In this document: positions 1 through 64,000 of the stretch, piece by piece
How positions within the stretch are numbered: position 1 is the first letter of the stretch
How the letters are laid out: every line of letters begins with the position of its first letter
Assembly (NCBI GenBank): GCA_030685215.1
Contig: JAUXQB010000278.1
Location: forward strand, 2,599-66,598
Direction of reading: 5' to 3'
Length of the DNA: 64,000 bases
Origin: Actinomycetota bacterium
GTDB lineage: Bacteria > Actinomycetota > Acidimicrobiia > Acidimicrobiales > Ilumatobacteraceae
Notes under the pieces: generated by a model
The model's input: the letters and a program-made list of their open reading frames with translations, nothing else
Told to the model about the DNA's origin: nothing
The model's database searches: none
Program-made: the position numbers and the translations under genes

Positions 1-2
1 CT

Positions 3-620
3 GTGGTGGCCGAGCTCGGTGCCGACGTGGTGGCGTTGCCGGCCGATCGGCACGATCAGACCGTGGCCGTCATCAGCCACGTGCCGCACCTCACCGCCGC
101 CACCCTGATGGGCCTGGCCAGCGAGCGTTCGGAGGAACACGCGGCGTTGCTGCGCCTGGCCGCCGGTGGCTTCCGCGACATGACCCGCATCGCCAGCGGC
201 CAACCCAACATCTGGCTCGACATCTGCGCCGAGAACCGAACGGCCATCCTGTCGGCGCTCGACGGGCTCATCGAAGGGCTGCAGGGCATGCGCCAGGTGG
301 TGCACGCCGACGACCGCGACGAGCTCTACCGTCGCCTCGCGCACGCTCGTGACGCCCGAGCCAACCTGCCCGTGCGGGGCACGCAACCCAGCGAGCTGGC
401 CGAGATGCGCATCCCCATCCCCGATCGTCCCGGTGCCGCCGCCGAGGTGTTCACGCTCGCCGCCGAGCTCGGCGTCAACATCGACAGCTTCGAAGTGGTG
501 CACAGCGTGGAGGGCAACCGCGGTGTCGCGGTGGTGCTCGTCGACGCGACGATGGCCGATGTGTACCGCGGTGGGCTCATCGCCCGCGGCTACCGACCCG
601 CCGTGCAGCGGTTGAGCTGA
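3..620 (+). CDS. tyrA: prephenate dehydrogenase, C-terminal part (5' end outside window)
   Basis: The ORF is open to the window edge. 'HDQTVAVISHVPHL...AAGGFRDMTRIASGQPNIW' is the TyrA catalytic/dimerisation region, followed by an ACT-like tail. It ends 8 nt before aroA. Confidence 0.8.
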   Translation: MVAELGADVVALPADRHDQTVAVISHVPHLTAATLMGLASERSEEHAALLRLAAGGFRDMTRIASGQPNIWLDICAENRTAILSALDGLIEGLQGMRQVVHADDRDELYRRLAHARDARANLPVRGTQPSELAEMRIPIPDRPGAAAEVFTLAAELGVNIDSFEVVHSVEGNRGVAVVLVDATMADVYRGGLIARGYRPAVQRLS

Positions 621-628
621 GCGGCCCG

Positions 629-1897
629 ATGGACGTCTACCGAGTCGCTCCCTTCGGCGCACCGATCGATGCGGTGGTCGAGGTTCCTGGGTCGAAGAGC
701 ATCGCCAACCGCGCGCTCGTGTGCGCCGCGCTCGCCGAGGGCGAATCCATCCTGCGTGGTGTGCCCGACGGCGACGACACGGAGGCGATGCTCGACTGCC
801 TGCGCGAGCTGGGCCTGGAAGCCGAACGCGACGGCGACGACGTGCGCGTGGCCGGTGGGCTGCGTTCGTTCAAGCGAGGGCCGCTCACGCTGTCGGCACG
901 ACTGGCGGGCACCACCTCGCGGTTCGTCACCGCCCTCGCCGCGCTCGGGCCAGGGCCGTACACGATCGACGGCCTTCCGCCGTTGCGGGCCCGGCCGATG
1001 GCACCCCTCCACGACGCGCTGGTCGCGATGGGCGTCGACGTGCATGCGCACGAAGGGTGGGGGCACCTGCCGGTCACCGTGCACGGGCCCGTCGACATCT
1101 CGCTCGACGAGGTGCAGCTGCGCGGCGACGTGAGCAGCCAGTACCTCACCGCACTGATGCTCATCGCGCCGTACTTCCCCAACGGCCTGCGGTTCGTGCT
1201 CACCACGCCGCTCGTGTCTCGGCCCTACATCCGCATCACCGCAGCCATCATGGAGGCGTTCGGCGTGCCCGGCGTGGGGCTCGGCGACCGCATCATCACG
1301 GTGCCGCCGGGTCGGTATGCGCCGCTCGACTTCACCATCGAGCCCGACGCCAGCTCGGCGGGCTACCCGCTGGCGGCGGCGGCCATCTGCGGCGGGCGGG
1401 TCACCGTGCCCGACCTCACCGATACCTCCATCCAGGGCGACGCGACGTTCTGTCATGTGCTCGCGCGCATGGGATGCGAGGTCAGCCAGGACAGCCGCGG
1501 CACCACGGTCAGTCGTACCGGCCGGTTGCACGGACTGAGCATCAACATGGTCGACCTGTCGGATCTGGTGCCCACACTGGCGGCAGTCGCCGCGTTCGCC
1601 GACGGGCCCACCGACATCCACGGCGTCGGGTTCATCCGCAACAAGGAGAGCGATCGCCTCACCGACCTGTGCATCGAGCTGCGCAAGGCCGGCATCGACG
1701 CCACCGACAACCCCGACGGGCTGGTCGTGCGACCGAGCACCCCGCACACCGCCACGCTGGGCACGCACCACGACCATCGGCTGGCGATGGCGTTCGCACT
1801 GGTGGGTCTCGGCGCCAGCGGCATCATCATCGAGGATCCCGATGTGGTGAGCAAGAGCTGGCCAGACTTCTGGTCCATGATCGAGGGCCTGCGATGA
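629..1897 (+). CDS. aroA: 3-phosphoshikimate 1-carboxyvinyltransferase (EPSP synthase)
   Basis: ATG at 629. 'VEVPGSKSIANRALVCAAL', 'LAGTTSRF', 'RNKESDR' and 'DHRLAMAFAL' are hallmark AroA motifs; 422 aa. Confidence 0.93.
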   Translation: MDVYRVAPFGAPIDAVVEVPGSKSIANRALVCAALAEGESILRGVPDGDDTEAMLDCLRELGLEAERDGDDVRVAGGLRSFKRGPLTLSARLAGTTSRFVTALAALGPGPYTIDGLPPLRARPMAPLHDALVAMGVDVHAHEGWGHLPVTVHGPVDISLDEVQLRGDVSSQYLTALMLIAPYFPNGLRFVLTTPLVSRPYIRITAAIMEAFGVPGVGLGDRIITVPPGRYAPLDFTIEPDASSAGYPLAAAAICGGRVTVPDLTDTSIQGDATFCHVLARMGCEVSQDSRGTTVSRTGRLHGLSINMVDLSDLVPTLAAVAAFADGPTDIHGVGFIRNKESDRLTDLCIELRKAGIDATDNPDGLVVRPSTPHTATLGTHHDHRLAMAFALVGLGASGIIIEDPDVVSKSWPDFWSMIEGLR

Positions 1898-2523
1898 CCG
1901 ACACGGTGGCCGCGTTCGACGTCGACGGCACGCTCACGGTGCGCGACTGCGTGAAGCCGTTCCTGCTGCGCGTCGGTGGCTGGCCGGCGGTGTCGCGCGC
2001 ACTGCTGCACAAGCCGGGTGCCACGCTCGGCGCCGCGGCCCGTCGAGATCGCGATCGGATGAAGGAACTGGTGGTGGGCGGCGTGCTGCGTGGCCGCAAG
2101 GTGGCGCACGTCGAGGCGTTGGGTGAGCAGTTCGCCGAGCAGGTGGAGGCCGGGTGGATGCGCGCCGACACGATGGGCCGGCTCCGCTGGCACCAACGTG
2201 CGGGCCACCGCATCGTGCTCGTCTCCGCCTCGCTCGGGCCCTACCTGCGGCCGCTCGGTCGCCGGTTGGGTGTCGACGACGTGCTCTGCGCCGAACCGCT
2301 GCGAGCGGGTGACGAGTTCGCCGACGGCCTCGACGGTGCCAACTGTCGTGCAGGGGAGAAGGTGCGGCGCCTCGATGCGTGGCTGGTGCTGCGACGCATG
2401 GAGGACGCCACCGTGTGGGCGTACGGCGACAGCGCCGGCGACCGCGAGTTGCTGGCCCGCGCGGACCACCCGCTGCTGGTCACCCGCACGTTGGTGTCGG
2501 CCGTGCCCTCGGGTTTCGAATGA
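1894..2523 (+). CDS. HAD-IB (SerB-like) family phosphatase
   Basis: ATG 1894 overlaps the aroA stop (ATGA). HAD motifs present: 'FDVDGTLT' (DxDGT), 'VLVSAS', 'YGDSAGDRELL'. Only the last 209 codons of track ORF 721..2523 are taken as real. Confidence 0.8.
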   Translation: MTDTVAAFDVDGTLTVRDCVKPFLLRVGGWPAVSRALLHKPGATLGAAARRDRDRMKELVVGGVLRGRKVAHVEALGEQFAEQVEAGWMRADTMGRLRWHQRAGHRIVLVSASLGPYLRPLGRRLGVDDVLCAEPLRAGDEFADGLDGANCRAGEKVRRLDAWLVLRRMEDATVWAYGDSAGDRELLARADHPLLVTRTLVSAVPSGFE

Positions 2524-3386
2524 TCCGCGCCATCGTCCGCGAAGCGCGGCCCAAGCAGTGGGCCAAGAACGTGCTCGTCTTCGCCGCGCCCGGCGCCGCC
2601 GGTGTGCTCGACAACTGGTCGTTCCTGTGGCGCACCATCCTCGCGTTCGTCGCGTTCTGCCTGGTCAGCAGCGGCACCTACTACTGGAACGACATCCACG
2701 ACGTGGAGGCCGACCGGCAGCATCCGACCAAGTCGAAGCGGCCCATCGCGAGCGGCACACTGCCCATCGGCGTGGCCAAGGTGGTCGGGTCGCTGATGCT
2801 GGGTGGCGGCATCGCACTCGCGTTCGGCCTGGGCTGGCAGATGGGCGTGGTGGCGCTCAGCTATGTCGTCCTCACCACGCTCTACAGCACGGTGCTCAAG
2901 CACGTCGCCGTCGTCGACCTGGTGGCTGTCGCCGCCGGTTTCGTGCTGCGCGCCATCGCCGGCGCCGTGGTCACCGACGTGAAGATGAGCACCTGGTTCG
3001 TGCTGTGCACGTCGTTCGGGTCGCTGTTCATCGTCACCGGCAAGCGGTTCGCCGAGCTGCGCGAGATGGGCGACAGCTCCGCCACGCGCGCGACGCTCGA
3101 CGACTACACGCTCCCGTTCCTGCAGACCGTGCTGTCGGTCGCCGTCGGTGCCACGCTCGTCACCTACTGCATCTGGGCGTTCGAGGTGCGTGAGGTGTCG
3201 GGCAGTTCGTGGCCGTTCTACGAGCTGTCGATCGTGCCGATGCTGACGGCGCTGCTGCGCTACACGCTCATCCTCGAGCAGGGCCACGGTGCCGCGCCGG
3301 AGGAGATCTTCGCTGCGGACCGCACGCTGCAGATCCTCGGCGTGGTGTGGGCGATCGTTTTCGGACTGGGAGTGTACGTAGGGTGA
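2520..3386 (+). CDS. ubiA: decaprenyl-phosphate phosphoribosyltransferase (DPPR synthase, UbiA superfamily, Rv3806c-like)
   Basis: ATG 2520 overlaps the HAD stop (ATGA). 'EARPKQWAKNVLVFAAP...YYWNDIHDVEADRQHPTKSKRPIASG' matches the Rv3806c-type signature. Multi-TM. Confidence 0.88.
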   Translation: MIRAIVREARPKQWAKNVLVFAAPGAAGVLDNWSFLWRTILAFVAFCLVSSGTYYWNDIHDVEADRQHPTKSKRPIASGTLPIGVAKVVGSLMLGGGIALAFGLGWQMGVVALSYVVLTTLYSTVLKHVAVVDLVAVAAGFVLRAIAGAVVTDVKMSTWFVLCTSFGSLFIVTGKRFAELREMGDSSATRATLDDYTLPFLQTVLSVAVGATLVTYCIWAFEVREVSGSSWPFYELSIVPMLTALLRYTLILEQGHGAAPEEIFAADRTLQILGVVWAIVFGLGVYVG

Positions 3387-3391
3387 GCAGC

Positions 3392-4135
3392 ATGCGATCG
3401 TTCGACGAGACGTTGGCGGCAGTCGACGGTGTCGATGGGTGGATGAGTCCGGATCAGGCCGCACGGCTGTACGCCGCGGCGGCCGCCACGCACGCCGGCG
3501 ACACCATCGTCGAGATCGGCAGCTTCCGTGGTCGCAGCACCATCGTGCTCGCCAGCGCCGCCCCGGCGGGGGTCGAGGTCGTCGCCATCGACCCCCACGC
3601 CGGCAACGATCGCGGTCCGCAGGAGATCGAGGGCTTCGCCGAGGCCGCGGCCACCGACCACGACGTGTTCAACGCGAACCTGGCTGCTGCCGGAGTCGCC
3701 GATCGAGTGCGCCACGTCCGCGCGTTCAGCGATGTCGCCCACGACGAGGTGCCTGGCGAGCCGGCGGTGCTGTACGTCGACGGCGCGCACCGGTACGCGC
3801 CGGCACGGGCCGACATCCGCGACTGGGGCCGCCGCGTACGGCCGGGTGGCACGTTGCTCATCCACGACTCGTTCTCGTCGCTCGGTGTCACGCTCGCGAT
3901 CGCACGCGAGCTGATGTTCGGCGGTCGTTGGCGCTACGTCGGCCGTGCCCGATCCCTCACCGAGTACTGCGCCGACCTCGACGGCACCTGGCGCAGTCGC
4001 GCCGGCAATGCCGCCCGCCAGCTTGCCCAGGTGCCGTGGTTCGTGAAGAACCTGCTGTTGAAGGTGCTCATCACCGTGAGGCTCGGTGGCGTGCTGCAGC
4101 GCATCACCGGCCGCGAACCGGAATGGCCGTACTAG
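3392..4135 (+). CDS. class I SAM-dependent methyltransferase (Methyltransf_24-like)
   Basis: ATG 3392 lies 6 nt after the ubiA stop. Motifs 'WMSPDQAARLY', 'IVEIGSFRGRST', 'LYVDGAHRY', 'GGTLLIHD'. The 3' end overlaps the dprE1 start by 13 nt. Confidence 0.75.
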   Translation: MRSFDETLAAVDGVDGWMSPDQAARLYAAAAATHAGDTIVEIGSFRGRSTIVLASAAPAGVEVVAIDPHAGNDRGPQEIEGFAEAAATDHDVFNANLAAAGVADRVRHVRAFSDVAHDEVPGEPAVLYVDGAHRYAPARADIRDWGRRVRPGGTLLIHDSFSSLGVTLAIARELMFGGRWRYVGRARSLTEYCADLDGTWRSRAGNAARQLAQVPWFVKNLLLKVLITVRLGGVLQRITGREPEWPY

Positions 4136-5496
4136 TGCCGTCGGCTCGTCGTCTGCTCACCGGCTGGGGTCGCACGAACGCCACCGTGGCGGAGGTGCTC
4201 GAACTGCCCAACCACGAGGTGCCCGCCGCGCTCAAGGAAGCCGGCGATCGAGGCGCGCTGGTGCGCGGACTGGGTCGCAGCTACGGCGATGCTGCGCAGA
4301 ACGCCGGCGGGCTGGTGATGCGGCTGCTCGGCTCGGCACACCAGTCGGTGGTCGACTCGGCGGCGGCAACGGTCACTGTGCCAGCCGGCGTGAGCATCGA
4401 CGATCTGTTGCGCGTGATCGTGCCGCGCGGGTTCTTCGTCCCGGTCACCCCCGGCACCCGGTTCGTCACCATCGGCGGCGCCATCGCCAGCGACATCCAC
4501 GGCAAGAACCACCACGTCGAAGGGTCGTTCGGCAACCACGTCGCGGCGCTCACGCTGCTGCTCGCCGACGGCACGCAGGTGGTCGTCGGTCCCCACCTGC
4601 AGCCGGAGCTGTTCTGGGCCACCGTCGGCGGCATGGGCCTCACCGGGGTCATCCTCGACGCCACCGTGCGCCTGCTGCCGATCGAGACCAGCCGCATGTC
4701 GGTCGACACGCAACGTGTGCCGGATCTCGACTCGCTGTTCACCGCGATGGCGGAACACGACGACGACTACCGCTACAGCGTCGCCTGGATCGATCCGCAG
4801 GCGAAGGGTCGTTCGCTCGGTCGCAGCGTGCTCAGCCGCGGCGACCACGCACGCCTCGACCAGCTGGGGCCGCGCGAGGCCATCGATCCGCTGGCGTACG
4901 GCGCCAAGCAGCTGGTCTCGATGCCGCCGCTCATCCCGCCGATGGGCGTCATCAACCACGCCACCGTCGCCGCGTTCAACGAGATGTGGTACCGCAAGGC
5001 ACCACGCCACCGTGAGGGCGAGCTGCAGACCATCGCCGGCTACTTCCACCCGCTCGACATGGTCGGCAAGTGGAACCGCATCTACGGCTCCAAGGGCATG
5101 CTGCAGTACCAGTTCGTCGTGCCGTTCGGTGAGGAGGAGACGATGCGAACGGTGATCGAGCGCCTCTCGGCGAGCGGCACCGCCAGCTTCCTCGCAGTGC
5201 TGAAGCGCTTCGGCCCCGGGAGCCAGGCGCCGCTCAGCTTCCCCGCCCCGGGCTGGACGCTGGCGCTCGACGTGCCCGCCGGTTCCAGCGGTCTCGGCGG
5301 CATGTTGCACAGCCTCGACCGCCTGGTGCTCGACGCCGGCGGTCGCCACTACTTCGCCAAGGACTCCGTCACCACTCCCGACGCCATCCGTCGTGGGTAC
5401 CCGCGCCTCGCCGAGTGGAAGGCCGTGCGCGACGGCGTCGACCCCACCGGCGTGTGGCAGAGCGACCTCTCCCGCCGCCTCGGCCTCACCGACTGA
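4123..5496 (+). CDS. dprE1: decaprenylphosphoryl-beta-D-ribose 2'-oxidase (FAD)
   Basis: 'LTGWGRT...RGLGRSYGDAAQN', 'GGAIASDIHGKNHH', 'LQYQFVVP' and 'FGPGSQAPLSFPAPGW' are colinear with M. tuberculosis Rv3790. ATG 4123 is in frame within track ORF 3439..5496. Confidence 0.92.
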   Translation: MAVLVPSARRLLTGWGRTNATVAEVLELPNHEVPAALKEAGDRGALVRGLGRSYGDAAQNAGGLVMRLLGSAHQSVVDSAAATVTVPAGVSIDDLLRVIVPRGFFVPVTPGTRFVTIGGAIASDIHGKNHHVEGSFGNHVAALTLLLADGTQVVVGPHLQPELFWATVGGMGLTGVILDATVRLLPIETSRMSVDTQRVPDLDSLFTAMAEHDDDYRYSVAWIDPQAKGRSLGRSVLSRGDHARLDQLGPREAIDPLAYGAKQLVSMPPLIPPMGVINHATVAAFNEMWYRKAPRHREGELQTIAGYFHPLDMVGKWNRIYGSKGMLQYQFVVPFGEEETMRTVIERLSASGTASFLAVLKRFGPGSQAPLSFPAPGWTLALDVPAGSSGLGGMLHSLDRLVLDAGGRHYFAKDSVTTPDAIRRGYPRLAEWKAVRDGVDPTGVWQSDLSRRLGLTD

Positions 5497-5510
5497 AAGA
5501 TCACCCACTC

Positions 5511-6272
5511 ATGGACAACGCGCTCGGCGAACCTCAGACCATCCTGCTGCTCGGCGGCAACAGCGACATCGGCCTCGCCATCGTGCGCGAGCTGCTCAGC
5601 CCGAACGCGCGCACGGTGGTGCTCGCGTGCCGCGACACGGGCAAGGGCGAGCAGGCAGCTGCCGGGCTGCGCCACGACCGGCTGGCAGTGCACGTGGTGC
5701 AGTTCGACGGCGCGGCCTCGAACACGCACGAAGCGCTGGTTCGCTCGATCGGCGAGCAGTACGGCGACATCGACCTCGCGATCATCGCGTTCGCGTTGCT
5801 CGGCGATGGCGAGGCCACGTCGAAGGATGTCGCCGCTGCCACCGAGGTGGCCGCGGTCAACTTCACCGGCGTGATGTCGGCCACCATCGCGGTGGCGAAC
5901 CGCATGCGCGTGCAGGGCCACGGTGCCATCGTGATGCTCAGCAGCGTGGCCGGCGAACGAGTGCGCGCGGCCAACGCCGTCTACGGCGCCACCAAGGCCG
6001 GCATCGACGGCTTCGCGCAGGGCCTCGGCGACGAACTCGCCGGCGAGGGGGTGCACATGCTGGTCGTGCGCCCGGGTTTCGTCCACTCGGCGATGACCGC
6101 CGGGCTGAAGGCCGCCCCGTTCGCCACCACGCCGGAGGCCGTCGCGGCTGCCACCGCGAAAGGCCTGCGTTCGAAGCGGCGCACGGTGTGGGCGCCGGGC
6201 ATCCTGCGCGTCGTGTTCATGACGCTGCGTCACGTGCCCGGCCCCATCTGGCGACGCCTGCCCCTCGGCTGA
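5511..6272 (+). CDS. dprE2: decaprenylphosphoryl-2-keto-ribose reductase (SDR)
   Basis: 'PQTILLLGGNSDIGLAI', 'IVMLSSVAGERVRAANAVYGATKAG' and 'VVRPGFV' are colinear with Rv3791. ATG 5511 is 15 nt after the dprE1 stop. Confidence 0.9.
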   Translation: MDNALGEPQTILLLGGNSDIGLAIVRELLSPNARTVVLACRDTGKGEQAAAGLRHDRLAVHVVQFDGAASNTHEALVRSIGEQYGDIDLAIIAFALLGDGEATSKDVAAATEVAAVNFTGVMSATIAVANRMRVQGHGAIVMLSSVAGERVRAANAVYGATKAGIDGFAQGLGDELAGEGVHMLVVRPGFVHSAMTAGLKAAPFATTPEAVAAATAKGLRSKRRTVWAPGILRVVFMTLRHVPGPIWRRLPLG

Positions 6273-6296
6273 CCCGCAGGCTGCCACCCTCCGGCC

Positions 6297-6388
6297 GCCC
6301 ACCATCCGAGTGCCAGCCGACCATCCGAGTGGCAGCCGACCATCCGAGTGGCAGGTGCACCCCCGTCGGGCCGCTCACACTCGGATGG
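6297..6388. repeat. structured intergenic repeat, copy 1: three tandem ~19-nt units plus one inverted arm
   Basis: 'CCATCCGAGTG' occurs at 6303-6313, 6321-6331 and 6340-6350. Its reverse complement 'CACTCGGATGG' is at 6378-6388. The same architecture recurs at 41838-41930. Confidence 0.85.
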
Positions 6389-6399
6389 CCCGCAGCGAG

Positions 6400-6777
6400 T
6401 CAGTCCTCTTCGGGGAGGTGGCAGACGGCCTCGACGTTGTTGCCGTCGGGGTCGCGCACGAACGCGCCGTAGTAGTTCGGGTGGTACTCGGGCCACACCC
6501 GTGGTTCGTGCAGCACCTCGGCGCCGAGACCGACCGCGGCGTCGAAGAACGCGCGAACCGTCGCCCGGTCGGCAGCCTTGAACGCGATGTGCGACTCGCG
6601 GAAACCTTCTCCCGAGTCGAACTCGCTGATCCAGAACTCGGGCTCGGGCGGCACCCCGAAGCCGATGGCGACGCCGAAGTCCATCATCCTGACGCCGCCC
6701 AGCGGCGCGAGGACGGTCTCGTAGAACGTGGCGCTGGCGGCCATGTCGGTGCACTGGATGCCGAGGTGATCGATCAT
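6400..6777 (-). CDS. VOC/glyoxalase-family protein
   Basis: 'MIDHLGIQCTD...HIAFKA...FVRDPDGNNVEAV' is the glyoxalase/bleomycin-resistance fold. ATG at 6777 is chosen over the longer track start at 6867. Confidence 0.8.
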   Translation of the reverse strand: MIDHLGIQCTDMAASATFYETVLAPLGGVRMMDFGVAIGFGVPPEPEFWISEFDSGEGFRESHIAFKAADRATVRAFFDAAVGLGAEVLHEPRVWPEYHPNYYGAFVRDPDGNNVEAVCHLPEED

Positions 6778-6913
6778 CTCGCCAGTCTGCCACCCCGCTC
6801 GCAGCGCCCCCGTCCGCCCGTTCGTGTCGCGGCTCCACCGACTCACACCCAGGTGGGGCCGCGACACGTGCGTTCGTGAACGGCCGCCGGGGGGCCGGCC
6901 GGCCGACTGGGCG

Positions 6914-8743
6914 TCAGCCTTGGGCGGCGCGTTCGGCGAGCTCGGCGTCGAAGTCGGCGCGGCGTTGCGTGCCGATGCCGATGCCGGCCGGGCTGATGCC
7001 GTCGCCGACGTCGCACTTCTGGTAGAGCAGCACGAGCGCGTCCTCGTAGTTGCCGACCAGGCAGAACTGGTCGGCGACCACCTGGTTGGGAGCGTCGCTG
7101 CCGAACTCGCTCGACGCGTTCGGCTCGAACCAACCGGTCCAGAAGTTGGTGAGGATCAGCCAGTCGGCGCTGGCGACGTCGTCGGCGAGGCGTGAGCCTT
7201 CCTGGTCGGCGAGGCCCGGGTCCATCTCGATGAAGAACGTCGCCGGCGTGAGCTCGGGGAACATGTAGTAGAACGCGGCGTCGCTGTAGATGGTGCGGCT
7301 GAGATCGGCCGGGCCGACCAGCAATCGCTCGCCGGGCGACGACAGCCGGTCGAGATCGTCGATGGCCGCCTGGCTGGCCGACTGCAGCGCCTGGTTACCG
7401 AAGAAGAACCGCCGGTGGTCGCGGGCGACCTCGAAGCCACCCGGCTTGTTGCCCACGGCAACTCGCGTCTGCAGCAGGTAGTACCGGTACGTGAAGAACG
7501 GGTTGACCACGAACATCGTCGCCGCGATGGCCGCACCCGCCACGAACCAGGCGTGGCGGGTGAGACGAGGTGCGATGCGAGGCACGAGCTCGACGAGAAG
7601 GCATGGGAGCAGCGCGAACGACACGCACGACCCCCACGCGAGGTGCGTGCTGTCGGGTCGCTGCATCGCCTGCGGAAGCATGCCGAGACCGAACAGCGAA
7701 GCGCCCATCAGCACCGTCAGGCGCGCCGAGCCACCATCTACGCGACGCAGGAGCCGCCACGCGATGAGAGGCAGCGCGATGGCGACGATGATGACCACGA
7801 AGAACCACACGAACAGCTGCTGGCTGGCAGCGAGCGACGGGAAACCCCACCACGGTGCGTCGAGCGGACCCTCGGCCACCGCCTGCAGGGCACCGTCGAT
7901 CTGGTTCCAGCCCGGCGGCCTCGGCAGTTCGCGGCCGGGGCGCAGATCGAACACCGGCTCGAGGAACATTCCGCGCACGCTGGGGCCGATGCCGGCCATG
8001 GCCAGGTGCACCAGGAACGGGATGGAGCCGACCGCCACGCCGATGGCCGCGGGCTTCCACAGCCGGCGCGTCTCGGCCCGCGGGTTGCCCTGCCACAGCA
8101 GCCAGCCGTGCACCAGGCCGAGCGCGAGCACCAGATCGGGGCGATAGCCGAGGGCGAACCCGACCAGCATTCCGGCGCCGGCGAGCGCCCGCACACGTGC
8201 ACGGCCGTCGGTGTGGAGTGCACGGATGCCGAGCACCACGCTCCACAGGCCGAGCGCGATGGCACCTTCCCACGCGAGTGCCGACAGCCCGATGGGAGTG
8301 AGCACCAGCATCGTGACGGTGACGGCGCTGACCACGGCCGTGCGGCGGCCCCAGGCCCGAGCCAGGGTGTAGAGGGCGAAGATGATGCCCAGGTGCTGCA
8401 GCAACCCGAACACCCGCTGGGTCTCGAGCGTGTCGCCGAACAGCCAGTACCAGCCCGCGAGCACGTGCAGGGAGAACGGCCCGTAGAGGTGGAGGAAGTC
8501 GACGTTGGGCACGTCGCCCTCCAGCACTCGCTGCGGGAAGGTGAGCATGAACCCTTCCTCCATCGAGCTGCCGGTGGCCAGGAACAGCCCGCGCAGCGGG
8601 ATGGCGATGACGACCGCGACCATGGCGAGCGCCAGCACCGACCGGAGATCGGGGCGGCGTGTGCGCCATCCGCCGAACGCTCCGCCGAGGACGAAGGGGA
8701 GATCGGTGCCGGCGGGCGACGGCGTAGCGGTGGCTGCAGGCAC
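6914..8743 (-). CDS. multi-pass membrane protein with C-terminal soluble domain; candidate GT-C glycosyltransferase (family unassigned)
   Basis: About 12 hydrophobic segments. The first loop carries acidic 'SSMEEGFMLTFPQRVLEGDVPNVDFLHLYGP'. GTG 8743 is preferred because a TAGAGT hexamer lies 7 nt upstream. The ATG at 8815 would overlap the divergent GT4 start. Confidence 0.6.
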   Translation of the reverse strand: MPAATATPSPAGTDLPFVLGGAFGGWRTRRPDLRSVLALAMVAVVIAIPLRGLFLATGSSMEEGFMLTFPQRVLEGDVPNVDFLHLYGPFSLHVLAGWYWLFGDTLETQRVFGLLQHLGIIFALYTLARAWGRRTAVVSAVTVTMLVLTPIGLSALAWEGAIALGLWSVVLGIRALHTDGRARVRALAGAGMLVGFALGYRPDLVLALGLVHGWLLWQGNPRAETRRLWKPAAIGVAVGSIPFLVHLAMAGIGPSVRGMFLEPVFDLRPGRELPRPPGWNQIDGALQAVAEGPLDAPWWGFPSLAASQQLFVWFFVVIIVAIALPLIAWRLLRRVDGGSARLTVLMGASLFGLGMLPQAMQRPDSTHLAWGSCVSFALLPCLLVELVPRIAPRLTRHAWFVAGAAIAATMFVVNPFFTYRYYLLQTRVAVGNKPGGFEVARDHRRFFFGNQALQSASQAAIDDLDRLSSPGERLLVGPADLSRTIYSDAAFYYMFPELTPATFFIEMDPGLADQEGSRLADDVASADWLILTNFWTGWFEPNASSEFGSDAPNQVVADQFCLVGNYEDALVLLYQKCDVGDGISPAGIGIGTQRRADFDAELAERAAQG

Positions 8744-8750
8744 GGCGGCG

Positions 8751-8756
8751 ACTCTA
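8751..8756 (-). promoter_or_regulatory. -10-like hexamer TAGAGT, 7 nt upstream of GTG 8743
   Basis: TANNNT motif read on the minus strand, at leaderless-type spacing. Confidence 0.4.
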
Positions 8757-8798
8757 GTGATCGAGGCGGCGATCCAACGGTCTCCCGGTTCTCTTCGA

Positions 8799-8804
8799 TA
8801 CCCT
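8799..8804 (+). promoter_or_regulatory. -10-like hexamer TACCCT, 9 nt upstream of ATG 8814
   Basis: TANNNT motif. It sits back-to-back with the minus-strand hexamer at 8751-8756. Confidence 0.4.
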
Positions 8805-8813
8805 CTCCCCGCC

Positions 8814-10007
8814 ATGTCTGCCGTTCCGCCGACCATCGAGGAGCTGGCCGCCGAGATGATCGGGGTCGGCTGCCGCCGAGTGCACGTGCTGGCGTGGCGC
8901 GACCTCGACGATGCCGACGCCGGCGGTTCCGAGGTGCACGCCGACCACTTCATGCGCCGATGGGCCGAGGCCGGACTCGACATCACCCACCGCACCTCGT
9001 TCGCGCAGGGCCTGCCCACGCACGCCGAGCGCCACGGCTATCACGTGGTGCGCAAGGGCAGCCGGTACAGCGTGTTCCCCCGTGGCGTGGCCCGTGAGCT
9101 GCGCGAACGCCGGAACTACGACGCGCTCGTCGAGATCTGGAACGGCGTGCCGTGGCTGAGCCCGGTGTGGTGTCACAAGCCGCGCATCACGTTCCTGCAC
9201 CACGTGCACGGTCCGATGTGGGACCAGCTGCTGCCCCGGCCGTTCGCGTTCATGGGCCGTGCGGTGGAGGCCCGGCTGGCGCCGCCCTTCTACCGGCGCA
9301 CGCTCACGCTCACCCCGAGCGACGCCACCCGTGACGAGTTGTTGCACCTCGGCTTCCGGCACGACCGCGTGGTGGCCGTGAACAACGGCGTCGACGAGGC
9401 GTTCCACCCCGGAGGCGAGCGGGCAGCGGTGCCGACGGTGGTATCGGTGGGGCGGCTCGCGCCGGTGAAGCGCCAGGACCACCTCATCGACGAAGCGGTG
9501 GTGGCCAAGCGGCGCGTGCCCGACCTGCAGCTGTACATCGTGGGGGAGGGCCCGTTGAAGCCGGTGCTCGAGCAACGCATCGAGCAGCACGGCGCGCACG
9601 ACTGGATCCATCTCGCCGGCCGGCTCAGCGACGACGACCTGATCGCGCTGTACCAGCGGGCGTGGCTCGTCAGCAGTGCATCGCTGGCCGAAGGGTGGGG
9701 GCTCACGATGACCGAGGCGGCGGCGTGCGGCATTCCCGCAGTGGCCACCGACGTCAACGGCCACCGCAGCAGCGTGGTCGACGGTGTCACCGGCGTGCTG
9801 GTGCCGCTCGAATGTTTGGGCGACGCGATGGCCGACGTGCTGCTCGACGCACCCCGCCGTCAGGCGATGGCCGACGCCGCGCTGGCCCGCGCCCGCACGC
9901 TCACCTGGGAAGCGTCGGCACGCGGCGTGCTGCTCGGCCTGCACGGCCAGGTGATGGCCAAGGCCCGCGCCCGCTCGCGCGGCAGCCGACGTTCGCCCCG
10001 CCCCTGA
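8814..10007 (+). CDS. GT4-family glycosyltransferase (Glycos_transf_1)
   Basis: 'VHVLAWRDLDDADAGGSEVHA' N-domain and 'SSASLAEGWGLTMTEAAACGIPAVATDVNGHRSSV' (the EX7E region). Alternative ATG at 8856. Confidence 0.85.
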   Translation: MSAVPPTIEELAAEMIGVGCRRVHVLAWRDLDDADAGGSEVHADHFMRRWAEAGLDITHRTSFAQGLPTHAERHGYHVVRKGSRYSVFPRGVARELRERRNYDALVEIWNGVPWLSPVWCHKPRITFLHHVHGPMWDQLLPRPFAFMGRAVEARLAPPFYRRTLTLTPSDATRDELLHLGFRHDRVVAVNNGVDEAFHPGGERAAVPTVVSVGRLAPVKRQDHLIDEAVVAKRRVPDLQLYIVGEGPLKPVLEQRIEQHGAHDWIHLAGRLSDDDLIALYQRAWLVSSASLAEGWGLTMTEAAACGIPAVATDVNGHRSSVVDGVTGVLVPLECLGDAMADVLLDAPRRQAMADAALARARTLTWEASARGVLLGLHGQVMAKARARSRGSRRSPRP

Positions 10008-10024
10008 CGCTCAAGGCAGTTGGC

Positions 10025-10061
10025 GAAGCGATTCATCGCGGGTGCCGCGATGAAACGCTTC
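10025..10061. terminator. bidirectional terminator-like hairpin between convergent genes
   Basis: GAAGCGATTCATCGCGG-GTG-CCGCGATGAAACGCTTC gives 16 bp plus one A/A mismatch. There is no U-tract, which is common in GC-rich actinobacteria. Confidence 0.55.
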
Positions 10062-10095
10062 CCGAAGGTGTCGAGATGCCCGAGCGACGCCGTGC

Positions 10096-11271
10096 TCACG
10101 CACCGGCGACGATGACGAGCTCGTTGCCTTCGGGGTCAGCGACGCGCCAGGAATGCTCTGACTCGTCGAGCTGGCGGCCGCCCGCGGCGAGGGCGGCGGC
10201 CACCCGCTCCTGCGACTGGTCCGAGGCGACGGCGAGCTCGAAGTGGATGCGGTTGCGCTGCCGGCGTCGGTCTGTCTCCGACACGTCGAGCGGCTGGAAC
10301 ACCAGCACGGCACTCAACCTTCGCGGATCGTGGATGTCGGTGACACCGGCCCTGCGGTCGGGGGCGTATCCGAGTGCGGCGACCCAGAACGCGCGGACGG
10401 CGGCGACGTCGGCAGCGTCGAGGAAGAGTTGAGCGAAGCGCGACAGCGCGGGGTCGGCAGTGGCCCCGAGTTCGCGGGCCGCGGTCTGGAGGTTGCCGGC
10501 GAGGTCGGTGAAGTCGGCCGCGAGGCCGTGGGCGTCGGCCTCCCACTGGTCCTTGCCGCTGTCGAGGATGACGAGTCCGGGGCGTACGTCGATCAGCAGT
10601 GGGAAGCCCGCGTCGGCGGCCAGTGCTGCTGCGGCGGCAGCCAGGTCACGCTGCTGAGCAGGCGAGGTGGTGCGGTAGCACGCCATCGCGCTGAACACCG
10701 CCTGCCAGTCGGCCGTCGCGACGCTCTCGCCGAGCGGGTCGCCCGGCACCAGGTCGACCTCGTTGCCGTCGGGGTCGCTGTGGCGTACCCCGTACGGTCC
10801 CGATGCCTCACCGAGACCCATCTGCTCGACCACCGCGGCCGGCCGCACCACGTCGAGGTGGATGCGGTTCCGCAGCGGTCGCGGTTCGGTCGACTGCCCG
10901 ATTCGCATCGCTGGGTCGCGCTGCAACGGATCCGTCAACTCACCCTCGCCTCCACGCGCGAAGTCGAGCACGCGCTGCCAGAACTCTGCCACCTCGGTCG
11001 GGTTCGCGGACTCGACCACGACGCTCAGCTGCTGCGGCACGGCGGTGTCGGCGGCCAGCCCGAGATCACGCGCGGCCGCCGACACAGCGGCTGCGTGGTC
11101 GTCGGAGTCGAGGCGCACCCGCACGCCGGTGGCTCGCAGGTCGACCACGATCTCGTTCGACAGCTCCACGATGCGCGCGGCGAGCGCAGCTCCCTGGGCG
11201 AGCGAGCGCGCATCGAACCATGCCGTCGTCACGCCATCGACCACACGCCAATCCGTTCCGATCTCCGTCAT
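10096..11271 (-). CDS. tandem [PCD-like + VOC] x2 protein (VOC family)
   Basis: Two repeats of a pterin-4a-carbinolamine-dehydratase-like segment, each followed by a glyoxalase-fold segment ('NRIHLDV...DPDGNEVDLV' and 'NRIHFELAV...DPEGNELVIV'). ATG 11271 is preferred over GTG 11280 because of a -10 hexamer 7 nt upstream. Confidence 0.65.
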   Translation of the reverse strand: MTEIGTDWRVVDGVTTAWFDARSLAQGAALAARIVELSNEIVVDLRATGVRVRLDSDDHAAAVSAAARDLGLAADTAVPQQLSVVVESANPTEVAEFWQRVLDFARGGEGELTDPLQRDPAMRIGQSTEPRPLRNRIHLDVVRPAAVVEQMGLGEASGPYGVRHSDPDGNEVDLVPGDPLGESVATADWQAVFSAMACYRTTSPAQQRDLAAAAAALAADAGFPLLIDVRPGLVILDSGKDQWEADAHGLAADFTDLAGNLQTAARELGATADPALSRFAQLFLDAADVAAVRAFWVAALGYAPDRRAGVTDIHDPRRLSAVLVFQPLDVSETDRRRQRNRIHFELAVASDQSQERVAAALAAGGRQLDESEHSWRVADPEGNELVIVAGA

Positions 11272-11278
11272 GCTCGGC

Positions 11279-11284
11279 ACCGTA
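11279..11284 (-). promoter_or_regulatory. -10-like hexamer TACGGT, 7 nt upstream of ATG 11271
   Basis: TANNNT on the minus strand. Confidence 0.4.
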
Positions 11285-11320
11285 GTGCCCAGTCCGACGG
11301 CCGGAACCCGCGCCCGCTCG

Positions 11321-12361
11321 TCAGCCGGGCAGCAGGCGGGTGGCGGTCTTCAGCACTCGCAGCGCGCCTTGCTTGGCGATGGTGCGATGGTGGCTGCGGC
11401 CTTCGTCGGCGGTGCTCGCACGGTTCGCCAAGAACCAGTCGTAGCTGTCGGCCAGCATCTCCGCGTTGGAGTACTTCGGCGACCACCCGAGTGCATCGTG
11501 CACGTGCTGCGTGTCGAACCACAACGACTTGCTGTACATCAGCCAGTGGTACGGGGCGAACGGCGCGAGGTGCAGGCCGGCGGCCGCCTTCATGCCCAGC
11601 GCGGCCGGACCGGCGGGCAGCGAGCGCACCTTCGAGCCCGTGCCGGCATGCGCACACAGCGCTTCCAGCGACTCGCGCATGGTTCCGAAGCGGTCGGTGC
11701 CGGCGTTGAACACCGCGGGTCCGGGCGACGCGCCTGCGAGCACGCACACGTCGGCGAGATCGTCGGCGTGCACGAACTGGTAGCGGTTGCTGCCGTCGCC
11801 GAGCACGAAGATGTCGGCACCGTCGGCCACCCATTCGAACAGGATGCCGAAGATGCCGAGCCGGCCGTGGCCGAGAATGGTGCGTGGCCGCACGATCGTG
11901 ACATCGAGTCCGTTGCGCACCGCGTCGAGGCACGCCCATTCGGCGGCGAGCTTGGCGTGGCCGTAGGCCTCGACGGGGGAGGGGACGGTGGTGGGCAGCA
12001 CCGGATTGCTGCGCGGCACCCCGAACACCGCGCTGCTCGAGGTGTGCACCACCTTGCGCACGCCGGCGCGCAGGCACTCGGCCAGCAGCAGCGTGGTGCC
12101 GTCGACGTTGACGGTGCGCAGCAGCTCCTCGTCCTTGGCCAGCGGCACCTGCGCGACGTTGTTGAACACCACGTCGACGCCCTGCACCGCGCGGGCCACG
12201 ACCGCGGCGTCGCGGATGTCGCCCTGCACCAGTTCCACCCCGGCGGGGCGGTCGTCGACGTCGTTGAGGTCGAGCACGCGCACGGTGTGGCCGGCCGCGA
12301 CCAGCCGGTGGACGAGCAGCGAACCGAAGTAGCCGCTGCCGCCGGTGACGAGCGCGATCAC
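11321..12361 (-). CDS. NAD-dependent epimerase/dehydratase (SDR fold)
   Basis: GTG 12361 overlaps the upstream stop (GTGA). Motifs 'ALVTGGSGYFGSLLV', 'HTSSSAVFG', 'YGHAKLAAE' (YxxxK). The rest of track ORF 11321..12859 is out-of-frame overlap. Confidence 0.85.
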   Translation of the reverse strand: MIALVTGGSGYFGSLLVHRLVAAGHTVRVLDLNDVDDRPAGVELVQGDIRDAAVVARAVQGVDVVFNNVAQVPLAKDEELLRTVNVDGTTLLLAECLRAGVRKVVHTSSSAVFGVPRSNPVLPTTVPSPVEAYGHAKLAAEWACLDAVRNGLDVTIVRPRTILGHGRLGIFGILFEWVADGADIFVLGDGSNRYQFVHADDLADVCVLAGASPGPAVFNAGTDRFGTMRESLEALCAHAGTGSKVRSLPAGPAALGMKAAAGLHLAPFAPYHWLMYSKSLWFDTQHVHDALGWSPKYSNAEMLADSYDWFLANRASTADEGRSHHRTIAKQGALRVLKTATRLLPG

Positions 12362-13500
12362 AGTTCCAGCCCCTGGTCGAGGCACCAGCGGATGCTGCGA
12401 CGCATGCCCTCGTACAGCGCGACCTGCGGCACGTAGCCGATCTCGGCGGTGGAGCGGCTGATGTCGACCGCGATGGTGTGGCCCATCTCGCCGAGCACGT
12501 GCAGTTGCTGCTGGTACAGCCCCACGGCCTGCAGCACGCGATCGCCGGCCTCGGCCACGCGTGCGGCCAGTGTGGGCAGTCGGGTGGTGGGCGGCGTCAC
12601 CGAGAGGCCTTCGTCGGTGAGAGCACGACCGACGGTCTCGACGATCTCGTCGACGGTGTAGGCCCGCTCGTCGGCGATCCAGTAGCCCTTGCCGCGAGCA
12701 GCAGGCACCAGTTCGGCGCAGAAGACGCCGTCGACCAGGTTGTCGACGTAGACCATCGAGCGTCGCTGATCGCCCTTGCCGATGACGGGGAACTTGCCGG
12801 TGCGCACCATGCGGAAGAAGGTGGTCTGCCGCGGTGGCTGGAACGGGCCGTAGAACCACGGCGGCCGCACGATGGTGGCGTCGAGCCCCGCGGCCACCGC
12901 TTCGTCGACGGCCATCTCGGCCTGCATCTTCGATGCGCCGTAGCCGAGGTACGGGTGGAACGGCTCGTCGTGCCGGAACGTGTCGGCAGGGTCGGGGTTG
13001 GTGCCGAACGGGCTGTTCGACGAGACGTGCACGAACCTGCGCACGCCTGCGTCGCCGGCCGCCTGCGCGAGGTGGCGGGTGCCGTTGGTGTTGACCTCGT
13101 AGAACTGGCGCACGCGCGACGGATGGATGACGCCCGCGGTGTGGAGCACGTCGGTGTCGGTGGTGAGCCCGTACAACAGGCGCGCCGCGGTGTCGGCCTT
13201 GGCCACGTCGCCGATGACGATCTCCACGGCAGTGACGGCAGTGGCCCCTGCGGCGCGTTCGGCGGCGATGAACGCGCGCAGGTCTGCGGCCTCGGCGGTG
13301 CTGTGCGCGAGCAGTCGCAGCGCGCGTCGGTGGGGGTCGGCGAGCAGGCGGTGCACCAGCGCGCGACCGAGCCAGCCGGCGGCACCGGTGATCACGGTGG
13401 TGCCCGGTGGCGACCAGCGTTCGATGACCACCGGCGGCGGCGACGGCGATGTGGATGGTTCAGGCACGACGACCTCCAGTGGCGGCGAAACGTCGGGCAT
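12358..13500 (-). CDS. NAD-dependent epimerase/dehydratase (3-beta-HSD-like SDR)
   Basis: 'VITGAAGWLGRALV', 'HVSSNSPFG', 'YGASKMQAE'. ATG 13500 overlaps the GMC gene by 41 nt; an alternative GTG at 13467 would give an 8-nt overlap. Confidence 0.82.
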   Translation of the reverse strand: MPDVSPPLEVVVPEPSTSPSPPPVVIERWSPPGTTVITGAAGWLGRALVHRLLADPHRRALRLLAHSTAEAADLRAFIAAERAAGATAVTAVEIVIGDVAKADTAARLLYGLTTDTDVLHTAGVIHPSRVRQFYEVNTNGTRHLAQAAGDAGVRRFVHVSSNSPFGTNPDPADTFRHDEPFHPYLGYGASKMQAEMAVDEAVAAGLDATIVRPPWFYGPFQPPRQTTFFRMVRTGKFPVIGKGDQRRSMVYVDNLVDGVFCAELVPAARGKGYWIADERAYTVDEIVETVGRALTDEGLSVTPPTTRLPTLAARVAEAGDRVLQAVGLYQQQLHVLGEMGHTIAVDISRSTAEIGYVPQVALYEGMRRSIRWCLDQGLEL

Positions 13501-14926
13501 TGCGGATGGCGAACGCCATGACCGATGCCTGCGGGTTGACGCCGGGTGCCGTGGGCAGCAGCGAGGCGTCGTTGACGAAGATGTTGGTGCAACCGTGCAC
13601 GCGACCGAACGAGTCGGCGCCGGTGCGGCCCTCGAGTTCGCCCATCGGCACGGTGCTGCACAGGTGCACGGTCATCACGCTCGCCTTGGTGGCCGAGAAC
13701 GCCTGCTGCATGGTGGCCACGTCGCGACGGTTGCGCACCGACGGCGCGCCCTTGAACGACGGGTACACCTCGAGCGCGCCGGCCTCGAGCATCAAGAGAG
13801 CCAGCCGGGCGAGCCCGCTGCGCAGCAACGCGCGATCGCGCCAGGTGAGGCCATAGGTGACGATGGGGTCCTTCATGTGCGGGACGGATCGCACCTTGCC
13901 CAGACCCTCGCTGGTGATGGCCGCGTAGTAGACGCTCATCTGCTCCCACTGGGTGATGGCGTTGCGGAACGTGGGCCACTGGTCGAGCAGCGTGAGCGCC
14001 ACCAGCCCCGGGTTGCTGGCCGAGCCGCCGAACGACAGGTGTGGGGCGAACTCCTTCACCTGGTGCACGGGCACGTCGTCGGGCACGTTGAGCGAATCCG
14101 CGAACCGTGCGGCCAGTTTCACCGTCGGGTGCACGGCCAGCGAGCGGCCGATGTGGCCGTGGATGCCCGAGCGCTGCAGGAGCGCCGGTGACTGGATGGC
14201 GCCACCGCACACGAACACGTGACGGAAGGTGATGGTGCCCTTGCTGCCGTCGGCGAGGGTGGTGAGCGCCGACGCGGCGGTGCCGTGCCGGGTGACCAGC
14301 CGGTCGACGCGGCAGCCGACGGCGAGCCGGGCGCCGGCGCGCATGGCCCGCGGCAGGTAGGTGCGTGTCATCGACTGGCGCTGCCCGCCGGCCGCGTCGT
14401 CGGCGGACGGATAGCTCATCCACCGCGGGATCTCACCGTTGCGCCAACCGAGCTTGTCGGCACCACGCCGAAGCACTTCACTGGGCTCGGAGTACGCGCC
14501 GGGCGCCGTGCACACGCTGATGTCGCGCTCCACCTCGTCGGCGATGGCCAACAGGTCGGCCGGGTCGAAGTCGACGATCTGGAACTGGTCGCGCCAGCGT
14601 TCGAGCACGTCGCCCGGGGGACGCCAGTAGAGCCCGCTGTTCACTTCCGTGCCGCCGCCGGCACAACGGCCTTCCGTGTACGCGATGGACGGCAGGCCGA
14701 GTGCGACGGTGACGCCACCGGCTCGGTACTGGCGGTCCATCTGCTCGAGCGAGAACGGGACGACGGAGCCCTGCTCGACCCATTCGCCCTCCTCGACCAC
14801 CAGCACGTCGAAGCCGGCCTCGGCGAGCACCGACGCGGTGGTGGCGCCACCGGCTCCGCTGCCGATGACGAGCACCTCGGCATCCATCGCGACGGTGGCG
14901 CGCTGCACGGGCACGTCGGGTGGCAT
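13460..14926 (-). CDS. GMC-family FAD oxidoreductase
   Basis: 'VLVIGSGAGGATTASVLAEAGFDVLVVEEG' (FAD fold) and C-terminal 'HLCSTVPMG...NIFVNDASLLP' (GMC signature). ATG 14926, alternative 14887. The upstream part of track ORF 13460..16183 is rejected. Confidence 0.85.
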   Translation of the reverse strand: MPPDVPVQRATVAMDAEVLVIGSGAGGATTASVLAEAGFDVLVVEEGEWVEQGSVVPFSLEQMDRQYRAGGVTVALGLPSIAYTEGRCAGGGTEVNSGLYWRPPGDVLERWRDQFQIVDFDPADLLAIADEVERDISVCTAPGAYSEPSEVLRRGADKLGWRNGEIPRWMSYPSADDAAGGQRQSMTRTYLPRAMRAGARLAVGCRVDRLVTRHGTAASALTTLADGSKGTITFRHVFVCGGAIQSPALLQRSGIHGHIGRSLAVHPTVKLAARFADSLNVPDDVPVHQVKEFAPHLSFGGSASNPGLVALTLLDQWPTFRNAITQWEQMSVYYAAITSEGLGKVRSVPHMKDPIVTYGLTWRDRALLRSGLARLALLMLEAGALEVYPSFKGAPSVRNRRDVATMQQAFSATKASVMTVHLCSTVPMGELEGRTGADSFGRVHGCTNIFVNDASLLPTAPGVNPQASVMAFAIRNARRFAATGGRRA

Positions 14927-14928
14927 GC

Positions 14929-15267
14929 TCACGTCGATGCTCCGGTGGGAGTGGTGGAGGGCCAGTGCTCCCACACGTACGCGAAGCTCAGCGAGCGGAT
15001 CAGCCGCGGGTATTCCGCCACCAGTGGGAGCGGCAGCTTCATCAGCACCGAGACCGCGGTCCAGCCGCCCGGCACGGCGAGCAGCGTGCGGAACACCGAC
15101 CCCAGCACGAGCACACCGAAGCGGGTGAAGCTGGGGAGCGTGTCGATGCGATGCGCGACGAAGCCGACCGTCTCGTTGCGCTTCGCCGTCGGCAGGTCGG
15201 GAAGATCGGTGGCCAGCAGCCGCTGAGCGAACGAACCGACGACGGGAAGAGCGGGCACCTGGGGCAT
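14929..15267 (-). CDS. small hydrophobic protein of unknown function, coupled to the GMC oxidoreductase
   Basis: 112 aa with two or three hydrophobic stretches ('FGVLVLGSVFRTLLAV', 'AVSVLMKLPLPLV'). Its stop lies 2 nt before the GMC ATG, and a -10 hexamer lies upstream. Confidence 0.5.
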   Translation of the reverse strand: MPQVPALPVVGSFAQRLLATDLPDLPTAKRNETVGFVAHRIDTLPSFTRFGVLVLGSVFRTLLAVPGGWTAVSVLMKLPLPLVAEYPRLIRSLSFAYVWEHWPSTTPTGAST

Positions 15268-15277
15268 GAGCGCCTGA

Positions 15278-15283
15278 ATCGTA
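15278..15283 (-). promoter_or_regulatory. -10-like hexamer TACGAT, 10 nt upstream of ATG 15267
   Basis: TANNNT on the minus strand, in the divergent intergenic region. Confidence 0.4.
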
Positions 15284-15362
15284 CCCGTGGAGGTGCGCTG
15301 AGCGGGGCTTGGTGCACGCGAGTCGGACGGGTGGTTGCCAGGGGCCGCGACGTCCCGCGAGA

Positions 15363-15368
15363 TAGCAT
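15363..15368 (+). promoter_or_regulatory. -10-like hexamer TAGCAT, 8 nt upstream of GTG 15377
   Basis: TANNNT in the divergent intergenic region. Confidence 0.4.
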
Positions 15369-15376
15369 CGCCGCCC

Positions 15377-16114
15377 GTGCGTGCTGTCGTCGTCATTCCC
15401 ACCTACAACGAGCGTGAGAACGTCGTGGCGATGCTGCAGGCACTCCGCAGCCAGGTGCCCGCCGCGCACGTGATGATCGTCGACGACCTCAGTCCCGACG
15501 GCACCGGCGGGCTCGCCGACGAGGCGGCCGCCGAGCTGGGACAGGTGACGGTGGTGCACCGCAGCGGCAAGCCGGGGTTGGGTGCGGCCTATCGCCACGG
15601 CTTCCAACTCGCCTTCGACGAGGGCTTCGACGCCATCGTGTCGATGGACAGCGACTTCTCGCACGATCCCGCGGTCGTGCCGACGATGTTGCGCCTCCTC
15701 GAGGAGGGCGCCGACGTGGTCATCGGCAGCCGCTACGTGGCGGGCGGTGGCACGCAGGACTGGCCGTTGCGCCGGCGGCTGCTCTCCAAGTGGGGCAACC
15801 GCTACGCCAGCGCGTTGCTGGGCGCCAAGGTGCGCGACTGCACGGCCGGCTTCCGTGCCTACCGGGCCGAGACGCTGCGGGCCATCGAGCCCGGCAGCAC
15901 CGCCGCCGAGGGCTACGCGTTCCTCACCGAGCTCACCCGCCGACTGGCTCGCAGCGGCGCCACCATCGTCGAGACGCCCATCATGTTCAAGGACCGCGAG
16001 AAGGGCACGAGCAAGATGTCGGGGCGCATCATCGTCGAGTCGATGCTGCTCGTCACCGGGTGGGGCGTGCTCGACCGAGCGCGCAGCCTGCGCCGGCGAC
16101 TCACTCGCCGATGA
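15377..16114 (+). CDS. polyprenol-phosphate hexose synthase, GT2 (Ppm1/DPM1-like)
   Basis: 'VVIPTYNEREN', 'VDDLSPDGT', 'SMDSDFSHDP', 'VIGSRY', 'KDREKGTSKMS' form the classic DPM1/Ppm1 catalytic domain. GTG 15377 is preferred; the track start is 15335. Confidence 0.85.
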   Translation: MRAVVVIPTYNERENVVAMLQALRSQVPAAHVMIVDDLSPDGTGGLADEAAAELGQVTVVHRSGKPGLGAAYRHGFQLAFDEGFDAIVSMDSDFSHDPAVVPTMLRLLEEGADVVIGSRYVAGGGTQDWPLRRRLLSKWGNRYASALLGAKVRDCTAGFRAYRAETLRAIEPGSTAAEGYAFLTELTRRLARSGATIVETPIMFKDREKGTSKMSGRIIVESMLLVTGWGVLDRARSLRRRLTRR

Positions 16115-17916
16115 GCACACGCCGGCTCGTCTGGGCACTGCGCGCCGCGATCGCGGTGCCGTACGTGATCGCGCTCGTCGCACTGAGCACCACCGACTGG
16201 TACCCGGTGCTCGACCTGGCGATGACCGAGTTGCGGGTGCGCGACGTGTTCGGCTCGCACACGCCGCTCATCGGCCTGCCGGGTCGCATCGGCACGTTCC
16301 CCGACCAGGGAAGTCACCCCGGCCCGCTGAGCTTCTACCTGGTGGCACCGATCTACCGGCTGTTCGGCAGCTCGGCCCACGGGATGCTGGTCGCCGCGGC
16401 GGTCATCAACGTGGGTGCCGCCTCGGCGGCGTTGTGGGCGGCCGGTCGCCGCGGCGGCCCGCGCCTGCTGGTGGGCATCACGGCGGTGCTGATGGCGCTG
16501 ATGGCCTGGCTCGGCGCCAGCGTCCTGACACAGCCGTGGAACCCATATCTGCCGCTGGTGAGCTTCGTGGTCGTGCTGCTCTGCACGTGGGGTGTGCTCG
16601 ACGGCGATCACGTGCTGCTGGTGCCGCTGGTGGCGTTCTCCACGCTCTGCGCGCAGACCCACGTGCCGTACCTGGCGCTGTGCGTGGTGCTGTGCGTGCT
16701 GGCGTTCGGCGCAGTGCTGGCTCGCTGGTGGACCGCGCGGGCCGTTGCGGCCGCCGAACGCCGTTCGGTGCTGATCGCGGTCGGTGTCGGCGCGCTGCTG
16801 TGGCTGCCGGTGCTGGTCGACGAGGTGCGCCGCACGCCGGGCAACGTCACGATGTTGCGTCGCCACTTCCTCTCCCCGCCGGAGGAGCCGGTGGGCTTCG
16901 CGGTGGGCCTGAAGACCGTGCTGGCCCACTTCGATCTCACGCACGTGGTCGGCAGCCTGGCCACGCGTTCTGGTGACGAGATCGAGCACCTCGACGCGCT
17001 CGCCGGCGGTCGATGGGTGATCGGCCTGCTCGTGCTGCTGGTGTGGGCGGCCGCCGCGCTGTCCTCGCGGCGCCTCGCCGACCGTCGCATCGTGCGTCTG
17101 CACCTGGTGGTCGCGGTGGGCACGGTCGTCGCGTTCGTCTCGACCGGCCGCATCTTCGGCAAGGTCTGGTACTACCTCACGCTGTGGTCCTGGTCGCTGG
17201 CCCTGCTCGCCGTGGCCGCCACGCTGTGGACCGCGTTGGCGTGGTGGGAGCGGCCGGAGCGGTCGGACCGGCGCGCCTTGCCGGTGGTGCGGGTGGCGGC
17301 GGGCATCGTCGCGGTGGCCGCCGTCGTGTTCGTCGTCGACGCTGCCACCGTGGATCCACCGGAGGACCGGCTCTCGCGTGTGCTCGGCGAGGTGGTCGGC
17401 CCCACGGCCGACGCGCTGCGCGAGGGCGTCGGCGCGGCCGACGGCGACGACGGCGTGTACGCGGTCTACTGGGAAGATGCGTACTACTTCGGTTCGCAGG
17501 GCTTCGGGTTGATCAACGAGCTCGAGCGGCGCGGCTTCGATGCTCGGGCGTACGACACGTATCGCGTGCCGATCACCCATCACCGCATCGCGCAGCCGTC
17601 GGAGGTGACGGCCGAAGTGGTGCTGGCCACCGGGGTGAACGTGGAGGTCTGGCGTGCGAAGCCCGGTGTGGTGGAGGTGGCCGTGTTCGAGCCGCGCTCG
17701 GCCGAGGAGATGGCCGAGTTCGACCAGCTGTACGCCGAGGCCGTCGAGGCGTTGCGTGCCGACGGGCTCGACGATCTGGTGCCGTTGCTCGACACCAACA
17801 TGTTCCTGGCGCGGCTGGACCCGCGACTGTCCGACGATGTGGAGGCCACGCTCACCACCCTGCTGATGCTCGGCCAGGAGACGGCAGTCTTCGTCGCTCC
17901 TCCCGGATCGTTCTAG
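16111..17916 (+). CDS. uncharacterised multi-pass membrane protein, paralog A of three (candidate GT-C glycosyltransferase)
   Basis: ATG 16111 overlaps the GT2 stop (ATGA). 601 aa. Motifs shared with paralogs B and C: 'WYPVLDLAMTELRVRDV', 'SHPGPLSFYL', 'QPWNPYLPL', 'CAQTHVPY'. About 190-aa soluble C-terminal domain. Confidence 0.6.
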   Translation: MSTRRLVWALRAAIAVPYVIALVALSTTDWYPVLDLAMTELRVRDVFGSHTPLIGLPGRIGTFPDQGSHPGPLSFYLVAPIYRLFGSSAHGMLVAAAVINVGAASAALWAAGRRGGPRLLVGITAVLMALMAWLGASVLTQPWNPYLPLVSFVVVLLCTWGVLDGDHVLLVPLVAFSTLCAQTHVPYLALCVVLCVLAFGAVLARWWTARAVAAAERRSVLIAVGVGALLWLPVLVDEVRRTPGNVTMLRRHFLSPPEEPVGFAVGLKTVLAHFDLTHVVGSLATRSGDEIEHLDALAGGRWVIGLLVLLVWAAAALSSRRLADRRIVRLHLVVAVGTVVAFVSTGRIFGKVWYYLTLWSWSLALLAVAATLWTALAWWERPERSDRRALPVVRVAAGIVAVAAVVFVVDAATVDPPEDRLSRVLGEVVGPTADALREGVGAADGDDGVYAVYWEDAYYFGSQGFGLINELERRGFDARAYDTYRVPITHHRIAQPSEVTAEVVLATGVNVEVWRAKPGVVEVAVFEPRSAEEMAEFDQLYAEAVEALRADGLDDLVPLLDTNMFLARLDPRLSDDVEATLTTLLMLGQETAVFVAPPGSF

Positions 17917-17918
17917 TG

Positions 17919-19790
17919 ATGACGCGCAGGTGGCGGCCGGGCTTCGAGTGGCTGGCTGTCGTGCCGCTCGTGATCGCTGCCGTACGTGCGCTGGTGACGA
18001 GATGGATCCCCGTGGGGGAGAACGCGCTCATGTCGCTGCGGGCCCGCGACGTGCTCACCGAACACCATCCGTGGTTGGGCACTGCGTCGTCGGGGTCGCT
18101 CACGTCGGGCACCACCGTCAGCCATCCGGGGCCGCTGCTGTTCGATCTGTTCGCACTGCCGGTGCGACTGCTGGGGCCCGGTGCCGGGCTGGTGATCGGC
18201 GCACTGCTGCTGCACTCGGCGGCCGTGCTGGTGGCCGGTGCGGCGGCGCGCCGTGCGGGCGGCGAGCGGCTCGTCGTGATCGTCACGCTCGCGTTCATCG
18301 CGCTGCAGTGGACGTTGGGTCCACAGTTGATGCTCGACCCGTGGAACCCGCACATCGTGCTGATGCCGTTCCTCGCGTTCCTCGTCTGCCTCGTCGCGGT
18401 GGCGGTGGGACACTCGCGCCTGCTCTGGCCGGCGGTGTGCTTCGGTTCACTGGTGCTGCAGACGCATGTCAGCTACGTGCTGCTGGTGCCGCTGCTCGCG
18501 CTCGGCGCCACGGGCGCCTGCTGGTGGCACGCCCGAACCGGTGGCATCGTGCGCCGTGACTGGGCGACGGCAGGGGGAGTGTTCGCGCTGCTGTGGGCGC
18601 AGCCGGTGTGGCAGCAGTTGTTCGGGCCCGGCCCGGGCAACCTGGGGTTGTTGCTGCGCAGTGGCGACAGCGAGGGTCGCGTCGGGGTGCGGCTCGGGTC
18701 GCGGTTGGTGGCCGAGGTCGTGGCTGCGCCCCCGTGGTGGGCTCGACCGTCGTTCGACCGGTCGGTGAGCGACATGCCCGTGCTCGACGCCGATGGCGGC
18801 CGGCTGCCCACTGCCGAGTGGCTCATCGGCGGCGCGATGGCGGCGCTGCTGCTGGTCGCCCTCGCTGCACTGCTGGTCGCGCTCGCCGTCACGGCGCATC
18901 GCCGCGGCGAACGGGTCGCGGTCGCGATGCTGGCCATCGCGCTGGGCGGCGTGTGCCTGGCGGTGGTCACCACGGCCATCATCCCGGCGGCCGGCTACGG
19001 CATCGCGCCGCACCAGTTGCGGTGGCTGTGGCCGCTGTCGATCTGGTGGATGGTGGCGGTGGCCTACACGGCCGTGCAACTGCTGCCGTCGGTGGCCGAT
19101 GGCATCGTGCGCGCTCGTTGGCTCGCGCCCGGCATGGCAGTGGCCGGCGTTGCGTTGTGCATCCCGTCGTACGTGGTGCCGGTGGGCGTGGCGCGCGCAC
19201 CGGGGTCGATGGACTCGGTGCGCTCCATTGTCGAGCAGATGGACGGAGTCGAGATCCCGCCGGCGGTGTTCGAGCCGTCGGGCATGTGGATCGGCGAGCC
19301 GTACAGCGTGCCGATGATCGCGGCGCTGCTGGCCGACGACCAGCCGGTGCTCGTGGCGCCCGATGCCGCCGCGCAGTACGGACGCGGCCGGGTGGCAGGA
19401 CCGGATGTGGCGTGGCGGCTGTCGTTGCGCCAGGGAGCGGAGGCGCTGGTCTGTGCCGATGCCGACCGTCTGGCGCTCGACACGCCGCTCGCCGACGAGC
19501 AGGTCGCCGACTACCGAGCACTGCAGCAGCAGGTGCTCGATCTGGTGGTCGGCCTCGCCGCCACCGACGCGACGCTGCAGGCGGAGATCGATGGGCTCGG
19601 CCGACCGCTGGTCGAGTCGCTCGCCGACGGCTCGCTGACCGCAGCCGTGCTCGAATCGACCGCGGCGCTGAGCGACGACGACCTCGCCCTGCTCGCCGCG
19701 TTCGACGTGCAACGCACGGCGCTGGGCATCGACACTGTTGCCGCGTTCGTGCGGCCGCTCGACGGCCTCTACGGGCAGGGCTGCGACTGA
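17919..19790 (+). CDS. uncharacterised multi-pass membrane protein, paralog B (candidate GT-C glycosyltransferase)
   Basis: ATG 17919 (or GTG 17916) lies 2 nt after the paralog A stop. Motifs 'WIPVGENALMSLRARDV', 'SHPGPLLFDL', 'DPWNPHIVL', 'VLQTHVSY'. 623 aa. Confidence 0.6.
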   Translation: MTRRWRPGFEWLAVVPLVIAAVRALVTRWIPVGENALMSLRARDVLTEHHPWLGTASSGSLTSGTTVSHPGPLLFDLFALPVRLLGPGAGLVIGALLLHSAAVLVAGAAARRAGGERLVVIVTLAFIALQWTLGPQLMLDPWNPHIVLMPFLAFLVCLVAVAVGHSRLLWPAVCFGSLVLQTHVSYVLLVPLLALGATGACWWHARTGGIVRRDWATAGGVFALLWAQPVWQQLFGPGPGNLGLLLRSGDSEGRVGVRLGSRLVAEVVAAPPWWARPSFDRSVSDMPVLDADGGRLPTAEWLIGGAMAALLLVALAALLVALAVTAHRRGERVAVAMLAIALGGVCLAVVTTAIIPAAGYGIAPHQLRWLWPLSIWWMVAVAYTAVQLLPSVADGIVRARWLAPGMAVAGVALCIPSYVVPVGVARAPGSMDSVRSIVEQMDGVEIPPAVFEPSGMWIGEPYSVPMIAALLADDQPVLVAPDAAAQYGRGRVAGPDVAWRLSLRQGAEALVCADADRLALDTPLADEQVADYRALQQQVLDLVVGLAATDATLQAEIDGLGRPLVESLADGSLTAAVLESTAALSDDDLALLAAFDVQRTALGIDTVAAFVRPLDGLYGQGCD

Positions 19791-21706
19791 TCGCTGAACA
19801 GCGCGTACGCGGTGTTCAGGAAGGTGTCGACCACCGGGAAGACGCTCGTCAGATCGTCGGGTGACTGCACCTCGCCGCCCGCGTACCAGCGACTGAGGTA
19901 GCCCTCGTAGACGATGGTGCGAGCGGCGTCGAGGTCGCCCTGCTGGGCGAGCCTGAGCACCGGCTCGATGGCGGCGTCGGCATCGCGCAGCACGCTGTCG
20001 GCGACGACGATCTCGCCGCCTGCGACCTGCTCGGAGAGCTGCTCGGCGCGCTCGCGTGCAACTCCTTCCTCGCTCTCGCTGAGCTCGCTGGCGAGCGCCA
20101 CCAGGCATGCAGGCCCGTCGTACAGCACGGCCGGCGCGCCCTGCAGCTGGAAGATGGTGGCCGGCTCGGTGCCGTCGGCTCGGCGCGACGGACCGAGCTG
20201 GCGGATCATGATCTCGTCGGTGACGCGGAACTCGATACCGAGCTCCTGCAGCTGCATCATCACCGTCGAGCTGTACGGCTCGAACGGCCGCACGTTGCTC
20301 ACGTCGTACAGCACCGGTTGCACGGCGGCGAGTTGGTCGAGGTGTGGCAGCACCCGGCGCAGCGTGCTCATCGACGAGTAGAAGGCCACCGGGCCCTGTG
20401 GTTGTGCGTGGTACGGCACCGCCGCGATGGCGAGCACTGCGGCCACACCGACGGGCGCCCACTGCAGCGCAGCGAGCGCGCGCCCGGCGAGGCGAACGGC
20501 CACGTGGTGCACGAGCGTGGCGACGAGCGCGACGTGCACGAACACGGCCAGCGGCCACAGGAACCGCACGTGGTGCGCGGCCAGGCCGACAGGACCGACG
20601 GTGAGCCTGCTGATCGCGAGCACGCTGCCGACGACGCCCGCGGTGGCCATCAGGCACGCGTTGCCGAGCAGGTGCGTGTCGCGCCGGCGGTGATGGGTGG
20701 CGAGCGCGACGAGCAGCCCGACGAGCACCAGCAACGACAGCGCGGCGAGCGCGGTGTTGGGAAGCCCCGGGATGACGAGCGCCGGCTCGCCGCTCGGACC
20801 GACGGTGAGCGGTGTGTTGGGCACCGAGGTGGAGAACCCGCTGCGGAACCACCACGGTGGCAGCGTGAACACGTTGGCGCTGATGCCGGTGGCCGAGCGC
20901 ATGCCCACCTGCAACGAGCCCCCGCCGGCGTTGCCGAGCAGGCGGCTGAGGTTGCCCTTGCCGGGACCGAACAACTGCTCGTAGAAGGTCTGGCTCCAGA
21001 TGAGCGCGAGCGCGACGAACGACACGATGGCCGGGCGCGAGCGGATGGCGTCTCGCCACGGGAGGTGTGGCCGCCGACGCCGCTCCAGCCAGTAGCTGAC
21101 CGCTGCCACCGGGCACAGCACGGCGAGGATGTACGCGTAGCTGATGTGGGTGTGCACGAGCAGCGACACCATCGCCAGCGACCACGGGATGCACCACGTC
21201 TGGCCGTCGGTGACACCCACCAGCAGCACCAGCAGCAGCAGGAACGGCAGCAGCAGCGAATGCGCCTGCCAGATGTCGAACAGCATCTCGCTGCCCATCG
21301 ACCAGCTCAGCCCGGCAGCGGCCAGCAGCGCCCACCGCTCTGCAGCCCAGCCGCCCAGGCGTCGGGCGACCGCGACGATGCCGATGATGGCGAGCACGTT
21401 GAGCACGCCGACGCCGACTGCTGCACCGGGTCCGGGCCCGAACACCTTCGCGAACGGTGCCACCAGGTCGGCGTAGATGGGGCCGGGGTTGTTCATGTTC
21501 TCGCCGACGCTGAGCGACGCCGAGGTCCACGACCCCAGCCACGGGTGGTGCGCCGTGGCCACGTCGGCCACGCGGATGTAGAGCAGCGCGTTGTCGCCGA
21601 TGGGGAACCAGTCGTGGTGCAGCGCCCGGATCACGGCCACCACGATGGGCAGCACGGTGAGCGCGACGAGCGAACGCCGCAGCCACTTCGGGGCGTCGGA
21701 GGTCAC
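19769..21706 (-). CDS. uncharacterised multi-pass membrane protein, paralog C (candidate GT-C glycosyltransferase)
   Basis: GTG 21706 overlaps the upstream stop (GTGA). Motifs 'WFPIGDNALLYIRVADV', 'NNPGPIYADL', 'LVHTHISY'. 645 aa. Its 3' end overlaps paralog B by 22 nt. Confidence 0.6.
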   Translation of the reverse strand: MTSDAPKWLRRSLVALTVLPIVVAVIRALHHDWFPIGDNALLYIRVADVATAHHPWLGSWTSASLSVGENMNNPGPIYADLVAPFAKVFGPGPGAAVGVGVLNVLAIIGIVAVARRLGGWAAERWALLAAAGLSWSMGSEMLFDIWQAHSLLLPFLLLLVLLVGVTDGQTWCIPWSLAMVSLLVHTHISYAYILAVLCPVAAVSYWLERRRRPHLPWRDAIRSRPAIVSFVALALIWSQTFYEQLFGPGKGNLSRLLGNAGGGSLQVGMRSATGISANVFTLPPWWFRSGFSTSVPNTPLTVGPSGEPALVIPGLPNTALAALSLLVLVGLLVALATHHRRRDTHLLGNACLMATAGVVGSVLAISRLTVGPVGLAAHHVRFLWPLAVFVHVALVATLVHHVAVRLAGRALAALQWAPVGVAAVLAIAAVPYHAQPQGPVAFYSSMSTLRRVLPHLDQLAAVQPVLYDVSNVRPFEPYSSTVMMQLQELGIEFRVTDEIMIRQLGPSRRADGTEPATIFQLQGAPAVLYDGPACLVALASELSESEEGVARERAEQLSEQVAGGEIVVADSVLRDADAAIEPVLRLAQQGDLDAARTIVYEGYLSRWYAGGEVQSPDDLTSVFPVVDTFLNTAYALFSDQSQPCP

Positions 21707-22599
21707 GACGCGCCGGAGCCCTTCACCGTGCTGGCGGAGGTGTGCGAGAAGCCGGAGAACAGCACCAGGAATCCGATGAAGGTGGTGACGAACGCGACGC
21801 CGCTGCCGATGAGGAGCGCGAGGCCGACCGTCCCGGCGTGTGATGCGATGGTGGCGGTGGCGACGAGCGTGAGCACCGTGGCGAACGCGACGAAGGTGGC
21901 AGCGGCAGCGACGAGCATGCGTGCCGCGATGCGCTCGGAGAACGGCAACAGCATGCGGATGCCGTGTGCGATGAGCGACGAGGTGTTCATCCGGCTGCGC
22001 CCGGCGAACCGGTGGCCGCGAGCGCACGGCACTGTGGTGGTGGCGCGACGCAGCGCGAGCAGCGTGCTCGAGTAGCAGAGGTCGAAGCTGGGGTGGTGCA
22101 CGGTGGCCTTCAACGAGTCGGCCCGCTGGGCGGCGAAGTTGCCCGACAACACGGTGATGCCGGCGATGAGCCGGAAGAAGATGCGGAACATCACGTACAG
22201 CACACGGAACAGCAACGGTTCCGACCGTTTCGTGCGCTCGGCGAGCACGAGGGCGCTGCCGGTGTCGCGCAGCGCGGCCAGCAACCGTGGCACGTCGGCC
22301 GGCTGGTCCTCGCCGTCGGAGTCCATGGTGATGACCACGTCGGTGTCGGCCAACGATGGCGCGAGGTGCCGCAGGCCGTGGACGATGGCGCGCTGGTGGC
22401 CCATGTTGAACGGGGGAGTGAGCACCGTCACGTCGGGCAGGGCATGGAGCTGCACGACCTCCGGGTCGGTGCCCGCGGAGTCGTCGACCACCAGGAACTG
22501 CAGCGGCCCGTGCTCGGCGGCGAGCGCCTCGCGCACTTCGGTGTGCAGTCGCAGGAACGACACCGTGTCGTGCAGCATCGGGCTCACGATCCAGATCAC
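21703..22599 (-). CDS. GtrB-type GT2, polyisoprenyl-phosphate glycosyltransferase
   Basis: GTG 22599 overlaps the upstream stop (GTGA). Motifs 'VVDDSAGTD', 'TMDSDGEDQP', 'LAERTKRSEP', plus two C-terminal TM helices as in bactoprenol glucosyltransferases. Confidence 0.78.
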   Translation of the reverse strand: MIWIVSPMLHDTVSFLRLHTEVREALAAEHGPLQFLVVDDSAGTDPEVVQLHALPDVTVLTPPFNMGHQRAIVHGLRHLAPSLADTDVVITMDSDGEDQPADVPRLLAALRDTGSALVLAERTKRSEPLLFRVLYVMFRIFFRLIAGITVLSGNFAAQRADSLKATVHHPSFDLCYSSTLLALRRATTTVPCARGHRFAGRSRMNTSSLIAHGIRMLLPFSERIAARMLVAAAATFVAFATVLTLVATATIASHAGTVGLALLIGSGVAFVTTFIGFLVLFSGFSHTSASTVKGSGAS

Positions 22600-23333
22600 G
22601 AGCGCACCTCGCCGGCCGGCCCCGCCTGCACGAGCATCACCACCGAGGTGCCGCCCGGCCACGCACGTCGCAGCGCGGTGGTGCCGCGACTGAACAGCTC
22701 TGCCGAGCGATCCACGAGGCGCGGCAGCGACGGGAAGTCGGCGTGCTCGCGCTGGCTGCGACGCAGCTTGCGCACGGCCACCAGCGGCAGCAGCTCGGGG
22801 AACAGGTAGCCGGCCGAGACGACGCGGAAGCCCGCGGTTTCGGCGACCTCGCGGAGCCGGCGACGCGAGTACCGGCGGTGGTGGCCGAGTGCCGTGTCCC
22901 ACGACGTGAACGCCCACTGGAACGCCGGAACGGTGAGCAGCAGCTGCGCGCCGGGAGCCATTCGTGCTCGGATGCGCTCCAGGGCGGCCCGGTCGTGCTC
23001 GATGTGTTCGAGCACGTCGAGCATCGTGACCAGCGTGGTGGACGCGATGGGCGCGCCGTCGACGCCTCGATGGTCGCTGCCGAAGCGTTCGGCGAGCGCG
23101 GCGTCGAGCACGGCCGACGACTCCTCGAACAGGTACTGCAGCGGGCGCGGCTGGGCGAGCAGCCAGTCGCCGAGCTGGCCCGACCCGGCACCGATGTCGA
23201 GCACGGTGGTGGCGCCGCTGGCAGCAGCCGCCTGCTGCACGAGGCGGAAGCGAACGCGGTGCCAGAAGGTGAGCCCCTCGGCAGCGGCGACGCGCATCTG
23301 CTGCTGTTCGAGATGTGTGACGGGCTGGTTCAC
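22596..23333 (-). CDS. class I SAM-dependent methyltransferase
   Basis: 'VLDIGAGSGQLG' (motif I), 'MLDVLEHIEHD', 'PGAQLLLTVP'. GTG 23333 lies 12 nt after the upstream stop; alternative ATG at 23297. The N-terminal ~620 codons of track ORF 22596..25202 are rejected. Confidence 0.8.
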   Translation of the reverse strand: MNQPVTHLEQQQMRVAAAEGLTFWHRVRFRLVQQAAAASGATTVLDIGAGSGQLGDWLLAQPRPLQYLFEESSAVLDAALAERFGSDHRGVDGAPIASTTLVTMLDVLEHIEHDRAALERIRARMAPGAQLLLTVPAFQWAFTSWDTALGHHRRYSRRRLREVAETAGFRVVSAGYLFPELLPLVAVRKLRRSQREHADFPSLPRLVDRSAELFSRGTTALRRAWPGGTSVVMLVQAGPAGEVRS

Positions 23334-23344
23334 CGGAGACGACC

Positions 23345-25222
23345 TTAACGCCGAGCCTGGAGGCTCTGGCAGATGGGTGTGCCCCGGTCGTCGGCAACGA
23401 TCGGGGAGAAGTTGTCGCTGATCGCCGCGTCGGCGAGGCCGGGCGCATCGAACGCGAACAGGGCAGACCGGCCGTCGATGAGCACCTGCAACCGACCGGT
23501 CACGGGGTCGGACAGGATGTCGAGTGTGATCGGGCCGCGCGGCATCGTCAGGGTGTCGCCCTGCACGACCTCGCCCTGATCTGGCGTGTACGACGCGCTG
23601 GCTCGCCCCGGACTGCTGAGCACCTCGATGGTGCCGCCGACCGCGCGGACGACGACTGGTTCCGCGGTGTCGAGCGGACCGCGAAGCCGCCGCACGCCAT
23701 CGGCCAGTTCGAGTGCCACCCAGGCGCGCTGTTCGGCGATGTACAGGCCGTCGCAGTCGCCGTCGATGGCCACGACGCCGTCGCGCGGCGCGGGTTGGCC
23801 GGGCACGAGGTCGATCACCGAGGGAGGGGGTCCGCCGAAGATGGCGTCGTCGATGTCGTAGCGCAGTTCGGTGAAGCCCGGCTCCTTCAGGTTCTGCGTC
23901 CAGGTGGCCAGCGCGACGTTCACCCACAGACCCCACAGCGCGAGCACGGCGACCATCACGTGCGCGGCGCGCAGGCTGATCCGCTGCGGGCGCACGATCA
24001 CCGCGAGTGCGGCCGCGGCGGGGATGACGAGCGCGGGCAGCATGTCGGTGAGGTAGCGGTTGGCGACGAACCCGATGAGGAAGCTGGGCACCGCCGCCAC
24101 CAGCGCACCGACGAACAGCGCGGCGAGTGGCCACGAGCGGCGCCGGACGATGACCCACACACCGGCCACCGCCACTAGGAACAACAACGTGGCCGACGCG
24201 GTGAGCGACGACGACGGGGTGTTGGTCTCCAGCGGGTACGAGCCGTACTCGTGAGCGAGCGGACCGAAGCGGACGAACGGCAGCAGCCGTTCGAACTCGA
24301 CCGTGTCGGGCCGCAGGTACTGCACGACCGTGGTGGGCAGGAAGCGCACGCTGAGGAAGCTGCCACCGTTGCCGGCGAACCATGCCGCTCGCTCGGGGTC
24401 CTGCAGGCTGAGCAGCTGCCGGTCGGCGGGCAGGTCGAGCAGCGTGCCGAACTTGGCCAGGTTCACCGCCATGTTCAGCAACAGCCCTGCGAACGCACCG
24501 GCGCCGGCGACCATCGCGATCTGGCGTCGGCGGTTCCACAGCAGAAGGCCCACGAGGCCCACCGCGAGCAGCGCGCCGATGCCGACGCTGGAGCGAGTGA
24601 GGATGGTGCACGTGCCCAGCCCGACGGCCACCAGCGCCGCTGGCCTGCTCGGCTGCTGCCACATCCCGATGGCGGCGAGGGCGGTGCCGAGGAAGAGGGC
24701 GAACGCCCACATCTCGGTCTCGTCGTACACGCTGTTCCAACCGGCCAGGCTGAGCGCCGGCGACACCGCCACTGCGGTGACGAGCACCGTGGCTCGGCGG
24801 GCGCTCGTGCCACCGAGCACCGACCCGACTCGCCAGGCGACGTGCCAGGTGAGGGTGCACGCGACGAAGAACGCGAGCAGCAGCGACGGGGCCGACAGCC
24901 GTCCGTCGAACCAGTGGCCGAACAGCGCGAACGGCATGCGTGCGAGCGCCAGCAGCGGGCCGTAGTAGAGGTACGTCCGCCCGTCGATCAGGAAGCCCTC
25001 CGGCCCCGCGATGTCGGCCGGCACGTCGAGCCGGCCGCGGACGAAGGCGTGGGCCTGCGCGTCGTAGAAGTCGGTGCTGAACCCGCCGCGGGTGAACAGG
25101 GTCCACGGTTGCCAACGGGTGAGCACGAGCAGGAAGACGATGGTGGCGGCGAGCGTGATGCGGCGGGCCCACCGCGACTCGGGGGTGCGGTGTGCGGCCC
25201 ACAGCCGACGTAGCAGGGTCAC
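23345..25222 (-). CDS. multi-pass membrane protein with beta-rich C-terminal domain; candidate GT-C glycosyltransferase (ArnT/PMT-like first loop)
   Basis: GTG 25222 overlaps the upstream stop (GTGA). About 11 hydrophobic segments. First loop reads 'FSTDFYDAQAHAFVRGRLDVP...LIDGRTYLYYGPL'. 625 aa. Confidence 0.6.
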   Translation of the reverse strand: MTLLRRLWAAHRTPESRWARRITLAATIVFLLVLTRWQPWTLFTRGGFSTDFYDAQAHAFVRGRLDVPADIAGPEGFLIDGRTYLYYGPLLALARMPFALFGHWFDGRLSAPSLLLAFFVACTLTWHVAWRVGSVLGGTSARRATVLVTAVAVSPALSLAGWNSVYDETEMWAFALFLGTALAAIGMWQQPSRPAALVAVGLGTCTILTRSSVGIGALLAVGLVGLLLWNRRRQIAMVAGAGAFAGLLLNMAVNLAKFGTLLDLPADRQLLSLQDPERAAWFAGNGGSFLSVRFLPTTVVQYLRPDTVEFERLLPFVRFGPLAHEYGSYPLETNTPSSSLTASATLLFLVAVAGVWVIVRRRSWPLAALFVGALVAAVPSFLIGFVANRYLTDMLPALVIPAAAALAVIVRPQRISLRAAHVMVAVLALWGLWVNVALATWTQNLKEPGFTELRYDIDDAIFGGPPPSVIDLVPGQPAPRDGVVAIDGDCDGLYIAEQRAWVALELADGVRRLRGPLDTAEPVVVRAVGGTIEVLSSPGRASASYTPDQGEVVQGDTLTMPRGPITLDILSDPVTGRLQVLIDGRSALFAFDAPGLADAAISDNFSPIVADDRGTPICQSLQARR

Positions 25223-26370
25223 AGCAGCACCAGGCTCGTCACGGTGAGGACTGCGCCCGCGAGCAACCCGGCCGCGATGGTGGGTGTCGGCGCGGTGGTC
25301 ATCCGCCTGACGGGTCGTTCGACGAGCACGTGCAGGCCCCACGCGACCAGCACGGCCGCACCCAGGATCACTGCCGCGAGCCCCACGCCGTCGAAGCCCA
25401 TGCGGTCGGCGGTGAGCACCGAGTAGACCGGCCAGTGCACGAGGTACAGCGAGTAGCTGACGGTGCCCAGCCAGTGCAACGGCTGGCCGCCGAGCGCGCG
25501 CGCGACCGCGCCGCGTTGCAGCAGCCCGACGATGGTGACCGCGCTGACGACGGCCACCGCGGTGTACCCGCCACGCAGCAGCCACGGCGGCGAGTAGTCG
25601 ACGAGGAGGAACAGAGCGACGAGCACTGCCAGCCCGCCGCCGGCGAGGAGGTCGCCGGTGCGTGCGGTGAGATCGGCGTGCTGGATGCGGTGGTGACCGA
25701 GTGCGAGCAGCACTCCCATGAACAGTTCGGGCATGCGCAGCACGGTGCTGAACTCGAGCGTCGGGTGCCAGTCGCTGACCACGTTGGTGAGCACGGCGGG
25801 TACCAGCACGCCCGCGGTGGCCACCACCGCCAGCACGGTGCGTGCGTGGCGCAGGCGGCTGACCATCACGAACAGCAGCGCGAGCACGATGTAGAACTGC
25901 TCCTCGACGGCGAGCGACCAGGTGGGGCCGAGCGGCCCGACGATGGTCTGCAGCAGTTGCGCCTCGCCGCCACGGATGACGTGCCAGTTGGTGACGCTCC
26001 ACGTGGTGGCGATGGTGTCGGCGGAACGCGCCGAGAGGGGACCCCACGCGCTGAGCAGCACCACCGCGAGCACCACCGCGAACGTCGCCGGCCACAGACG
26101 GCGGATGCGGCGCGACCAGAAGCTGCGCAGGCTCACACCGCCGGTGGCGGACTGCTCGCGCAACAGCAGAGAGGTGATCAGGAACCCGCTGAGCGTGAAG
26201 AACACCGAGACGCCGATGAAGCCGCCGCGCATCCAGCCGCTCAGGCCGGACACAGCGCACGCGTGGTAGACGACGACGGCGACGATGCACACGCCGCGCA
26301 TGCCGTCGAGCGACGGCTCGTAGGCGGCGAGCGCGCTGGTGCCCGAGGTGGTTGCGGTGGCGGCGCTCAT
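25219..26370 (-). CDS. acyltransferase family 3 (AT3) membrane O-acyltransferase
   Basis: ATG 26370 overlaps the upstream stop (ATGA). 'LDGMRGVCIVAVVVYH', 'GFIGVSVFFTLSGFLIT', 'TWSLAVEEQFY' and 'SYSLYLVHWP' are canonical AT3 motifs. Confidence 0.88.
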   Translation of the reverse strand: MSAATATTSGTSALAAYEPSLDGMRGVCIVAVVVYHACAVSGLSGWMRGGFIGVSVFFTLSGFLITSLLLREQSATGGVSLRSFWSRRIRRLWPATFAVVLAVVLLSAWGPLSARSADTIATTWSVTNWHVIRGGEAQLLQTIVGPLGPTWSLAVEEQFYIVLALLFVMVSRLRHARTVLAVVATAGVLVPAVLTNVVSDWHPTLEFSTVLRMPELFMGVLLALGHHRIQHADLTARTGDLLAGGGLAVLVALFLLVDYSPPWLLRGGYTAVAVVSAVTIVGLLQRGAVARALGGQPLHWLGTVSYSLYLVHWPVYSVLTADRMGFDGVGLAAVILGAAVLVAWGLHVLVERPVRRMTTAPTPTIAAGLLAGAVLTVTSLVLL

Positions 26371-27842
26371 CGCGCCGGGTGTGGCACGGACCCGGCGTCG
26401 TTGCGCAGCGCACCGCCGCGCCACGGGGTGAACTCGTAGACGAACTGGTACGCGAACATCGTCGGCCACAGCTTCACCAGCAGCCGGTCGGCGCGGCCGA
26501 CCGTGCCCGCGACGAGCGGACGATCGCCCATGCCGAGTGCATCGAGCGGCAGACCGGTGTGGCGATGCCCGAGGTGCTCGAGGCCTGCCTCGTCGGCCAC
26601 CCGCAGGAACCGGCGACGGGTGAAGAACCGGAGGTGGGTGGCGTCGAGCACGCCGCGCTGGTCGTAGTCGAAGCGGCCGAATGCGATGCGCCCACGCGGG
26701 TACCAGTGGCTGATGTTGGGCACGCTCGCGATGAGCGTGCCCTGCGGGTGCACACGTGCGGCCATGTCGGCGAGCAGGCGCGCGGGATCGACGAGGTGTT
26801 CGATGACGTCGGCCGCGAGCACAAGGTCGAAGTCGCCGCCCACGGAATCCGGGATGCCGTGCCCGAGGTCGGCGGCGACGAAGCGGCTCATCCGCTGCTC
26901 GACGCCGTCGGCGGGTTCGATGTCGACGCCGACCACGGTGTGGCCGGCATCGGTGAGCGCCTTGGCGAGCCAGCCCGGCCCGCACCCGACGTCGAGGATG
27001 CGCATCGACGGGCGACCCTGCACCATCTGCAGGATGCGGCCGTGCGAACTGTACGGCGACGGCTTGAACGCGTACGGCTCTGGCACCTTGCCGAGCCGCC
27101 CGCTGCCGAAGCCACTGCGACCGAGGCGGTAGCGCACCGTGTCGACCACGACGTCCTTCGCGTACTTGATGCCGTTGACGTGGCAGATCTCGTCGCCGTA
27201 GTACGTGGGGATGGCCACTTCGACGATCTTCATCTTCGCTGCGGCGAGCTGCAGGATGATCTCGGTGTCGAAGTCGAAGTCGTCGGAGTTGCCCACGAAC
27301 GGCAGCTGAGCGAGCGCGCTCACCCGGTAGGCGCGGTAGCCGCTGTGCCACTCGCTGAGGCCGAGCCCGGTGAGCGCGTTCTGCGTGGTGCTGAGGATGC
27401 GGTTGCCGACGTACTTGTACAGCGGCATGCCGCCCTTGCGTGCCTCGCCGGCGTGCATCATGCGCGACCCGAACACGGCGTCGGCGTCGCCGTCGACGAT
27501 GGGGGCGATGAGGTCGCCCATGATCTCCGGGGCGTACTGGCCGTCGCCGTGCAGCAGTACCACGACGTCCCAGCCGTGGTTGATGGCGTAGGTGTAGCCC
27601 GCCTTCTGGTTGCCGCCGTAACCGAGGTTCTGCGGGTGGCGCACCACGGTGAGGTGGAACCGCGGGTCGGGGTGCTGCTCACCCTGGTACTGCTGGGCCA
27701 CGCCGTGCGTGTCGTCGGTGGAGTGGTCGTCCTGCACCAGCACCTCGGCCAACTGCAGTTGCGTGACGTCGGGGATGCGGTCGAGCACGCGGGCCAACGT
27801 CGATTCCGCGTTGTATGCCACCACCAGCACGCCGACCTTCAC
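26367..27842 (-). CDS. bifunctional GT2 glycosyltransferase / class I SAM methyltransferase fusion
   Basis: GTG 27842 has an AAAGGGG Shine-Dalgarno about 8 nt upstream. N-terminal half: 'VVAYNAES', 'VQDDHSTDDT', 'LLHGDGQYAP'. C-terminal half: 'ILDVGCGPGWLA', 'DLVLAADVIEHL'. 491 aa. Confidence 0.85.
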   Translation of the reverse strand: MKVGVLVVAYNAESTLARVLDRIPDVTQLQLAEVLVQDDHSTDDTHGVAQQYQGEQHPDPRFHLTVVRHPQNLGYGGNQKAGYTYAINHGWDVVVLLHGDGQYAPEIMGDLIAPIVDGDADAVFGSRMMHAGEARKGGMPLYKYVGNRILSTTQNALTGLGLSEWHSGYRAYRVSALAQLPFVGNSDDFDFDTEIILQLAAAKMKIVEVAIPTYYGDEICHVNGIKYAKDVVVDTVRYRLGRSGFGSGRLGKVPEPYAFKPSPYSSHGRILQMVQGRPSMRILDVGCGPGWLAKALTDAGHTVVGVDIEPADGVEQRMSRFVAADLGHGIPDSVGGDFDLVLAADVIEHLVDPARLLADMAARVHPQGTLIASVPNISHWYPRGRIAFGRFDYDQRGVLDATHLRFFTRRRFLRVADEAGLEHLGHRHTGLPLDALGMGDRPLVAGTVGRADRLLVKLWPTMFAYQFVYEFTPWRGGALRNDAGSVPHPAR

Positions 27843-27967
27843 GATGCACCCCTTTCGGCACGCCAGGCTAGTGGCGCCACCCCTGCCCGCCCCCGCATCT
27901 TCGCCGTCGGTACGGGCGCGCCGGCGTTCCTCGGGTTCCGAGAGCTCGGGTAGTACGGTGCCGCTCC

Positions 27968-29098
27968 ATGACGGAGCAGCCTGACGCACTGGTGTCGCGC
28001 AGCAAGAACATGGGCTACCTGGCGGGCGTCGACCATCTGCGGGGCTACGCGGCGGTGCTGATGGTGGTGTACCACGGCGTGCAGCAGGTGTCGAACCGCG
28101 TGTTCCCACGTGTCCACGACCCGCTGTCGGCGCTGGTGGTGGAAGGCCACACCGCGGTGGCGTTGTTCATGGTGCTCAGCGGGTTCATCCTCACCTACGG
28201 AGTCGGCGAACGGCCGATCCGTTACGGCGGGTTCATGAAGAACCGTGTGCTGCGCGTGGTGCCGATGTACGTGGTGGTCGTGGTCGTCGGCATGTACACG
28301 TTCTCCGGGGCGTACTCGCTGTCGGGCGTGTTCCAGTACTTCACGCTGCAGGCCACACCGCCGCTGCCGATGGCGTCGTTCGGGCCGTGGTCGGCCGTGC
28401 TCTGGACCATCAGCGTCGAGTTCTCGCTGTACCTGCTGTTCCCGTTCCTCGTGCGGTTCCTGCAGCGCGAGGGCGTGCGGTACCTGGTCGGGCTGCTGCT
28501 GCTCACCAACGTGCTGCGGCTGCTGTCGGCCGCCACCAACCGTGCCGCCATCCGAGACCTCAGCTACTGGACCATCGTCGGTCGCATCGACCAGTTCGTG
28601 CTCGGCATGATCGCGGCGTGGCTCATCAAGCGGGGCATGCTGCGCCTGGCCGGCACGCAGGCCGTGCTGCTGGCGCTGGCGGCGTTCGCCGGAGTGTGCT
28701 GTGCACTGTGGTGGTTCAACGCGAACGGCAGCTTCTACGGCAACGCGGTGTGGAAGGCGCAGTGGCCACTGGTGGAGGGAGCGCTGTGGGCGTTGTTCGT
28801 CGCCGGCTACGTGCTCGCCAGTCGCGGCTGGACCGGACGCGTGAAGCACTGGCTCACCCTGCCCGGCATCGTCAGCTACTCGGCCTACCTGCTGCACTTC
28901 GTGCTGGTGTCGGTGGTGGCGGATCGGATGTGGAACGTGCTCGACGGCAGCGTCGCCAACGCCGCGCTGCTCACGGTGGTGGTCATCCTGCCGGCCACGT
29001 TCGCGCTGTCGACGCTCTGCTATCTGGTGGTCGAGCGCCCGTTCATGCAGATGCGAGTTCGCTACGTGGCCACGCCGGAACCCGCCGCGGCTACGTGA
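27968..29098 (+). CDS. acyltransferase family 3 (AT3) membrane O-acyltransferase
   Basis: 'VDHLRGYAAVLMVVYH', 'VALFMVLSGFILT', 'VLWTISVEFSLYLLFP', 'SYSAYLLHF'. ATG at 27968. Confidence 0.88.
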   Translation: MTEQPDALVSRSKNMGYLAGVDHLRGYAAVLMVVYHGVQQVSNRVFPRVHDPLSALVVEGHTAVALFMVLSGFILTYGVGERPIRYGGFMKNRVLRVVPMYVVVVVVGMYTFSGAYSLSGVFQYFTLQATPPLPMASFGPWSAVLWTISVEFSLYLLFPFLVRFLQREGVRYLVGLLLLTNVLRLLSAATNRAAIRDLSYWTIVGRIDQFVLGMIAAWLIKRGMLRLAGTQAVLLALAAFAGVCCALWWFNANGSFYGNAVWKAQWPLVEGALWALFVAGYVLASRGWTGRVKHWLTLPGIVSYSAYLLHFVLVSVVADRMWNVLDGSVANAALLTVVVILPATFALSTLCYLVVERPFMQMRVRYVATPEPAAAT

Positions 29099-29669
29099 TC
29101 GACGCGGTCGCCGACACGTCGTCGCGTTGCGGCGTGGGGGTGCGGCGCTGGCTCACGAACACGGTGAACAGGAACAGCACGACGCCGATGATCTCCAGCA
29201 CCGAGACGATGCGCACGCCACCGATGTCGCGCCGGTAGAGCAACGTGTCGACGTGGTGCAGCGACACGAGGCGGATGGCGGCGAAGCAGACCAGGCCGGA
29301 GAGCACCACTGCGGCGGGAAGGTAACGTCGCCGGCGTTCCGGCACACGCCAGATGGCCACGATCACGGCGATGCCCCAGACGGCGGCGACGGTGCCGACC
29401 ACCGCCGCCTGCAGCCCGCGACGCGTCTGGTACCAGCCTTCTTCGCGGGCGGTGCGACGGCCGAGATCCGACAGCAGGTCGCCGAGCCCGACGCGGCCGA
29501 CGGCCAGAACGAGCAGCAGCGCGGCGGACAGCAGCCAGAACAGCGGCCACAGATCGCGCCGTTCCTCACGGCGCTGCACACGCTCGCGCCACCAGACCGG
29601 GAGGCACACGATGCACGCGAACAGGTACGCCAGGACGCGAACAGCATTCGAGTCGAGGATCTCCGCCAT
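29091..29669 (-). CDS. hypothetical integral membrane protein (~5 TM)
   Basis: ATG 29669. 192 aa of alternating hydrophobic stretches and Arg-rich loops. I recognise no family. The 3' end overlaps the convergent AT3 gene by 8 nt. Confidence 0.5.
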   Translation of the reverse strand: MAEILDSNAVRVLAYLFACIVCLPVWWRERVQRREERRDLWPLFWLLSAALLLVLAVGRVGLGDLLSDLGRRTAREEGWYQTRRGLQAAVVGTVAAVWGIAVIVAIWRVPERRRRYLPAAVVLSGLVCFAAIRLVSLHHVDTLLYRRDIGGVRIVSVLEIIGVVLFLFTVFVSQRRTPTPQRDDVSATASIT

Positions 29670-29712
29670 CGGGAAAGCGTACTGGCGTGCACCTCGACGG
29701 CGCATTCGCGGG

Positions 29713-30435
29713 TCAGTGACGAGTGCGGATGCGGGTGCCGAGCGGGCTGTACTTGACGATGCACACGACGGCGTGCACGCCGTCGTGCCAGCCGATCTTC
29801 TTGCCCTCGGCGTACGTGCGCCCGGAGTAGGACACACCCACCTCGTAGATGCGGCACTCGCGCGCGGCCACCTTGGCGGTGATCTCGGGCTCGAAGCCGA
29901 ATCGATCCTCCTCGATGTCGATCGACTGGATGATCTCGCGCCGGAAGACCTTGTAGCAGGTCTCCATGTCGGTGAGGTTGAGGTCGGTCATCATGTTGGA
30001 GAACAGCGTGAGCAGCTTGTTGCCCACCGTGTGCCAGAAGAGCAGCACACGATGAGGTGCGCCGGATTGGAACCGCGAGCCGTACACCACGTCGGCGCGG
30101 CCGTGCTCGAGCGGTTCCAGCAGCAGCCCGTAGTCGGCCGGGTCGTACTCGAGGTCGGCGTCCTGCACCACCACGTAGTCGGCGGTGGCGAGGGAGAAGC
30201 CCTGCCGCAGCGCGGCGCCCTTGCCCTGGTTGCGCGGTTGGTGGAACACGCGCACCAGCGGATGGTCGTACTCCGCGAGCAGCGCTCGACTGCCGTCGGT
30301 GCTGCCGTCGTCGACCACGACCACCTCGGCCACCCACGGCGACTGCAGCACCTTGTCGAGCAACTGGACGATGGTGGCTTCCTCGTTGAAGCAGGGCACG
30401 ACCACGGAGAGACACTGGCGGGGGGCTGTGGTCAC
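29713..30435 (-). CDS. GT2 glycosyltransferase (polyprenyl-phosphate sugar synthase-like, soluble type)
   Basis: 'VVVPCFNEE', 'VVVDDGSTDGS', 'VQDADLEYDP', 'VVYGSRF'. GTG 30435 is preferred over the track TTG at 30447, because a TATTGT hexamer occupies 30444-30449. Confidence 0.82.
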   Translation of the reverse strand: MTTAPRQCLSVVVPCFNEEATIVQLLDKVLQSPWVAEVVVVDDGSTDGSRALLAEYDHPLVRVFHQPRNQGKGAALRQGFSLATADYVVVQDADLEYDPADYGLLLEPLEHGRADVVYGSRFQSGAPHRVLLFWHTVGNKLLTLFSNMMTDLNLTDMETCYKVFRREIIQSIDIEEDRFGFEPEITAKVAARECRIYEVGVSYSGRTYAEGKKIGWHDGVHAVVCIVKYSPLGTRIRTRH

Positions 30436-30443
30436 GGGCGGGG

Positions 30444-30449
30444 ACAATA
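30444..30449 (-). promoter_or_regulatory. -10-like hexamer TATTGT, 8 nt upstream of GTG 30435
   Basis: TANNNT on the minus strand within the short divergent spacer (30436-30485). Confidence 0.4.
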
Positions 30450-30470
30450 CAGTGCAGGCATCACAAGCGC

Positions 30471-30476
30471 TACCGT
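30471..30476 (+). promoter_or_regulatory. -10-like hexamer TACCGT, 9 nt upstream of ATG 30486
   Basis: TANNNT within the divergent spacer. Confidence 0.4.
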
Positions 30477-30485
30477 GGCGCTGCC

Positions 30486-31757
30486 ATGACGGTCGCGGCC
30501 CCTTCCTCCAGCCACCGCCGTGCGCTTGCCGGTGTCGTGCTGCTCGGTGCCGTCATCCGAGTCGTGTACTGGCTGACGAAGTGGAACCAGCAGCTGCTGC
30601 TCAACGACTCCGTCTACTACAGCGGGCAGGCGTACCAGCTGACGCACGGCCGGCTGTTCCGAGAGCTGTTCGTCGACCAGCCCGGTGCCGAGCACGGCCC
30701 GCTCACCTCGGCGCTGATGGCTCCCCTCAGCTGGGGCGACGACTACGTGCGCTGGCAGCGGCTGGTCACCGTGGCCTGCGGCATCTGCCTGGTGTGGGTG
30801 CTGGGCCGGCTCGCGATGCGCCTCGCCGGGCCGCGAGCGGGGTTGCTGGCCGCCGGCATCGCCGCCGTGGCACCCAACCTGTGGATGAACGACGGCCTGG
30901 TGATGTCGGAGAGCGTCAGCATGCTGCTGGTCGCTCTCACGCTGTGGTGCGCACTCGACGCCGCCGAGCGCGACGACCGTCGCTCGCGAGTGCTGCTCGG
31001 CCTGGCGCTCGGCCTCGGCGCGCTCGCGCGCAGCGAGCTGGCACTGCTGGTGGTGCTGGCGCTCGTCTGGCTCGCCATCGTGCACCGCCGTCGGGCGCAG
31101 CCTGCCTGGCGGCCGGTGCTGCTGGTGGCCGCTGTGGTCGCCGGCACGCTGGCGCCGTGGGCGACGTTCAACATGGCTCGTTTCGAGCGGCCGGTGGTGC
31201 TCACCACCAACGACGGCACCACCTGGCTGGGGGCCAACTGCGACGACACCTATCGTGGCAGCGACGCCGGCGGGTGGACCGTGCTCTGCGTGTTGTCGGA
31301 CCCCGACTACCGCGCCGACGAGGAGCCGAGCGTGCGCTCCGCCCGGCAGCGATCGCTGGCCGTGCAGTACGTGCGCGAGCACCTCACCGACGCGCCCGGC
31401 GTCGTGGTCGCCCGCGTCGCCCGCACGCTCGATCTGTACGGCCTGCACGACCTGGTGCACCAGGACGTGGGGGAGGAGCGCCCACGGTGGGCCGCGTGGG
31501 CCGGCATCGTGTCGTTCTGGTGCATGGCCGTCGCCTCCGTGTTCGGCGCCCGCACGCTCGCCCGCCGTGAGCGGTGGCTGCTCCTGCTGCCGGTGCTGGT
31601 GGTGGCGTTCACCACCGTGGTGTTCTACGGCGGTCACCGCATCCGGTCCACGGCCGAGCCCACACTGGTGGTGCTCACTGCGCTCGCGGTCGATGCTGCG
31701 CTGAGCGCGTGGGGCTACGGTGTCGCCGCACGCCGTCCCGAAAGGCCTGGTACATGA
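30486..31757 (+). CDS. GT-C glycosyltransferase, PMT_2/ArnT-like (GT39/GT83-type)
   Basis: 'RVVYWL...LLNDSVYYSGQAYQL...AEHGPL' first-loop motif, 'APNLWMNDGLVMSES', about 10 TM. 423 aa. Confidence 0.75.
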   Translation: MTVAAPSSSHRRALAGVVLLGAVIRVVYWLTKWNQQLLLNDSVYYSGQAYQLTHGRLFRELFVDQPGAEHGPLTSALMAPLSWGDDYVRWQRLVTVACGICLVWVLGRLAMRLAGPRAGLLAAGIAAVAPNLWMNDGLVMSESVSMLLVALTLWCALDAAERDDRRSRVLLGLALGLGALARSELALLVVLALVWLAIVHRRRAQPAWRPVLLVAAVVAGTLAPWATFNMARFERPVVLTTNDGTTWLGANCDDTYRGSDAGGWTVLCVLSDPDYRADEEPSVRSARQRSLAVQYVREHLTDAPGVVVARVARTLDLYGLHDLVHQDVGEERPRWAAWAGIVSFWCMAVASVFGARTLARRERWLLLLPVLVVAFTTVVFYGGHRIRSTAEPTLVVLTALAVDAALSAWGYGVAARRPERPGT

Positions 31758-34192
31758 CGACCCCCTCCCGCCGATCAGTGGTCCTCCGCTTGATCACCGC
31801 GTTCGTGATCGGCTTCGTCAGCCTCACCCTCGAGATCGCCTACACCCGCGTCATCTCGTTCAAGCTGTTCTACTACTACACGTACTTCGTCATCGGGCTT
31901 GCGCTGCTCGGCCTCGGCGCGGCGAGTGCGTTCACCTCGTTGTCGGGCCGCCTGCGATCCGTCGACACCGTGCGGCTGGTGCAGCGGGTGGCACCGATCG
32001 CGGGTCTGGTGGGTGTCGTCGGGTATGCGGTGGTGGCCAGGCTGCCCACCGACGTCAACCTCATCTGGACCGGCTCGGCGGGCCAGGCCATCTGGCAGTT
32101 GATGCTGCTGGTGGTGCTGTCGGTCTCGATCACCGGTGTCTTCTTCGCCGTCGGCATGCTGTTCGCGTCGCTGGTCGTCAGTCAGGCCGACGAGGTGCGC
32201 CGGCTGTACTTCTGGGACCTCGTCGGCGCCGCACTGGGCTGCCTGGCGGCGGTGCCGCTCGAGTCGACGATGGGGCCGCCGGCGATGATCCTGGTCTCGC
32301 TCGTGCTGCTCGCGTTGCTCGGGCTCGGGATGGTGCTGGCCGAAGGTCGCCGCTGGCTGTTCACGGCCGGCGCGGTCGCGGTGGTGGCGTTGCTCGCGCT
32401 CGCGGCCGGCCAGTTGCGCGTGCGAGCCGATGCCACCAAGACGCTGAAGGACACCGACACCATCGTGGCCGGCGACTGGGGCCCGGTCTTCCGGGTCGAC
32501 GCGGTGGATCTCGGCGATCTGCAGGTGCTGCATCACGACGGGCTGTGGGGTTCGTCCATCTGGCGCTACGACGGCACCAGGGCCACCACCGCCCGCTTCG
32601 ACAACGACGTCCGGCAGGTGCCCTTCGCTGCACTCGGCCCCGATGCCGCCCCGACCGTGCTCATCATCGGCGCCGCAGGTGGCAACGAGATCATGGCCTC
32701 GCTCACCTATGGCGCCGGCCACGTCGATGCAGTCGAGCTGAACCCGGTCACGGTCGACCTGCTGCGCGACGAGTTCGCCGAGTACTCCGGACACGTGGTC
32801 GACGACCCACGGGTGAACTACGTGCAGGGCGACGGGCGCACCTTCCTGGCGCGCAGCAACACCGCGTACGACCTCATCTGGTTCGTCGCCCCTGACAGTT
32901 ACGCAGCGTCGAACGCGGCCACCGCCGGCGCCTTCGTGCTCTCCGAGAGCTACCTGTACACGCGTCAGATGATCGAGACCGCGTTCGACCACCTCACCCC
33001 GGAAGGTGCCATCGTCGCCCAGTTCGGCGACTTCGCGTTCGACCGCCGGCCCACCCGCACCGCGCGCTACCTCGTCACGGCCCGCGACGCGTTGCGCCCC
33101 CGCATCGACGAGTTCGCCGACCACGCCGCGCTCATCGTCGACTTCGGCGAGGACGACCTCGACAAGGTGAGCACCATCATGCTGTTCGCCTCGCCGGTCA
33201 CACCCGATGCGGTCGACCGGGTGCAGACCTCGCTCGACACACTGCCGCAGTCCACCGCCAAGTACCTGCCCGACGCGGTGCGGGCCGATGGCGTCACCTC
33301 CGACCTCATCACCGGAACCGATCGTGAGGTCACCACCATCGTCGACGACTACCCGTTCGACATCAGTGCCATCGACGACGACCGGCCGTTCTTCTGGCAC
33401 TTCACCGGGTTCGGCACCGTGCTCACCGACTGGTCGCGCAGCTTCGAGGACAACGAGATCGCCATCGGCGAACGGCTGCTGGTGGTGCTGGTCGGCGTCG
33501 GCACGCTGGTGGCCGCAGTGTTCCTGTGGCTGCCGTTCGGGCTCACCCGCCGGCGGGGAGCGGGAGTGAAGGTGAGCGGCCGTGCCCGATTGTTCGGATA
33601 CTTCGCCGCCCTCGGACTCGGCTTCATGCTCATCGAGATCTCGATGATCCAACGGTTCGCGCTGCTGCTCGGCTTCCCGACGCTGTCGCTGTCGGTCTCG
33701 CTGTTCACGCTGCTCATCGCCACCGGCGTCGGGGCGCGGTTCTCCGCCGTGATCAAGCGCTGGCCGGTGGGCGGTCTGCCGGTGGTCACCGGCACGCTCG
33801 TGGTGCTCAGCATCGTCTACATGTCGGTGGCCGAGTCGATCACCGACGCAGCGCTCGCCTGGGAGCAGTGGGCCCGCATCGCCGTCGTGATCGCCCTGCT
33901 GTTCCCGATCGGTCTGCTGCTGGGCGTGTTCCTGCCCACGGGCATCGACGACGCCGTTGCGGTCGCGGGCGCCGACCCGGCGGTCCGTGGCCGGTTGGTG
34001 GCGTGGTGTTGGGCCGTCAACGGGTTCTTCTCCGTCATCGGTGCATCGGTCACCACCATCTTGTCGATGGCGGTCGGGTTCAACCAGGCTTTGCTCGTCG
34101 GCCTCGGCATGTACGTGGCGGCGCTGGTGCTGCAACTGCTGGCACAGAGCGCCGAAGAGGACGACGAGGAAGCGGCGCTCGAACCGGCGTGA
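31754..34192 (+). CDS. membrane-embedded spermidine-synthase-like protein (TM bundle - SpeE-like domain - TM bundle)
   Basis: ATG 31754 overlaps the upstream stop (ATGA). The central domain 'VLIIGAAGGNEIMASL...VDAVELNPVTV...YVQGDGRTFL...DLIWFVAPDS' resembles the aminopropyltransferase fold. It is flanked by about 7 N-terminal and 6 C-terminal hydrophobic helices. 812 aa. Confidence 0.7.
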   Translation: MTTPSRRSVVLRLITAFVIGFVSLTLEIAYTRVISFKLFYYYTYFVIGLALLGLGAASAFTSLSGRLRSVDTVRLVQRVAPIAGLVGVVGYAVVARLPTDVNLIWTGSAGQAIWQLMLLVVLSVSITGVFFAVGMLFASLVVSQADEVRRLYFWDLVGAALGCLAAVPLESTMGPPAMILVSLVLLALLGLGMVLAEGRRWLFTAGAVAVVALLALAAGQLRVRADATKTLKDTDTIVAGDWGPVFRVDAVDLGDLQVLHHDGLWGSSIWRYDGTRATTARFDNDVRQVPFAALGPDAAPTVLIIGAAGGNEIMASLTYGAGHVDAVELNPVTVDLLRDEFAEYSGHVVDDPRVNYVQGDGRTFLARSNTAYDLIWFVAPDSYAASNAATAGAFVLSESYLYTRQMIETAFDHLTPEGAIVAQFGDFAFDRRPTRTARYLVTARDALRPRIDEFADHAALIVDFGEDDLDKVSTIMLFASPVTPDAVDRVQTSLDTLPQSTAKYLPDAVRADGVTSDLITGTDREVTTIVDDYPFDISAIDDDRPFFWHFTGFGTVLTDWSRSFEDNEIAIGERLLVVLVGVGTLVAAVFLWLPFGLTRRRGAGVKVSGRARLFGYFAALGLGFMLIEISMIQRFALLLGFPTLSLSVSLFTLLIATGVGARFSAVIKRWPVGGLPVVTGTLVVLSIVYMSVAESITDAALAWEQWARIAVVIALLFPIGLLLGVFLPTGIDDAVAVAGADPAVRGRLVAWCWAVNGFFSVIGASVTTILSMAVGFNQALLVGLGMYVAALVLQLLAQSAEEDDEEAALEPA

Positions 34193-34196
34193 CCGC

Positions 34197-37100
34197 TCAG
34201 CGCTCGCTGTCGCGAGCGAGCAGTGCGGCGGTGAGGAGCAGCGTGACCACCAGAAGGCCGGGACCGTGCAGCTTCTCCCAGATGCCCGGCCACGCGGCGT
34301 TGGCGGGGTAGCGGCCGGCGAGCTGCCGTTGCACCATCCGGGCTCCGATCGCAGCCACGACGAGCAGTGCGGCCGCGCCCGCCACCGCGAGGCGGCGAGT
34401 GGCGACGATCGCTGCGGCCGGCACCACGGCGACCAGCGCCATGTCGGGCGACACGACCAGCGCGGTGAGCGCCACCAGCACTGCAGCGCTCACCACCGCC
34501 GTTCGCCACGATGTGGGTTGCAGCATCGCTCGGTCGAACGAGGGTGGCGCCGCGGACCACTCCTGGGTCGACCCCCCTGCGTCTGTGCACTCTCGCTCGC
34601 TCGGCGAGCGGAAGTGCTCAGACGCCGAGGTGGAGGTGGGGGCGGGCCGAGGGGAGACGGGGAGCGGGCGCCGGCGGCGACCCACCGCGAGGATCACGCA
34701 CGCGATCACGGCGACGGCCGACAGCACGAGGCCGATGGTCACCGGCAGCTGTGCCTGCCACTCGATCTGCACCACCGTCGGTTGGGTGCTCGGTGGCAGC
34801 CACCATCCGTTGAAGCCGCCACTGATCTGGGTAGGTGCTGCGAGCACGGTGCCGTCGATGGAGGCTTCCCACCCGTCGTTGAGACCCTCGCCCATGATGA
34901 GCCAGCAGCCCTGCGGGCACGCGGCCACGGTGGCCGTGCGGCTGAGCCGGGTGCGGGTGACGTCGACGGTGGGCGCGGCGGTGTAACCCATCATGTCGGT
35001 GCCCGCGGTGTGGTCGAAGCCGGCGGCGCCGTCGTCGAGCACCACCTGGTTCACGTCGATGCCGCCGACCAGTCCGTTGGCAGTCGCGAGCCGGTGCGAC
35101 CCTGCCGTGAGCGCGAGTGGCTCGCAGGTGGCGACGTTGATCGTCTCGCCCGCCGCGATGGCCGCACGATCCGCGGCGGAGATCTGCAGACCGACGGGTC
35201 GTCCGTCGAGGGTGAGCAGATCGGTCGCGCAGTCACCTGCCGCCGGAGGCTCGAGCGTCGCGACTGCGGCGATGGCGGGTGCCGTGATCTCGTGGATGGC
35301 CACTGGCAACGTGGTGACCTCGCCGAAGCGACGGTCGATCGTGGTGCGGGCTTCGATGCCGGTGACGGTGAGCGTGAACGAGTCGCCGACGAGCGCTGCC
35401 GGCAACCGGACGGTGCTGCGACCTTCCGAGTCGGGTGGCGGCACGGGGAGGTCGACGGCCGTGGTGCCGGCCGACCCGACCGAGACCGTGGTGATGATCG
35501 AGTGCTGAGCATCGACGCTCTGCTGCAGCACGAGCTCGGTGAACGGAGCCTCGGCCGCTGCGGTCTGGTCGAGCGGGATGGTGAGCTGCGAGCCGATCGC
35601 GTCGACGAACGGAGAGGTCCACGTCGTCGATGCATCGCCGTCGGCCGCGAACCTGCCCCGCGCCGACGGCACACCGGCGAGCCGCCGATTCGCCGTCGCG
35701 CCGGCCACGCCGTCGAGCGCGTCGAGCACCGCGTCGCCGGCTCGGTCGTTGTGCTGCAGCGTGACCGTGGCGACGAACTCGCCGTCGGCGGGTGTCGTGA
35801 ACTCGCGCTGCAGCGTCGGCTCCGGGTCGCTGCGCCAGCGGTTGCGCGGATCCACGCGTAGCCGGGTGAGCACCACGGCGAACGGAGCGTCGTCGGCGAC
35901 GGGCAGGGCGGTGACCGGCAGGCGCACGATCTCGGTGTGCGTGCCGACTCCCAGTTCGGCGAACCCGACCGCCGACGGACCGGGGTCGGTGCCGCCGACG
36001 CGTGGCGCCACCCCGGTGATGGTGATGGTGACCGCCGCGTCGTCGGGCAGTTCGACCTCCTGGCCGGGTGAGGCCAGCGACCGTTCGTCGAGCACGAGGT
36101 CGATGGGCACCGACGACGTGGCGGTGGTGATGCGCACGGACGAGATCATCCGATTCGCGTTGGTGCCCTGTGGCTGCAGCAGGCGCAGCGAACCCTCGGT
36201 GGCCGACAGGGTGACGAAGTGTCCGATCGGGTTGTCGCGGTCGGCGACCACCCACGCTGTGCTGGTGTCGCCGTCGACGGCCATCGCGGGACGCTGCTCG
36301 GGACGGTAGGCGTACGGTTCGCCGTAGCCGCTGGCACGCACCACCAGCCCACTGTCGAGCGTGGCCACGGTCTGGTCGTCGGAGCGCACGTCGGCCGGGT
36401 CGGCGGCGAACACCGGCAGGCGTTGGTCGCCCTCGTCGAGGCGCAGCACGTCGCTGCCCGCGCCGCCGACCTCCGTGAATCCGTTGACGTCCTGCGAGCT
36501 GCGCCAGTGGTGCGCGCGGTCGCGGTTCGAGTCGGTGAGGATGACGACGGCCCCGCGCAGCTGCTCGCCGGCCACGTCGCCCTCGACGAGGTCGGCCGCG
36601 TAGAGCACCGCCTCGTTGCCGTGGAGGAGGCCCGCACCGGCCGCGTCGATGATGCCGTCGCCGCTGCCCACCAGGATGACGACCTGCTCGCTCGCGCGCA
36701 CGATGGCCACCGGGTCGTCGACGTCGACCAGTTCCACCGGGGCCAGCGGGGTGCCGATGCCGTCGCCGCTGAGCGCGGTCTCGTCGACCATCGGGATGTC
36801 GGCCACGTTGACGGTTGGCTCCCCGTACGCCACCGGCGCGTCGAGCCCATCGGGCCGATCGGCGAAGGTGGCCGACACCTCCTCCGGGCGCGGTGTGCGG
36901 AAGCGGTCGAAGGCGAGGTCGTTGGCCAGCCAGATGGTGTCGACGCCGAGCGCCCGCGCCACGGCCGCGATGGCGTCGGGGTCGAGCGTGTGGTCCTGCA
37001 CGCGGTCGTCGAGCGCGTAGAGCAGGTCCATCACTCCCGGCGAGCCCAGTGGCAGCAGGTCGCGGGTGACGAGCGGCTTGGTGGTGAGACCGGGCAGGGG

Positions 37101-38510
37101 AGGGTCGACCGTGTAGCCCCAGCGGAACGCGCCGAACTCGGAACCCGGCAGCTGCAGCACACGGAACTCGGAGCTGGTGGAGGAGAGCGCGTCGGCCGCG
37201 TCGAGCCAGGCAGCGGGCGGCGACTGGTCGCGCTCGAGGGCAGGGTCGACGATGTTGCCGTCGAACAGGGCCGGCAGGTTCACCAACGCCAACAGCACCA
37301 CCAGCACCGGTGCCAGCATCCGCAGGCGCCAGCGAGTGGCGCCGACCGCGGCGACCAGCGCGCCGGCACCCAGCGCGAGCCCGAAGTTCGACATCGGCAG
37401 TGCCCGCGTGCTGCTGCGGATGGCGAGCGCGAGTGAACTGCGAGAGTTCTCGGCCAGCGGCGACATCAGCGGGGACGCATCGAGGATGGGGTGCACTCCG
37501 ACCGCGAGCACGATGCCGACCAGCACCAGCAGTGCCGCGTACCGCCGCTGCGACCAGCGCGTGACGGCGAGCCCGCCCACGCACACCAGGAGCAAGGCGA
37601 AGCTGACGGCAATGGCGCGGCCGGACTCCATGTAGGTCTGTGACGCCGTGGTGGTGAACGCGTACGGATCGCGCACGTAGAACAGCCAGTACCCCATGCC
37701 GCGCAGCGTCTCGGTCGATGCAGAGGTGAGCGAGGTGGCCTGCAGGCTCTCGCTGAACGCGAGCACGTCGGCGCCGTGGATGCCCTGCGCGCGGAGCATG
37801 AACACCCACCACAGCGAGACGGCCACGGCGAGCCCGCCGATGCGCAGCGCAGCGCCGGTGGCGCGCTGCCACGTGACCGTGCGCTGGGCGATTGCGTGCA
37901 GCAGCCAGAGCACCGGCGCGGGCGCGATCATCATCACCGCGGTGGCGTTGACCGCGCTGCACGACAGCAGCACCAACGCCATCAGCGCGGGATGTCGCCA
38001 GCGGTGGTCGCTGGTGGCGGCACGGATGGTGAGCCCGACCAGCCAGCCGACTGCCGCCCACGGCAGCAGCATCGCACTGGTGCGGGAAGCGTAGGGGAGG
38101 ATGTACGGCGACAGCTGATAGACGACGGCAGCGACCAGCGCTGCCGACTTCGGCAACCCCAGCAGCCGTGAGGCCCAGTACACGCCGAGTGCGGCCAGGA
38201 ACAGCAGCGTGCCCAACCACAGCCGGTGCGCGAGCCAGTCGGGCAGACCGATGGTCTCGCACACCCAGTACCACGGGCCCTGCGGCCACAGGTACGCAAT
38301 GGTCTGGTGCGGCACCCAGCCGCCGAACTGGCGGGTGTCCCAGGTGTAGGGCGCATCGCCGATCAGGCGGCCGGGGTCGAGGTACAGGTACAGCTTGGTG
38401 TCGGCGGTCATCCGGCCGGGCTTGGTGAGCAGCAGCGGGACGTAGGCGATGAGCGCCAGCAGGGCGACGGTCCGTCGTGAGAGACGGGCCGTGAGGCGCC
38501 CGTTGCTCAC
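34197..38510 (-). CDS. aftD: AftD-like alpha-(1->3)-arabinofuranosyltransferase family protein (GT-C, DUF3367-type)
   Basis: GTG 38510 overlaps the upstream stop (GTGA). 'MTADTKLYLYLDPGRLIGDAPYTWDTRQFGGWVPHQTIAYLWPQGPWYW' is the AftD N-terminal signature. The large periplasmic region has two 'DGD(T/A)ST(A/T)W' discoidin/CBM-like motifs, and C-terminal TM helices are present. 1437 aa. Confidence 0.85.
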   Translation of the reverse strand: MSNGRLTARLSRRTVALLALIAYVPLLLTKPGRMTADTKLYLYLDPGRLIGDAPYTWDTRQFGGWVPHQTIAYLWPQGPWYWVCETIGLPDWLAHRLWLGTLLFLAALGVYWASRLLGLPKSAALVAAVVYQLSPYILPYASRTSAMLLPWAAVGWLVGLTIRAATSDHRWRHPALMALVLLSCSAVNATAVMMIAPAPVLWLLHAIAQRTVTWQRATGAALRIGGLAVAVSLWWVFMLRAQGIHGADVLAFSESLQATSLTSASTETLRGMGYWLFYVRDPYAFTTTASQTYMESGRAIAVSFALLLVCVGGLAVTRWSQRRYAALLVLVGIVLAVGVHPILDASPLMSPLAENSRSSLALAIRSSTRALPMSNFGLALGAGALVAAVGATRWRLRMLAPVLVVLLALVNLPALFDGNIVDPALERDQSPPAAWLDAADALSSTSSEFRVLQLPGSEFGAFRWGYTVDPPLPGLTTKPLVTRDLLPLGSPGVMDLLYALDDRVQDHTLDPDAIAAVARALGVDTIWLANDLAFDRFRTPRPEEVSATFADRPDGLDAPVAYGEPTVNVADIPMVDETALSGDGIGTPLAPVELVDVDDPVAIVRASEQVVILVGSGDGIIDAAGAGLLHGNEAVLYAADLVEGDVAGEQLRGAVVILTDSNRDRAHHWRSSQDVNGFTEVGGAGSDVLRLDEGDQRLPVFAADPADVRSDDQTVATLDSGLVVRASGYGEPYAYRPEQRPAMAVDGDTSTAWVVADRDNPIGHFVTLSATEGSLRLLQPQGTNANRMISSVRITTATSSVPIDLVLDERSLASPGQEVELPDDAAVTITITGVAPRVGGTDPGPSAVGFAELGVGTHTEIVRLPVTALPVADDAPFAVVLTRLRVDPRNRWRSDPEPTLQREFTTPADGEFVATVTLQHNDRAGDAVLDALDGVAGATANRRLAGVPSARGRFAADGDASTTWTSPFVDAIGSQLTIPLDQTAAAEAPFTELVLQQSVDAQHSIITTVSVGSAGTTAVDLPVPPPDSEGRSTVRLPAALVGDSFTLTVTGIEARTTIDRRFGEVTTLPVAIHEITAPAIAAVATLEPPAAGDCATDLLTLDGRPVGLQISAADRAAIAAGETINVATCEPLALTAGSHRLATANGLVGGIDVNQVVLDDGAAGFDHTAGTDMMGYTAAPTVDVTRTRLSRTATVAACPQGCWLIMGEGLNDGWEASIDGTVLAAPTQISGGFNGWWLPPSTQPTVVQIEWQAQLPVTIGLVLSAVAVIACVILAVGRRRRPLPVSPRPAPTSTSASEHFRSPSERECTDAGGSTQEWSAAPPSFDRAMLQPTSWRTAVVSAAVLVALTALVVSPDMALVAVVPAAAIVATRRLAVAGAAALLVVAAIGARMVQRQLAGRYPANAAWPGIWEKLHGPGLLVVTLLLTAALLARDSER

Positions 38511-39775
38511 GGAATGGCCCCGAAGACCCCGTAGAGCGCGGTGAGGCCGACCAGTCCTGCCGAGCAGGCGCCGACGACGTACGGCCACCACTCACGCTCG
38601 TGTTCCTCGTTGTGGTCGAACCAGAGTGCCGCGGCGATGAGCAGTGGGAACGCGGTGTACAGGAACCGCGGGCGGGCGGTGACCGTGCTGGGCAGCAGCA
38701 TCAGCAGCAGCACGACGGCGATGTACGCGTTGATCATTGCCGGCAGGCGGTGCTTCCATAGGAAGTAGAGCAGCAGCACCAGAGTGACCACACTGACGGC
38801 GGTGATGGTGTCGCTGGGCGAGGTGAACGGGTGGGTGAAGGCCTTCAGCGTGCGGCGGATGGCGGTGAGCCCGAAGCTGGTGCCTTCGCCCCACGCCTCG
38901 GTCTGCACGCGGAACCAGACACCGCGTTCGCCGGTGTGCCCGTCGAGCCACAGCATGAAGCCGAGGAAGCCGAGCGGCGCCAGCAGGGGAGCGATGAGCG
39001 AGCGCCATTCGCGTCGCTCGCGTATCGCCAGGAACGACGCCACCGCGCACGCGGCGACGAGCGCGACACCGTTCGGGCGCGTGGCGGTGCCGATGGCCGC
39101 CAGGATGCCGGCCAGCAGCCACTGACGGCGCAGCAACAGCAGCATGCACCCAGCTGCCAGCGTGAGCAGCAGTGCTTCCGTGTAGGCGAACGACAGCACG
39201 AAGCTGCCGGGGAACAACGCCATCAGGATCATCGTGCGCTCGCCGATGCGCACGCCGAACAGCTCCCGCGCCAGCAGGCCCGCCAGGAACACCGCGGCAG
39301 CACCGAGCAGCAGGTTGGTGAACACGGCGGCGATGCTGTCGCCGCCGGGCAGCACCCAGTCGACCGCGCGCACGAGCATCGGATAGGTGGGGAAGAACGC
39401 CGCCCTCGCGTCGCTCACCTCGTAGGTGACGTTCGGCTGCACCGTCGTCGGGTAGCCGGAGCGGGCGATGCGCAGGTACCACACGCCGTCCCACGAGGTG
39501 AGCACGTCGAGCATGGGGCGCAGCGCGCTCTTCGGGATGGGCTTGTTGGCGTAGTGCGGGTCCGCGAACGGAGCGTTGGGGAACTCCGCGATGCGCAGGT
39601 TCTCGTCGGCCCTCAGCTCGGCGGCCACGATGGCTGCTCCGATGGCGACGCAGAGGCGGGAGAACAGGTAGACCAGCCCCGCCTTGCGCAGCGCTCGGCG
39701 CCAGGCCAGACGTGCTGCGGTGTGATCGGGTGCGGGGCTGCTGGGGCTGGTGATGGGCGTGGTGGTGGTGGTCAT
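38507..39775 (-). CDS. GT-C membrane glycosyltransferase, PIG-V/GT76-like mannosyltransferase family
   Basis: 'WDGVWYLRIARSGY...AFFPTYPML' is the PIG-V-type first-loop signature. About 9 TM. ATG at 39775. Confidence 0.65.
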   Translation of the reverse strand: MTTTTTPITSPSSPAPDHTAARLAWRRALRKAGLVYLFSRLCVAIGAAIVAAELRADENLRIAEFPNAPFADPHYANKPIPKSALRPMLDVLTSWDGVWYLRIARSGYPTTVQPNVTYEVSDARAAFFPTYPMLVRAVDWVLPGGDSIAAVFTNLLLGAAAVFLAGLLARELFGVRIGERTMILMALFPGSFVLSFAYTEALLLTLAAGCMLLLLRRQWLLAGILAAIGTATRPNGVALVAACAVASFLAIRERREWRSLIAPLLAPLGFLGFMLWLDGHTGERGVWFRVQTEAWGEGTSFGLTAIRRTLKAFTHPFTSPSDTITAVSVVTLVLLLYFLWKHRLPAMINAYIAVVLLLMLLPSTVTARPRFLYTAFPLLIAAALWFDHNEEHEREWWPYVVGACSAGLVGLTALYGVFGAIP

Positions 39776-39825
39776 CGGCGAAGGGCTGGCGTCAGAAACG
39801 AGGGGACGCTAACACCAAGGGTGCG

Positions 39826-40722
39826 TCACCAACGCCTCATGGGCAGGATGCGTTGCCGTGGCCCGAAGGCCGGCGCCCTGTGCCCGGCGGCGAGCAGCAG
39901 CTTGACCACCCGGCCGCGCTGGCCGGTGTAGGGGGCGAGCAGCGCCAGCATCTCGTCGTCGGTGCCACGCGGGCGCCCGGTGAGCGCGTGCGTGACGATG
40001 TTCTTGAGGTGGAAGTCGCCCACCGCCACCGCGTCGGGGTCGCCGAGGGCGGTGCCGAGCACGGAGCCCGTGGTCCACTGGCCGATGCCGGTGAGCAGGT
40101 GCAGCTTCGCTGCCGCCTCGCTGGGCGGCAGTTGCGCCCACTCGAACAGTCGCGCCGCGTGGCGCGCCACCTGGTGCAGCGGTGTGACGCGCTTGCCCTC
40201 GATGCCGAGCGGATGGAACCACCATCGCGGCTGATCGAGCAGCGCCTGCGGCGACGGTGGCAGCCGCAGCTGCGGGTGGGGCCCGGGGGCGGGTTCACCC
40301 AGCCGGCGCACGAGCCGGTGCCACTGTGCGATGGCCTCGCCGGCGGTGATCCGTTGCGCCAGGATGGTGGGCAGCAGCTCGTGGTACAGCGTGCCGCTGG
40401 CGCCGAAGCGCAGGTGCGGGTGGTCGCGCTGCGCGGCGACGATGTGCGGGTGCGCGTCGGTGAACATGTGCCCTTCGTCGAACGCGCCGGTGAGGGCCGG
40501 TACGCCGGCGAGCAACCAGTCGCCGCCCGGCCCCCAGGCTGCTGCCCGCAGCTCGCCCGTGCTCCAGTCGAGGTGCAGCGTGCCGGGTCCGTCGGGTGTG
40601 AACGTGGCCCGCCAGAAGTCGCCGGGGCCGAGCGTCGTGGTGAGGTCGCCGGCGCCGAACCGGTAGCCGGCGAGCACTCCTCTCACCGCCGCCGTGGCGA
40701 CTGGCGGCGACGCGGCGGGCAT
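39826..40722 (-). CDS. DNA-3-methyladenine glycosylase II-like (HhH-GPD superfamily)
   Basis: 'LPTILAQRITAGEA', HhH 'LLTGIGQWTTGSVL' and catalytic-Asp region 'GDPDAVAVGDFHL'. ATG 40722 is preferred (a TACGCT hexamer lies 6 nt upstream) over 40773. Confidence 0.75.
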   Translation of the reverse strand: MPAASPPVATAAVRGVLAGYRFGAGDLTTTLGPGDFWRATFTPDGPGTLHLDWSTGELRAAAWGPGGDWLLAGVPALTGAFDEGHMFTDAHPHIVAAQRDHPHLRFGASGTLYHELLPTILAQRITAGEAIAQWHRLVRRLGEPAPGPHPQLRLPPSPQALLDQPRWWFHPLGIEGKRVTPLHQVARHAARLFEWAQLPPSEAAAKLHLLTGIGQWTTGSVLGTALGDPDAVAVGDFHLKNIVTHALTGRPRGTDDEMLALLAPYTGQRGRVVKLLLAAGHRAPAFGPRQRILPMRRW

Positions 40723-40728
40723 CGCGTG

Positions 40729-40734
40729 AGCGTA
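40729..40734 (-). promoter_or_regulatory. -10-like hexamer TACGCT, 6 nt upstream of ATG 40722
   Basis: TANNNT on the minus strand. Confidence 0.4.
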
Positions 40735-40771
40735 ACTCGTCGTCGCGGTCGCGGATCGGACAGCATGGGGC

Positions 40772-41575
40772 ATGGCTGTCATCGACCGCACCGCGCCCGC
40801 CGAGGGCATCGTGCAACTCACGCTCAATCGTCCCTCCGCGCTCAACGCGATGACTGCGGAACTGGTCGAGTCGTTGCACCAGCACCTCCGCGAGATCGCA
40901 GTCGATCCGGCGGCGCGCGTGGTCATCCTCACCGGCTCCGGTCGTGGGTTCTGCGCCGGTCTCGACCTGCGCGGGTACGGCACTGCGCCGCACACCGAGC
41001 ACCTCGGCCGCACGCAGGCAGGGTTCGCGGTGCAGCAGCACATCGCGTCGCTCATCCCAGCGCTGCGGTCGCTGCCGCAGCCGGTGATCGCCGCGGTGAA
41101 CGGCCCGGCGGCCGGCGGCGGGTTCGCGCTGGTGCTCAGCTCCGACGTGCGCCTGGCTGCGCGCTCGGCGAAGTTCAACGCGGCGTTCATCCGTATCGGT
41201 CTCTCCGCCTGCGACATCGGCACCAGCTGGCTGTTGCCGCGCCTGGTCGGGGTGGCGCGTGCACAGGAACTGATGCTCACCGGCCGCGTGTTCGACGCCG
41301 AGGAGGCCTACCGCATCGGGCTGGTGGTGGAGCTGCTCGACGACGACGCGCTGCTCGAAGCCGCGATGGAGAAGGCGCACGAGATCATGAAGAACACGCC
41401 GTTCGGCGTGGCGCTCACCAAGCAGGGCATGTGGGGTGCGCTGGAGATCCCGGCGTTGCAGAACGCGATCGACCTGGAGAACCGTCAGCAGATCATGGCC
41501 AGCGCCACCGCCGACCATCGCGAGGCGATGGCCGCGTTCCTCGAGAAGCGCCCGCCGAACTACACCAACAGCTGA
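40772..41575 (+). CDS. enoyl-CoA hydratase/isomerase (crotonase) family
   Basis: 'LNRPSALNAM', 'VILTGSGRGFCAGLDL', 'PVIAAVNGPAAGGGFAL' are crotonase-fold signatures. 267 aa. Confidence 0.88.
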   Translation: MAVIDRTAPAEGIVQLTLNRPSALNAMTAELVESLHQHLREIAVDPAARVVILTGSGRGFCAGLDLRGYGTAPHTEHLGRTQAGFAVQQHIASLIPALRSLPQPVIAAVNGPAAGGGFALVLSSDVRLAARSAKFNAAFIRIGLSACDIGTSWLLPRLVGVARAQELMLTGRVFDAEEAYRIGLVVELLDDDALLEAAMEKAHEIMKNTPFGVALTKQGMWGALEIPALQNAIDLENRQQIMASATADHREAMAAFLEKRPPNYTNS

Positions 41576-41691
41576 GTCCGGCTGCCCGCTCCGCGTCGGG
41601 CCGAACGAACCCTGGCTCTCCTCACGTTTGTGTGGGTGACCGGCGGTTGCCGTCGGGTGCGGCGCACCATTGGCTGCATGGTTCTCTCAGC

Positions 41692-41738
41692 TCAGCGACA
41701 ACTTCTCCTGCACTTGGTGCAGGGAACGTTGTCGCTGA
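41692..41738. other. long imperfect hairpin (11 bp + 4x4 internal loop + 7 bp) in a 467-nt convergent intergenic region
   Basis: TCAGCGACAAC-TTCT-CCTGCAC-TTG-GTGCAGG-GAAC-GTTGTCGCTGA. Locally AT-richer than its surroundings. Confidence 0.6.
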
Positions 41739-41837
41739 CCGAAACGATGTGCCATGAGCTGGACTGCCCGACCCGACGCCGGGGCCGAGGCAAGCCACAG
41801 CGGTGACCGGCGCGGTTCGGGCGCCGCACGCGAGGTG

Positions 41838-41930
41838 CCATCTCCTTCCGAGTGCCAGCCGCCCATCCGAGTGCCAGCCGACCATGCGAGTGGCAGACGC
41901 ACCCCCGTCGGGACGCTCCCACTCGGATGG
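41838..41930. repeat. structured intergenic repeat, copy 2
   Basis: Units end in '...CCGAGTGCCAG' (41838-41857, degenerate), 'CCATCCGAGTG' (41863-41873) and 'CCATGCGAGTG' (41882-41892). The inverted arm 'CACTCGGATGG' is at 41920-41930. The 27-nt spacer matches copy 1 at 23 of 27 positions. Confidence 0.85.
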
Positions 41931-42042
41931 ACCGCCACCGACGCCGCACGCGCTCCACGAGTACGCGGCGAGGTCGGACGGCTGAGCGTCGCATGCCCAC
42001 GGACATGCGTTGGCGGCAACGGGGCGAACGTCGAGGTCGGCG

Positions 42043-43065
42043 TCAGGCGCGCACGGCGACGGGGGCGTCGCCACCGACGAGCGGGTGGTGACAGGCAACG
42101 AAGTGGCTGGTGGCGATCTCGCGCAGCTGCGGCTCCTCGCTGCGGCAGCGATCGTCGGCGGCAGGGCAGCGCGGGTTGAACCGGCAGCCGGGCGGCGGCA
42201 GCACCGGTGACGGCGGTTCGCCTTCGATGGCCACCTGATGCACGGCGATCTCGGGGTCGGGCACCGGGATGGAGTCGAGCAGCACCTTCGTGTAGTGGTG
42301 TGCCGGCGATGCGTAGAGATCGTCTGACGAGGCCACTTCGCAGATCTTGCCGAGGTACATCACCTGGATGCGGTCGCTGATGTTCTTCACCACGGCCAGG
42401 TCGTGCGCGATGAAGACCAGGGTGAGGCCGAACTTGGCCTTCAGGTCTTCCAGCAGGTTGAGCACCTGCGCCTGCACGCTCACGTCGAGTGCGCTGACCG
42501 GCTCGTCGCAGATGATGAGCGTGGGGTCGAGCACCAGCGAACGCGCGATGGAGATGCGCTGGCACTGGCCGCCGGAGAACTGGTGAGCTTGGCTCTCGGC
42601 CGCGCGCTGCGGGTCGATGCCCACTTCTTCGAGCAACGCGTCGACCTTGGCGAGCTGCTCCTCCTTGCCACCGCGCTTCCAGATGGCGAGCGGCTCGCGG
42701 ACGATGTCGCGCACCTTGCGCCGCGGGTTGAGCGACGAGATCGGGTCCTGGAAGATCATCTGCATGCGGGTGCGAGCCGCGCGCATCTGATCGGGGGGCA
42801 GCGCGGTGAGCTCGGTGCCTTCGAACATCACCGAACCGCTGGTGGGCCGCGGCAGCATCATCAGCGCCTTGCCGGTGGTGCTCTTGCCGCAACCGCTCTC
42901 GCCGACGACGCCGAGGGTCTCGCCGCGCAGCACGTCGAAGCTGATGCCACTGACTGCGTGCACCACCAGACCGGTGCGGCCGACGGGGAACTCCATGACC
43001 AGGTCTTCCACTCGCAGCAACACATCGGGCGAGTCGCGCAGGTGCGCCTTGCCGGTACCCGCCAT
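42043..43065 (-). CDS. oligopeptide/dipeptide ABC transporter ATP-binding protein (OppF/DppF-like)
   Basis: Walker A 'GESGCGKST', signature 'FSGGQCQR', Walker B 'LIICDEP', C-terminal 'GCRFNPRCP' oligopeptide-type tail. The ATG shares one base with the upstream stop. Confidence 0.9.
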
Positions 43066-44129
43066 CAGCGTGCTCCTACCTTCTGCTCGGCCAACTGGGC
43101 GCTGCGCTCGCGGTGCACCGGCGAACCCACCGGGTACCAGCAGGCGTACATGTGCTCGGGGTGCTCGGCAGTCATCAGCGGTGGTTCCTCTTCGATGCAG
43201 CGAGACTGGGCGAACGAGCAGCGCGGTGCGAACCGGCAGCCCTTCGGCGGGTTGACCAGGTCGGGTGGGCGACCGGGGATGACGTTGAGTCGAGTGTGGC
43301 TGGGGTCTTCGATCTTGGGGATGCTGTTCAGCAGTGCCTCGGTGTACGGCATCTTCATGTTCGCGAACAGCACGCGGGTGGGTGCCTTCTCGACCAGCTT
43401 GCCGCCGTACATGACCGCGATCTCGTCGGTGTGGCCGGCGACCACGCCCAGGTCGTGGGTGACCAGGATGACCGACATGTTGCGGTCGCGGCGCTGTTCG
43501 TTGATGACCTCGAGGATCTGCGCCTGCACCGTCACGTCGAGCGCGGTGGTGGGCTCGTCGGCGAACAGCAGCGTGGGGCCGCACGACATGGCCAGCGCGA
43601 TCATCACGCGTTGGCGCATACCGCCGCTGAGCTCGAACGCGTACTGATCGAGCCGCTTCTCCGGCTCGGGGATGCGCACGTCCTGCAGCAGCTTCAGCGC
43701 GGTGGCGCGAGCGTCGTCGTTGCTCATCCCGAGGTGGATCTTCAGGCCCTCTCCGAGTTGCTTGCCGACCCGCATGACCGGGTTGAGCGAGGTCATCGGG
43801 TCCTGGAAGATCATCGACATCTCCCGGCCCCAGATCTTGCGCCGCTCGCTGAGCGACAGGTCGATGATCTCCTGGCCCTCGAACAGCACGGAACCGGAAC
43901 GCTCGGTGTTGCGCTTCGGCAGCAACCCCATGATGGAGCGCGAGAGCACGGTCTTGCCCGAGCCCGACTCGCCGACCACGCCCAGCGAACGCCCACGAGT
44001 GAGCGAGAAGCTGACGCCGTCGACGGCCTTGACCAAGCCTCGATCGGTGCGGAACGCGGTGCGCAGGTCAGTGACCTGCAGCAGCGGTCCGTCGACCTGG
44101 CGGGATGCAGCCTGTGTCTGTGGGCTCAT
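43065..44129 (-). CDS. oligopeptide/dipeptide ABC transporter ATP-binding protein (OppD/DppD-like)
   Basis: 'GESGSGKT', 'LSGGMRQR', '[12 protein letters not shown]', 'GCRFAPRC'. ATG 44129 overlaps the upstream stop (ATGA). Confidence 0.9.
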
Positions 44130-45142
44130 CCGATGGCCTCCCGGGAGTTGAAGCGCTGTGCGAGCACGTCGCCGAGCAGGTTGATGGAGAGCACGGTGAG
44201 GAACATCACGAACGCCGGCATCAGCGAGATCCACCACGCGCCGTTGCGCAGCGGCTCGGAGCCGGCGGCGATCATCGCGCCCCACGTGGGCACCGGTGCC
44301 TCGACCGACAGACCGAGGAAGGCGAGGCCGCCCTCGGCGACGATGAGGATGGCGAGACCGGTGAGCGCGAACGACAGCAAGGTGGGCACGATGTTGGGCA
44401 GGATCTCGCGGAACAGGATGCGGCTGCCCTTCGCCCCCAGGCTGCGCGCGGCGACCACGAAGTCGCGCTGCGCGTAGGCGATGGTGTTCGCGCGCACGAG
44501 CCGCGTGAGCGGTGGGATAGAGAGCACGACCAACGCGAGGATGATGGGCCAGAGTGGTCGTGAGTTGGCCGCCCCGGTGGTGTTGGGGTCGTTGAAGAAC
44601 GTGACCAGGAAGATCGCGAGCAGCAGCGCCGGGAACGCCAACATGACGTTCGATATGTTCTCGATCACCGTGTCGACCTTTCCGCGGAAGTACCCCGCGA
44701 TCATGCCGAGGAACGTGCCGATGGCTAGACCGAAGGTGATGGCGAGACCGGCGATGATGAGCGAGTTGCGAGCGCCGAGCATCGAGCGGGAGAAGATGTC
44801 GAAGCCGTTCTTGTCGGTGCCCATCAGGCCCATGCGCTCGGGGGCGCCGTTCACCGGCTTGGGGGCCTCGGAGAAGAACGCCCACTTGGGTGGCAGCTGA
44901 CCGAGCAGCAGGCTGCCCTTGACGGCCGTGCTGCACATGCTGTCGCCCGGCTCGCACGAGTGCGGGATGTACGGCAGCGAGTTGGCGCCGATGGCGCTGA
45001 TGGTGATGAACGCGAGCCACCCGATGGCGAGCCACTTGGTGATGCGTCCGCGGCGCTTGACCTTCACCTTCTTGACCGGAGCGTCGGCGAGGACGGGGAC
45101 CTCGGGAGCGTGTTCGTCGGTGACGACGTCGATGTCGGTCAT
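44126..45142 (-). CDS. ABC transporter permease (OppC/DppC-like)
   Basis: BPD_transp_1-type membrane protein: 'GTDKNGFDIFSR' N-terminal motif and an EAA-like loop 'YAQRDFVVAARSLGA'. ATG 45142 lies 5 nt after the upstream stop. Confidence 0.88.
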   Translation of the reverse strand: MTDIDVVTDEHAPEVPVLADAPVKKVKVKRRGRITKWLAIGWLAFITISAIGANSLPYIPHSCEPGDSMCSTAVKGSLLLGQLPPKWAFFSEAPKPVNGAPERMGLMGTDKNGFDIFSRSMLGARNSLIIAGLAITFGLAIGTFLGMIAGYFRGKVDTVIENISNVMLAFPALLLAIFLVTFFNDPNTTGAANSRPLWPIILALVVLSIPPLTRLVRANTIAYAQRDFVVAARSLGAKGSRILFREILPNIVPTLLSFALTGLAILIVAEGGLAFLGLSVEAPVPTWGAMIAAGSEPLRNGAWWISLMPAFVMFLTVLSINLLGDVLAQRFNSREAIG

Positions 45143-45146
45143 GGCA

Positions 45147-46112
45147 TTACCCCAGCGCCCTGGCGGCGCGCACTCTCGGGTCGATCCAGGCGTAGGCGAG
45201 GTCGACGAAGAAGTTGGCGAAGATGTAGATGAGCGCAAGGATCACCACGGCGTACTGCACCGTCGGGTACTCGCGACGGAAGATGCTCTCGACGGTGAGG
45301 CGGCCCATGCCGTTGAGCAGGAAGAACTGCTCGACGATGACCACGCCACCCATCAGTGCGCCGATGTTGACCGCGGCCGAGGTGACGATGGAGAACAGCG
45401 AAGGCCGCAGCGCGTGCTTGAACAGCAGCGGACCGGTGCCCACGCCCTTGGCGCGTGCGGTGGTGATGAAGTCGTTCTGCAACGTGCCGATCACGTCGGC
45501 TCTGAGCACCCGCATGTAGCCCGCGTAGAGCGGGATGGCGATAGTGAGCGACGGCAGCACGAACGCTTTGAAGTGCGCGACGGGGTCGTCGAAGATGCTG
45601 GTGTAGATGGACGGGTAGGGGATGAACTTGGTGTTGACGCTGAACAGCAGGATGAGCACCGGTGCCACGATGAAGTTGGGCATGCTGAGCATCGCGAACG
45701 CCGACGTGCTGGCGGCACGGTCGAAACGCGAGTTCTGCTTGTAGGCCGACCAGACCGCGGTGGGAACTGCCAGCGAGAGGGCGACGAACTGGCCGTAGAT
45801 CATCAGGTAGAGGCTGACGGGCAGTGCCCGCTTCACCTCGGTGGCGATGGACTGGTTCGTCTGGAACGTGTTGCCCCAGTTGCCGGTGACGAAGTCCGTC
45901 ATCCACGAGAAGTACTGCGTGTACCACGGCTTGTCGAGGCCGAGCTCCTTGATGACGGCCTGGGCTTGTTCAGGGGTGGCGCCCGGCCCCGTCTTGAGGG
46001 CAACGATGACATCGGTGCCGCCCGGGAGGAACCGGAGCGCAATGGAGGTGAGGAAGGTGACCACCACCACGACGAATATGGTTTGCGCGAGCTTGCGAAG
46101 CACATATCGCAT
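45147..46112 (-). CDS. ABC transporter permease (OppB/DppB-like)
   Basis: 'MRYVLRKLAQTIFVVVVV' start and EAA loop 'DFITTARAKGV'. 321 aa. Confidence 0.88.
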   Translation of the reverse strand: MRYVLRKLAQTIFVVVVVTFLTSIALRFLPGGTDVIVALKTGPGATPEQAQAVIKELGLDKPWYTQYFSWMTDFVTGNWGNTFQTNQSIATEVKRALPVSLYLMIYGQFVALSLAVPTAVWSAYKQNSRFDRAASTSAFAMLSMPNFIVAPVLILLFSVNTKFIPYPSIYTSIFDDPVAHFKAFVLPSLTIAIPLYAGYMRVLRADVIGTLQNDFITTARAKGVGTGPLLFKHALRPSLFSIVTSAAVNIGALMGGVVIVEQFFLLNGMGRLTVESIFRREYPTVQYAVVILALIYIFANFFVDLAYAWIDPRVRAARALG

Positions 46113-46176
46113 ACGTGGTGGTGGCCCCTTCTCTTCTGTGAGTTACGTGTTGGTGGTGATCAGTGAACCGCGAGGG

Positions 46177-47931
46177 TCACTGCTGGACCCAGAGGGTCAT
46201 CGGGAAGAAGGTGCCGGCGATGCCTGCACCGAACTCGACGGCCGTGCCATCGGGAAGGTTGAAGCCGACCACGCCCTGGACCTCGGGCTTGTGGATGACC
46301 GACCAGGTGGTGTAGCTGCCCCACAGGTTGTAGCACTGGGTGCCGAACAGCTTGTTGACCTCGATCGCAATCTCTTCCTTGCGGGCCGGGTCGCTGCTGG
46401 CACGGTTCTCCTCGAGCAGCGCGTCGAGCTGCGGGTCGCGGATGCGGCCGAAGTTCAACGCCAGCGAGCCCACTTCGGGAGCGGCGATGGAGTGCCACCA
46501 GTGGAACTGCTGGTCGAGGTCGACGCCACCGTGGTTACGCCACTGGAACACCTGGAAGTTGCCCAGGAGGGCGGTGACGATGTAGTTGCCCTGGTCGATC
46601 TGGTCGATGGTGACCTCGTCGAAACCAGCCTCGACCCACCACTGCTGCTGCTGCTGGGCGATGGTGAGGTTGGTCTGGTCCTGGGTGGTGGCCAGCGACA
46701 GCGTGAGCGGACCCGGGTTCTCGGCACGGTACTCGGCGATCAGCTCCTGAGCCTTGGCCATGTCCTGCGCCTCGGGGAAGCCGGTGCCGTTCTCCATGTA
46801 GCCCGTCTGCGTGGGCGAGAAGGGACCGAACGCGATCTGGTTCACGCCTTCACCGATGGTGTCGATGAGGAGCTGCTGATCAGAGGCGTAGGCCAGTGCG
46901 CAACGAACGCGCACGTCGGTGAGCGGCGAGCCTTCCTGCGTGACGTGCAGGAGGGTGTAGGCGGTCTCGCCGTTGTTGTTGATCTCGACGTACGGGAACT
47001 CGTCGGTGGAGCGCACCTCGTTGATGGTGGCCGCGTTGGTCGTGTGGATGATGTCGACCGTGCCGCTCTTCAGCGCATCGCGGCGGTTGAGGCCGTCGGC
47101 GATGGGCCGGAACTCGATGGAGTCGAGGTACGGGTACGGCTGGTTCCAGTAATCCGGGTTCTTGGTCATCGAGAACACTTCGTTCGGGCGGTAGTCGCCG
47201 TACACGAACGGGCCGGTGCCGACCGGCTTCGAGCGCAGGGTCTCGTCGGTGTCGCTGGCGAGCAGCCACGTGGGCGAGGCCTGGTAGCCACCCTGACCGA
47301 TGATGGAGAACGGGAACGCCGCCCACGAGGTGTTGGTGGCGACGACCGCGGTCATCGGGTCGGCCGGGTCGAGCGTGATCGAGTCGACCGCGCGGAACAC
47401 GTTGCCGGTGAGCACGCCCTGCTTGGCGCGAGTGAGGTTCTCGACGATGGCGGCGCCGTCGAACGGCGTGCCGTCGTGGAAGGTGACACCTTCACGAGCG
47501 GTGATGCGCCACTCGGTGAAGTCCTCGTTGGGCGTGATCGACTCGGCCAGGTACGGGCTCCAGGAGCCTTCGGCGTTGGGAAGTGCCAGTGGGTCGTAGA
47601 TGTTGCGGATGACCTGGTGGCAGGCGATTGCGCAGACCATCTCGCTCGGGCGCCACGGGCTCGACGTGTCGGCCTCGATGGCGAACACGACGTTGCCGCC
47701 GGGCACGGGCTCGATGCCGGCCTCGGTGGTGGGCGGCGGAACGGTGGTGACTTCTGCGGTGGTATCCGATCCGCCGTCGGTTGTGGTGTCGGACCCGCCG
47801 GCCGTGGTCTCGGTTGCTTCGCCGCCGTCGTCGTCGCCGCCGCACGCGGCGCCGATGAGACCTGCAGCAATGGCCAAGGCGGCCAGCATCCGACCCGGCC
47901 TGCGCCGTGACGATGCGTTCAAGTGACCCAT
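46177..47931 (-). CDS. ABC transporter substrate-binding lipoprotein, family 5 (peptide/nickel type)
   Basis: ATG 47931 with a GGGGGA Shine-Dalgarno. Signal peptide plus lipobox 'LIGAAC', a Thr/Asp/Gly-rich linker, then an SBP_bac_5-like body ('WSPYLAESITPNEDFTEW', 'TKNPDYW'). Confidence 0.85.
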   Translation of the reverse strand: MGHLNASSRRRPGRMLAALAIAAGLIGAACGGDDDGGEATETTAGGSDTTTDGGSDTTAEVTTVPPPTTEAGIEPVPGGNVVFAIEADTSSPWRPSEMVCAIACHQVIRNIYDPLALPNAEGSWSPYLAESITPNEDFTEWRITAREGVTFHDGTPFDGAAIVENLTRAKQGVLTGNVFRAVDSITLDPADPMTAVVATNTSWAAFPFSIIGQGGYQASPTWLLASDTDETLRSKPVGTGPFVYGDYRPNEVFSMTKNPDYWNQPYPYLDSIEFRPIADGLNRRDALKSGTVDIIHTTNAATINEVRSTDEFPYVEINNNGETAYTLLHVTQEGSPLTDVRVRCALAYASDQQLLIDTIGEGVNQIAFGPFSPTQTGYMENGTGFPEAQDMAKAQELIAEYRAENPGPLTLSLATTQDQTNLTIAQQQQQWWVEAGFDEVTIDQIDQGNYIVTALLGNFQVFQWRNHGGVDLDQQFHWWHSIAAPEVGSLALNFGRIRDPQLDALLEENRASSDPARKEEIAIEVNKLFGTQCYNLWGSYTTWSVIHKPEVQGVVGFNLPDGTAVEFGAGIAGTFFPMTLWVQQ

Positions 47932-47988
47932 CCTGTTCCCCCAGTTCGTTGATGTGAAGTACTCATGTCCGAGGCGTGCGAAACGGTC

Positions 47989-48008
47989 GGTGTGACCCCC
48001 ATCACACC
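47989..48008. promoter_or_regulatory. perfect 7-bp inverted repeat GGTGTGA-N6-TCACACC (operator-like)
   Basis: Lies 58-77 nt upstream of the SBP start, in the divergent spacer. A related GGTGACC follows at 48011-48017. Confidence 0.3.
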
Positions 48009-48070
48009 TCGGTGACCGCACCTTAGCCACAACGGTGCAGGCTCGGGCAACACGGAGGTACCGTCATCGT

Positions 48071-48307
48071 GTGACAGCCCGACGCGTCGACGGACTCACC
48101 GTGCCACTGCCTCGCCGGTACTCGTCACGGCACCGCGGATACGACCGCGGCATGGCCGCGCACGCCGCCGCGGTGGCCGCCGGCATGCCCACCTACCGTG
48201 ACCCGATCACCGGCAACACGGTGTTCACCGCAGTGTTCCTGGCGGATCGCGGCTACTGCTGCGAGAGCGGCTGCCGGCACTGCCCGTACTCGCCGGGCGG
48301 CAGGTGA
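48071..48307 (+). CDS. small Cys-rich protein, DUF5522-like
   Basis: C-terminal 'DPITGNTVFTAVFLADRGYCCESGCRHCPY' matches the DUF5522-type motif. Start uncertain: GTG 48071 is 12 nt after a GGAGG; the track start is GTG 48035. Confidence 0.55.
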   Translation: MTARRVDGLTVPLPRRYSSRHRGYDRGMAAHAAAVAAGMPTYRDPITGNTVFTAVFLADRGYCCESGCRHCPYSPGGR

Positions 48308-48321
48308 ACAGGCTCGCCCGC

Positions 48322-48327
48322 TAGCGT
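48322..48327 (+). promoter_or_regulatory. -10-like hexamer TAGCGT, 7 nt upstream of ATG 48335
   Basis: TANNNT motif. Confidence 0.35.
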
Positions 48328-48334
48328 CGCCCGC

Positions 48335-49147
48335 ATGGCCAACGACACTCTCGCCTCGCTCCGCGTCGCCCCCGCCAAGCCGTTCTCGCTCCGGCAGCAC
48401 GACCCCGGCGACACGTTGGGCTGGAACAAGGAGGCCGCGGAGACCGAACTGGAAGCGGTGAAGCTGCGCCTCGACGCGCTGCAGGTGCGGCTGTTCGCCG
48501 AGGAGCGCCGCAGCGTGCTGCTGGTGCTGCAGGCGATGGACGCGGCCGGCAAGGACGGCACCATCCGCAACATCCTGTCGGGGCTCAACCCGGCCGGCTT
48601 CCACGTCACCGGCTTCGGCGTTCCCGGCGGTCCCGAGACGCAGCACGACTACCTGTGGCGGGTCCACGAGATGGTGCCGCGGAAGGGCGTCATCGGCATC
48701 TTCAACCGCAGTCACTACGAAGACGTGCTCGTGGTGCGCGTGAAGAACTTCGTGCCCCGCTCGGTGTGGTCGAAGCGGTTCGATCACATCCGCGACTTCG
48801 AGCGCATGCTCGGCGACGAAGGCACCACCGTCGTCAAGTGCTTCCTCTACGTCTCGAAGGACGAGCAACGCGAACGGCTGCAGGAGCGCGTCGACGACCC
48901 CGAGAAGCGGTGGAAGTTCCGCCTCGGCGACCTCGACGACCGCACGCTGTGGCCGAAGTACCAGAAGGCCTACGAGGATGCGATCGGGCGCACCAGCACA
49001 GCGGCGGCGCCGTGGTACGTGGTACCGGCCGACCGCAACTGGGTGCGCAACCTGGCGGTGGCCAAGATCCTGCTGCACCACCTCGAGCGCCTGGACCCGC
49101 AGCTGCCCGAGCCGGAGGAAGGCATCGAGGGCGTCGTCGTCCGCTGA
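48335..49147 (+). CDS. ppk2: polyphosphate kinase 2 family (polyphosphate:nucleotide phosphotransferase)
   Basis: 'VLLVLQAMDAAGKDGTIR' (P-loop), 'FNRSHYEDVLVVRV', 'PWYVVPADRNWVRN' are PPK2 signatures. 270 aa, single domain. Confidence 0.88.
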   Translation: MANDTLASLRVAPAKPFSLRQHDPGDTLGWNKEAAETELEAVKLRLDALQVRLFAEERRSVLLVLQAMDAAGKDGTIRNILSGLNPAGFHVTGFGVPGGPETQHDYLWRVHEMVPRKGVIGIFNRSHYEDVLVVRVKNFVPRSVWSKRFDHIRDFERMLGDEGTTVVKCFLYVSKDEQRERLQERVDDPEKRWKFRLGDLDDRTLWPKYQKAYEDAIGRTSTAAAPWYVVPADRNWVRNLAVAKILLHHLERLDPQLPEPEEGIEGVVVR

Positions 49148-49219
49148 CGATGCTCGCTCCCGGCGTCAGATGTGACACGGCGTTCACGCGGAAAGCGGGT
49201 CGCACCCATTGACGAAATG

Positions 49220-49225
49220 TAAAGT
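49220..49225 (+). promoter_or_regulatory. -10-like hexamer TAAAGT in an AT-rich patch, 9 nt upstream of ATG 49235
   Basis: 'CATTGACGAAATGTAAAGTCCTCACACC' is conspicuously AT-rich for this genome. Confidence 0.4.
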
Positions 49226-49234
49226 CCTCACACC

Positions 49235-50086
49235 ATGTCGGTGATCGTCCCTCTCACGCTGCACGACGCGCTGCAGGCGCTCGCCGAGGCGCCCGATGCC
49301 ACGCTGCTCGCCGGCGGCACCGACCTCATGGTCGAGCTCAACGCCGGCCACCGTCAGGTCACCGACGTCGTCTCGCTGAGCCGCGTGGCCGACCTGTGCA
49401 CGTGGCAGCACGACCCGGTGCGACAGGTGCTCACGTTGGGGGCCGGCATCACCTATGCCGAGATCGCCACCGAGCCCATCGCCCAGTGGGTTCCCGCACT
49501 GGCGCAGGCGGCGCGCACGGTCGGTTCGCCGCAGATCCGCAACGCCGCCACCATCGGCGGCAACCTCGGTACGTGCTCGCCCGCCGGCGACGGGCTGCCG
49601 GTGCTCTCGGCGCTCGAGGCGGTGGTGCACCTGCGTTCGGCCACCGGCAGTCGCGATCTGCCGTTCGACGAGTTCATGGTCGGCCCGAAGCGCACCGCCC
49701 GACTGCCGGGCGAGCTCATCACCGGTGTGTCGGTGCCGGTGCTCGACGGTTGGCAGGGGTACAGCAAGGTCGGTGTGCGCAACGCGATGGTCATCGCCAC
49801 CGCCAGCGTGGCGCTCGTCACCGATCCTGCCGCACGACGCGTGCGCCTCGCGCTCGGCTCCGTCGGACCGGTCATCCTCCGTTGCCCCGAGGCCGAGGCG
49901 GCGGCTGCCACAGCCGTCGACTTCCACGCGGCCAGCGTCTCCGACAGCGCCGTCGAGCACTTCGCCGAGCTGGCCCGCGCTGCGGCCCGTCCCATCGACG
50001 ATCACCGTTCCACCGCCGCCTATCGCCGCCACGCCGTCGGCGTGCTGGCCGGTCGACTGCTGCGAAAGGCGTTCCCCAATGGCTGA
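49235..50086 (+). CDS. molybdenum hydroxylase FAD-binding subunit (CoxM/XdhB-like)
   Basis: 'LLAGGTDLMVELN', 'IRNAATIGGNL', C-terminal 'STAAYRRH' (CO_deh_flav_C). Confidence 0.85.
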   Translation: MSVIVPLTLHDALQALAEAPDATLLAGGTDLMVELNAGHRQVTDVVSLSRVADLCTWQHDPVRQVLTLGAGITYAEIATEPIAQWVPALAQAARTVGSPQIRNAATIGGNLGTCSPAGDGLPVLSALEAVVHLRSATGSRDLPFDEFMVGPKRTARLPGELITGVSVPVLDGWQGYSKVGVRNAMVIATASVALVTDPAARRVRLALGSVGPVILRCPEAEAAAATAVDFHAASVSDSAVEHFAELARAAARPIDDHRSTAAYRRHAVGVLAGRLLRKAFPNG

Positions 50087-50582
50087 CCCGATGGGCCACC
50101 ACGAGCAGTACGCGTTGCACGTGAACGGGCACACGCTCGAGGTGCGCGATGCGTGGCTGGGCGAGAGCCTGCTCTACGTGCTGCGCGAACGGCTCGGGCT
50201 GATGGGCAGCAAGGGCGCGTGCGAGCAGGGTGAGTGCGGCTCGTGCAGCGTCACGGTCGACGGCCGCTTGGTGTGCAGTTGTCTCGTGCTCGCGGCCACC
50301 GCGGTGGGGCAACAGATCGTCACCATCGAGGGCGTCGCTCCGGTCGGCTCGCCGAGCGACGTGCAACAGGCGTTCGTCGACGCGGGTGCCGTGCAGTGCG
50401 GGTTCTGCACCCCTGGGCTCATCATGGCTGCGCACTCGCTGCTCGAGCGTTCGCCCGAGCCCACCGAGATGGAGATCCGCGAAGAGCTCTCCGGCAACAT
50501 CTGTCGCTGCACCGGCTACGGCCGCATCATCGACGCGGTGCAACGAGTCGCCGTGTCGCGGCGCGACGGCGGTGCACGATGA
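50079..50582 (+). CDS. molybdenum hydroxylase (2Fe-2S) subunit (CoxS/XdhC-small-like)
   Basis: 'CEQGECGSCSV' and 'QCGFCTPG...CRCTGY' are the two [2Fe-2S] clusters. The ATG overlaps the upstream gene by 8 nt. Confidence 0.9.
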   Translation: MADPMGHHEQYALHVNGHTLEVRDAWLGESLLYVLRERLGLMGSKGACEQGECGSCSVTVDGRLVCSCLVLAATAVGQQIVTIEGVAPVGSPSDVQQAFVDAGAVQCGFCTPGLIMAAHSLLERSPEPTEMEIREELSGNICRCTGYGRIIDAVQRVAVSRRDGGAR

Positions 50583-52855
50583 CCGAGGCACCGGTTCGCG
50601 ACCAGCTGCGCGGTCGGCTCGGCGACAGCATCGGCCGTCCCGACGGCGTCGCCAAGGTGCAGGGTTCGTTCGAGTTCTCCGGCGACCTCACCGCCGACGG
50701 CTTCCTGTGGGGCGCCACGCTGCGCTCGCCGCACCCGCACGCGCGCATCGTCCGCATCGACCTCTCCGGCGCGTGGCGCATCAGCGGCGTCGAGGCGGTG
50801 GTCACGGCCGACGATGTCCCCGGCAAGGCCACCTACGGGCTGATCAGCGACGACCAGCCGGTGTTCGCCCGCGACGTCGTGCGCTACGTCGGCGAGCCCG
50901 TCGCAGCCGTCGCTGCCGACCACCCCGACACGTGCCGGCGCGCACTCGCCGCCATCGTGGTGGAGTACGAGCTGCTCGCGCCGCTCACCGACCCAGAGCG
51001 CGCCATCGACGGCTCGCACGAGCCCATCCACCCGTTGGGCAACGTGGTTCGTCATCAGCGCATCGTGCGTGGCGATCAGACCATCGAAGGCCCGGTCGTG
51101 GTGGAAGGCACGTACCACCTCGGCATGCAGGACCAGGCGTTCCTCGGACTGGAAGCCGCGCTGGCGGTGCCCGATCCCGGTAGCGACGGTGTCGAGCTGT
51201 TCGTCGCCACCCAGTGGTTGCACGAGGACCGCAAGCAGATCGCCGCCTGCCTGGGCTTCGCCGAGGAGAAGGTTCGCCTCACGCTCGGCGGCGTGGGCGG
51301 GGCGTTCGGTGCGCGCGAAGACATCAGCCTGCAGGTGCATGCGTGCCTGCTCGCGCTGCGCACCAGCCGTCCGGTGCGCATGGCCTACGGCCGCGAGGAG
51401 AGCTTCCTCGGTCACGTGCATCGGCACCCGTGCACCGTCTTCATGCGCCACCACGCGCACCCTGACGGCCGCATCCGTCGCATCGAGGCTCGCTTCGTGT
51501 TCGACGGTGGCGCCTACGCGTCCACGTCGTCGGCGGTGCTCATCAACGGCATCACGCACGCGCAGGGGCCGTACAAGTGCGAGCACGCCACGGTCGACGG
51601 GTGGGCGGTGCGCACCAACAACCTGCCGTGCGGCGCGATGCGAGGGTTCGGTGTGGTGCAGGCCTGCTTCGCGCACGAGGGCCAGATGGACAAGCTCGCT
51701 GCCGCGGTCGGGCTCGACCCGGTGGAGATCCGACTGCTCAACGCGATGGAGACCGGCGACACGCTCATCACCGGTCAGGTCATCGAGAACGTCGCGCCAG
51801 TGGCGCGCTGCATCACCGAGACCGCCGCGCTGCCGTTGCCCTCCGAGCCGGTGGGTGGCCACGACGGCGACCCGCTGCGGCTACCCGGCGGGTCGGGCCT
51901 CACCGCCGATCGCAGCCACATCCGGCGCGGCATCGGGTGGGGTGTTGCCATCAAGAACCTGATGTACAGCGAGGCGTTCGACGACTACTCCACCGCGCGA
52001 GTGCGCCTCATCGACGGTGTCGCCTCGGTGAAGTTCGCCACCTCCGAGGTCGGGCAGGGCTTCGTCACCATCGCCGGGCAGATCGCTCGCTCCGTGCTCG
52101 GCGTCGACGAGGTGATCATCGAGCCCATCGACACCAGCGTCGGTTCCGCCGGGTCCACCTCGGCGTCGCGGCAGACGTGGATGAGCGGCGGCGCCGTCGA
52201 CGGTGCGTGCCGCCTCGTGCGCGAGCGACTGTTCGAACGCGTGGGTGCGGCGAACGACATCGACCCGCTGCGCCTGGCCATCGACGGCACCGACGTGGTC
52301 GACACCGAGGGCACGCTGCGAGTGCCGGTGGTGGAGGCGTCGGCCGGCGACCCGATCGACGAGACCTTCGAGCACCACCATCGGCCCACGGAGGATCTCG
52401 ACGAGAACGGCCAGGGCAACTGCCACACCGCGTTCGCGTTCGTGGCGCACCGTGCGGTGGTCGATGTCGACCCGGAGTTGGGCCTGGTGAAGGTGGTGCA
52501 GATCGCCACCGCGCAGGACGTCGGTCGCGCCCTCAACCCGCTCAGCGTGGTCGGGCAGATCGAAGGCGGCATCGCCCAGGGCCTCGGCCTGGCCGTGATG
52601 GAGGAGATCATCCTCGTCGACGGGCACGTGCGCAACGCCAGCTTCACCGACTACCTGTTGCCCACGTTCCTCGACATGCCCGATGTGGTGATCTCGCTGA
52701 TCGAGGAGCCGGATCCGATGGCGCCGCTGGGCGCGAAGGGCGTGGGCGAGCCGCCCACCATCTCGTCCACCCCCGCGGTGGTGGCGGCCATTCGCGACGC
52801 GCTCGGCAAAGACCTCGCGCGGGTACCCGTGCGCCCCAGCGACATCTGCCTCTGA
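50579..52855 (+). CDS. molybdenum hydroxylase molybdopterin-binding large subunit (xanthine dehydrogenase family)
   Basis: ATG overlaps the upstream stop (ATGA). 'GRPDGVAKVQGSFEFSGD', 'YVGEPVAAVAA', 'GGVGGAFGARED', 'GAKGVGEPPT'. The substrate cannot be determined from sequence alone. Confidence 0.88.
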   Translation: MTEAPVRDQLRGRLGDSIGRPDGVAKVQGSFEFSGDLTADGFLWGATLRSPHPHARIVRIDLSGAWRISGVEAVVTADDVPGKATYGLISDDQPVFARDVVRYVGEPVAAVAADHPDTCRRALAAIVVEYELLAPLTDPERAIDGSHEPIHPLGNVVRHQRIVRGDQTIEGPVVVEGTYHLGMQDQAFLGLEAALAVPDPGSDGVELFVATQWLHEDRKQIAACLGFAEEKVRLTLGGVGGAFGAREDISLQVHACLLALRTSRPVRMAYGREESFLGHVHRHPCTVFMRHHAHPDGRIRRIEARFVFDGGAYASTSSAVLINGITHAQGPYKCEHATVDGWAVRTNNLPCGAMRGFGVVQACFAHEGQMDKLAAAVGLDPVEIRLLNAMETGDTLITGQVIENVAPVARCITETAALPLPSEPVGGHDGDPLRLPGGSGLTADRSHIRRGIGWGVAIKNLMYSEAFDDYSTARVRLIDGVASVKFATSEVGQGFVTIAGQIARSVLGVDEVIIEPIDTSVGSAGSTSASRQTWMSGGAVDGACRLVRERLFERVGAANDIDPLRLAIDGTDVVDTEGTLRVPVVEASAGDPIDETFEHHHRPTEDLDENGQGNCHTAFAFVAHRAVVDVDPELGLVKVVQIATAQDVGRALNPLSVVGQIEGGIAQGLGLAVMEEIILVDGHVRNASFTDYLLPTFLDMPDVVISLIEEPDPMAPLGAKGVGEPPTISSTPAVVAAIRDALGKDLARVPVRPSDICL

Positions 52856-52915
52856 CCCGCTGACCGCCTTGCGGGCGGTGCGGCGGTGCTCTTCGTGACC
52901 GTGGTGGCGATCGGT

Positions 52916-52921
52916 TAGGTT
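52916..52921 (+). promoter_or_regulatory. -10-like hexamer TAGGTT, 7 nt upstream of GTG 52929
   Basis: TANNNT motif. Confidence 0.35.
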
Positions 52922-52928
52922 TCCTTGC

Positions 52929-53423
52929 GTGTCGAACGAACGCGAAATCATGTCCTGGGAGATCTTCGGTGAGGCGTCGCGTGCGCTCGCGCAGATGGTG
53001 GCCGACGACTACGAACCGGACATGATCCTGTCGATCGCACGTGGTGGGCTGCTCATCGGTGGCGCCCTCGGCTACGCCCTCAGCGTGAAGAACGTGTACA
53101 CGATGAACGTCGAGTTCTACACGGGTGTCGACGAGCGGTTGGAGGTGCCTCGCATCCTGCCGCCGGCACCCGACTTCGTCGACGTCAGCGATGCTCGCAT
53201 CCTCATCGCCGACGACGTGGCCGACACCGGCCACACGCTGCGCAGCGTGATGGAGTTCTGCGCCGGCAAGGTCGCCGAAGTGCGCACCGCCTGCCTGTAC
53301 GAGAAGAGCCACTCGGTCGTGAAGTGCGAGTACGTGTGGAAGTACACCGACCAGTGGATCAACTTCCCGTGGAGCGACAAGGACCCGGTCGCCAAGCGCT
53401 CCTGGTCCGTCAAGGACGCCTGA
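52929..53423 (+). CDS. purine (xanthine/hypoxanthine-guanine-type) phosphoribosyltransferase
   Basis: 'ILSIARGGLLIGGAL' and the PRPP loop 'ILIADDVADTGHTL'. 164 aa. GTG start. Confidence 0.8.
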   Translation: MSNEREIMSWEIFGEASRALAQMVADDYEPDMILSIARGGLLIGGALGYALSVKNVYTMNVEFYTGVDERLEVPRILPPAPDFVDVSDARILIADDVADTGHTLRSVMEFCAGKVAEVRTACLYEKSHSVVKCEYVWKYTDQWINFPWSDKDPVAKRSWSVKDA

Positions 53424-53433
53424 CCGCCATTGG

Positions 53434-54999
53434 TCAGCGGGTGGCGAGGATCTTCATCGCCGCGTTGCGGCCGCTGGCACCCCACACGCCGGCACCGGGG
53501 AAGGTGGCGGCACCGGTGATGTAGAGACCCTTCACCGGGGTCTCGTAGCGGGTGAGCTCTGGGTTCCTGTTGCGAAGTGCCGCGAGCGGACCGCCGGCGA
53601 AGCTGGTGGCGTGCCCGTGAGGAAGGTGGAACTCGCGCTCGTAGCGGTCTGGCGTCATCGCCCGCCACTCGACCACGCTCTCCTTGAACCCGGGTTCGGC
53701 GAGGCCCGCGAACAGGTCGAGCCAGCGTGCGGGCTCGGTGGACGAGGCCCAGCCGCCGGGCAGCGCGTAGGGCGTGTAGAGCGTCTCCAGGCTGAGGACG
53801 TGGCGGCCGCTGGGCGCGATGGTGGTGTCGCCGACGGACGGCACGTTGGCGAGGAGCCCTGGTCGTTCGAGCATGCCGCCCGACGCCATCAGTTCGTAGC
53901 CGCGGTGCATGTCGGCGATGCTGGGAGCGATGGCATACGTGGCGGTGAGGTCGCCGTCGAGGCCGGCCAGCTGCGCGGCGCGCAGGTGGGGCACAGCCGT
54001 CGTCACCGCGTCGAGCTTGGATTCGTAGCCGTCGTCGTGGGGGATCGCCTTCCAACGCTGCACCATCGCGCTCGCCTGCGGCGGTGGGTTGCGCAGCCAG
54101 GTGAGGAACGTGTCGTGCGGGTTGCACGCGGACACGACGAGGCCGGCGGTGATCTCGGTGCCGTCTGCCAGCGTGACCCCGCGCACACCGTCGCCCTCGC
54201 AGGTGATGGCGTCGACGCGTGTGCTCACCCGCACCGTGCCGCCGGCACCTTCGAACGCGGCCCGCAGCGTGCGCGGCACCTCACCGCTGCCACCCACGGG
54301 GCGACCCACCGTGCCGACGTGCCGCAGCGCGTAGGTGAGCGCGCCGAGTCCGCTGCCCTTGAACTCGGGGGAGATGCCCCACACCATCGGACCGACGAGC
54401 AGCCCCGGTGACTGCAGCGCGTCGGTGGTGAAGAACTCGCGCATCACGTCGGCCGCGCTGCGCCGGCTCCATCGCAACATCGTGCTCACGCCGCGGCCGC
54501 GCTTGGCGAGCACCTTCTTGGTGAGGCCACCGAACGACGGCGGGTCGTTGGCCGCGTCGAACACCAGCCTCACGGCCGGCATCGCGGCCGCGACGTAACG
54601 GCGGTAGCCGTCGACCTCCTGCGGGTAGTTGCGTCCGATGGAATCGAGCGTCTGCTCGAGCGAGTGGTAGCTGGCCCACGCCGCGCCGCCGCTCCATGCC
54701 ATGTTCACCTGCGCGGGCTCGACGTCGAGGTAGCGCAGGCCGTGGCGGGCGAGACCGAGCTCTTCGATGACAGGGGTGGTGCGGAACGTGATGTGGTCGC
54801 AGTTGCAGATGTTCACCATCGCGCCGGCGAACGGCTCGCTGGCGGCCGTGCCGCCGACGTCGTGGCGGGCTTCCAGCAGCAGCGTGCGCAGCCCGCCGCG
54901 GGCGAGGTACGCCGCGCACACGAGGCCGTTGTGACCCCCGCCCACCACGATGGCGTCGTAGTCGTGGGTGGTGGTCGTCGGCGAAGTCATCGCAGCCAT
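53434..54999 (-). CDS. NAD(P)/FAD-dependent oxidoreductase, phytoene-desaturase (CrtI)-like family
   Basis: 'YDAIVVGGGHNGLVCAAYLARGG' and C-terminal 'LYITGAATFPGAGV'. 521 aa. Confidence 0.8.
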   Translation of the reverse strand: MAAMTSPTTTTHDYDAIVVGGGHNGLVCAAYLARGGLRTLLLEARHDVGGTAASEPFAGAMVNICNCDHITFRTTPVIEELGLARHGLRYLDVEPAQVNMAWSGGAAWASYHSLEQTLDSIGRNYPQEVDGYRRYVAAAMPAVRLVFDAANDPPSFGGLTKKVLAKRGRGVSTMLRWSRRSAADVMREFFTTDALQSPGLLVGPMVWGISPEFKGSGLGALTYALRHVGTVGRPVGGSGEVPRTLRAAFEGAGGTVRVSTRVDAITCEGDGVRGVTLADGTEITAGLVVSACNPHDTFLTWLRNPPPQASAMVQRWKAIPHDDGYESKLDAVTTAVPHLRAAQLAGLDGDLTATYAIAPSIADMHRGYELMASGGMLERPGLLANVPSVGDTTIAPSGRHVLSLETLYTPYALPGGWASSTEPARWLDLFAGLAEPGFKESVVEWRAMTPDRYEREFHLPHGHATSFAGGPLAALRNRNPELTRYETPVKGLYITGAATFPGAGVWGASGRNAAMKILATR

Positions 55000-55027
55000 T
55001 CTGCCTGCCCGCGCGGCGACCGACCGA

Positions 55028-55033
55028 TAACGT
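55028..55033 (+). promoter_or_regulatory. -10-like hexamer TAACGT, 6 nt upstream of GTG 55040
   Basis: TANNNT motif. Confidence 0.35.
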
Positions 55034-55039
55034 GCACAC

Positions 55040-55831
55040 GTGAATCGCGTTCGTTACTTCCCCGACCTCACCGGCCCACAGGTTGCCGAGCGGCTCACCG
55101 AACGCAGCATCCTCGTACAGCCGCTGGGGGCCATCGAACAGCACGGGCCGCACCTGCCGTTGAGCACCGATTCGGTCATCGCCGCCGCCGTCGCGGAGGC
55201 CACGGTGGCCGAAGTCGGCGACGAGCTCGACGTGTGGCTGCTGCCCACGCTCGAGTACACGAAGAGCAACGAGCACGCCTGGAGCGCGGGCACGGTGTGG
55301 CTCAGCGCCACCACCTTGCTGGCCGTGCTCGACGACCTCGGGCGCTGCCTGGCCACCACGCCGGCCAAGCGGCTGGTGTTCCTCAACGGCCACGGCGGCA
55401 ACAGCGCGCTGCTCAACGTGGCCAACCGCGAACTTCGGCTCGCGCACGGTCTGATGACGTTCCTCACCCACCCGGGTGTGCCGCCCGACCAAGGTGGCAC
55501 GTCGCCCGCCGACGAGTTGGGGATGGGCGTGCACGGCGGCACCGACGAGACGTCGATCATGTTGCACCTGGCCCCGCACCTGGTGAACATGAGCCTGGCC
55601 GAACGTCGCGTGCCCGACGCCATCGCGCTGAACCAGTACGTGCGCTTCGGCGGGCGGGTGAGCTTCGGATGGATGTCGAACGACTTCTTCCCCGACGGCT
55701 ACATCGGCGACCCCACCGCAGCCACTCCCGAGTTGGGCAAGGAGCTGTTCGAGGGCGCGGTGCGCGGCTTCGGTGAGGCGCTGCGCGAGATCGCCGCGTT
55801 CAACTTCGGTCGCCCGGCACACCAGCCATGA
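55040..55831 (+). CDS. creatininase-family amidohydrolase
   Basis: 'LGAIEQHGPHLPLSTD', 'FLNGHGGN', 'HGGTDETS' are creatininase-family metal ligands. Confidence 0.82.
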   Translation: MNRVRYFPDLTGPQVAERLTERSILVQPLGAIEQHGPHLPLSTDSVIAAAVAEATVAEVGDELDVWLLPTLEYTKSNEHAWSAGTVWLSATTLLAVLDDLGRCLATTPAKRLVFLNGHGGNSALLNVANRELRLAHGLMTFLTHPGVPPDQGGTSPADELGMGVHGGTDETSIMLHLAPHLVNMSLAERRVPDAIALNQYVRFGGRVSFGWMSNDFFPDGYIGDPTAATPELGKELFEGAVRGFGEALREIAAFNFGRPAHQP

Positions 55832-57102
55832 ACACCGCCGACCTGCGCGTCGACGGAGCACGGCTGTGGGCCCGCATCGAGGCGCTCGGCGAGGTGGGTG
55901 CGGTGCATGGTCCCAACGGCGAGCGCGGGTGTGCGCGCCTCGCACTCACCGACGAGGACCGTGAGGGCCGCGACCTCGTGGTCGGGTGGATGCACGATCT
56001 CGGGCTGGCGGTCACCATCGACGCCATCGGCAACGTGGTCGGGGTGCGGGCGGGCACCGACCCCGATGCGGCACCGGTGCTCATCGGTTCCCACATCGAC
56101 ACCGTGCGCACCGGGGGCCGGTTCGACGGCAACCTCGGTGTGCTGGCCGGCCTCGAGGTGGTCGAGACGCTCGCACAACACGGCGTCGACACCGTGCACC
56201 CGGTGGCCGTGGCGTTCTTCACCGACGAGGAAGGCGCTCGCTTCCAGCCCGACATGCTCGGCAGCCTGGTCTACGTGGGTGGCATGGCGGTGGAAGACGC
56301 GCTCGACGTGCGCGCGGCCGACGACGGCGCCCGGCTGGGCGACGAACTTGCCCGCATCGGCTACGCCGGCCCCACCCCGTGCCCGGCTGCGGCCGCCCCA
56401 CACGCGTACGTGGAGCTGCACATCGAGCAGGGCCCGGTCCTCGAGGACGAAGGCGTGGTCATCGGTGCGGTCACCGGGGTGCAGGGCATCTCGTGGACCG
56501 AGCTCACCATCACCGGCCAGTCCGCTCACGCGGGCACCACGCCGATGCGCCTGCGCCGCGACCCTGGCTTTGTGGCCGCCGCCATCAACACTGGCATCCG
56601 CGCACTGGCCACCGAGATGGGCTCGCTCGGCGACGGCTCGCAGGTGGCCACCGTCGGTCGCTGTGAGTTCTCGCCGAACCTGGTCAACGTGGTGCCCGCG
56701 TCGGTCACGATGACGGTCGACCTGCGCAACACCGACGAGGCGCTGCTGCAACAGGCCGAGGCCGTGTTCGCCGCGCTGTGCGACCAACTCGCGCGCGAGG
56801 AGCAGGTCACCATCGAACGACGCACGCTCGCCCGTTTCGAACCCGTCGAGTTCGATCCGCGGATGATCCAGCTCGTCGAGTCGACGGCCCGACGACTCGG
56901 TCACTCCGTGCGGCGCATGCCAAGCGGCGCCGGTCACGACGCGCAGATGCTCGCCCGGGTGTGCCCCACCAGCATGGTGTTCGTGCCGAGCGCGAACGGG
57001 CTCTCGCACAACATCGCCGAGTACACCGAGCCCGCGCACATCTCTGCCGGCGCCGATGTGCTGCTGCAGGTGGTGTTGCAGGTGGCGCAGGGCGGCGCGT
57101 GA
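55828..57102 (+). CDS. M20-family Zn-dependent amidohydrolase (allantoate amidohydrolase / N-carbamoyl-amino-acid hydrolase type)
   Basis: ATG overlaps the upstream stop (ATGA). 'GSHIDTVRTGGRFDGNLGV', 'FTDEEGARF', 'HAGTTPM', 'SGAGHDAQ'. Confidence 0.85.
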   Translation: MNTADLRVDGARLWARIEALGEVGAVHGPNGERGCARLALTDEDREGRDLVVGWMHDLGLAVTIDAIGNVVGVRAGTDPDAAPVLIGSHIDTVRTGGRFDGNLGVLAGLEVVETLAQHGVDTVHPVAVAFFTDEEGARFQPDMLGSLVYVGGMAVEDALDVRAADDGARLGDELARIGYAGPTPCPAAAAPHAYVELHIEQGPVLEDEGVVIGAVTGVQGISWTELTITGQSAHAGTTPMRLRRDPGFVAAAINTGIRALATEMGSLGDGSQVATVGRCEFSPNLVNVVPASVTMTVDLRNTDEALLQQAEAVFAALCDQLAREEQVTIERRTLARFEPVEFDPRMIQLVESTARRLGHSVRRMPSGAGHDAQMLARVCPTSMVFVPSANGLSHNIAEYTEPAHISAGADVLLQVVLQVAQGGA

Positions 57103-57449
57103 GGCCGCGGCTCGACCTCGTCACGCTCGATTCGCCCGATCCCGATGCTGCCGCTCGCTTCTGGTGCGCGGCGCTCGAACTGGTGGTGTCCGAGCGCGAG
57201 GACGACGGCCGGTGGGTGGTGCTGAGCGACGCGGCCGGGGTGCGCCGGATCGGCCTGCAGCGGGGCGCGACGAGATCGGGATCCGTCCATCTCGACCTCG
57301 TCTGCGGTGTCGACGAGTTCGACGCATCGGTGGAACACCTCGTTGCGGAGGGAGCCGTTGCACTCGCCGCGCCCCGCACGGAACCGTACGGGCGCATCGT
57401 GAACCTCGCCGACCCCGACGGCAACCCGTTCGACCTCTGCGCGTACTGA
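57099..57449 (+). CDS. VOC/glyoxalase-family protein
   Basis: GTG overlaps the upstream stop (GTGA). 'LDLVTLDSPDPDAAARFW...HLDL...LADPDGNPFDL'. Confidence 0.7.
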   Translation: MRPRLDLVTLDSPDPDAAARFWCAALELVVSEREDDGRWVVLSDAAGVRRIGLQRGATRSGSVHLDLVCGVDEFDASVEHLVAEGAVALAAPRTEPYGRIVNLADPDGNPFDLCAY

Positions 57450-57497
57450 GGAGGAAGGTCCCTCACGCCGAGGTCTCCTGAGCGATAGAACGAGCAG

Positions 57498-59099
57498 GTG
57501 GACGTTCTGATCGACAACCCGCTGCTGCTGCTGTTCCTGGTGATGGGTGTCGGCGCCGCACTCGGCAGCGTTCGCATCGGTGGCGTCGCCCTCGGCCCGG
57601 CCGCGGCGCTGTTCGCCGGGCTGGCGGTGTCGGCCATCGACGAGGATCTGGCCAACACGCCACTCATCCTCACCCAGGTGGGGCTCGCGCTGTTCATCTA
57701 CACCGTCGGTCTCGCGTCGGGTCCGTCGTTCCTGGCCGAGCTGCGACGTGGGGGAGCGCGTGTGCTGGTGGGCGCCGCGGTGCTGCTCTCGTTCGTCGCG
57801 CTGGTGGTGGTGGGCGTGGCGAGCCTGCTCGACCTCGACACCGGTGCCCGTGCCGGTCTGTTCGCCGGTTCGCTCACCAACACGCCGGCGCTGTCGGCCG
57901 CGATCGACGGGCTCGGCGACGGCATTGCCGACGGGTCGCTCACCGACCCGGTCGTCGGCTACTCGCTCGCGTACCCGATGGGTGTGGTGACGATGCTGCT
58001 CGCCGCGCACTGGTCGCTGCGCCGAGGTCATCACCGGGCGGCCGGCCGCACGGAACTGCCCGTTGCGGCCAGCACCAACGCCACCAACGCCACGCTCCTC
58101 GTCACTCGTGTCGACCTGCCGACGCTCGGCGAGCTGGAGCGCTGGAGCGGCACCAAGCTGGCCTTCGGCCGTGTCGAGCACGACGGCCAGGTCAGCATCG
58201 CCACCGCCGACGTGCAACTCGTGCCCGGCGACCTGTGCACTGTGATCGGCACGCCCGACGACGTCGAACGCTTCGTCGCCTGGGCCGGTGGCCCCAGCTC
58301 GCGGCACCTCGCGCTCGACCGCGCGCTGCTCGACTTCCGTCGTATCTCGGTGTCGAACCGCAAGCTCGCCGGCACCCGCTTGCGCGATCTGCAGCTCGAG
58401 CGCCGCTTCGGTGCCACCGTCACCCGGGTGCGCAGAGGCGACGCCGACCTGGTGGCCGACGGCGACTTCGTGGTGCGCCTCGGCGATCGACTGCGCGTGG
58501 TGGGGCCAGCGAGCCGGCTGGGTGAGGTGGCCACGCTGCTGGGCGACAGCGACCGCAGCCTCGGCGAGGTCGACGCGATGGGCTTCGCGCTCGGGCTGTC
58601 GATCGGCCTGCTCATCGGCCTGGTGGAAGTGCCGCTGCCCGGTGGCGGCAGCATCGAGCTCGGTGTCGGTGGTGGCCCGCTCATCGCGGGCCTGGTGCTC
58701 GGCACGCTGTCCCGTACGGGGCCGATCACGTGGCAGGTGCCACACGCGGCGAACCTCACGTTGCGCCAGTTCGGCATCCTGATGTTCCTGGGCGCGGTCG
58801 GCATCCGCTCCGGCGCCACGTTCGCCACCGCGGTGGGCACGGCGGTGGGCGGCAGGCTGGCGCTGGCGGCACTGATGGTCACCGTCGTGCTCGCTGTCGC
58901 CTCGGTGCTGCTCACCCGACTGCTGCGCAGCGACCCGGTCACCGCCGCCGGCCAGATCGCGGGCATCGAGACCCAGCCGGCCGTGCATGCCTATGCGGCC
59001 GAAGCCACCAAGGGCGACCAGCGCGTCGACGCCGGCTACGCGCTCGTGCTGCCGCTGGCCATGATCGTCAAGCTCGTGCTGGTGCAGTTGCTGCTCTGA
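57498..59099 (+). CDS. YidE/YbjL (AAE) family transporter with two RCK_C/TrkA-C domains
   Basis: Duplicated membrane halves ('LGPAAALFAGLAVS', 'GGGPLIAGLVLG') flank two TrkA-C-like segments ('VQLVPGDLCTVIG', 'VVRLGDRLRVVG'). Confidence 0.8.
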   Translation: MDVLIDNPLLLLFLVMGVGAALGSVRIGGVALGPAAALFAGLAVSAIDEDLANTPLILTQVGLALFIYTVGLASGPSFLAELRRGGARVLVGAAVLLSFVALVVVGVASLLDLDTGARAGLFAGSLTNTPALSAAIDGLGDGIADGSLTDPVVGYSLAYPMGVVTMLLAAHWSLRRGHHRAAGRTELPVAASTNATNATLLVTRVDLPTLGELERWSGTKLAFGRVEHDGQVSIATADVQLVPGDLCTVIGTPDDVERFVAWAGGPSSRHLALDRALLDFRRISVSNRKLAGTRLRDLQLERRFGATVTRVRRGDADLVADGDFVVRLGDRLRVVGPASRLGEVATLLGDSDRSLGEVDAMGFALGLSIGLLIGLVEVPLPGGGSIELGVGGGPLIAGLVLGTLSRTGPITWQVPHAANLTLRQFGILMFLGAVGIRSGATFATAVGTAVGGRLALAALMVTVVLAVASVLLTRLLRSDPVTAAGQIAGIETQPAVHAYAAEATKGDQRVDAGYALVLPLAMIVKLVLVQLLL

Positions 59100-59112
59100 C
59101 CCGGAACGCGCA

Positions 59113-59142
59113 CGAGGGCGTCGGCCGCAGCCGACGCCCTCG
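59113..59142. terminator. bidirectional terminator-like hairpin (13-bp perfect stem, CGCA loop)
   Basis: CGAGGGCGTCGGC-CGCA-GCCGACGCCCTCG, between the convergent transporter and SBP genes. Confidence 0.6.
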
Positions 59143-59175
59143 CGGGTACTTCAGTGGTTCAGTGGTCGAGTTCGA

Positions 59176-60369
59176 TCAGAGCTTGATCGAGGGATCGATG
59201 AACTGGTTGGTGACGACGTCCTCGGGCGTGAGGCCTTCCTTGGGGGTTGCGCCCTGCGCCTCGTACACGGGGACGGCGATCTCGATGAGACCGGCCACGC
59301 GCTCGAGGTCGAAGCTGCCCATGGTGCCATCGGTTCCGTTGGCCTGGAGGCCGTCGGCCTTGATGGTGGCCACACCGAACTCGGCGGCGCCGGCGGTGTA
59401 GGTCCAGCCGAAATCGCCACCGAACTCGGCGACGGCGGCGAGGATGACCTCGTTACCGTGTGCCGGATCGGTGAGGTAGTCGACTGCCGACTGCTGGATC
59501 ATCGGGATCAGCTCGGTGAAGCAATCGGCTTCGGCCTCGACGTTGCCGGGCTTGGTGGCGATGCTCTGGGCGTAGTTCTCCCAGCCGATGTCGTTGATGT
59601 ACTCGTACTCGACCGGCTTGCCCCAATCGGTGAGCTCGTTCTCGTACAGGTACGGCTCGGCCGAGCCGAAGCCCTGCTGTGCAGCCTTGCCCTCGTCGGC
59701 GATGAACAGCGCCGGGTCGCCGGTGTAGGAACCGTCGACCTGGTCCTTGCTCAGCACGCCCGTCCCGGTGAGGAAGTCCATGTAGGCCGCGCCACCGAAG
59801 TAGCGGACCGTGACACCCTCGGTGCCGAGGTCGGCGATGCCGGTGACGTCGGGGTAGGTCTCGGGATCCCACATGATCATCTGCGGGTTCTTCTCGAAGC
59901 CCGACATGAGGGCGATGGTCGGGAACTCGCTACCGGAGAACTGGATGCCCTCGTCGGTGTAGACGAAGCCCAGCAGGACGTCGTCGTTGTTGTACATGAT
60001 CTCGGTGACCGGGCTGAACTGCTGGGGCAGGCCGCCCGAGCGGATCTCGATGTCGACACCGGTGTCGACACCGCCGGCCACGAGCGGGCCGGTGACGTAG
60101 GCCTTGCCGGCGTCCATCGTGTAGCCGTCGCCGACGAGGTTGTAGAGGAAACCGTGCTCGGCTTCCGGCATCCAGTCGGTCTGGATGACGACCTTCTCCG
60201 GGCAGAGCCCCGCGAGGCTGCCGCCGGCCTCCCCGCCGGTGGTCTCGGTGGCGCCGGTGGTCTCCGGTGCGCTGGTGGTTTCGGACGTCTCGTCGTCGCC
60301 ACACGCTGAAAGTGTGACGGCGGCGGTGAGCGAGATGGCCAGCAGTGTGCGGCTGCGTCGCTGTTGCAT
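59176..60369 (-). CDS. ABC transporter substrate-binding lipoprotein (NMT1/THI5-like, NitT/TauT family)
   Basis: ATG 60369 with an AAGGAG Shine-Dalgarno. Lipobox 'LSAC', a Thr/Glu-rich linker, then an NMT1-like body. It sits with a NitT/TauT-type permease and ATPase. Confidence 0.7.
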   Translation of the reverse strand: MQQRRSRTLLAISLTAAVTLSACGDDETSETTSAPETTGATETTGGEAGGSLAGLCPEKVVIQTDWMPEAEHGFLYNLVGDGYTMDAGKAYVTGPLVAGGVDTGVDIEIRSGGLPQQFSPVTEIMYNNDDVLLGFVYTDEGIQFSGSEFPTIALMSGFEKNPQMIMWDPETYPDVTGIADLGTEGVTVRYFGGAAYMDFLTGTGVLSKDQVDGSYTGDPALFIADEGKAAQQGFGSAEPYLYENELTDWGKPVEYEYINDIGWENYAQSIATKPGNVEAEADCFTELIPMIQQSAVDYLTDPAHGNEVILAAVAEFGGDFGWTYTAGAAEFGVATIKADGLQANGTDGTMGSFDLERVAGLIEIAVPVYEAQGATPKEGLTPEDVVTNQFIDPSIKL

Positions 60370-60446
60370 TGAGTGCTCCTTGGGTGTTGGTGGGTTCACG
60401 CTGCTCGGGAGATCGTGGAGGATCTCGTTGGGTAGGACATGGTGGA

Positions 60447-61385
60447 TCAGCTGCCTCGACGGGTGGGCTCGTGCCAGTGACCGACGACGAGCTTGCCGAT
60501 GAAGCCGAAGACGAGGAACACCGCGATGCCGAGCGCGGCGGCGATGAGCAGACCGCCGTACATCGGCGGGTAGAGCAGGTCGGTGCGGAACTGCTCCATG
60601 ACGATGCCGATGCCGGGCTTCTGCCCCTGCCGGAAGAACTGCTCGCCGACGATGGCGCCGATGACGGCGAGGCCGGCCGAGATGCGGAAGCCGGTGAAGA
60701 TGGCCGGCATGGCCGCGGGGAACTGCAGCTTCACCAGACGGGTGAACCGGCCGGCGCTGCGCAGCGTGAACAGGTCGTGCTGCGACGCCTCGACCGAGGT
60801 GAGGCCGAACAGCGTGTTGGTGACGATGGGGAACAGCGAGATCATCACGCACACGTAGATGCGCGACGACATGCCGCCACCGAACACCGAGTAGATGATG
60901 GGCACGATGGCCAGCACCGGCGTGGCCTGCAACGCGACCAGGTAGGGGTAGATGGAGCGCTCGGCCCACACCGCCTGCGCCATGAACACGGCGAGCCCGG
61001 TACCGATGACGATGGTGATGGCGAGCCCGATGAAGGCCGCGTAGCTGGTCCAGCCGAGGCCGGCGATGAGCTGGTTGCGGAAGAACGGGTCGAGGAACGC
61101 CTGGTCGATGACGGTGACCGGGGACGGCAGCAGGCTCGGCCGTTTGTCGAGCCAACGGCGCATGCCGTCGCGGTGCATGTACTCCCAGAAGCTGATGAAC
61201 AGCACGAACACGATGAACGGGCCGATGTAGGTGCTGAGCTGACGCGTGTGCACCTTGCCCGACGGGACGAGCTCGTCGGCGATGGTGGGGGAGACGCCGC
61301 TGATGACCGCGGCGTCGGCAGCCATCTGCTGGCGCTCGTCGTGGTCGGGGTTGTCGTGGCGTTCGTGGTGGATGGACGTGCTCAT
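60447..61385 (-). CDS. ABC transporter permease (NitT/TauT family)
   Basis: ATG overlaps the upstream stop (ATGA). BPD_transp_1 topology. 312 aa. Confidence 0.82.
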   Translation of the reverse strand: MSTSIHHERHDNPDHDERQQMAADAAVISGVSPTIADELVPSGKVHTRQLSTYIGPFIVFVLFISFWEYMHRDGMRRWLDKRPSLLPSPVTVIDQAFLDPFFRNQLIAGLGWTSYAAFIGLAITIVIGTGLAVFMAQAVWAERSIYPYLVALQATPVLAIVPIIYSVFGGGMSSRIYVCVMISLFPIVTNTLFGLTSVEASQHDLFTLRSAGRFTRLVKLQFPAAMPAIFTGFRISAGLAVIGAIVGEQFFRQGQKPGIGIVMEQFRTDLLYPPMYGGLLIAAALGIAVFLVFGFIGKLVVGHWHEPTRRGS

Positions 61386-62182
61386 GCGTGCGCACCTCGC
61401 AGCTCGTGGGAGATGGCGCCGCACAGCCGGGCGAACTCGGGCTCGAAGCGCAGGTCGGGCACCCGCGGGTAGGGGAACGCGATGGGGTACTCGGCCACGA
61501 TGCGGCCGGGGCGGGCGCTCATCACCAGCACTCTCGTGGACAGGAACACCGCCTCGCTGATGGAGTGCGTGATGAACAGCCCGGCGAAGCCTTGGCGAGC
61601 GAACAGGCTGATGACTTCGTCGTTCAGGCGCTCGCGGGTGATCTCGTCGACCGCGCCGAACGGCTCGTCGAACAGGAACACGCTGGGGTCGAGCACCAAG
61701 CTGCGGGCGAGCGAGGCCCGCATCTTCATGCCGCCGGAGAGCTGCTTCGGGTACTTCTTCTCGAAGCCGGTGAGGCCGACCAGTTCGATGGCGGCGGCCG
61801 CTCGCGACCTGCGCTCGGCCTTCGGCACGCCTTCCAGCTCGGCGAGCAGTTCCACGTTGCGCTGCACGTTGCGCCACTGCAGCAGGGTGGCGTCCTGGAA
61901 CACGTAGCCGACGTGGCGGCGGTCGACCTCGACGGAGCCGGTGGTGGGCGGGTTGAGGCCGGAGGCGATCTTCAGCAGGGTGCTCTTGCCGCAGCCGGAC
62001 GGCCCGACGACGGTGACGAACTCGCCGGGGCGGACGTCGAAGCTGGTTTCCCCGAGCGCGTGGGTTCCGTCGGGGTAGACCATCGACACCCCGTTGAACC
62101 TCAGCGCCGGGGCGGGCACGGAGTCGTTCATCGAGGTCACCATAGTGGGTGCGACTGTTTCGCTCACTGCCGCCGATTTCAT
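61382..62182 (-). CDS. ABC transporter ATP-binding protein (NitT/TauT family)
   Basis: 'GPSGCGKSTLL', 'LSGGMKMR', 'FLFDEPFGAVD'. The start shares one base with the upstream stop. Confidence 0.88.
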   Translation of the reverse strand: MKSAAVSETVAPTMVTSMNDSVPAPALRFNGVSMVYPDGTHALGETSFDVRPGEFVTVVGPSGCGKSTLLKIASGLNPPTTGSVEVDRRHVGYVFQDATLLQWRNVQRNVELLAELEGVPKAERRSRAAAAIELVGLTGFEKKYPKQLSGGMKMRASLARSLVLDPSVFLFDEPFGAVDEITRERLNDEVISLFARQGFAGLFITHSISEAVFLSTRVLVMSARPGRIVAEYPIAFPYPRVPDLRFEPEFARLCGAISHELRGAHA

Positions 62183-62946
62183 CAGTGCATCACCATCCCG
62201 CCACTCACGTTCATCGCTTGCCCGGTGCAGTACTTGGCCTGGTCAGAGGCCAGGAACAGCGCCATGTCGGCCACTTCCTCGGGCTCTGCGCAGCGGCCGA
62301 GCGGCGACATCGCCGACCACTTCGCCACCATCTCGGGCGTGCGTGTGGCAGCCCCCATCTCGGTGAGCACGTAGCCGGGACAGATGCAGTTCACGCGGAT
62401 GCCGTGTTCGCCCAGCTCCATCGCCGACACGCGGGTGAGGCTGATGACGGCTGCCTTCGACGCCGCGTAGTGCGCCTGGTTGGGCGAGCCGACCTTGCCG
62501 CCCATGCTGGCCATGTTGACGATGGCGCCGCCATCGCCGGCAGCGATCATCGCTCGGGCCGCCACCTGTGTGGTGAGCAGCATCGCGCGCACGTTGATGT
62601 CGAAGGTGCGGTCCCAGTCGTCGACGGTGATGTCGAGCAGCGGCGCCATCTGCAGCACGCCGGCGTTGTTGACGAGCACGTCGACGCCGCCCAGCGCGTC
62701 GATGGCCGACTGCGTGACCTTGCGGGTGTTCACCGGATCCGCGAGGTCGACCGGGAACGCCACCGCACCGAGTCGCGCGGCCGTGCCTGCGCACTGCTCG
62801 GCTTCGCGGTCGAGCAGCGCGAGCCGCGCACCCTCGCCGGCGAAGGATCGCGCGATGGCCGCGCCGATGCCTCGAGCGGCTCCGGTGATGATCACTCGCT
62901 GTCCGGCGAGGCGGCCTGCTGCGGGGGCATCGCGTTCGGTCACCAT
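62182..62946 (-). CDS. SDR-family oxidoreductase (classical, FabG-like)
   Basis: 'ITGAARGIGAAIA', 'NNAG', 'YAASKAAV'. 254 aa. Confidence 0.88.
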   Translation of the reverse strand: MVTERDAPAAGRLAGQRVIITGAARGIGAAIARSFAGEGARLALLDREAEQCAGTAARLGAVAFPVDLADPVNTRKVTQSAIDALGGVDVLVNNAGVLQMAPLLDITVDDWDRTFDINVRAMLLTTQVAARAMIAAGDGGAIVNMASMGGKVGSPNQAHYAASKAAVISLTRVSAMELGEHGIRVNCICPGYVLTEMGAATRTPEMVAKWSAMSPLGRCAEPEEVADMALFLASDQAKYCTGQAMNVSGGMVMH

Positions 62947-62955
62947 GGTGTCGCC

Positions 62956-62961
62956 ATCGTA
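62956..62961 (-). promoter_or_regulatory. -10-like hexamer TACGAT, 9 nt upstream of ATG 62946
   Basis: TANNNT on the minus strand. Confidence 0.35.
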
Positions 62962-63052
62962 CGACAGCCACTGTTGCCGCCGGCGCGACGCGATGTGAAC
63001 AGCTTGTTTCGGCCGCCACGAGTGCGCGTGCGTCGCCGCAGGTGGTGGCTGA

Positions 63053-64000
63053 TCAGGCGCCGTGCGTGACCACGCGGCCGGCGCGGACGACGGTGCGGCC
63101 CGGGGCGCCGAACGCGATGGCGTCGCGCACCGTGCGAGCGGGCGCGATGACGAGGTCGGCGACCTGGCCGACCTCGGGACCCGCGACGGGCAGCCCCATC
63201 AGCTGGCGCACTCGGTCGCTCACCATTCGATATGCGTCGTGGGGGAGCACGTGGCCCGCCATCACCATCAGGCCGGCGGTCTCCAGGCAGTCGCCGCGGC
63301 CGACGGGGTTGAACGGGTCCTGCAGGTTGTCGGCCCCGGCGGCCACGTTGACGCCGGCGGCGCGCAGCGCCTGGATGGCGGTGAGCGCACGCGGCATCGC
63401 CACCTGCTGGGCGCGCCCCTGCAGGAACAGGTTGCTGCTGGGCAGGGCGATCACGCTGATGCCGGCCGCGGCGAGCTGCTCGGCCACCTGCGCCTGCACC
63501 GTCGCTGGTTGCACGCCCAGGCTGACGCAGTGGCTGGCGCTCACCCGGTGCGGGAAGCCGCTGGCGAGCACTCGCGCGGCCAGGTCTGGGAGCGCGAACC
63601 GGCTCGGGTCGAGCGTCTCGTCGGTGTGCAGGTCGACCGGCAGGCCCGCCTCGGCCGCGATGGTGAGGAACTCGTCGTTGGCCGCGTGCGGGTCCGACTC
63701 CAGGTGCGGGCAGCCGCCGATGCCGTCGATGCCCATCGCGATGGCCTCACGCAGGAGGGCGCGCTGCTCGGTGCCCTCCGGCCCGATGCTGGGCCACCCG
63801 CACAGTGCGAACACCTCGAGGTGCACGACGTCGTGCAGGCGTCGCCGCACCTCCAGCAAGGCCCGCACCGACATCAGTCCGTTGTCGGTGGTGAGGTCGG
63901 CGTGCGTGCGGATGGCGGTGGCGCCGTTGGCGGCGATCAGGCGGGCAGCACGTTCGGCGCGTACCACCGTGTCGGCTTCGGTGAGCAGGTGACGGTGGCT
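63053..64000 (-). CDS. amidohydrolase, cytosine-deaminase-like (5' end outside window)
   Basis: The frame stays open to the window edge. 'IRTHADL', 'GGCPHLE', 'VDLHTDE', 'SASHCVSL', 'AAGADNLQDPFNP' follow the CodA-type metal-ligand order. Confidence 0.75.
   Translation of the reverse strand, partial: SHRHLLTEADTVVRAERAARLIAANGATAIRTHADLTTDNGLMSVRALLEVRRRLHDVVHLEVFALCGWPSIGPEGTEQRALLREAIAMGIDGIGGCPHLESDPHAANDEFLTIAAEAGLPVDLHTDETLDPSRFALPDLAARVLASGFPHRVSASHCVSLGVQPATVQAQVAEQLAAAGISVIALPSSNLFLQGRAQQVAMPRALTAIQALRAAGVNVAAGADNLQDPFNPVGRGDCLETAGLMVMAGHVLPHDAYRMVSDRVRQLMGLPVAGPEVGQVADLVIAPARTVRDAIAFGAPGRTVVRAGRVVTHGA

What the first reader, a model, noticed from the sequence alone, without database searches (positions are those of the whole stretch)
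2520..39775. 37-kb envelope-glycan locus: complete lipid-arabinose donor pathway plus eight GT-C-type membrane proteins and four lipid-sugar-synthase GT2s
Seen directly:
- The DPA pathway genes are present (DPPR synthase, phosphatase candidate, DprE1, DprE2).
- There is one AftD-like giant GT-C protein and one PMT_2/ArnT-like protein.
- There is one PIG-V-like protein and five further multi-pass proteins with acidic first loops (6914, 16111, 17919, 19769, 23345).
- Four GT2 genes are each placed next to GT-C candidates (15377 with A and B; 21703 with C; 26367 with 23345; 29713 divergent from 30486).
- Tailoring functions are a GT4, four methyltransferase domains and two AT3 acyltransferases.
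- I saw no Wzx/Wzy, no ABC exporter and no Emb/AftA/AftB/AftC-like sequences.

Inference: this is a modular synthase-plus-GT-C arrangement. It would build an Araf-containing, O-methylated and O-acylated polymer outside the membrane from DPA plus up to four other polyprenyl-phosphate sugars. The gene content does not look like the canonical mycobacterial arabinogalactan/LAM cluster, so the product may be an undescribed glycan or lipoglycan.
Basis: partly seen in the sequence, partly recalled or inferred. Interest (0 to 1): 0.8.

Follow-up and report, generated by a model that had tools for sequence, protein, structure and literature searches.

The report
Acidimicrobiia arabinose-lipid multi-GT-C envelope glycan locus
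This is a real, conserved 38-kb cell-envelope sugar-polymer gene cluster of Acidimicrobiia, distant relatives of the tuberculosis bacterium. It combines the mycobacterial lipid-arabinose donor pathway with eight membrane glycosyltransferases, five of them from unannotated families, and its product is unknown.

Summary
Window 1894-39775 encodes 29 genes.

- **Donor pathway:** three genes pass NCBI's curated cut-offs as DPPR synthase, DprE1 and DprE2. A HAD phosphatase gene overlaps the synthase gene by 4 bp.
- **GT-C candidates:** all eight are supported. One is an AftD homologue and two match PMT_2/PIG-V. The three paralogues g17-19 and g22 have no Pfam or NCBIfam family, but confident AlphaFold models match only GT-C enzymes at the top. 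g9 links to PMT_2 by profile comparison.
- **Accessory genes:** four GT2s most resemble polyprenyl-phosphate sugar synthases (Dol-P-Man synthase, ArnC, GtrB). Also present are one GT4, four methyltransferase domains and two AT3 acyltransferases.
- **Missing:** no Emb/AftA-C, Glf, Wzx/Wzy or glycan ABC exporter.

It also merged two genes (g22 and an AT3).

All 79 related loci come from Acidimicrobiia (Ilumatobacteraceae and relatives) and share the core synteny. This is therefore a class-wide envelope locus, not the Corynebacteriales AG/LAM cluster.

Most likely, lipid-linked sugars are made and methylated in the cytoplasm, and a glycan or lipoglycan containing arabinofuranose is assembled outside the membrane. 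All chemistry is inferred. I rate it a new variant of a known kind.

The parts
1894..2523 (+). g3, HAD-IB phosphatase (209 aa). Candidate DPPR 5-phosphatase.
   Evidence: PF12710 E 1e-32. TIGR01490 127.7 bits, cut-off 98.3. DxDGT and GDSxxD motifs are present. The gene overlaps the UbiA start by 4 bp. A HAD phosphoribose phosphatase is fused to the PPPRS in Citrobacter (PMC11127046).
2520..3386 (+). g4, decaprenyl-phosphate phosphoribosyltransferase (UbiA family, 288 aa).
   Evidence: NF008978 328 bits, cut-off 207. PF01040.
3383..4135 (+). g5, Methyltransf_24 SAM methyltransferase inside the DPA operon.
   Evidence: PF13578 E 2e-19. MT24 is adjacent to DprE1 in 7 related loci.
4186..5496 (+). 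g6, DprE1 (FAD oxidase).
   Evidence: NF053785 587 bits, cut-off 500.
5511..6272 (+). g7, DprE2 (SDR reductase).
   Evidence: NF053786 305 bits, cut-off 250.
6914..8638 (-). g9 ('M9'), divergent PMT_2-like GT-C (574 aa). Invariant EE motif after TM1.
   Evidence: 8 of 26 family members hit PMT_2, best E 2e-8. hhalign to the g17-19 family 74%, E 3e-5 over 407 columns, and to the g28 family 71%. E27/E28/D47 are invariant. Adjacent to DprE2 in 14 loci and to GT4 in 20.
8814..10007 (+). g10, GT4 cytoplasmic glycosyltransferase. Candidate primer or anchor glycosylation.
   Evidence: PF00534 E 6e-32. PDB relatives are GtfA, MshA, PimB' and PimA.
11321..12361 (-). g12 ('Epi1'), GalE-like extended SDR.
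   Evidence: PF01370 E 1e-39. TGxxGxxG and YxxxK motifs conserved in 34 of 34. Best PDB relatives are NDP-sugar 4-epimerases.
12358..13464 (-). g13 ('Epi2'), extended SDR (368 aa after start correction).
   Evidence: PF01370 E 3e-25. Start and motifs. Overlaps neighbouring genes by 4-5 bp.
13460..14932 (-). g14, GMC-family FAD oxidoreductase (490 aa, no signal peptide).
   Evidence: PF00732 and PF05199. PDB relatives are cellobiose dehydrogenase, pyranose oxidase and cholesterol oxidase. More than 73% identical across 120 Ilumatobacteraceae clusters.
14929..15267 (-). g15 ('s112'), small partner protein of the GMC enzyme. No known family.
   Evidence: No Pfam or NCBIfam hit. Adjacent to GMC in 33 loci. 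Conserved YxRLxRSL motif.
15377..16114 (+). g16 ('GT2a'), Dol-P-Man synthase/Ppm1-like soluble GT2.
   Evidence: PDB 5mlz (Pyrococcus DPMS) E 1.9e-32, then ArnC. PTYNE, DDxSPDGT and MDxDFSHDP motifs are conserved.
16111..17916 (+). g17 ('A'), GT-C of an unannotated family.
   Evidence: Paralogue of g18, 36-39% identity. Follows GT2a directly, here and in most related loci.
17919..19790 (+). g18 ('B'), GT-C of an unannotated family (623 aa).
   Evidence: AlphaFold pLDDT 88, pTM 0.91. Foldseek top hits are ArnT (E 1.5e-4), AglB, AftA, ALG12/9, STT3, DPY19 and AftB. D44 is conserved in the first loop. The family has 6374 clusters at 50% identity.
19769..21706 (-). g19 ('C'), GT-C, paralogue of g18.
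   Evidence: 30% identity over 581 aa, E 2e-57.
21703..22599 (-). g20, ArnC/GtrB-like GT2 with C-terminal TM helices.
   Evidence: PF00535. PDB relatives are ArnC only. TM segments at 228-290.
22596..23333 (-). g21, Methyltransf_23 methyltransferase.
   Evidence: PF13489 E 8e-16.
23345..25222 (-). g22, GT-C with a C-terminal lectin-like beta-sandwich. Unannotated family.
   Evidence: AlphaFold pLDDT 90, pTM 0.88. Foldseek hits are AglB (E 4e-6), PglB, STT3, EmbA/B, AftB, AftA and PimE; residues ~465-605 match galectin-type folds. hhalign to the g28 PMT_2 family 91%. D54 and E75 are invariant.
25219..26370 (-). g23, AT3 membrane O-acyltransferase.
   Evidence: PF01757 E 6e-33.
26367..27842 (-). 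g24, GT2 (lipid-sugar-synthase-like) fused to a Methyltransf_23 domain.
   Evidence: PF00535 and PF13489. Adjacent to a g22-like gene in 6 loci.
27968..29098 (+). g25, AT3 membrane O-acyltransferase.
   Evidence: PF01757 E 4e-27.
29091..29669 (-). g26, small 5-TM protein of unknown role.
   Evidence: Only a sub-threshold Wzy_C hit, E 0.0017. TM profile.
29713..30405 (-). g27 ('GT2d'), soluble DPMS/ArnC/GtrB-like GT2.
   Evidence: PDB relatives are 5mlz, ArnC and GtrB. Divergent from the PMT_2 gene here and in 5 other loci.
30486..31757 (+). g28, PMT_2 GT-C. The start is either 30486 (ATG) or 30537 (GTG).
   Evidence: PF13231 51.7 bits, cut-off 26.1. Conserved NDS motif in the first loop.
31778..34192 (+). 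g29, membrane SpeE-like methyltransferase-fold protein with TM bundles at both ends. Membership in the pathway is uncertain.
   Evidence: PF01564 32.7 bits, cut-off 22.9. Not GT-C-like by hhalign.
34197..38510 (-). g30, full-length AftD homologue (1437 aa).
   Evidence: PF11847 E 5e-82. Aligns at residues 8-1288 with M. abscessus AftD 6W98.
38507..39775 (-). g31, PMT_2/PIG-V-like GT-C, co-operonic with AftD. The start is either 39628 or 39775.
   Evidence: PF13231 33 bits, cut-off 26.1; PF04188 23.1 bits, cut-off 22.4. The AftD-PIGV pair recurs in 3 loci.

Best explanation
This is a class-wide Acidimicrobiia locus for building a cell-envelope glycan, most likely a lipoglycan or wall-associated heteropolysaccharide, on the outer face of the membrane from polyprenyl-phosphate-linked sugars.

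Shown at the level of family and fold:
- Cytoplasmic enzymes for the lipid-arabinose donor are present. UbiA adds phosphoribose to polyprenyl phosphate, a HAD phosphatase can remove the 5-phosphate, and DprE1/DprE2 epimerise C2.
- Four GT2s of the Dol-P-Man synthase/ArnC/GtrB type are present and can make further polyprenyl-P-sugars. g16 carries the Ppm1/DPM1 motifs.
- Eight GT-C enzymes are present: an AftD homologue, two PMT_2/PIG-V-like proteins, a divergent PMT_2-like protein, three paralogues of a new family, and one new-family protein with a lectin-like domain.

Inferred:
- The GT4 primes a lipid or glycan acceptor in the cytoplasm.
- Because SAM is cytoplasmic, the methyltransferases that sit beside or are fused to the donor synthases (g5, g21, g24) methylate sugars at the lipid-donor stage.
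- The donors are flipped by an unidentified flippase.
- The GT-Cs polymerise and branch the glycan outside the membrane.
- The two AT3 proteins O-acylate the glycan there.
- The GMC flavoenzyme, two SDRs and the small protein probably remodel a sugar precursor for the A/B/C-family GT-Cs.
For: - DPA genes pass equivalog cut-offs, and the HAD gene overlaps the UbiA gene.
- The closest solved relatives of the GT2s are polyisoprenyl-phosphate glycosyltransferases only at the top: DPMS E 2e-32, ArnC, GtrB.
- GT-C status: Pfam for g28, g30, g31. Fold for g18 and g22. Paralogy for g17 and g19. Profile evidence for g9.
- Conserved acidic residues lie in the first external loop of each new family.
- Genes are packed in overlapping operons.
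- Core synteny and the GT2/GT-C pairings recur in 79 Acidimicrobiia loci.
- No Wzx/Wzy, glycan ABC exporter, WecA-type initiator or LCP ligase is in the window. This fits a pathway of the GT4 plus GT-C, LM/LAM type.
- Precedents: mycobacterial AG/LAM assembly and three-component pentofuranose systems (PMC11127046). AftD homologues were already noted in Ilumatobacter (bioRxiv 10.1101/2019.12.22.885152).
Against: - No product has been observed, and no Acidimicrobiia envelope sugar data could be retrieved.
- No flippase (GtrA, MATE or Wzx) was identified.
- The GT2s fall far below the NCBIfam equivalog cut-offs, so their sugar specificities are unknown.
- The Foldseek TM-scores are modest (0.33-0.41 normalised to the query).
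- The AftD homologue has Pro where M. abscessus AftD has the conserved E475.
- Gene neighbourhoods differ between clades, so donor-to-GT-C assignments are ambiguous.
- The modules could serve several acceptors rather than one polymer.
Confidence: 0.62

Rival explanations
1. The locus is a glycosylation island rather than a pathway for one polymer. Several independent three-component systems (lipid-sugar synthase plus GT-C) each add side-chain sugars to different pre-made acceptors, such as a wall polysaccharide, a lipoglycan or proteins whose backbones are encoded elsewhere.
For: - The GT2/GT-C pairs behave as separable modules whose presence and order vary between loci.
- No initiating phosphoglycosyltransferase, polymerase or exporter is in the window.
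- Known three-component systems are post-polymerisation decorators (PMC11127046).
Against: - The core (DPA genes, M9, GT4, GMC cassette, GT2a-A) keeps its order across family-level distances.
- AftD-type and multi-paralogue GT-C sets are typical of polymer builders in mycobacteria.
- A GT4 is embedded in the core.
Confidence: 0.25
2. The main role is protein O-glycosylation. The PMT_2-type GT-Cs (g9, g28, g31) and the lipid-linked Man/Araf donors would glycosylate secreted or surface proteins, as in actinobacterial Ppm1/Pmt O-mannosylation or Pseudomonas TfpW pilin arabinosylation.
For: - PMT_2 hits for g28, g31 and the g9 family.
- g16 is Ppm1/DPMS-like.
- GT2a sits directly beside M9 in 5 loci.
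Against: - PMT_2 is a broad GT-C Pfam family that also covers ArnT-like lipid and glycan transferases.
- The PMT (GT39) family itself was not hit.
- The AftD homologue, the lectin/CBM-like domain on g22 and the AT3 acyltransferases point to a polysaccharide substrate.
- No target protein gene is evident in the window.
Confidence: 0.1
3. The locus is simply the orthologue of the canonical Corynebacteriales arabinogalactan/LAM cluster.
For: It shares UbiA, DprE1, DprE2 and AftD.
Against: - All relatives are Acidimicrobiia.
- No Emb, AftA, AftB, AftC, Glf, GlfT or PAP2 phosphatase family hits.
- The gene order is different.
- Five GT-Cs belong to families without any annotation.
Confidence: 0.03

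Closest known systems
Mycobacterial/corynebacterial arabinan pathway (Rv3806c UbiA, Rv3807c, DprE1/DprE2, AftA-D, EmbA-C)
   Same: - The same lipid donor route is present: DPPR synthase, DprE1 and DprE2 at equivalog level.
- A full-length AftD homologue is present.
- Assembly is extracytoplasmic and uses GT-C enzymes.
   Different: - The source is Acidimicrobiia, not Corynebacteriales.
- A HAD phosphatase stands in for the PAP2-type phosphatase.
- A methyltransferase sits inside the DPA operon.
- There is no Emb/AftA/AftB/AftC, no Glf/GlfT galactan genes and no GtrA-like Rv3789.
- The AftD homologue lacks the Glu of the conserved D474/E475 pair.
LM/LAM mannan pathway (PimA/PimB' GT4s, Ppm1, PimE/MptA/MptB/MptC GT-Cs)
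   Same: - A GT4, a Ppm1/DPMS-like synthase and several GT-C enzymes occur without a Wzx/Wzy or ABC exporter.
- PimE is among the fold matches of g22.
   Different: - No sequence-level membership in the PimE or Mpt families was found.
- No PI-synthase or PIM acyltransferase genes are in the locus.
- The lipid anchor is unknown.
Three-component periplasmic glycosylation systems (GtrA/B/C; ArnC/ArnT; Citrobacter PPPRS-HAD / MATE / GT136 with SDR epimerase ORF13, PMC11127046; PpgS/Rv3779)
   Same: - Lipid-sugar synthase genes are paired with GT-C genes.
- A HAD phosphatase is linked to a UbiA-type synthase.
- GalE-like SDRs sit in the locus.
- g22 has the same layout as GT136: about 11 TM helices, a loop domain and a C-terminal beta-rich carbohydrate-binding-like domain.
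   Different: - At least four or five modules are stacked in one locus together with an AftD.
- No flippase gene was recognised.
- A GMC flavoenzyme is added.
- GT136 membership was not tested because no sequence was available here.
Streptomyces DPA-dependent arabinofuranosylation of lipopeptides (arabimalamide cluster, PMC13110770)
   Same: DPA pathway genes plus a membrane glycosyltransferase occur outside Corynebacteriales.
   Different: - That is a natural-product gene cluster with NRPS/PKS genes and a single transferase.
- This locus has none of those genes and is conserved class-wide as an envelope locus.

Membership tests
DPA (decaprenyl-phospho-arabinose) biosynthesis pathway | Polyprenyl-phosphate 5-phosphoribosyltransferase (Rv3806c type) | tested here: met
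   g4 scores 328 bits against NF008978, cut-off 207.
DPA (decaprenyl-phospho-arabinose) biosynthesis pathway | DprE1 FAD oxidase and DprE2 SDR reductase | tested here: met
   g6 scores 587 bits against NF053785, cut-off 500. g7 scores 305 bits against NF053786, cut-off 250. The two genes are adjacent in 18 related loci.
DPA (decaprenyl-phospho-arabinose) biosynthesis pathway | DPPR 5-phosphatase (PAP2-type Rv3807c in mycobacteria) | tested here: inconclusive
   No PAP2 gene is present. A HAD-IB hydrolase with intact motifs overlaps the UbiA start. HAD phosphoribose phosphatases are known from Citrobacter (PMC11127046). The HAD-UbiA adjacency was seen in only 1 of 7 related loci that hold UbiA, and this count is limited by the flank length.
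DPA (decaprenyl-phospho-arabinose) biosynthesis pathway | Actual formation of lipid-linked D-Araf | not testable with these tools
   This needs radiolabelled PRPP assays or lipid mass spectrometry.
AftD (PF11847 / DUF3367, GT-C arabinofuranosyltransferase) | N-terminal GT-C domain, long periplasmic region and C-terminal TM bundle, about 1400 aa | tested here: met
   PF11847 E 5e-82 covers profile positions 6-641 of 661. phmmer aligns residues 8-1288 to 6W98 residues 11-1295. TM segments lie at both ends.
AftD (PF11847 / DUF3367, GT-C arabinofuranosyltransferase) | Conserved putative catalytic residues E251, D474 and E475 (M. abscessus numbering, bioRxiv 10.1101/2019.12.22.885152) | tested here: inconclusive
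   The equivalents of E251 and D474 are kept. E475 is Pro in g30 and in 6 Acidimicrobiia homologues. The chain numbering is offset by 3.
GT-C fold glycosyltransferases | Multi-pass membrane domain whose predicted structure matches solved GT-C enzymes | tested here: met
   g18: the top 9 Foldseek PDB hits are all GT-C, with ArnT at E 1.5e-4. g22: 12 hits at E<=1e-3 are all GT-C. TM-scores are only 0.33-0.41. g9 was not modelled but links through hhalign and PMT_2 hits.
GT-C fold glycosyltransferases | Conserved acidic residue(s) in the first extracytoplasmic loop | tested here: met
   g17-19 family: D44 is invariant in A2 and at least 90% conserved in A1. g22 family: D54 and E75 are invariant. 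g9 family: E27, E28 and D47 are invariant. g28: conserved NDS motif. g30: conserved DTKL motif.
Emb / AftA / AftB / AftC arabinosyltransferase families | Sequence membership (Pfam or NCBIfam models) | tested here: not met
   No hit at E<=0.01 for any protein in the window. AftA, AftB and EmbA/B appear only as distant fold matches.
Polyisoprenyl-phosphate glycosyltransferases (GT2: DPM1/Ppm1, GtrB, ArnC, PpgS) | GT2 catalytic domain closest to this subfamily, with its DxD/DxSH motifs | tested here: met
   Best PDB relatives: g16 to DPMS 5mlz, E 1.9e-32; g27 to DPMS, ArnC and GtrB; g20 to ArnC. g16 family motifs are conserved.
Polyisoprenyl-phosphate glycosyltransferases (GT2: DPM1/Ppm1, GtrB, ArnC, PpgS) | Equivalog-level identity with a characterised synthase (sugar specificity) | tested here: not met
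   All NCBIfam scores are far below cut-offs. The best is AglJ at 122 bits against a cut-off of 325.
Gtr-type three-component systems | Dedicated small flippase (GtrA/SMR-like, MATE or Wzx) | tested here: not met
   No GtrA, MATE or Wzx family hit in the window. g15 and g26 are unassigned small proteins.
CAZy GT136 (Citrobacter ORF12 pentofuranosyltransferase) | Sequence similarity to ORF12 | not tested
Only the domain layout of g22 resembles it (PMC11127046).
Canonical Corynebacteriales AG/LAM gene cluster | Corynebacteriales host and synteny (dprE1-dprE2-aftA-embCAB; aftB-ubiA-Rv3807c-glfT2-glf) | tested here: not met
   All relatives are Acidimicrobiia. The gene order is different and the galactan genes are absent.

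The most novel reading that the evidence does not exclude
The GMC flavoenzyme, its small partner protein and the two GalE-like SDRs form a second route for epimerising lipid-linked pentofuranose. The route is not homologous to DprE1/DprE2. It would convert polyprenyl-P-ribofuranose (or DPA) into another pentofuranose donor such as Xylf, or the never-observed Lyxf, and this donor would be used by the unannotated A/B/C GT-C family.

Grounds:
- In a second Acidimicrobiia clade the genes lie as UbiA - small ORF - GMC - SDR - SDR - A - C on one strand, with no dprE1/E2 in the 17-22 kb held.

If this is right, Acidimicrobiia carry a new kind of envelope pentofuranan made by a new GT-C family.
Probability: 0.2. 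Interest if true: 0.8.

Novelty: new variant of a known kind. Interest (0 to 1): 0.6.

Why it matters
- **An unknown envelope.** Acidimicrobiia are abundant in fresh water, sea water, soil and activated sludge, and no envelope-glycan description for them turned up in the literature searches here. This locus predicts that they make an arabinofuranose-containing, methylated and acylated surface glycan with the same lipid donor that is a validated drug target in tuberculosis.
- **Evolution of arabinan.** If confirmed, DPA/AftD-based arabinan chemistry would reach a deep-branching actinobacterial class. That bears on how the mycobacterial envelope evolved.
- **New enzyme families.** The locus defines at least three sizeable GT-C families with no Pfam or NCBIfam model. 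One of them has about 6400 clusters at 50% identity.
- **A candidate new pathway.** The GMC/SDR cassette is a candidate new lipid-sugar remodelling system.
- **Testable.** Cultured Ilumatobacter species and isolate IMCC26256 carry related loci, so the prediction can be tested directly.

Tried and rejected
- **Exact look-up of the window's EPSP synthase.** It is not on record, so the organism had to be inferred from relatives.
- **Profile searches against PDB sequences.** The g17-19 and g9 family profiles gave only noise. Fold comparison was needed instead.
- **hhalign of the g17-19 profile against single sequences.** Runs against g22, g9 and g30 gave nothing. Links appeared only with family-versus-family profiles, and AftD stayed unlinked by sequence.
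- **First genome scan.** A narrower alignment worked.
- **g15 as a GtrA-like flippase.** Rejected. It has no Pfam hit even at E<=1 across 13 members, and it lacks four clear TM helices.
- **g29 as a ninth GT-C.** Rejected by hhalign.
- **g26 as Wzy.** There is only a sub-threshold hit.
- **GMC homologue search.** It returned only close Ilumatobacteraceae proteins, so it could not show whether the cassette occurs in characterised organisms.
- **Literature.** Searches for Acidimicrobiia with DprE1 or arabinogalactan, and for Ilumatobacter whole-cell sugars, found nothing usable.
- **RNA genes.** Rfam and tRNA scans of the window were empty.
- **Secondary-metabolite reading.** Rejected. There are no NRPS/PKS genes and the locus is conserved class-wide.

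Full report
**Gene content.** The window has 70% G+C, so raw ORF lists are dominated by shadow ORFs. I called genes from third-position GC likelihood. This gave 53 genes, 29 of them between 1894 and 39775. Pfam and NCBIfam assign them as follows.

- g3: HAD-IB hydrolase.
- g4: UbiA-type decaprenyl-phosphate phosphoribosyltransferase (328 bits, cut-off 207).
- g5: Methyltransf_24.
- g6: DprE1 (587 bits, cut-off 500).
- g7: DprE2 (305 bits, cut-off 250).
- g9: a 574-aa multi-pass protein.
- g10: GT4.
- g12, g13: extended SDRs.
- g14: GMC oxidoreductase.
- g15: a 112-aa protein with no family.
- g16: GT2.
- g17, g18, g19: multi-pass proteins of about 600-645 aa with no family.
- g20: GT2 with C-terminal TM helices.
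- g21: Methyltransf_23.
- g22: a 625-aa multi-pass protein with no family.
- g23, g25: AT3 acyltransferases.
- g24: a GT2-Methyltransf_23 fusion.
- g26: a small 5-TM protein.
- g27: GT2.
- g28: PMT_2.
- g29: a membrane SpeE-like protein.
- g30: GT-C_AftD (E 5e-82).
- g31: PMT_2/PIG-V.

The flanks are aromatic amino-acid genes on the left and DNA-repair, fatty-acid, Opp-type transport and purine-type metabolism genes on the right. These set the borders. The corrections are the HAD gene lying just outside the stated start, '23345' being two genes, and the unmentioned GMC/SDR operon.

**GT-C status of the membrane proteins.**
- g17, g18 and g19 are paralogues, 30-39% identical.
- Their family has no Pfam or NCBIfam model, and every public homologue is named 'hypothetical'.
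- A profile of the family finds 6374 clusters at 50% identity (4996 at E<=1e-10) among 1.84 billion representatives.
- Sequence profiles find no solved relative. The AlphaFold model of g18 is confident (pLDDT 88, pTM 0.91). Its best Foldseek PDB matches are ArnT, AglB, AftA, ALG12, ALG9, STT3, DPY19 and AftB.
- g22 belongs to a second unannotated family. Its model (pLDDT 90) matches AglB, PglB, STT3, EmbA/B, AftB, AftA and PimE. It also carries a C-terminal beta-sandwich that matches galectin-type lectins. This is the layout described for GT136 and for the Emb carbohydrate-binding modules (PMC11127046).
- Family-versus-family hhalign links g22 to the g28 PMT_2 family (91%). It links g9 to both the g17-19 family (74%, 407 columns) and the PMT_2 family (71%), and links PMT_2 to the PIG-V-like family (76%).
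- Eight of 26 members of the g9 family hit Pfam PMT_2 directly.
- Each family keeps acidic residues in the loop after TM1.
- g30 aligns over almost its full length with M. abscessus AftD. It keeps the equivalents of E251 and D474 but has Pro for E475, as do six Acidimicrobiia homologues.
- g29 is not GT-C-like.

All eight GT-C candidates stand.

**Cytoplasmic enzymes.**
- The closest solved relatives of g16, g27 and g20 are polyisoprenyl-phosphate glycosyltransferases: Pyrococcus Dol-P-Man synthase (E 1.9e-32 for g16), ArnC and GtrB.
- g16 and its 45 relatives conserve the DPM1/Ppm1-type motifs. NCBIfam scores are far below equivalog cut-offs, so the sugars are unknown.
- The GT4 is generic.
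- Both SDRs have TGxxGxxG and YxxxK motifs that are conserved across their families. Their best solved relatives are NDP-sugar 4-epimerases.
- The GMC enzyme has no signal peptide. It resembles sugar- and sterol-oxidising GMC enzymes.

**Taxon and conservation.**
- Named homologues are all Acidimicrobiia: Ilumatobacteraceae, Acidimicrobiaceae and Microthrixaceae.
- A scan of one genome per species returned 79 loci, all from that class. They include Ilumatobacter MAGs and the isolate IMCC26256 (lineage).
- The nearest contig is 94% identical for g18. It is titled 'uncultured Bifidobacterium sp.', which looks like a mislabel.
- tblastn of the window's proteins against these loci shows a recurring core: UbiA-MT24-DprE1-DprE2, M9 (reverse), GT4, Epi1-Epi2-GMC-s112 (reverse), GT2a-A-(B/C), then GT2d/PMT_2 and AftD-PIGV.
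- Adjacency counts: GT2a next to an A/B/C gene in 37 loci; s112-GMC in 33; GMC-Epi2 in 31; M9-GT4 in 20; DprE2-M9 in 14; GT2-MT next to g22-like in 6; GT2d-PMT_2 in 5; AftD-PIGV in 3.
- Counts for distal genes are lower bounds, because only 10 kb of flank was held on each side.

**Mechanism.** The shown parts are family and fold assignments, operon structure and conserved synteny. From these I infer a pathway of the mycobacterial LM/LAM/AG type.
- Lipid-linked donors (DPA plus up to four others, one probably polyprenyl-P-mannose or another hexose) are made on the cytoplasmic face.
- They are methylated there by the methyltransferases that sit next to or are fused to the synthases. SAM is cytoplasmic, so this is the only simple place for O-methylation.
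- They are flipped by an unidentified protein.
- The eight GT-Cs use them to build and branch a glycan on a GT4-primed acceptor.
- The AT3 proteins add acyl groups outside.
- The absence of Wzx/Wzy, ABC exporter, WecA-type initiator and LCP ligase in the window fits a lipoglycan better than a wall-linked polymer. Those genes could still lie elsewhere in the genome.

**A lead beyond the finding.** In a second clade (L036, L055, and partly L029, L057, L076) the order is UbiA - a 100-aa homologue of g15 - GMC - Epi2 - Epi1 - A - C on one strand. No dprE1/E2 lies in the 17-22 kb held for L036 and L055. A GalE-like SDR converts undP-Ribf to undP-Xylf in Citrobacter (PMC11127046). The GMC/SDR cassette may therefore be a second lipid-pentofuranose epimerase route that feeds the new GT-C family. 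In the window the same cassette is instead divergent from GT2a, so its substrate is ambiguous. I put this reading at about 0.2.

**Comparison with known systems.**
- The DPA genes and AftD are members of known families. AftD homologues in Ilumatobacter were already listed by Tan et al. (bioRxiv 10.1101/2019.12.22.885152).
- DPA-dependent glycosylation outside Corynebacteriales is known in Streptomyces natural products (PMC13110770).
- The synthase plus GT-C module is the established three-component principle.
- What is new is the combination: a class-wide Acidimicrobiia locus that stacks these modules, three GT-C families without annotation, a methyltransferase inside the DPA operon, a GT2-MT fusion, a HAD in place of the PAP2 phosphatase, and the GMC/SDR cassette.
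- It is not the canonical AG/LAM cluster.

I rate it a new variant of a known kind, with interest 0.6.

**Limits.** No chemistry was or could be tested. Only two structures could be modelled, and their TM-scores are modest. Donor-to-transferase assignments, the acceptor, and whether there is one product or several all remain open.

Noticed in passing
L036 3231-11560; L055 224-11437: In a second Acidimicrobiia clade the genes lie as UbiA, a 100-aa homologue of window g15, GMC, Epi2, Epi1, an A-family GT-C and a C-family GT-C, all on one strand. No dprE1/E2 is in the stretch held. This hints that the GMC/SDR cassette acts on the UbiA product.
   Followed up: partly
window 34197-38510 (residue ~470 of g30): The AftD homologue and six Acidimicrobiia relatives read 'TVDPP' where M. 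abscessus AftD has the conserved D474-E475 pair. The Glu is replaced by Pro.
   Followed up: partly
window 6400-6777 and 10096-11169: Two glyoxalase/VOC-family genes sit between conserved locus genes. They have no counterpart in any of the 79 related loci, so they look like lineage-specific insertions.
   Followed up: partly
window 31778-34192: This 804-aa protein has a spermidine-synthase-like methyltransferase fold between two multi-TM bundles whose first helices look alike (LEIAYTRV and LIEISMIQRF), which suggests an internal duplication. Its role is unknown, and it was seen in only one related locus within the flank.
   Followed up: partly
L002 (CAZWCU010000096.1) and L013: The closest public contigs are titled 'uncultured Bifidobacterium sp.', although all their relatives are Acidimicrobiia. 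This is probably a taxonomic mislabel in the records.
   Followed up: no
window 42043-47706: An Opp/Dpp-type peptide ABC importer operon (two ATPases, two permeases, SBP_bac_5) lies in a stretch of lower G+C (0.65) and strong positive GC skew compared with the rest of the window.
   Followed up: no
window 59176-60369: A 397-aa gene with strong coding signal has no Pfam family. It lies next to ABC transporter genes.
   Followed up: no
window 13460-14932: The GMC oxidoreductase is far more conserved than the neighbouring GT-Cs. It is 73-94% identical across 120 clusters, against 30-60% for the GT-Cs, which implies strong constraint on this enzyme.
   Followed up: partly

What the first reader, a model, noticed from the sequence alone, without database searches (positions are those of the whole stretch)
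6297..6388. Structured intergenic repeat: three tandem 19-mers that can each pair with one downstream inverted arm
The core 'CCATCCGAGTG' is repeated at 6303, 6321 and 6340, in 18-19-nt units ('CCGACCATCCGAGTGGCAG'). A 27-nt spacer follows, then the exact reverse complement 'CACTCGGATGG' at 6378-6388. One arm can therefore pair with any of three partners, giving alternative hairpins of different loop size. The element fills almost the whole gap between convergent dprE2 and a VOC gene. No protein-coding interpretation fits. It looks like a REP/MITE-like element or a register-shifting bidirectional terminator.
Basis: seen in the sequence. Interest (0 to 1): 0.6.

Follow-up and report, generated by a model that had tools for sequence, protein, structure and literature searches.

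The report
Dispersed intergenic hairpin repeat, Acidimicrobiia
The three tandem 19-mers plus inverted arm are one of about 65 copies of a hairpin-forming repeat that sits just after stop codons in this actinobacterial genome, a new lineage-specific relative of REP/TRIT-type elements and not a unique regulatory device.

Summary
It is not a one-off. The genome (an Acidimicrobiia MAG, 4.3 Mb, 69% GC) holds about 65 elements with the same plan: 1-5 tandem 19-nt units, a 27-nt apical spacer, then 1-4 inverted units. A second copy lies in this window at 41844-41930.

All copies are intergenic. They are enriched between convergent genes and hug stop codons. Related hairpins (CCGAGTG-N27-CACTCGG) occur in 21 of 52 genomes of the genus. 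Across species the inner stem covaries strongly, while the base and tip keep their sequence.

Most sites that could be resolved are shared with a sister species at about 93% identity, but unit number changes freely, like a VNTR. Some sites are conserved across much deeper splits.

No RAYT/Y1 transposase, GTAG tag, target duplication, Rfam family or U-tract was found. Alternative pairing registers are thermodynamically negligible.

Best reading: an old, formerly amplified REP/TRIT-like palindromic element. It probably forms a bidirectional 3'-end RNA hairpin that stabilises or processes transcripts.

The parts
6297..6315 (+). Left-arm unit 1 (GCCCACCATCCGAGTGCCA), core at 6302-6312. It begins 24 nt after the dprE2-like stop codon.
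6316..6334 (+). Left-arm unit 2 (GCCGACCATCCGAGTGGCA), core at 6321-6331.
6335..6353 (+). Left-arm unit 3. Its core at 6340-6350 is the strand that pairs with the right arm in the dominant fold.
6351..6377 (+). 27-nt apical spacer GCAGGTGCACCCCCGTCGGGCCGCTCA ('variant A'). It holds the conserved CCC(6362-6364)/GGG(6368-6370) tip mini-stem. The spacer length is 27 nt in 64 of 65 copies.
6378..6393 (+). Single right-arm unit: inverted core CACTCGGATGG (6378-6388) plus linker CCCGC. It ends 6 nt before the VOC gene's stop codon (6400 on the - strand).
41844..41930 (+). Second copy of the family in the window. It has three units (cores at 41844, 41863 and 41882, two of them with one mismatch), a 27-nt spacer and an inverted core at 41920-41930. 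It lies between an enoyl-CoA hydratase gene (+) and an oligopeptide ABC ATPase gene (-).
53420..53437 (.). Empty site. Convergent stop codons are joined by CTGACC-AATGGC-GGTCAG (read on the - strand). The sister species carries a 5/2-unit element of the family exactly here.

Best explanation
The finding is one copy (3 left units, 1 right unit, 'variant A' spacer) of a lineage-specific family of dispersed palindromic intergenic repeats. The host is an Acidimicrobiia (probably Ilumatobacteraceae) genome. Each element is a long hairpin with three parts. The base has a conserved sequence (CCATCCGAGTG / CACTCGGATGG). The middle is variable but kept complementary. The tip is conserved (CACCC-N3-GGGTG-like). 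The arms are built of roughly 19-nt periodic units. SHOWN: about 65 copies exist and all are intergenic. They lie immediately after stop codons and are over-represented between convergent genes. The hairpin covaries across species. The cores and tip evolve more slowly than the linkers. Most sites are retained between sister species, and some across deep splits, while unit number changes by slippage. INFERRED (about 0.45 on its own): the element is transcribed at the end of the flanking mRNAs from either side. Its stable stem-loop lacks a U-tract. It acts as a bidirectional 3'-end structure, either as a barrier to 3'-5' exonucleases or as a substrate for RNase III-type processing, possibly with an unknown sequence-specific partner. 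This is what has been proposed for REP in enterobacteria and TRIT in mycobacteria. The extra tandem units are by-products of slipped-strand events, not alternative pairing partners. The family was spread by copying at some time in the past. The evidence is 35 near-identical variant-A copies, 33 of which share the derived single right arm. The enzyme responsible is unknown.
For: All 65 elements are intergenic. Their context is 19 convergent, 27 tandem and 5 divergent, against 8.6, 33.9 and 8.5 expected (p=4e-4). In tandem gene pairs 22 of 27 lie nearer the upstream stop (p=0.0015). Of the 75 element sides that face a stop codon, 34 lie within 20 nt of it. The same placement holds in a distant congener, G009, and in other species' flanks. 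Cross-species covariation of the inner stem is strong: 109 compensatory cells against 53 +/- 6, 0 of 500 shuffles reach it, and slid controls stay at or below 0.111 against 0.293. In the G000-dominated set the outer stem is 94% paired. Orthologous substitution against the sister species is 4.3% in the core, 4.4% in the tip, 11% in the inner linker and 26% in the outer linker, with 0 changes in 160 sites at right-arm positions 43-52. Site retention is 12 of 14 and 14 of 14 resolvable sites. Deep orthology holds at two loci. In four more species the best-matching homologue of the gene beside one of these loci also has a hairpin next to it. Unit number behaves as a VNTR. For precedent, TRIT is a conserved hairpin at mycobacterial stop codons that is now thought to be processed rather than terminating (PMC3152330, PMC13714241).
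Against: In mRNA sense, G.U (10) does not exceed A.C (16) among stem mismatches, so nothing singles out RNA over DNA as the selected molecule. Orientation relative to transcription is not significantly biased (17:10, p=0.25). Actinobacterial RNA polymerase needs a U-tract for intrinsic termination (PMC3993855, abstract seen), so the hairpin alone should not terminate. In this genome the inner stem is degenerate (46-53% of symmetric pairs). Covariation counts do not correct for relatedness, and the outer 7 bp were fixed by the search pattern.
Confidence: 0.6

Rival explanations
1. A purely selfish non-autonomous mobile element (MITE/REPIN-like). The hairpin would be needed only for its own single-strand transposition. 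The location after stop codons would simply reflect where insertions are tolerated. There would be no host function.
For: 35 near-identical variant-A copies share a derived n/1 architecture. Two sites are filled in the sister species and empty here. The distribution is patchy: 21 of 52 genomes of the genus, and 3 of 61 genera in the family sample. The sequence is conserved at base and tip, as in sites recognised by a transposase. 10 of 65 copies sit at contig ends.
Against: No Y1/RAYT transposase was found in seven genomes searched, which include G000, its sister G214, G009 and G211 (all with the hairpin) and the three g42 genomes with the tandem form. The empty sites show no target duplication or defined terminal repeats. 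No IS was found between paired elements. Turnover is very low: 26 of 28 sites are shared at about 93% identity. Individual sites are retained across about 80% nucleotide identity and beyond. That pattern is unusual for neutral junk in a 92%-coding genome.
Confidence: 0.25
2. A DNA-level protein-binding site or cruciform, for example a site for gyrase, a nucleoid protein or a topological insulator. It would be placed where convergent transcription piles up supercoils, as proposed for BIMEs.
For: The elements are enriched at convergent junctions. No G.U over A.C excess appears in the sense strand. There is no orientation bias. The base and tip are conserved as strict sequence, not just as pairing.
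Against: Compensatory changes in the middle of the stem are not needed for binding to duplex DNA. They point to intrastrand pairing. No candidate protein was found. Cruciform extrusion of a stem with a 27-nt imperfect centre is unfavourable (inference).
Confidence: 0.12
3. A register-shifting bidirectional intrinsic terminator. The single arm would choose among three partners to give hairpins of different loop size and different termination efficiency.
For: Three identical partners exist for one arm. The element lies between convergent genes.
Against: No T-run follows the stem on either strand. Registers 1 and 2 hold 0.14% and 0.004% of the ensemble on the + strand, and 0.03% or less on the - strand. 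Unit number differs between sister species at more than half of orthologous sites, and the dprE2 copy itself has 4 units there. Some copies have only 1 left unit.
Confidence: 0.04

Closest known systems
TRIT (the 'tuberculosis Rho-independent terminator' motif of Mycobacterium; Gardner et al. 2011, PMC3152330)
   Same: Both occur in Actinomycetota and number tens to about 150 copies. Both are sequence-conserved palindromic hairpins without a U-tract, tightly associated with stop codons, mostly bidirectional and restricted to one lineage. No transposase is known for either. A dedicated binding factor was suspected for TRIT because the sequence, not only the structure, is conserved. Recent data favour processing (RNase III-like) over termination (PMC13714241).
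   Different: There is no evidence of sequence relatedness. No TRIT model was available, and Rfam gave no hit. TRIT is reported only in Mycobacterium and centres at about -8 inside the coding sequence, whereas these elements start 0-30 nt after the stop. TRIT is not reported to have arms made of tandem units or VNTR behaviour.
REP / REPIN-RAYT systems and BIMEs (enterobacteria, pseudomonads)
   Same: Both are high-copy extragenic palindromes that lie between genes and preferentially at 3' ends. REPINs are two inverted units around a short spacer that form a hairpin. They are vertically inherited, long-lived sequence populations. Proposed roles are mRNA 3' stabilisation and gyrase binding. BIMEs are arrays of repeated units.
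   Different: There is no GTAG or CGTC tag at an end of the unit. No RAYT gene was found in any carrier genome tested. The 19-nt unit is not itself a palindrome. Units are strictly head-to-tail within an arm, not alternating in orientation.
BOX elements of Streptococcus pneumoniae and MIRU of mycobacteria (recalled from knowledge, not tested here)
   Same: Both are modular intergenic repeats in which one sub-unit is tandemly repeated a variable number of times. BOX folds into a stable stem-loop. In both, copy number varies between strains (VNTR).
   Different: Sequences and hosts are unrelated. BOX has three different modules (A, Bn, C), whereas here the repeated unit is the stem arm itself. 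MIRUs are 46-100 nt and lie inside operons with translational coupling.
Correia elements (Neisseria MITEs)
   Same: Both are dispersed inverted-repeat elements that are co-transcribed with neighbours and form long hairpins. In Neisseria these hairpins are cut by RNase III and shape 3' ends (PMC13714241).
   Different: Correia elements have defined TIRs, a TA target duplication and promoter or IHF sites. None of these is seen here.

Membership tests
REP / REPIN (RAYT-associated) | High-copy extragenic imperfect palindrome | tested here: met
   65 copies, all intergenic, outer stem 94% paired
REP / REPIN (RAYT-associated) | GTAG (or CGTC) tetranucleotide tag at one end of the palindrome (PMC3733652) | tested here: not met
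   The unit and its complement contain no GTAG. CGTC occurs only in the apical loop of variant A and is absent from variant B.
REP / REPIN (RAYT-associated) | A cognate RAYT (Y1 HUH transposase, PF01797) in the genome, usually flanked by REPs | tested here: not met
   No PF01797 match at E<=0.01 in G000, G214, G009, G211, G042, G116 or G084, while the control genomes gave matches. These are MAGs of 78-99% completeness, so absence is strong but not absolute.
MITE | Target-site duplication and discrete terminal inverted repeats at the insertion boundaries | tested here: not met
   Two filled-versus-empty comparisons show no duplication. One junction is clean (CTGACC|element|GGTCAG) and the other is blurred by indels. 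Only two sites were available.
MITE | A related autonomous IS with the same ends | tested here: inconclusive
   Genes between paired elements are ordinary, for example an MFS transporter, a ferredoxin, a membrane protein and a dehydrogenase. One REase-like gene is flanked by inverted elements but occurs in 47 of 52 genomes regardless of hairpins. IS elements are often missing from MAGs.
Canonical intrinsic terminator | GC-rich hairpin followed directly by a U-tract | tested here: not met
   The hairpin is present, but the scan found no terminator-like site and no T-run on either strand.
TRIT | Match to the TRIT consensus or covariance model, restricted to Mycobacterium | not testable with these tools
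   No TRIT model was at hand and Rfam gave only chance miRNA hits. The host is Acidimicrobiia, not Mycobacterium. Only the functional resemblance (a hairpin at stop codons) was tested and met.
CRISPR array | Direct repeats separated by unique spacers of similar length | tested here: not met
   Units abut with no spacers (spacing exactly 19 nt), and there are 65 dispersed loci.
Any described RNA family (Rfam 15) | A hit at or near the gathering score | tested here: not met
   The best hit scored 22 bits against a gathering score of 80 (a miRNA model). There were none at the second copy.

The most novel reading that the evidence does not exclude
The hairpins are the recognition sites of a dedicated, still unidentified, sequence-specific protein in this Acidimicrobiia lineage. 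That protein either sets mRNA 3' ends, which would be a lineage-specific substitute for U-tract terminators, or mobilises the elements, which would be a RAYT-independent REPIN-like system. The conserved base and tip would be the contacts, the covarying middle a spacer helix, and the tandem arm units extra binding sites.
Probability: 0.2. Interest if true: 0.6.

Novelty: new variant of a known kind. Interest (0 to 1): 0.4.

Why it matters
High-GC actinobacteria largely lack U-tract terminators, and how their transcripts end is still debated, as the TRIT story in M. tuberculosis shows. This study defines a second, independent case in an uncultured class. It is a sequence-conserved, structurally constrained hairpin family parked at stop codons and between convergent genes, with no associated transposase. 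That gives comparative leverage on whether such elements are 3'-end devices, protein-binding sites or old mobile DNA. In practice, the family breaks short-read assemblies, since 10 of 65 copies lie at contig ends. Its variable unit number offers VNTR-type strain markers for these environmental bacteria. It is not a surprise in kind: dispersed palindromic repeats are well known.

Tried and rejected
- Rfam at a permissive E-value on both copies gave nothing beyond chance miRNA hits.
- The promoter and terminator consensus scan found nothing.
- The RAYT/Y1 transposase search in seven genomes found nothing.
- I looked for an IS or a common gene between closely spaced elements in four species. Only ordinary genes turned up.
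- A 330-aa gene flanked by two inverted elements looked like a REPtron analogue. It matches REase_MTES_1575 only weakly (E=0.011) and has no PDB relative. Its homologues occur in 47 of 52 genomes of the genus whether or not hairpins are present, so it was rejected as the cognate enzyme.
- 'CTGACC' just before the element was tested as a target or terminal motif. It is common after stops genome-wide (20% for TGACC) and only mildly enriched next to elements (36%, p=0.017). It was rejected as a defining feature.
- Covariation within this genome's copies shows no signal beyond shuffles, because the sequences are too alike. The signal appears only across species.
- A G.U versus A.C strand test for RNA-level selection was uninformative.
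- A scan of viral contigs for the tandem motif gave 0 hits.
- The literature search for Acidimicrobiia plus 'repetitive extragenic palindromic' gave 0 papers.
- The joined-flank query to G214 reached the tool as 13,320 nt instead of the 19,800 nt built, so only 37 of 55 loci were tested.

Full report
**1. The observation**

The sequence is as described. Three head-to-tail 19-nt units occupy 6297-6353 (TRF score 103). The exact 11-mer CCATCCGAGTG lies at 6302, 6321 and 6340. After a 27-nt spacer its exact reverse complement lies at 6378-6388. The composite pattern CCGAGTG-N27-CACTCGG never arises in 100 shuffles of the window.

My codon-usage gene calls place the element in the 127-nt gap between a 253-aa short-chain dehydrogenase (5511-6272 +) and a glyoxalase/VOC protein (6400-6777 -). 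The dehydrogenase is adh_short and is plausibly DprE2, since it follows a DprE1-like ORF. The gap folds better than shuffled controls on both strands: -54.4 kcal/mol with z -2.0 on the + strand, and -77.8 kcal/mol with z -4.1 on the - strand.

**2. It is a family**

The same search showed a second copy in the window at 41844-41930. It has the same plan and again lies between convergent genes, an enoyl-CoA hydratase and an oligopeptide ABC ATPase.

In the whole assembly (4.32 Mb, 340 contigs, 69% GC) the exact 11-mer occurs 200 times in 69 clusters. An iterated nhmmer profile of 'last unit + spacer + arm' finds 65 distinct elements. Their anatomy is:
- 1-5 left units, with modes of 3 and 4.
- A spacer of 27 nt in 64 of 65 copies.
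- 1 right unit in 54 copies and 2-4 in 11.

Two spacer variants dominate. Variant A has 35 copies, with spacer ..GCACCCCCGTCGGGACGCT.., and 33 of them have a single right unit. The window's copy belongs to this variant. Variant B has 20 copies, with spacer ..CAGCGTGCACCCCGGTGGGACGCTG...

Ten elements lie within 150 nt of contig ends, so the repeat breaks the assembly.

**3. Where the elements sit**

All 65 are intergenic. Of the 51 with both neighbours called, 19 lie between convergent genes, 27 between co-directional genes and 5 between divergent genes. The expectation is 8.6, 33.9 and 8.5 per intergenic region (p=4e-4), or 7.1, 27.0 and 16.9 per intergenic base (p=7e-7).

In co-directional pairs, 22 of 27 elements lie nearer the upstream gene's stop than the downstream gene's start (p=0.0015). 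Of the 75 element sides that face a stop codon, 34 are within 20 nt of it. Orientation relative to transcription is not significantly biased (17:10, p=0.25). In a few copies the TGA of the upstream gene lies in the linker of the first unit. The TGACC context is common genome-wide and only mildly enriched next to elements.

**4. What it is not**

- No Rfam family matches.
- There is no U-tract and no terminator-like site.
- The units abut without spacers, so this is not a CRISPR array.
- No GTAG tag is present.
- No Y1/RAYT transposase (PF01797) is found in this genome or in six relatives: its sister G214, G009, G211 and the three g42 genomes. The control genomes were positive.
- Closely spaced element pairs enclose ordinary genes.
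- Viral contigs contain no copy.

**5. Register shifting**

I constrained each of the three possible core pairings and compared ensemble energies. The arm pairs with the proximal unit in 98% of the ensemble on the + strand and 88% on the - strand. The other registers reach 0.14% at most. The alternative hairpins exist on paper only.

**6. Taxonomy and distribution**

The exact two-unit 30-mer occurs in only 8 of about 185,000 species representatives. All eight are Acidimicrobiia MAGs, labelled Ilumatobacteraceae, 'Acidimicrobiaceae', Acidimicrobiales or Actinomycetota. One is labelled 'uncultured Bifidobacterium' (CAZWCU01). It is syntenic with this genome at about 93% identity, so the label is evidently wrong.

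The hairpin signature CCGAGTG-N27-CACTCGG occurs in 21 of 52 genomes of the genus, at 1-53 copies per genome. In a 401-genome sample of the class, genomes outside the genus showed only three single, unrelated-looking matches. The tandem form does occur in a second genus of the family.

In the distant congener G009 the elements are symmetric, with about 3 units of roughly 20 nt per arm, and they also begin just after stop codons. Periodic arms are therefore ancestral. The one-unit right arm of variant A is derived.

**7. Structure and constraint**

Within this genome the copies are too alike to show covariation. The outer stem is 94% paired but no better than shuffles.

Across species the 12 inner pairs differ in sequence but stay complementary. 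Examples are GGTGGTGGCAC/GTGCCACCACC, GGTACTCGCAC/GTGCGAGTACC and CCACGTGACAC/GTGTCACGTGG. Ten of the 12 pairs show double changes. There are 109 compensatory cells against 53 +/- 6 in shuffles (0 of 500 reach it). The covariation score is 0.293 against at most 0.111 for slid partners. Two caveats apply: the outer 7 bp were fixed by the search pattern, and relatedness is not corrected for.

Against the sister species (16 orthologous pairs), substitutions per site are 4.3% in the cores, 4.4% in the tip, 11% in the inner linkers and 26% in the outer linkers. Right-arm positions 43-52 show none in 160 sites. The base and tip are therefore conserved as sequence and the middle as structure. That pattern suggests a hairpin read by a protein.

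A G.U versus A.C count in mRNA sense (10:16) gives no sign that one RNA strand is the selected molecule.

**8. Age and dynamics**

G214 in the genome collection is the same assembly as CAZWCU01, because the coordinates coincide.

- Of 14 sites ascertained in the sister species and resolvable here, 12 carry the element in both and 2 are empty here.
- Of 14 sites ascertained here and resolvable there, all 14 are filled.

One empty site lies in the window at 53420-53437. There the sister has a 5/2-unit element inserted between CTGACC and GGTCAG, with no target duplication.

Unit number differs at more than half of the shared sites, in steps of 19 nt. The dprE2 copy itself has 4 left units in the sister.

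Two sites are retained much more deeply. The first lies downstream of an FAD-dependent oxidoreductase and is retained in three species with about 80-85% identical flanks. In four more species the best-matching homologue of the neighbouring gene also has a hairpin next to it. The second lies next to a tRNA gene and is retained in two species.

Other genus members with about 80% DprE2 identity have no element after dprE2, and they have a different downstream gene.

The picture is an old family that was amplified in bursts. Variant A's shared derived architecture argues for copying from a master. The family is now nearly static in position but unstable in unit number.

**9. Mechanism**

Shown:
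- It is a dispersed palindromic repeat family.
- The hairpin is selectively maintained.
- Copies are placed at gene 3' ends, especially convergent ones.
- Copies are retained over long times.

Inferred:
- Each element is transcribed from one or both sides as the tail of the neighbouring mRNA.
- Its stem-loop protects the 3' end from exonucleases, or is cleaved by a double-strand-specific RNase, and so separates convergent transcripts.

This is the role proposed for REP. For the mycobacterial TRIT motif the history is instructive. It numbers 147 copies at stop codons. It was first called a terminator, was then reported to overlap actual termination events only minimally, and is now suggested to be an RNase III substrate (PMC3152330; PMC13714241). 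Because mycobacterial RNAP needs a U-tract (PMC3993855), I do not expect the hairpin to terminate by itself.

A speculative addition is that the unpaired C-rich left units could help load Rho. This was not tested.

The rivals are a purely selfish MITE-like element, a DNA-level binding site or cruciform, and the register-shifting terminator. They are weighed in their own sections. The first is not exclusive of the best explanation.

**10. Comparison and novelty**

The element works like REP/BIME, TRIT, BOX and Correia elements. It fails the defining tests for REP/REPIN (tag and RAYT), MITE (TSD and parent IS) and intrinsic terminators (U-tract). I found no description of such repeats in Acidimicrobiia.

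I class it as a new variant of a known kind: a RAYT-less palindromic repeat with tandem periodic arms and a protein-like conservation pattern. It is of moderate interest. It is not surprising in kind, but it is a clean second actinobacterial case bearing on how transcripts end in high-GC bacteria.

**11. Limits**

- The genome is a fragmented MAG (92% complete).
- Gene calls are my own heuristic.
- The flank query to G214 reached the tool as 13,320 nt instead of the 19,800 nt built, so only 37 of 55 loci were tested.
- With only two presence/absence sites and no outgroup, insertion cannot be told from deletion.

Noticed in passing
window 41576-41843 and 41931-42042; also G000 C144, C96, C150, C336, C132, C240, C305, C306, C36, C166: About a dozen unusually long intergenic gaps are mosaics of further repeat modules. 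One module contains the 47-nt hairpin TCAGCGACAAC..GTTGTCGCTGA at 41692-41738. A module of about 60 nt containing GTGAGGAGAACCAC occurs in both orientations. A third carries GGTTGCGCGCCGGCGCAACC. They are combined in different orders around the 19-mer hairpin, in the manner of BIME/NIME mosaics. No Rfam hit was found.
   Followed up: partly
G000 C204:11959-12185 joined to C201:8620-9746 (outside the window): A 330-aa gene with a weak REase_MTES_1575-like C-terminus (E=0.011) is flanked by two elements in inverted orientation, with the multi-unit arms facing outward. The same arrangement occurs in JADKGZ (G211). In G009, G594 and G217 the best-matching homologue has one hairpin next to it. Several homologues carry in-frame stops. 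The gene family is present in 47 of 52 genomes regardless of hairpins, so it is probably just a conserved neighbour.
   Followed up: partly
window 53420-53437: Convergent genes are joined by an 18-nt palindromic stop-to-stop junction (CTGACC AATGGC GGTCAG on the - strand). The sister species has a 144-nt element of the family at exactly this point.
   Followed up: yes
L033 (G211), L039 (G223) and L042 (G220), just after the dprE2 stop: In relatives that lack the element, the dprE2 stop codon is followed by other short tandem repeats that include the stop itself, for example TGAACGGCAGAGTC x3 and TGAACGGGTxGC x3. This suggests that slippage-prone sequence at this gene end is recurrent.
   Followed up: no
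L001-L030 (CAZWCU01 records): The MAG deposited as 'uncultured Bifidobacterium sp. SRP302447_co2_675' is syntenic with this 69%-GC Acidimicrobiia genome at about 93% identity. It is the same assembly as handle G214. The taxonomic label is evidently wrong.
   Followed up: partly
G000 C325:11261-11385 and C40:1103-1189: Two elements abut tRNA genes. The C325 one is conserved next to the same tRNA in CAVPRT01, and the C40 one lies between two tRNA genes.
   Followed up: partly
window 6279-6287 and 6329-6337: GGCTGCCAC lies just after the dprE2-like stop and is exactly complementary to GTGGCAGCC at the unit 2/3 junction. This gives a second predicted helix that sequesters the spare units, most clearly on the - strand fold. 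It may be chance.
   Followed up: no

What the first reader, a model, noticed from the sequence alone, without database searches (positions are those of the whole stretch)
11321..16114. FAD oxidase plus two SDRs divergent from a lipid-sugar synthase: a possible second DprE1/DprE2-like sugar-remodelling module
A four-gene minus-strand unit encodes a small membrane protein (15267), a GMC flavoenzyme (14926) and two SDR epimerase/dehydratases (starts 13500 and 12361). The genes are abutting or overlapping: one GTGA junction, a 2-nt gap and a 41-nt overlap. The unit is transcribed divergently from the Ppm1-like synthase operon.

DPA is made by an FAD oxidase plus an SDR reductase acting on a lipid-linked sugar. 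The same chemical logic (oxidise, then reduce or epimerise) placed next to another polyprenyl-P-sugar synthase suggests in-situ conversion of a second lipid-linked sugar into a rarer epimer or keto/deoxy sugar. This is hypothesis only. The SDRs could equally act on nucleotide sugars.
Basis: inference. Interest (0 to 1): 0.65.

Follow-up and report, generated by a model that had tools for sequence, protein, structure and literature searches.

The report
Flavoenzyme–reductase module for lipid-linked pentose
A tightly packed four-gene operon (a small helical subunit, an FAD oxidase and two NAD-type reductase/epimerases) belongs to an uncharacterised module that sits beside lipid-linked ribose synthases in at least five bacterial phyla, so it probably remodels a lipid-carried five-carbon sugar by a route parallel to the tuberculosis drug-target pair DprE1/DprE2.

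Summary
The four minus-strand genes are real, translationally coupled, and conserved in order in about 80 Acidimicrobiia species. The host is an Ilumatobacteraceae bacterium.

The proposed partner is probably wrong.

Orthologues of the GMC enzyme and both SDRs (38–57% identity, mostly same order) occur in cyanobacteria, Verrucomicrobia, Bacteroidota and rhizobial symbiosis plasmids (NGR234 y4nG–y4nM). There they sit next to a UbiA-type polyprenyl-phosphate phosphoribosyltransferase (19 of 22 well-flanked metagenome loci). No DprE1/DprE2 and no Ppm1-like GT2 is present (0 of 22 each).

On plasmids, the same synthase cassettes carry DprE1/DprE2, no epimerase, or this triad. The triad therefore occupies the "auxiliary epimerase" slot of the pentofuranose systems of Kelly et al. 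2024.

The "small membrane protein" is a helical domain that is fused to the GMC enzyme in other phyla.

In the window, the ribose synthase, a phosphatase and true DprE1/DprE2 lie 5–9 kb away. An AftD-like transferase lies 18 kb away and directly abuts the unit in sister lineages.

The product sugar is unknown. I found no literature on the module.

The parts
14929..15267 (-). Small subunit (112 aa). It is a helical domain that partners the GMC enzyme and is fused to the GMC N-terminus in other phyla.
   Evidence: GC3 frame. 184 homologues with many invariant polar residues. No Pfam match. No transmembrane segment. hhalign against the small ORFs and N-terminal extensions of other phyla gives probability 87%, E 4e-6. 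The AF2 model of a fused orthologue shows a six-helix domain with pLDDT 84-94.
13460..14926 (-). GMC-family FAD oxidoreductase (488 aa; alternative GTG start at 14932). Proposed oxidase of the lipid-linked sugar.
   Evidence: PF00732 and PF05199. GSGAGG FAD motif at the N-terminus with no signal peptide. Invariant His421/Asn464 in a 50-sequence family alignment. Roughly equidistant from all solved GMC subfamilies.
12358..13467 (-). SDR_A, an extended SDR (369 aa from GTG 13467; 380 aa from ATG 13500). Orthologue of NGR234 y4nL.
   Evidence: PF01370. TGAAGWLG, SSNSP and YGASK motifs conserved across phyla. 43-51% identity to the first SDR of distant loci. Fused in frame to the GMC enzyme in metagenomic protein P0267.
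11321..12361 (-). SDR_B, an extended GalE-like SDR (346 aa). Orthologue of NGR234 y4nG.
   Evidence: PF01370. TGGSGYFG, a conserved Asp at the end of beta-2 (NAD type), and SSSAVFG and YGHAK motifs. 44-57% identity to the second SDR of distant loci.
15377..16114 (+). Divergent GT2, a polyprenyl/dolichyl-phosphate hexose synthase-like protein (245 aa). It is a neighbour and probably not the substrate supplier.
   Evidence: PF00535. P. furiosus DPMS 5mlz at E 2e-32. Linkage is limited to Acidimicrobiia.
16111..19790 (+). Two paralogous polytopic membrane proteins (601 and 624 aa) co-transcribed with the GT2. Candidate GT-C transferases.
   Evidence: About 10 hydrophobic segments each. They are paralogous to each other and to 19769-21706(-). 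Only a weak PTPS_related hit. The fold was not tested.
1894..3386 (+). HAD-IB phosphatase (1894-2523) and polyprenyl-phosphate phosphoribosyltransferase (2520-3386). Proposed source of the substrate, polyprenyl-P-ribofuranose.
   Evidence: NF008978 decaprenyl-phosphate phosphoribosyltransferase, 328 bits against a cut-off of 207. TIGR01490 HAD-IB, 128 bits against a cut-off of 98.
4186..6272 (+). Genuine DprE1 (4186-5496) and DprE2 (5511-6272). This is the first, canonical epimerase pair.
   Evidence: NF053785, 587 bits against a cut-off of 500. NF053786, 305 bits against a cut-off of 250.
34197..39628 (-). AftD-like GT-C (1437 aa) and PMT_2-like GT-C (373 aa). In sister lineages these lie immediately downstream of SDR_B on the same strand.
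   Evidence: PF11847 GT-C_AftD at 5e-82 and PF13231. Adjacency in L058, L063 and about 20 other loci.

Best explanation
The unit encodes a cytoplasmic-face, three-enzyme sugar-remodelling module. It consists of a GMC flavoenzyme with its detached helical N-terminal domain, plus two extended SDRs. It acts on a polyprenyl-phosphate-linked pentofuranose.

Inferred steps:
1. The UbiA-type phosphoribosyltransferase and HAD phosphatase encoded 8-9 kb away make polyprenyl-P-beta-D-ribofuranose from PRPP.
2. The GMC enzyme oxidises a ring hydroxyl (C2' or C3') to a ketone and passes electrons to FAD. This is the role DprE1 plays.
3. SDR_A, which almost always sits next to the GMC gene and is sometimes fused to it, reduces the ketone with NAD(P)H from the opposite face. 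This is the role DprE2 plays.
4. SDR_B, which is GalE-like and of the NAD type, carries out a second epimerisation or reduction.
5. The product is a pentofuranose donor different from the arabinofuranose made by the neighbouring true DprE1/DprE2. It is flipped across the membrane and used by GT-C transferases (AftD-like, PMT_2-like, or the unclassified 600-aa paralogues).

Shown here: gene structure, families, orthology across phyla, and gene-neighbourhood statistics. Inferred: substrate, regiochemistry, product and the order of steps.
For: 1. Operon: overlapping or abutting genes. In 80 Acidimicrobiia species the small gene is adjacent in 71 of 73 loci, SDR_A in 64 of 68 and SDR_B in 63 of 68.
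2. Cross-phylum orthology, mostly with the same gene order: GMC 38-46%, SDR_A 43-51%, SDR_B 44-57% identity in Planktothrix, Lyngbya-like, Verrucomicrobia-like, Sphingobacteriales and S. fredii NGR234.
3. Partner gene: a PPPRS-like UbiA (NF008977 or NF006088 above cut-off) is adjacent in 8 of 10 hand-inspected distant loci. It is adjacent in 19 of 22 well-flanked metagenome loci. Those loci have no DprE1/DprE2 (0 of 22) and no DPMS-like GT2 (0 of 22).
4. Slot equivalence: plasmid-borne HAD~UbiA cassettes carry DprE1/DprE2-like genes (Agrobacterium, R. leguminosarum), no epimerase (Vibrio), or this triad (9 rhizobial plasmids).
5. The rhizobial cassette also has an SMR transporter and a 658-aa membrane protein and contains no Leloir glycosyltransferase gene. 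That leaves no obvious role for nucleotide-sugar enzymes. Rhizobium sp. CCGE531 CP032687.1, the plasmid that carries this cassette, is among the accessions Kelly et al. 2024 list as candidate pentofuranose side-chain systems (PMC11127046 SI).
6. Precedent: a single GalE-like SDR (ORF13) is genetically required for the ribofuranose-to-xylofuranose switch in Citrobacter. The authors infer that it epimerises undP-Ribf (PMC11127046).
7. In about 20 Acidimicrobiia lineages an AftD-like GT-C follows SDR_B directly on the same strand.
8. GMC-SDR_A fusion P0267 and small-domain-GMC fusions (27 of 80 metagenome loci; hhalign).
9. No signal peptides, so the enzymes work on the cytoplasmic side.
Against: - There is no biochemical evidence for any member.
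- Inside Acidimicrobiia the unit is more often near the DPMS-like GT2 (32 of 37 fully flanked loci) than near DprE1/DprE2/UbiA (14 of 37). In Ilumatobacter L063 the GT2 lies in the same co-directional gene string.
- The window already has DprE1/DprE2, so a second oxidise/reduce set needs a distinct product that I cannot name.
- The best sequence matches of both SDRs are nucleotide-sugar enzymes or lipid-acting SDRs, all far below family cut-offs.
- No SMR, MATE or GtrA-type flippase homologue was found in the window with the queries used.
- The GMC fold search does not discriminate sugar-oxidising from lipid-oxidising relatives.
- Why three enzymes are needed, when one SDR (ORF13) or two enzymes (DprE1/DprE2) suffice elsewhere, is unexplained.
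Confidence: 0.55

Rival explanations
1. One reading: the triad remodels the polyprenyl-P-hexose made by the adjacent Ppm1/DPMS-like GT2. For example, it could convert polyprenyl-P-mannose or -glucose into an epimer or keto/deoxy hexose for the co-transcribed 600-aa membrane transferases.
For: The divergent or co-directional GT2 lies within 1.5 kb in 34 of 69 Acidimicrobiia loci and within 10 kb upstream in 38 of 47. In L063 the genes run as one co-directional string: PMT_2-like, GT2, small, GMC, SDR_A, SDR_B, AftD-like. The GT2 is clearly DPMS-like.
Against: No DPMS-like GT2 accompanies the orthologous triad outside Acidimicrobiia: 0 of 22 well-flanked metagenome loci, and none in the cyanobacterial, Verrucomicrobia-like or rhizobial loci. 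Several Acidimicrobiia lineages lack a GT2 within 10 kb (L054, L058, L061, L066, L072, L076). The whole region is a glycan island, so adjacency could simply reflect the same polymer pathway.
Confidence: 0.17
2. The two SDRs are ordinary nucleotide-sugar epimerases, dehydratases or reductases that supply a Leloir glycosyltransferase such as the neighbouring GT4. The GMC enzyme oxidises an unrelated alcohol or a finished glycan.
For: PF01370, GDP_Man_Dehyd and RmlD_sub_bind hits. The best solved relatives are a UDP-GlcNAc/Glc 4-epimerase and dTDP-glucose 4,6-dehydratase. A GT4 gene is convergent with the unit in many Acidimicrobiia loci.
Against: All NCBIfam scores are far below cut-off, for example GalE at 76 bits against 262. 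SDR_A lacks the Asp-Glu dehydratase pair (SSNSP in place of the STDE-type motif known for RmlB-type dehydratases; the motif comparison is from my own knowledge, read on the alignment). Triad order is conserved across phyla and a GMC-SDR_A fusion exists. The rhizobial cassettes contain no Leloir glycosyltransferase or nucleotidyltransferase gene. The GT4 is not conserved with the triad outside Acidimicrobiia.
Confidence: 0.13
3. The module modifies the lipid rather than the sugar. It could oxidise and reduce the polyprenol carrier or another isoprenoid or alkyl lipid, by analogy with cholesterol oxidase plus 3-beta-HSD, HpnA or OleD.
For: The top NCBIfam hits of the SDRs include HpnA, OleD and SdmB. 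Cholesterol oxidase is among the closest folds and sequences for the GMC enzyme. UbiA-family enzymes are prenyltransferases.
Against: The linked UbiA proteins score as phosphoribosyltransferases, not aromatic or lipid prenyltransferases. They are fused to a HAD phosphatase, as in the characterised PPPRS-PRP enzyme ORF15 (PMC11127046). The cassette content (SMR plus a large membrane protein) matches glycosylation systems. All lipid-SDR scores are far below cut-off.
Confidence: 0.08

Closest known systems
DprE1/DprE2 decaprenylphosphoryl-ribose 2'-epimerase (Mycobacterium Rv3790/Rv3791; NoeH/NoeO of Azorhizobium)
   Same: Both use an FAD-dependent oxidase plus an NAD(P)H-dependent SDR. Both are genomically tied to a UbiA-type polyprenyl-phosphate phosphoribosyltransferase and to GT-C transferases. 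In PPPRS cassettes the triad occupies the same place.
   Different: The enzymes are not homologous. DprE1 is a VAO/FAD_binding_4 enzyme, whereas this one has the GMC fold. DprE2 is a 250-aa classical SDR, whereas these are two 346-370-aa extended SDRs. There is also an extra helical subunit. The window encodes true DprE1/DprE2 as well, so the product is probably not simply arabinofuranose.
Three-component pentofuranose side-chain systems with auxiliary epimerases (Kelly et al. 2024, PNAS, PMC11127046): PPPRS-PRP ORF15, MATE/SMR flippase, GT136 GT-C, ORF13 epimerase
   Same: The cassette architecture in rhizobia, cyanobacteria and Verrucomicrobia matches: HAD~UbiA synthase, SMR, a large membrane protein and SDR 'epimerases'. 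Rhizobium sp. CCGE531 CP032687.1, the plasmid that carries this cassette, is listed in their SI Fig. S12 as a candidate system of unknown glycan (locus seen).
   Different: The words GMC and oxidoreductase do not occur in the paper or its SI. The characterised epimerase is a single SDR, whereas here there is a flavoenzyme, a helical subunit and two SDRs. In the window the parts are dispersed over about 38 kb, and no flippase was found.
Heteromeric membrane-bound FAD sugar dehydrogenases (Gluconobacter fructose dehydrogenase, Burkholderia FAD-glucose dehydrogenase gamma-alpha, gluconate 2-dehydrogenase)
   Same: A GMC catalytic subunit is paired with a small helical subunit. These are the best Foldseek matches (8jej, 8grj). 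One small-subunit orthologue gives a faint PF13618 hit at E 0.014.
   Different: There is no Tat signal on the small subunit, no cytochrome c subunit, and a cytoplasmic rather than periplasmic location. The sequence relationship of the small subunit is below any threshold.
Methylthioxylose capping cluster of M. tuberculosis (Rv0539 MtxS polyprenyl-P-MTX synthase; GT-C transferase)
   Same: A GT2 polyprenyl-P-sugar synthase together with a GT-C makes a rare pentofuranose donor (PMC12088412; PMC11127046). This resembles the GT2 plus GT-C-like operon divergent from the unit.
   Different: That pathway starts from methylthioadenosine, and the papers read here mention no GMC enzyme in it. Homology of the window genes to it was not tested.

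Membership tests
GMC oxidoreductase family (Pfam PF00732/PF05199) | N-terminal FAD-binding GMC domain and C-terminal substrate domain | tested here: met
   PF00732 at 120.8 bits (cut-off 23) and PF05199 at 62.6 bits (cut-off 24.6). The AF2 model of an orthologue superposes on GMC structures with probability 1.00.
GMC oxidoreductase family (Pfam PF00732/PF05199) | GxGxxG dinucleotide motif and conserved catalytic His plus Asn/His pair near the C-terminus | tested here: met
   VIGSGAGG at residues 19-26. His421 and Asn464 are invariant in 50 family members. Their assignment as the catalytic pair is by analogy with other GMC enzymes.
Extended SDR / NAD-dependent epimerase-dehydratase (PF01370) | TGxxGxxG Rossmann motif, catalytic Ser/Thr and YxxxK | tested here: met
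   SDR_A has TGAAGWLG, SSNSP and YGASK. SDR_B has TGGSGYFG, SSSAV and YGHAK. All are conserved in cross-phylum orthologues.
DprE1 (decaprenylphosphoryl-beta-D-ribose oxidase) | VAO-type FAD_binding_4 fold; NCBIfam NF053785 equivalog | tested here: not met
   The GMC protein has no FAD_binding_4 or NF053785 hit. The true DprE1 is at 4186-5496 (587 bits). The unit may work like DprE1 but is not a member.
DprE2 (2-keto-pentofuranose reductase) | Classical ~250-aa SDR (adh_short); NF053786 equivalog | tested here: not met
   SDR_A and SDR_B are extended SDRs of 346-380 aa with no NF053786 hit. The true DprE2 is at 5511-6272.
Three-component pentofuranose glycosylation system (Kelly et al. 2024) | Polyprenyl phosphoribose synthase (UbiA type) with a phosphoribose phosphatase | tested here: met
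   In the window, 2520-3386 scores 328 bits on NF008978 (cut-off 207) and is preceded by HAD-IB at 1894-2523. These lie 8-9 kb from the unit. They are adjacent to the triad in 19 of 22 distant loci.
Three-component pentofuranose glycosylation system (Kelly et al. 2024) | Dedicated flippase (MATE, SMR or GtrA type) | tested here: inconclusive
   tblastn with two SMR proteins from orthologous cassettes finds nothing in the 64-kb window. MATE and GtrA types were not searched. An SMR is present in the rhizobial loci L088-L090 and in L083, L091, L111, L147, L171 and L173.
Three-component pentofuranose glycosylation system (Kelly et al. 2024) | GT-C glycosyltransferase that uses the lipid-linked pentose | tested here: met
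   AftD-like PF11847 at 5e-82 at 34197-38510, and adjacent to the unit in sister lineages. Membership of GT136 specifically was not tested.
ORF13-type undP-ribofuranose 3-epimerase | Sequence orthology to C. youngae O2 ORF13 | not testable with these tools
   The ORF13 sequence (MH325884.1) is in none of the available collections. Only the shared GalE-like motifs can be stated.
Gluconate 2-dehydrogenase subunit 3-like small subunits (PF13618) | Pfam match above the gathering score; Tat signal peptide | tested here: not met
   The window protein has no hit. One orthologue scores 16.2 bits against a cut-off of 23.4. The N-terminus has no twin-arginine motif.

The most novel reading that the evidence does not exclude
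The GMC, helical-subunit, SDR_A and SDR_B module is a non-homologous counterpart of DprE1/DprE2. It converts polyprenyl-P-ribofuranose (or -arabinofuranose) into a pentofuranose donor not yet known as a lipid-linked intermediate. Candidates are D-lyxofuranose (inversion at both C2 and C3, so far unseen in any glycan) or a keto or deoxy pentofuranose. If so, Acidimicrobiia, cyanobacteria, Verrucomicrobia and rhizobia would decorate envelope glycans with an undescribed sugar.
Probability: 0.3. Interest if true: 0.85.

Novelty: new variant of a known kind. Interest (0 to 1): 0.7.

Why it matters
Lipid-linked pentofuranose donors underlie mycobacterial arabinan, where DprE1 is a leading tuberculosis drug target. 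They also underlie a recently recognised, widespread way of decorating bacterial surface glycans.

If this triad is a third kind of auxiliary remodelling set, after DprE1/DprE2 and ORF13, it would:
- explain the 'more elaborate' uncharacterised cassettes noted by Kelly et al. 2024;
- assign a function to the long-orphan y4nG–y4nM genes of the NGR234 symbiosis plasmid;
- predict new sugars in the envelopes of abundant freshwater and soil Acidimicrobiia, cyanobacteria and Verrucomicrobia;
- provide a natural case of non-homologous enzymes filling the DprE1/DprE2 role.

The hypothesis can be tested directly with the farnesyl-P-pentofuranose substrates that already exist.

Tried and rejected
- Azorhizobium noeCHOP as a GMC-type precedent: rejected. 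NoeC, NoeH and NoeO are orthologues of the mycobacterial decaprenyl-P-arabinose biosynthesis genes, the pathway catalysed by UbiA, DprE1 and DprE2 (PMC5080398).
- HMM of the Acidimicrobiia small protein against the 600-aa GMC representatives: only a miscalled start was hit. Homology appeared only with profile-profile comparison.
- The genome-contig scan with a diverse alignment returned only Acidimicrobiia, because the best 80 hits are kept. It served for within-class statistics but not for distant context. That came from the look-up of encoding contigs, plasmids and the metagenome scan.
- Sequence and fold searches of the GMC enzyme against solved structures do not single out a subfamily, so they do not reveal regiochemistry.
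- The profile of the small domain against PDB sequences gave only spurious protein A hits.
- The promoter/terminator consensus scan found nothing in 10000-16300. This is uninformative for a 70% GC actinobacterium.
- Literature searches for GMC with polyprenyl, PRTase, pentofuranose or y4nJ found no description of the module.
- The phage collection held only one unannotated fragment with a PPPRS-like stretch.
- SDR_A as a 4,6-dehydratase-like enzyme (best PDB hit 1r6d): judged unlikely because the Asp-Glu pair is replaced.
- The fold of the 600-aa membrane paralogues was not predicted. No homologue set was allowed for the tool and protein searches were exhausted.

Full report
**Observation**

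The window is 70% GC. Third-position GC framing was needed to separate real genes from the many spurious ORFs. It shows four consecutive minus-strand genes:

| Gene | Coordinates | Size | Family evidence |
|---|---|---|---|
| Small protein | 14929-15267 | 112 aa | no Pfam match |
| GMC oxidoreductase | 13460-14926 | 488 aa | GMC_oxred_N and GMC_oxred_C |
| SDR_A | 12358-13467 or 12358-13500 | 369 or 380 aa | PF01370 |
| SDR_B | 11321-12361 | 346 aa | PF01370 |

There is a 2-nt gap between the small gene and the GMC gene, or a GTGA overlap if GTG 14932 is the GMC start. There is a GTGA overlap between SDR_A and SDR_B.

The 41-nt overlap between GMC and SDR_A is probably an 8-nt overlap. GTG 13467 has a GGAGG 5 nt upstream, and the orthologous loci have an 8-nt overlap.

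Coordinates 15302-16114 of the finding belong to the divergent plus-strand GT2 gene. None of the four proteins has a signal peptide. By hydropathy the small protein has no transmembrane segment.

**Host and local context**

The closest GMC homologues (73-94% identity) are named Ilumatobacteraceae or Acidimicrobiia. The window holds a large envelope-glycan island:

- HAD-IB phosphatase, 1894-2523.
- Decaprenyl-phosphate phosphoribosyltransferase, 2520-3386 (NF008978, 328 bits against a cut-off of 207).
- A methyltransferase.
- DprE1, 4186-5496 (NF053785, 587 bits against 500).
- DprE2, 5511-6272 (NF053786, 305 bits against 250).
- A GT4 and several unclassified polytopic membrane proteins of 570-645 aa. 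Three of these are paralogues.
- The DPMS-like GT2, 15377-16114 (5mlz at E 2e-32).
- Further GT2, methyltransferase and acyltransferase genes.
- An AftD-like GT-C, 34197-38510, preceded by a PMT_2-like GT-C.

**Conservation inside Acidimicrobiia**

I examined 80 species-level loci:

| Feature relative to the GMC gene | Loci |
|---|---|
| Small gene directly precedes GMC | 71 of 73 |
| SDR_A follows | 64 of 68 |
| SDR_B follows | 63 of 68 |
| DPMS-like GT2 within 1.5 kb upstream | 34 of 69 (25 divergent, 9 co-directional) |
| DPMS-like GT2 within 10 kb upstream | 38 of 47 |
| DprE1/DprE2 within 10 kb downstream | 19 of 49 |
| UbiA within 10 kb downstream | 15 of 49 |

In about 20 more divergent lineages, an AftD-like GT-C follows SDR_B directly on the same strand, often with the PMT_2-like GT-C. 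Examples are L058 and L063, the latter from an Ilumatobacter chromosome. Within the class, therefore, the unit travels with genes of an arabinan-like pathway and with the GT2.

**Beyond Acidimicrobiia**

A search of 1.84 billion cluster representatives finds 905 clusters at E <= 1e-30. Named relatives occur in Planktothrix, Lyngbya, Microcoleaceae, Verrucomicrobiae or Pedosphaera, and Sphingobacteriales. They also occur on rhizobial symbiosis plasmids.

Reciprocal BLAST shows an orthologous triad, mostly in the same order:

- GMC: 38-46% identity.
- SDR_A: 43-51% identity to the first SDR of distant loci (y4nL in NGR234).
- SDR_B: 44-57% identity to the second SDR (y4nG in NGR234).

The genes that accompany the triad are a UbiA protein, often fused to a HAD domain, an SMR-type small transporter, and one or two large unclassified membrane proteins. 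The UbiA proteins score as decaprenyl-phosphate phosphoribosyltransferase or its PRK08238 relative, above cut-off.

In a metagenome sample of 80 diverse loci, 22 have enough flank on both sides. Of these:

- 19 carry the UbiA gene.
- None carries DprE1/DprE2.
- None carries a DPMS-like GT2.

On plasmids, HAD~UbiA cassettes come with one of three contents:

- DprE1/DprE2-like genes plus GtrA (Agrobacterium salinitolerans, R. leguminosarum WSM1325).
- No epimerase (Vibrio alfacsensis).
- This triad (nine rhizobial plasmids, including pNGR234a y4nG-y4nM).

**The small protein**

In cyanobacteria and Sphingobacteriales a 112-123-aa ORF precedes the GMC gene. In Verrucomicrobia-like genomes the GMC protein is about 615 aa, with an N-terminal extension that carries the same motifs (MPDYLR..., RDLIRFYESL).

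Profile-profile comparison of the Acidimicrobiia small protein with this domain gives 87% probability and E 4e-6 over 89 columns. An AlphaFold2 model of a fused orthologue (pLDDT 80, pTM 0.85) shows a confident six-helix N-domain, joined by a disordered linker to the GMC fold.

The best structural neighbours include the large subunits of heteromeric fructose and glucose dehydrogenases, which also pair with small helical subunits. However, cholesterol, choline and C-glycoside oxidases score about equally well. The gene is thus a detached domain or subunit of the flavoenzyme, and there is no evidence that it is an integral membrane protein.

**Functional coupling**

One metagenomic protein, P0267 (858 aa), is a full-length in-frame fusion of GMC (42% identity) and SDR_A (46% identity). 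SDR_A and SDR_B keep the TGxxGxxG, Ser and YxxxK motifs in all phyla. SDR_B has the conserved Asp typical of NAD-binding GalE-like enzymes. SDR_A lacks the Asp-Glu pair of 4,6-dehydratases.

**Link to the literature**

Kelly et al. 2024 (PMC11127046) showed that alpha-pentofuranose side chains are added by three components:

- a UbiA-type polyprenyl phosphoribose synthase with a HAD phosphatase;
- a MATE or SMR flippase;
- a GT-C transferase.

Auxiliary epimerases set the sugar. DprE1/DprE2 give arabinofuranose. A single GalE-like SDR (ORF13) gives xylofuranose. Lyxofuranose is unknown.

Their SI lists Rhizobium sp. CCGE531 CP032687.1 among candidate systems. The legend says several of the listed systems contain multiple different epimerases, without naming which. 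On that plasmid, the locus I retrieved holds the GMC-containing cassette. The words GMC and oxidoreductase do not occur in the paper or its SI. Full-text searches found no description of the module or of y4nJ.

**Interpretation**

The most economical reading is that the triad fills the auxiliary-epimerase slot of polyprenyl-P-pentofuranose systems. The GMC enzyme would oxidise a ring hydroxyl of the lipid-linked ribofuranose, as DprE1 does. SDR_A would reduce the ketone with inverted stereochemistry, as DprE2 does. SDR_B would add a further epimerisation or reduction.

Acidimicrobiia keep true DprE1/DprE2 alongside the triad, so the product is probably not arabinofuranose. Its identity cannot be derived from sequence.

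I put this at 0.55. The rivals are:

It is supported only within Acidimicrobiia.
- 0.13: nucleotide-sugar SDRs plus an unrelated oxidase.
- 0.08: modification of the lipid moiety.

**Verdict**

The module is a new variant of a known kind of system. It is widespread, uncharacterised and directly testable.

Noticed in passing
window 1894-6272 (+): A complete DPA-type gene set lies in an Acidimicrobiia genome, outside the mycolate actinobacteria: HAD phosphatase, decaprenyl-phosphate phosphoribosyltransferase, DprE1 and DprE2, all above NCBIfam cut-offs. A Methyltransf_24 gene (3383-4135) sits between the synthase and DprE1. The same order occurs in L001.
   Followed up: partly
window 16111-17916 (+), 17916-19790 (+), 19769-21706 (-); also 6914-8638 (-) and 23345-25222 (-): Five polytopic membrane proteins of 570-645 aa have no Pfam family, apart from faint PTPS_related hits for two of them. 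Three are paralogues. They are likely unclassified GT-C-type transferases, but the fold was not tested.
   Followed up: partly
window 34197-39628 (-) and 42043-47706 (-): In the window, the AftD-like and PMT_2-like GT-C pair and an Opp-type ABC transporter (a lower-GC stretch, 65%) lie 18-30 kb from the unit. In L058 the same ABC transporter and GT-C pair flank the GMC unit directly. The unit has therefore moved relative to them between lineages.
   Followed up: partly
window 10096-11280 (-): A 394-aa protein with two Glyoxalase_6 domains sits between SDR_B and the convergent GT4, 40 nt downstream of SDR_B. It is absent from this position in L001 and L002. Whether it is co-transcribed with the unit is unknown.
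   Followed up: no
L059 10001-17695: In one Ilumatobacter MAG the small-GMC pair is followed directly by a membrane protein, DprE2, DprE1 and UbiA, with no SDR_A or SDR_B in the locus. This could be an informative natural variant or a rearrangement.
   Followed up: no
L044 (whole locus); L025, L041, L074 (record titles): L044 is a perfect inverted duplication of GT2-small-GMC and is probably an assembly artefact. Several MAG contigs that carry this Acidimicrobiia-type locus at 67-78% identity are titled Bifidobacterium, Ferrithrix thermotolerans or Bordetella parapertussis. These are probably mis-binned or mislabelled.
   Followed up: no
L083 12631-13176; L085 7576-8142; L107; L147: In cyanobacterial and Bacteroidota versions, a DUF218/YdcF-like gene is often inserted between SDR_A and SDR_B. 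It has no homologue in the window. Its role in the module is unknown.
   Followed up: no
L094 9494-11719 (Agrobacterium salinitolerans pDG3-1a): A DprE1/DprE2-type PPPRS cassette also carries a 310-aa GalE-like epimerase and a 427-aa NAD(P)/FAD oxidoreductase. This is another 'elaborate' pentofuranose cassette that might invert two centres.
   Followed up: no
window 31778-34192 (+): An 804-aa protein has only a central spermine/spermidine-synthase-like domain. It lies between a PMT_2-like gene and the AftD-like gene. Its function is unclear.
   Followed up: no
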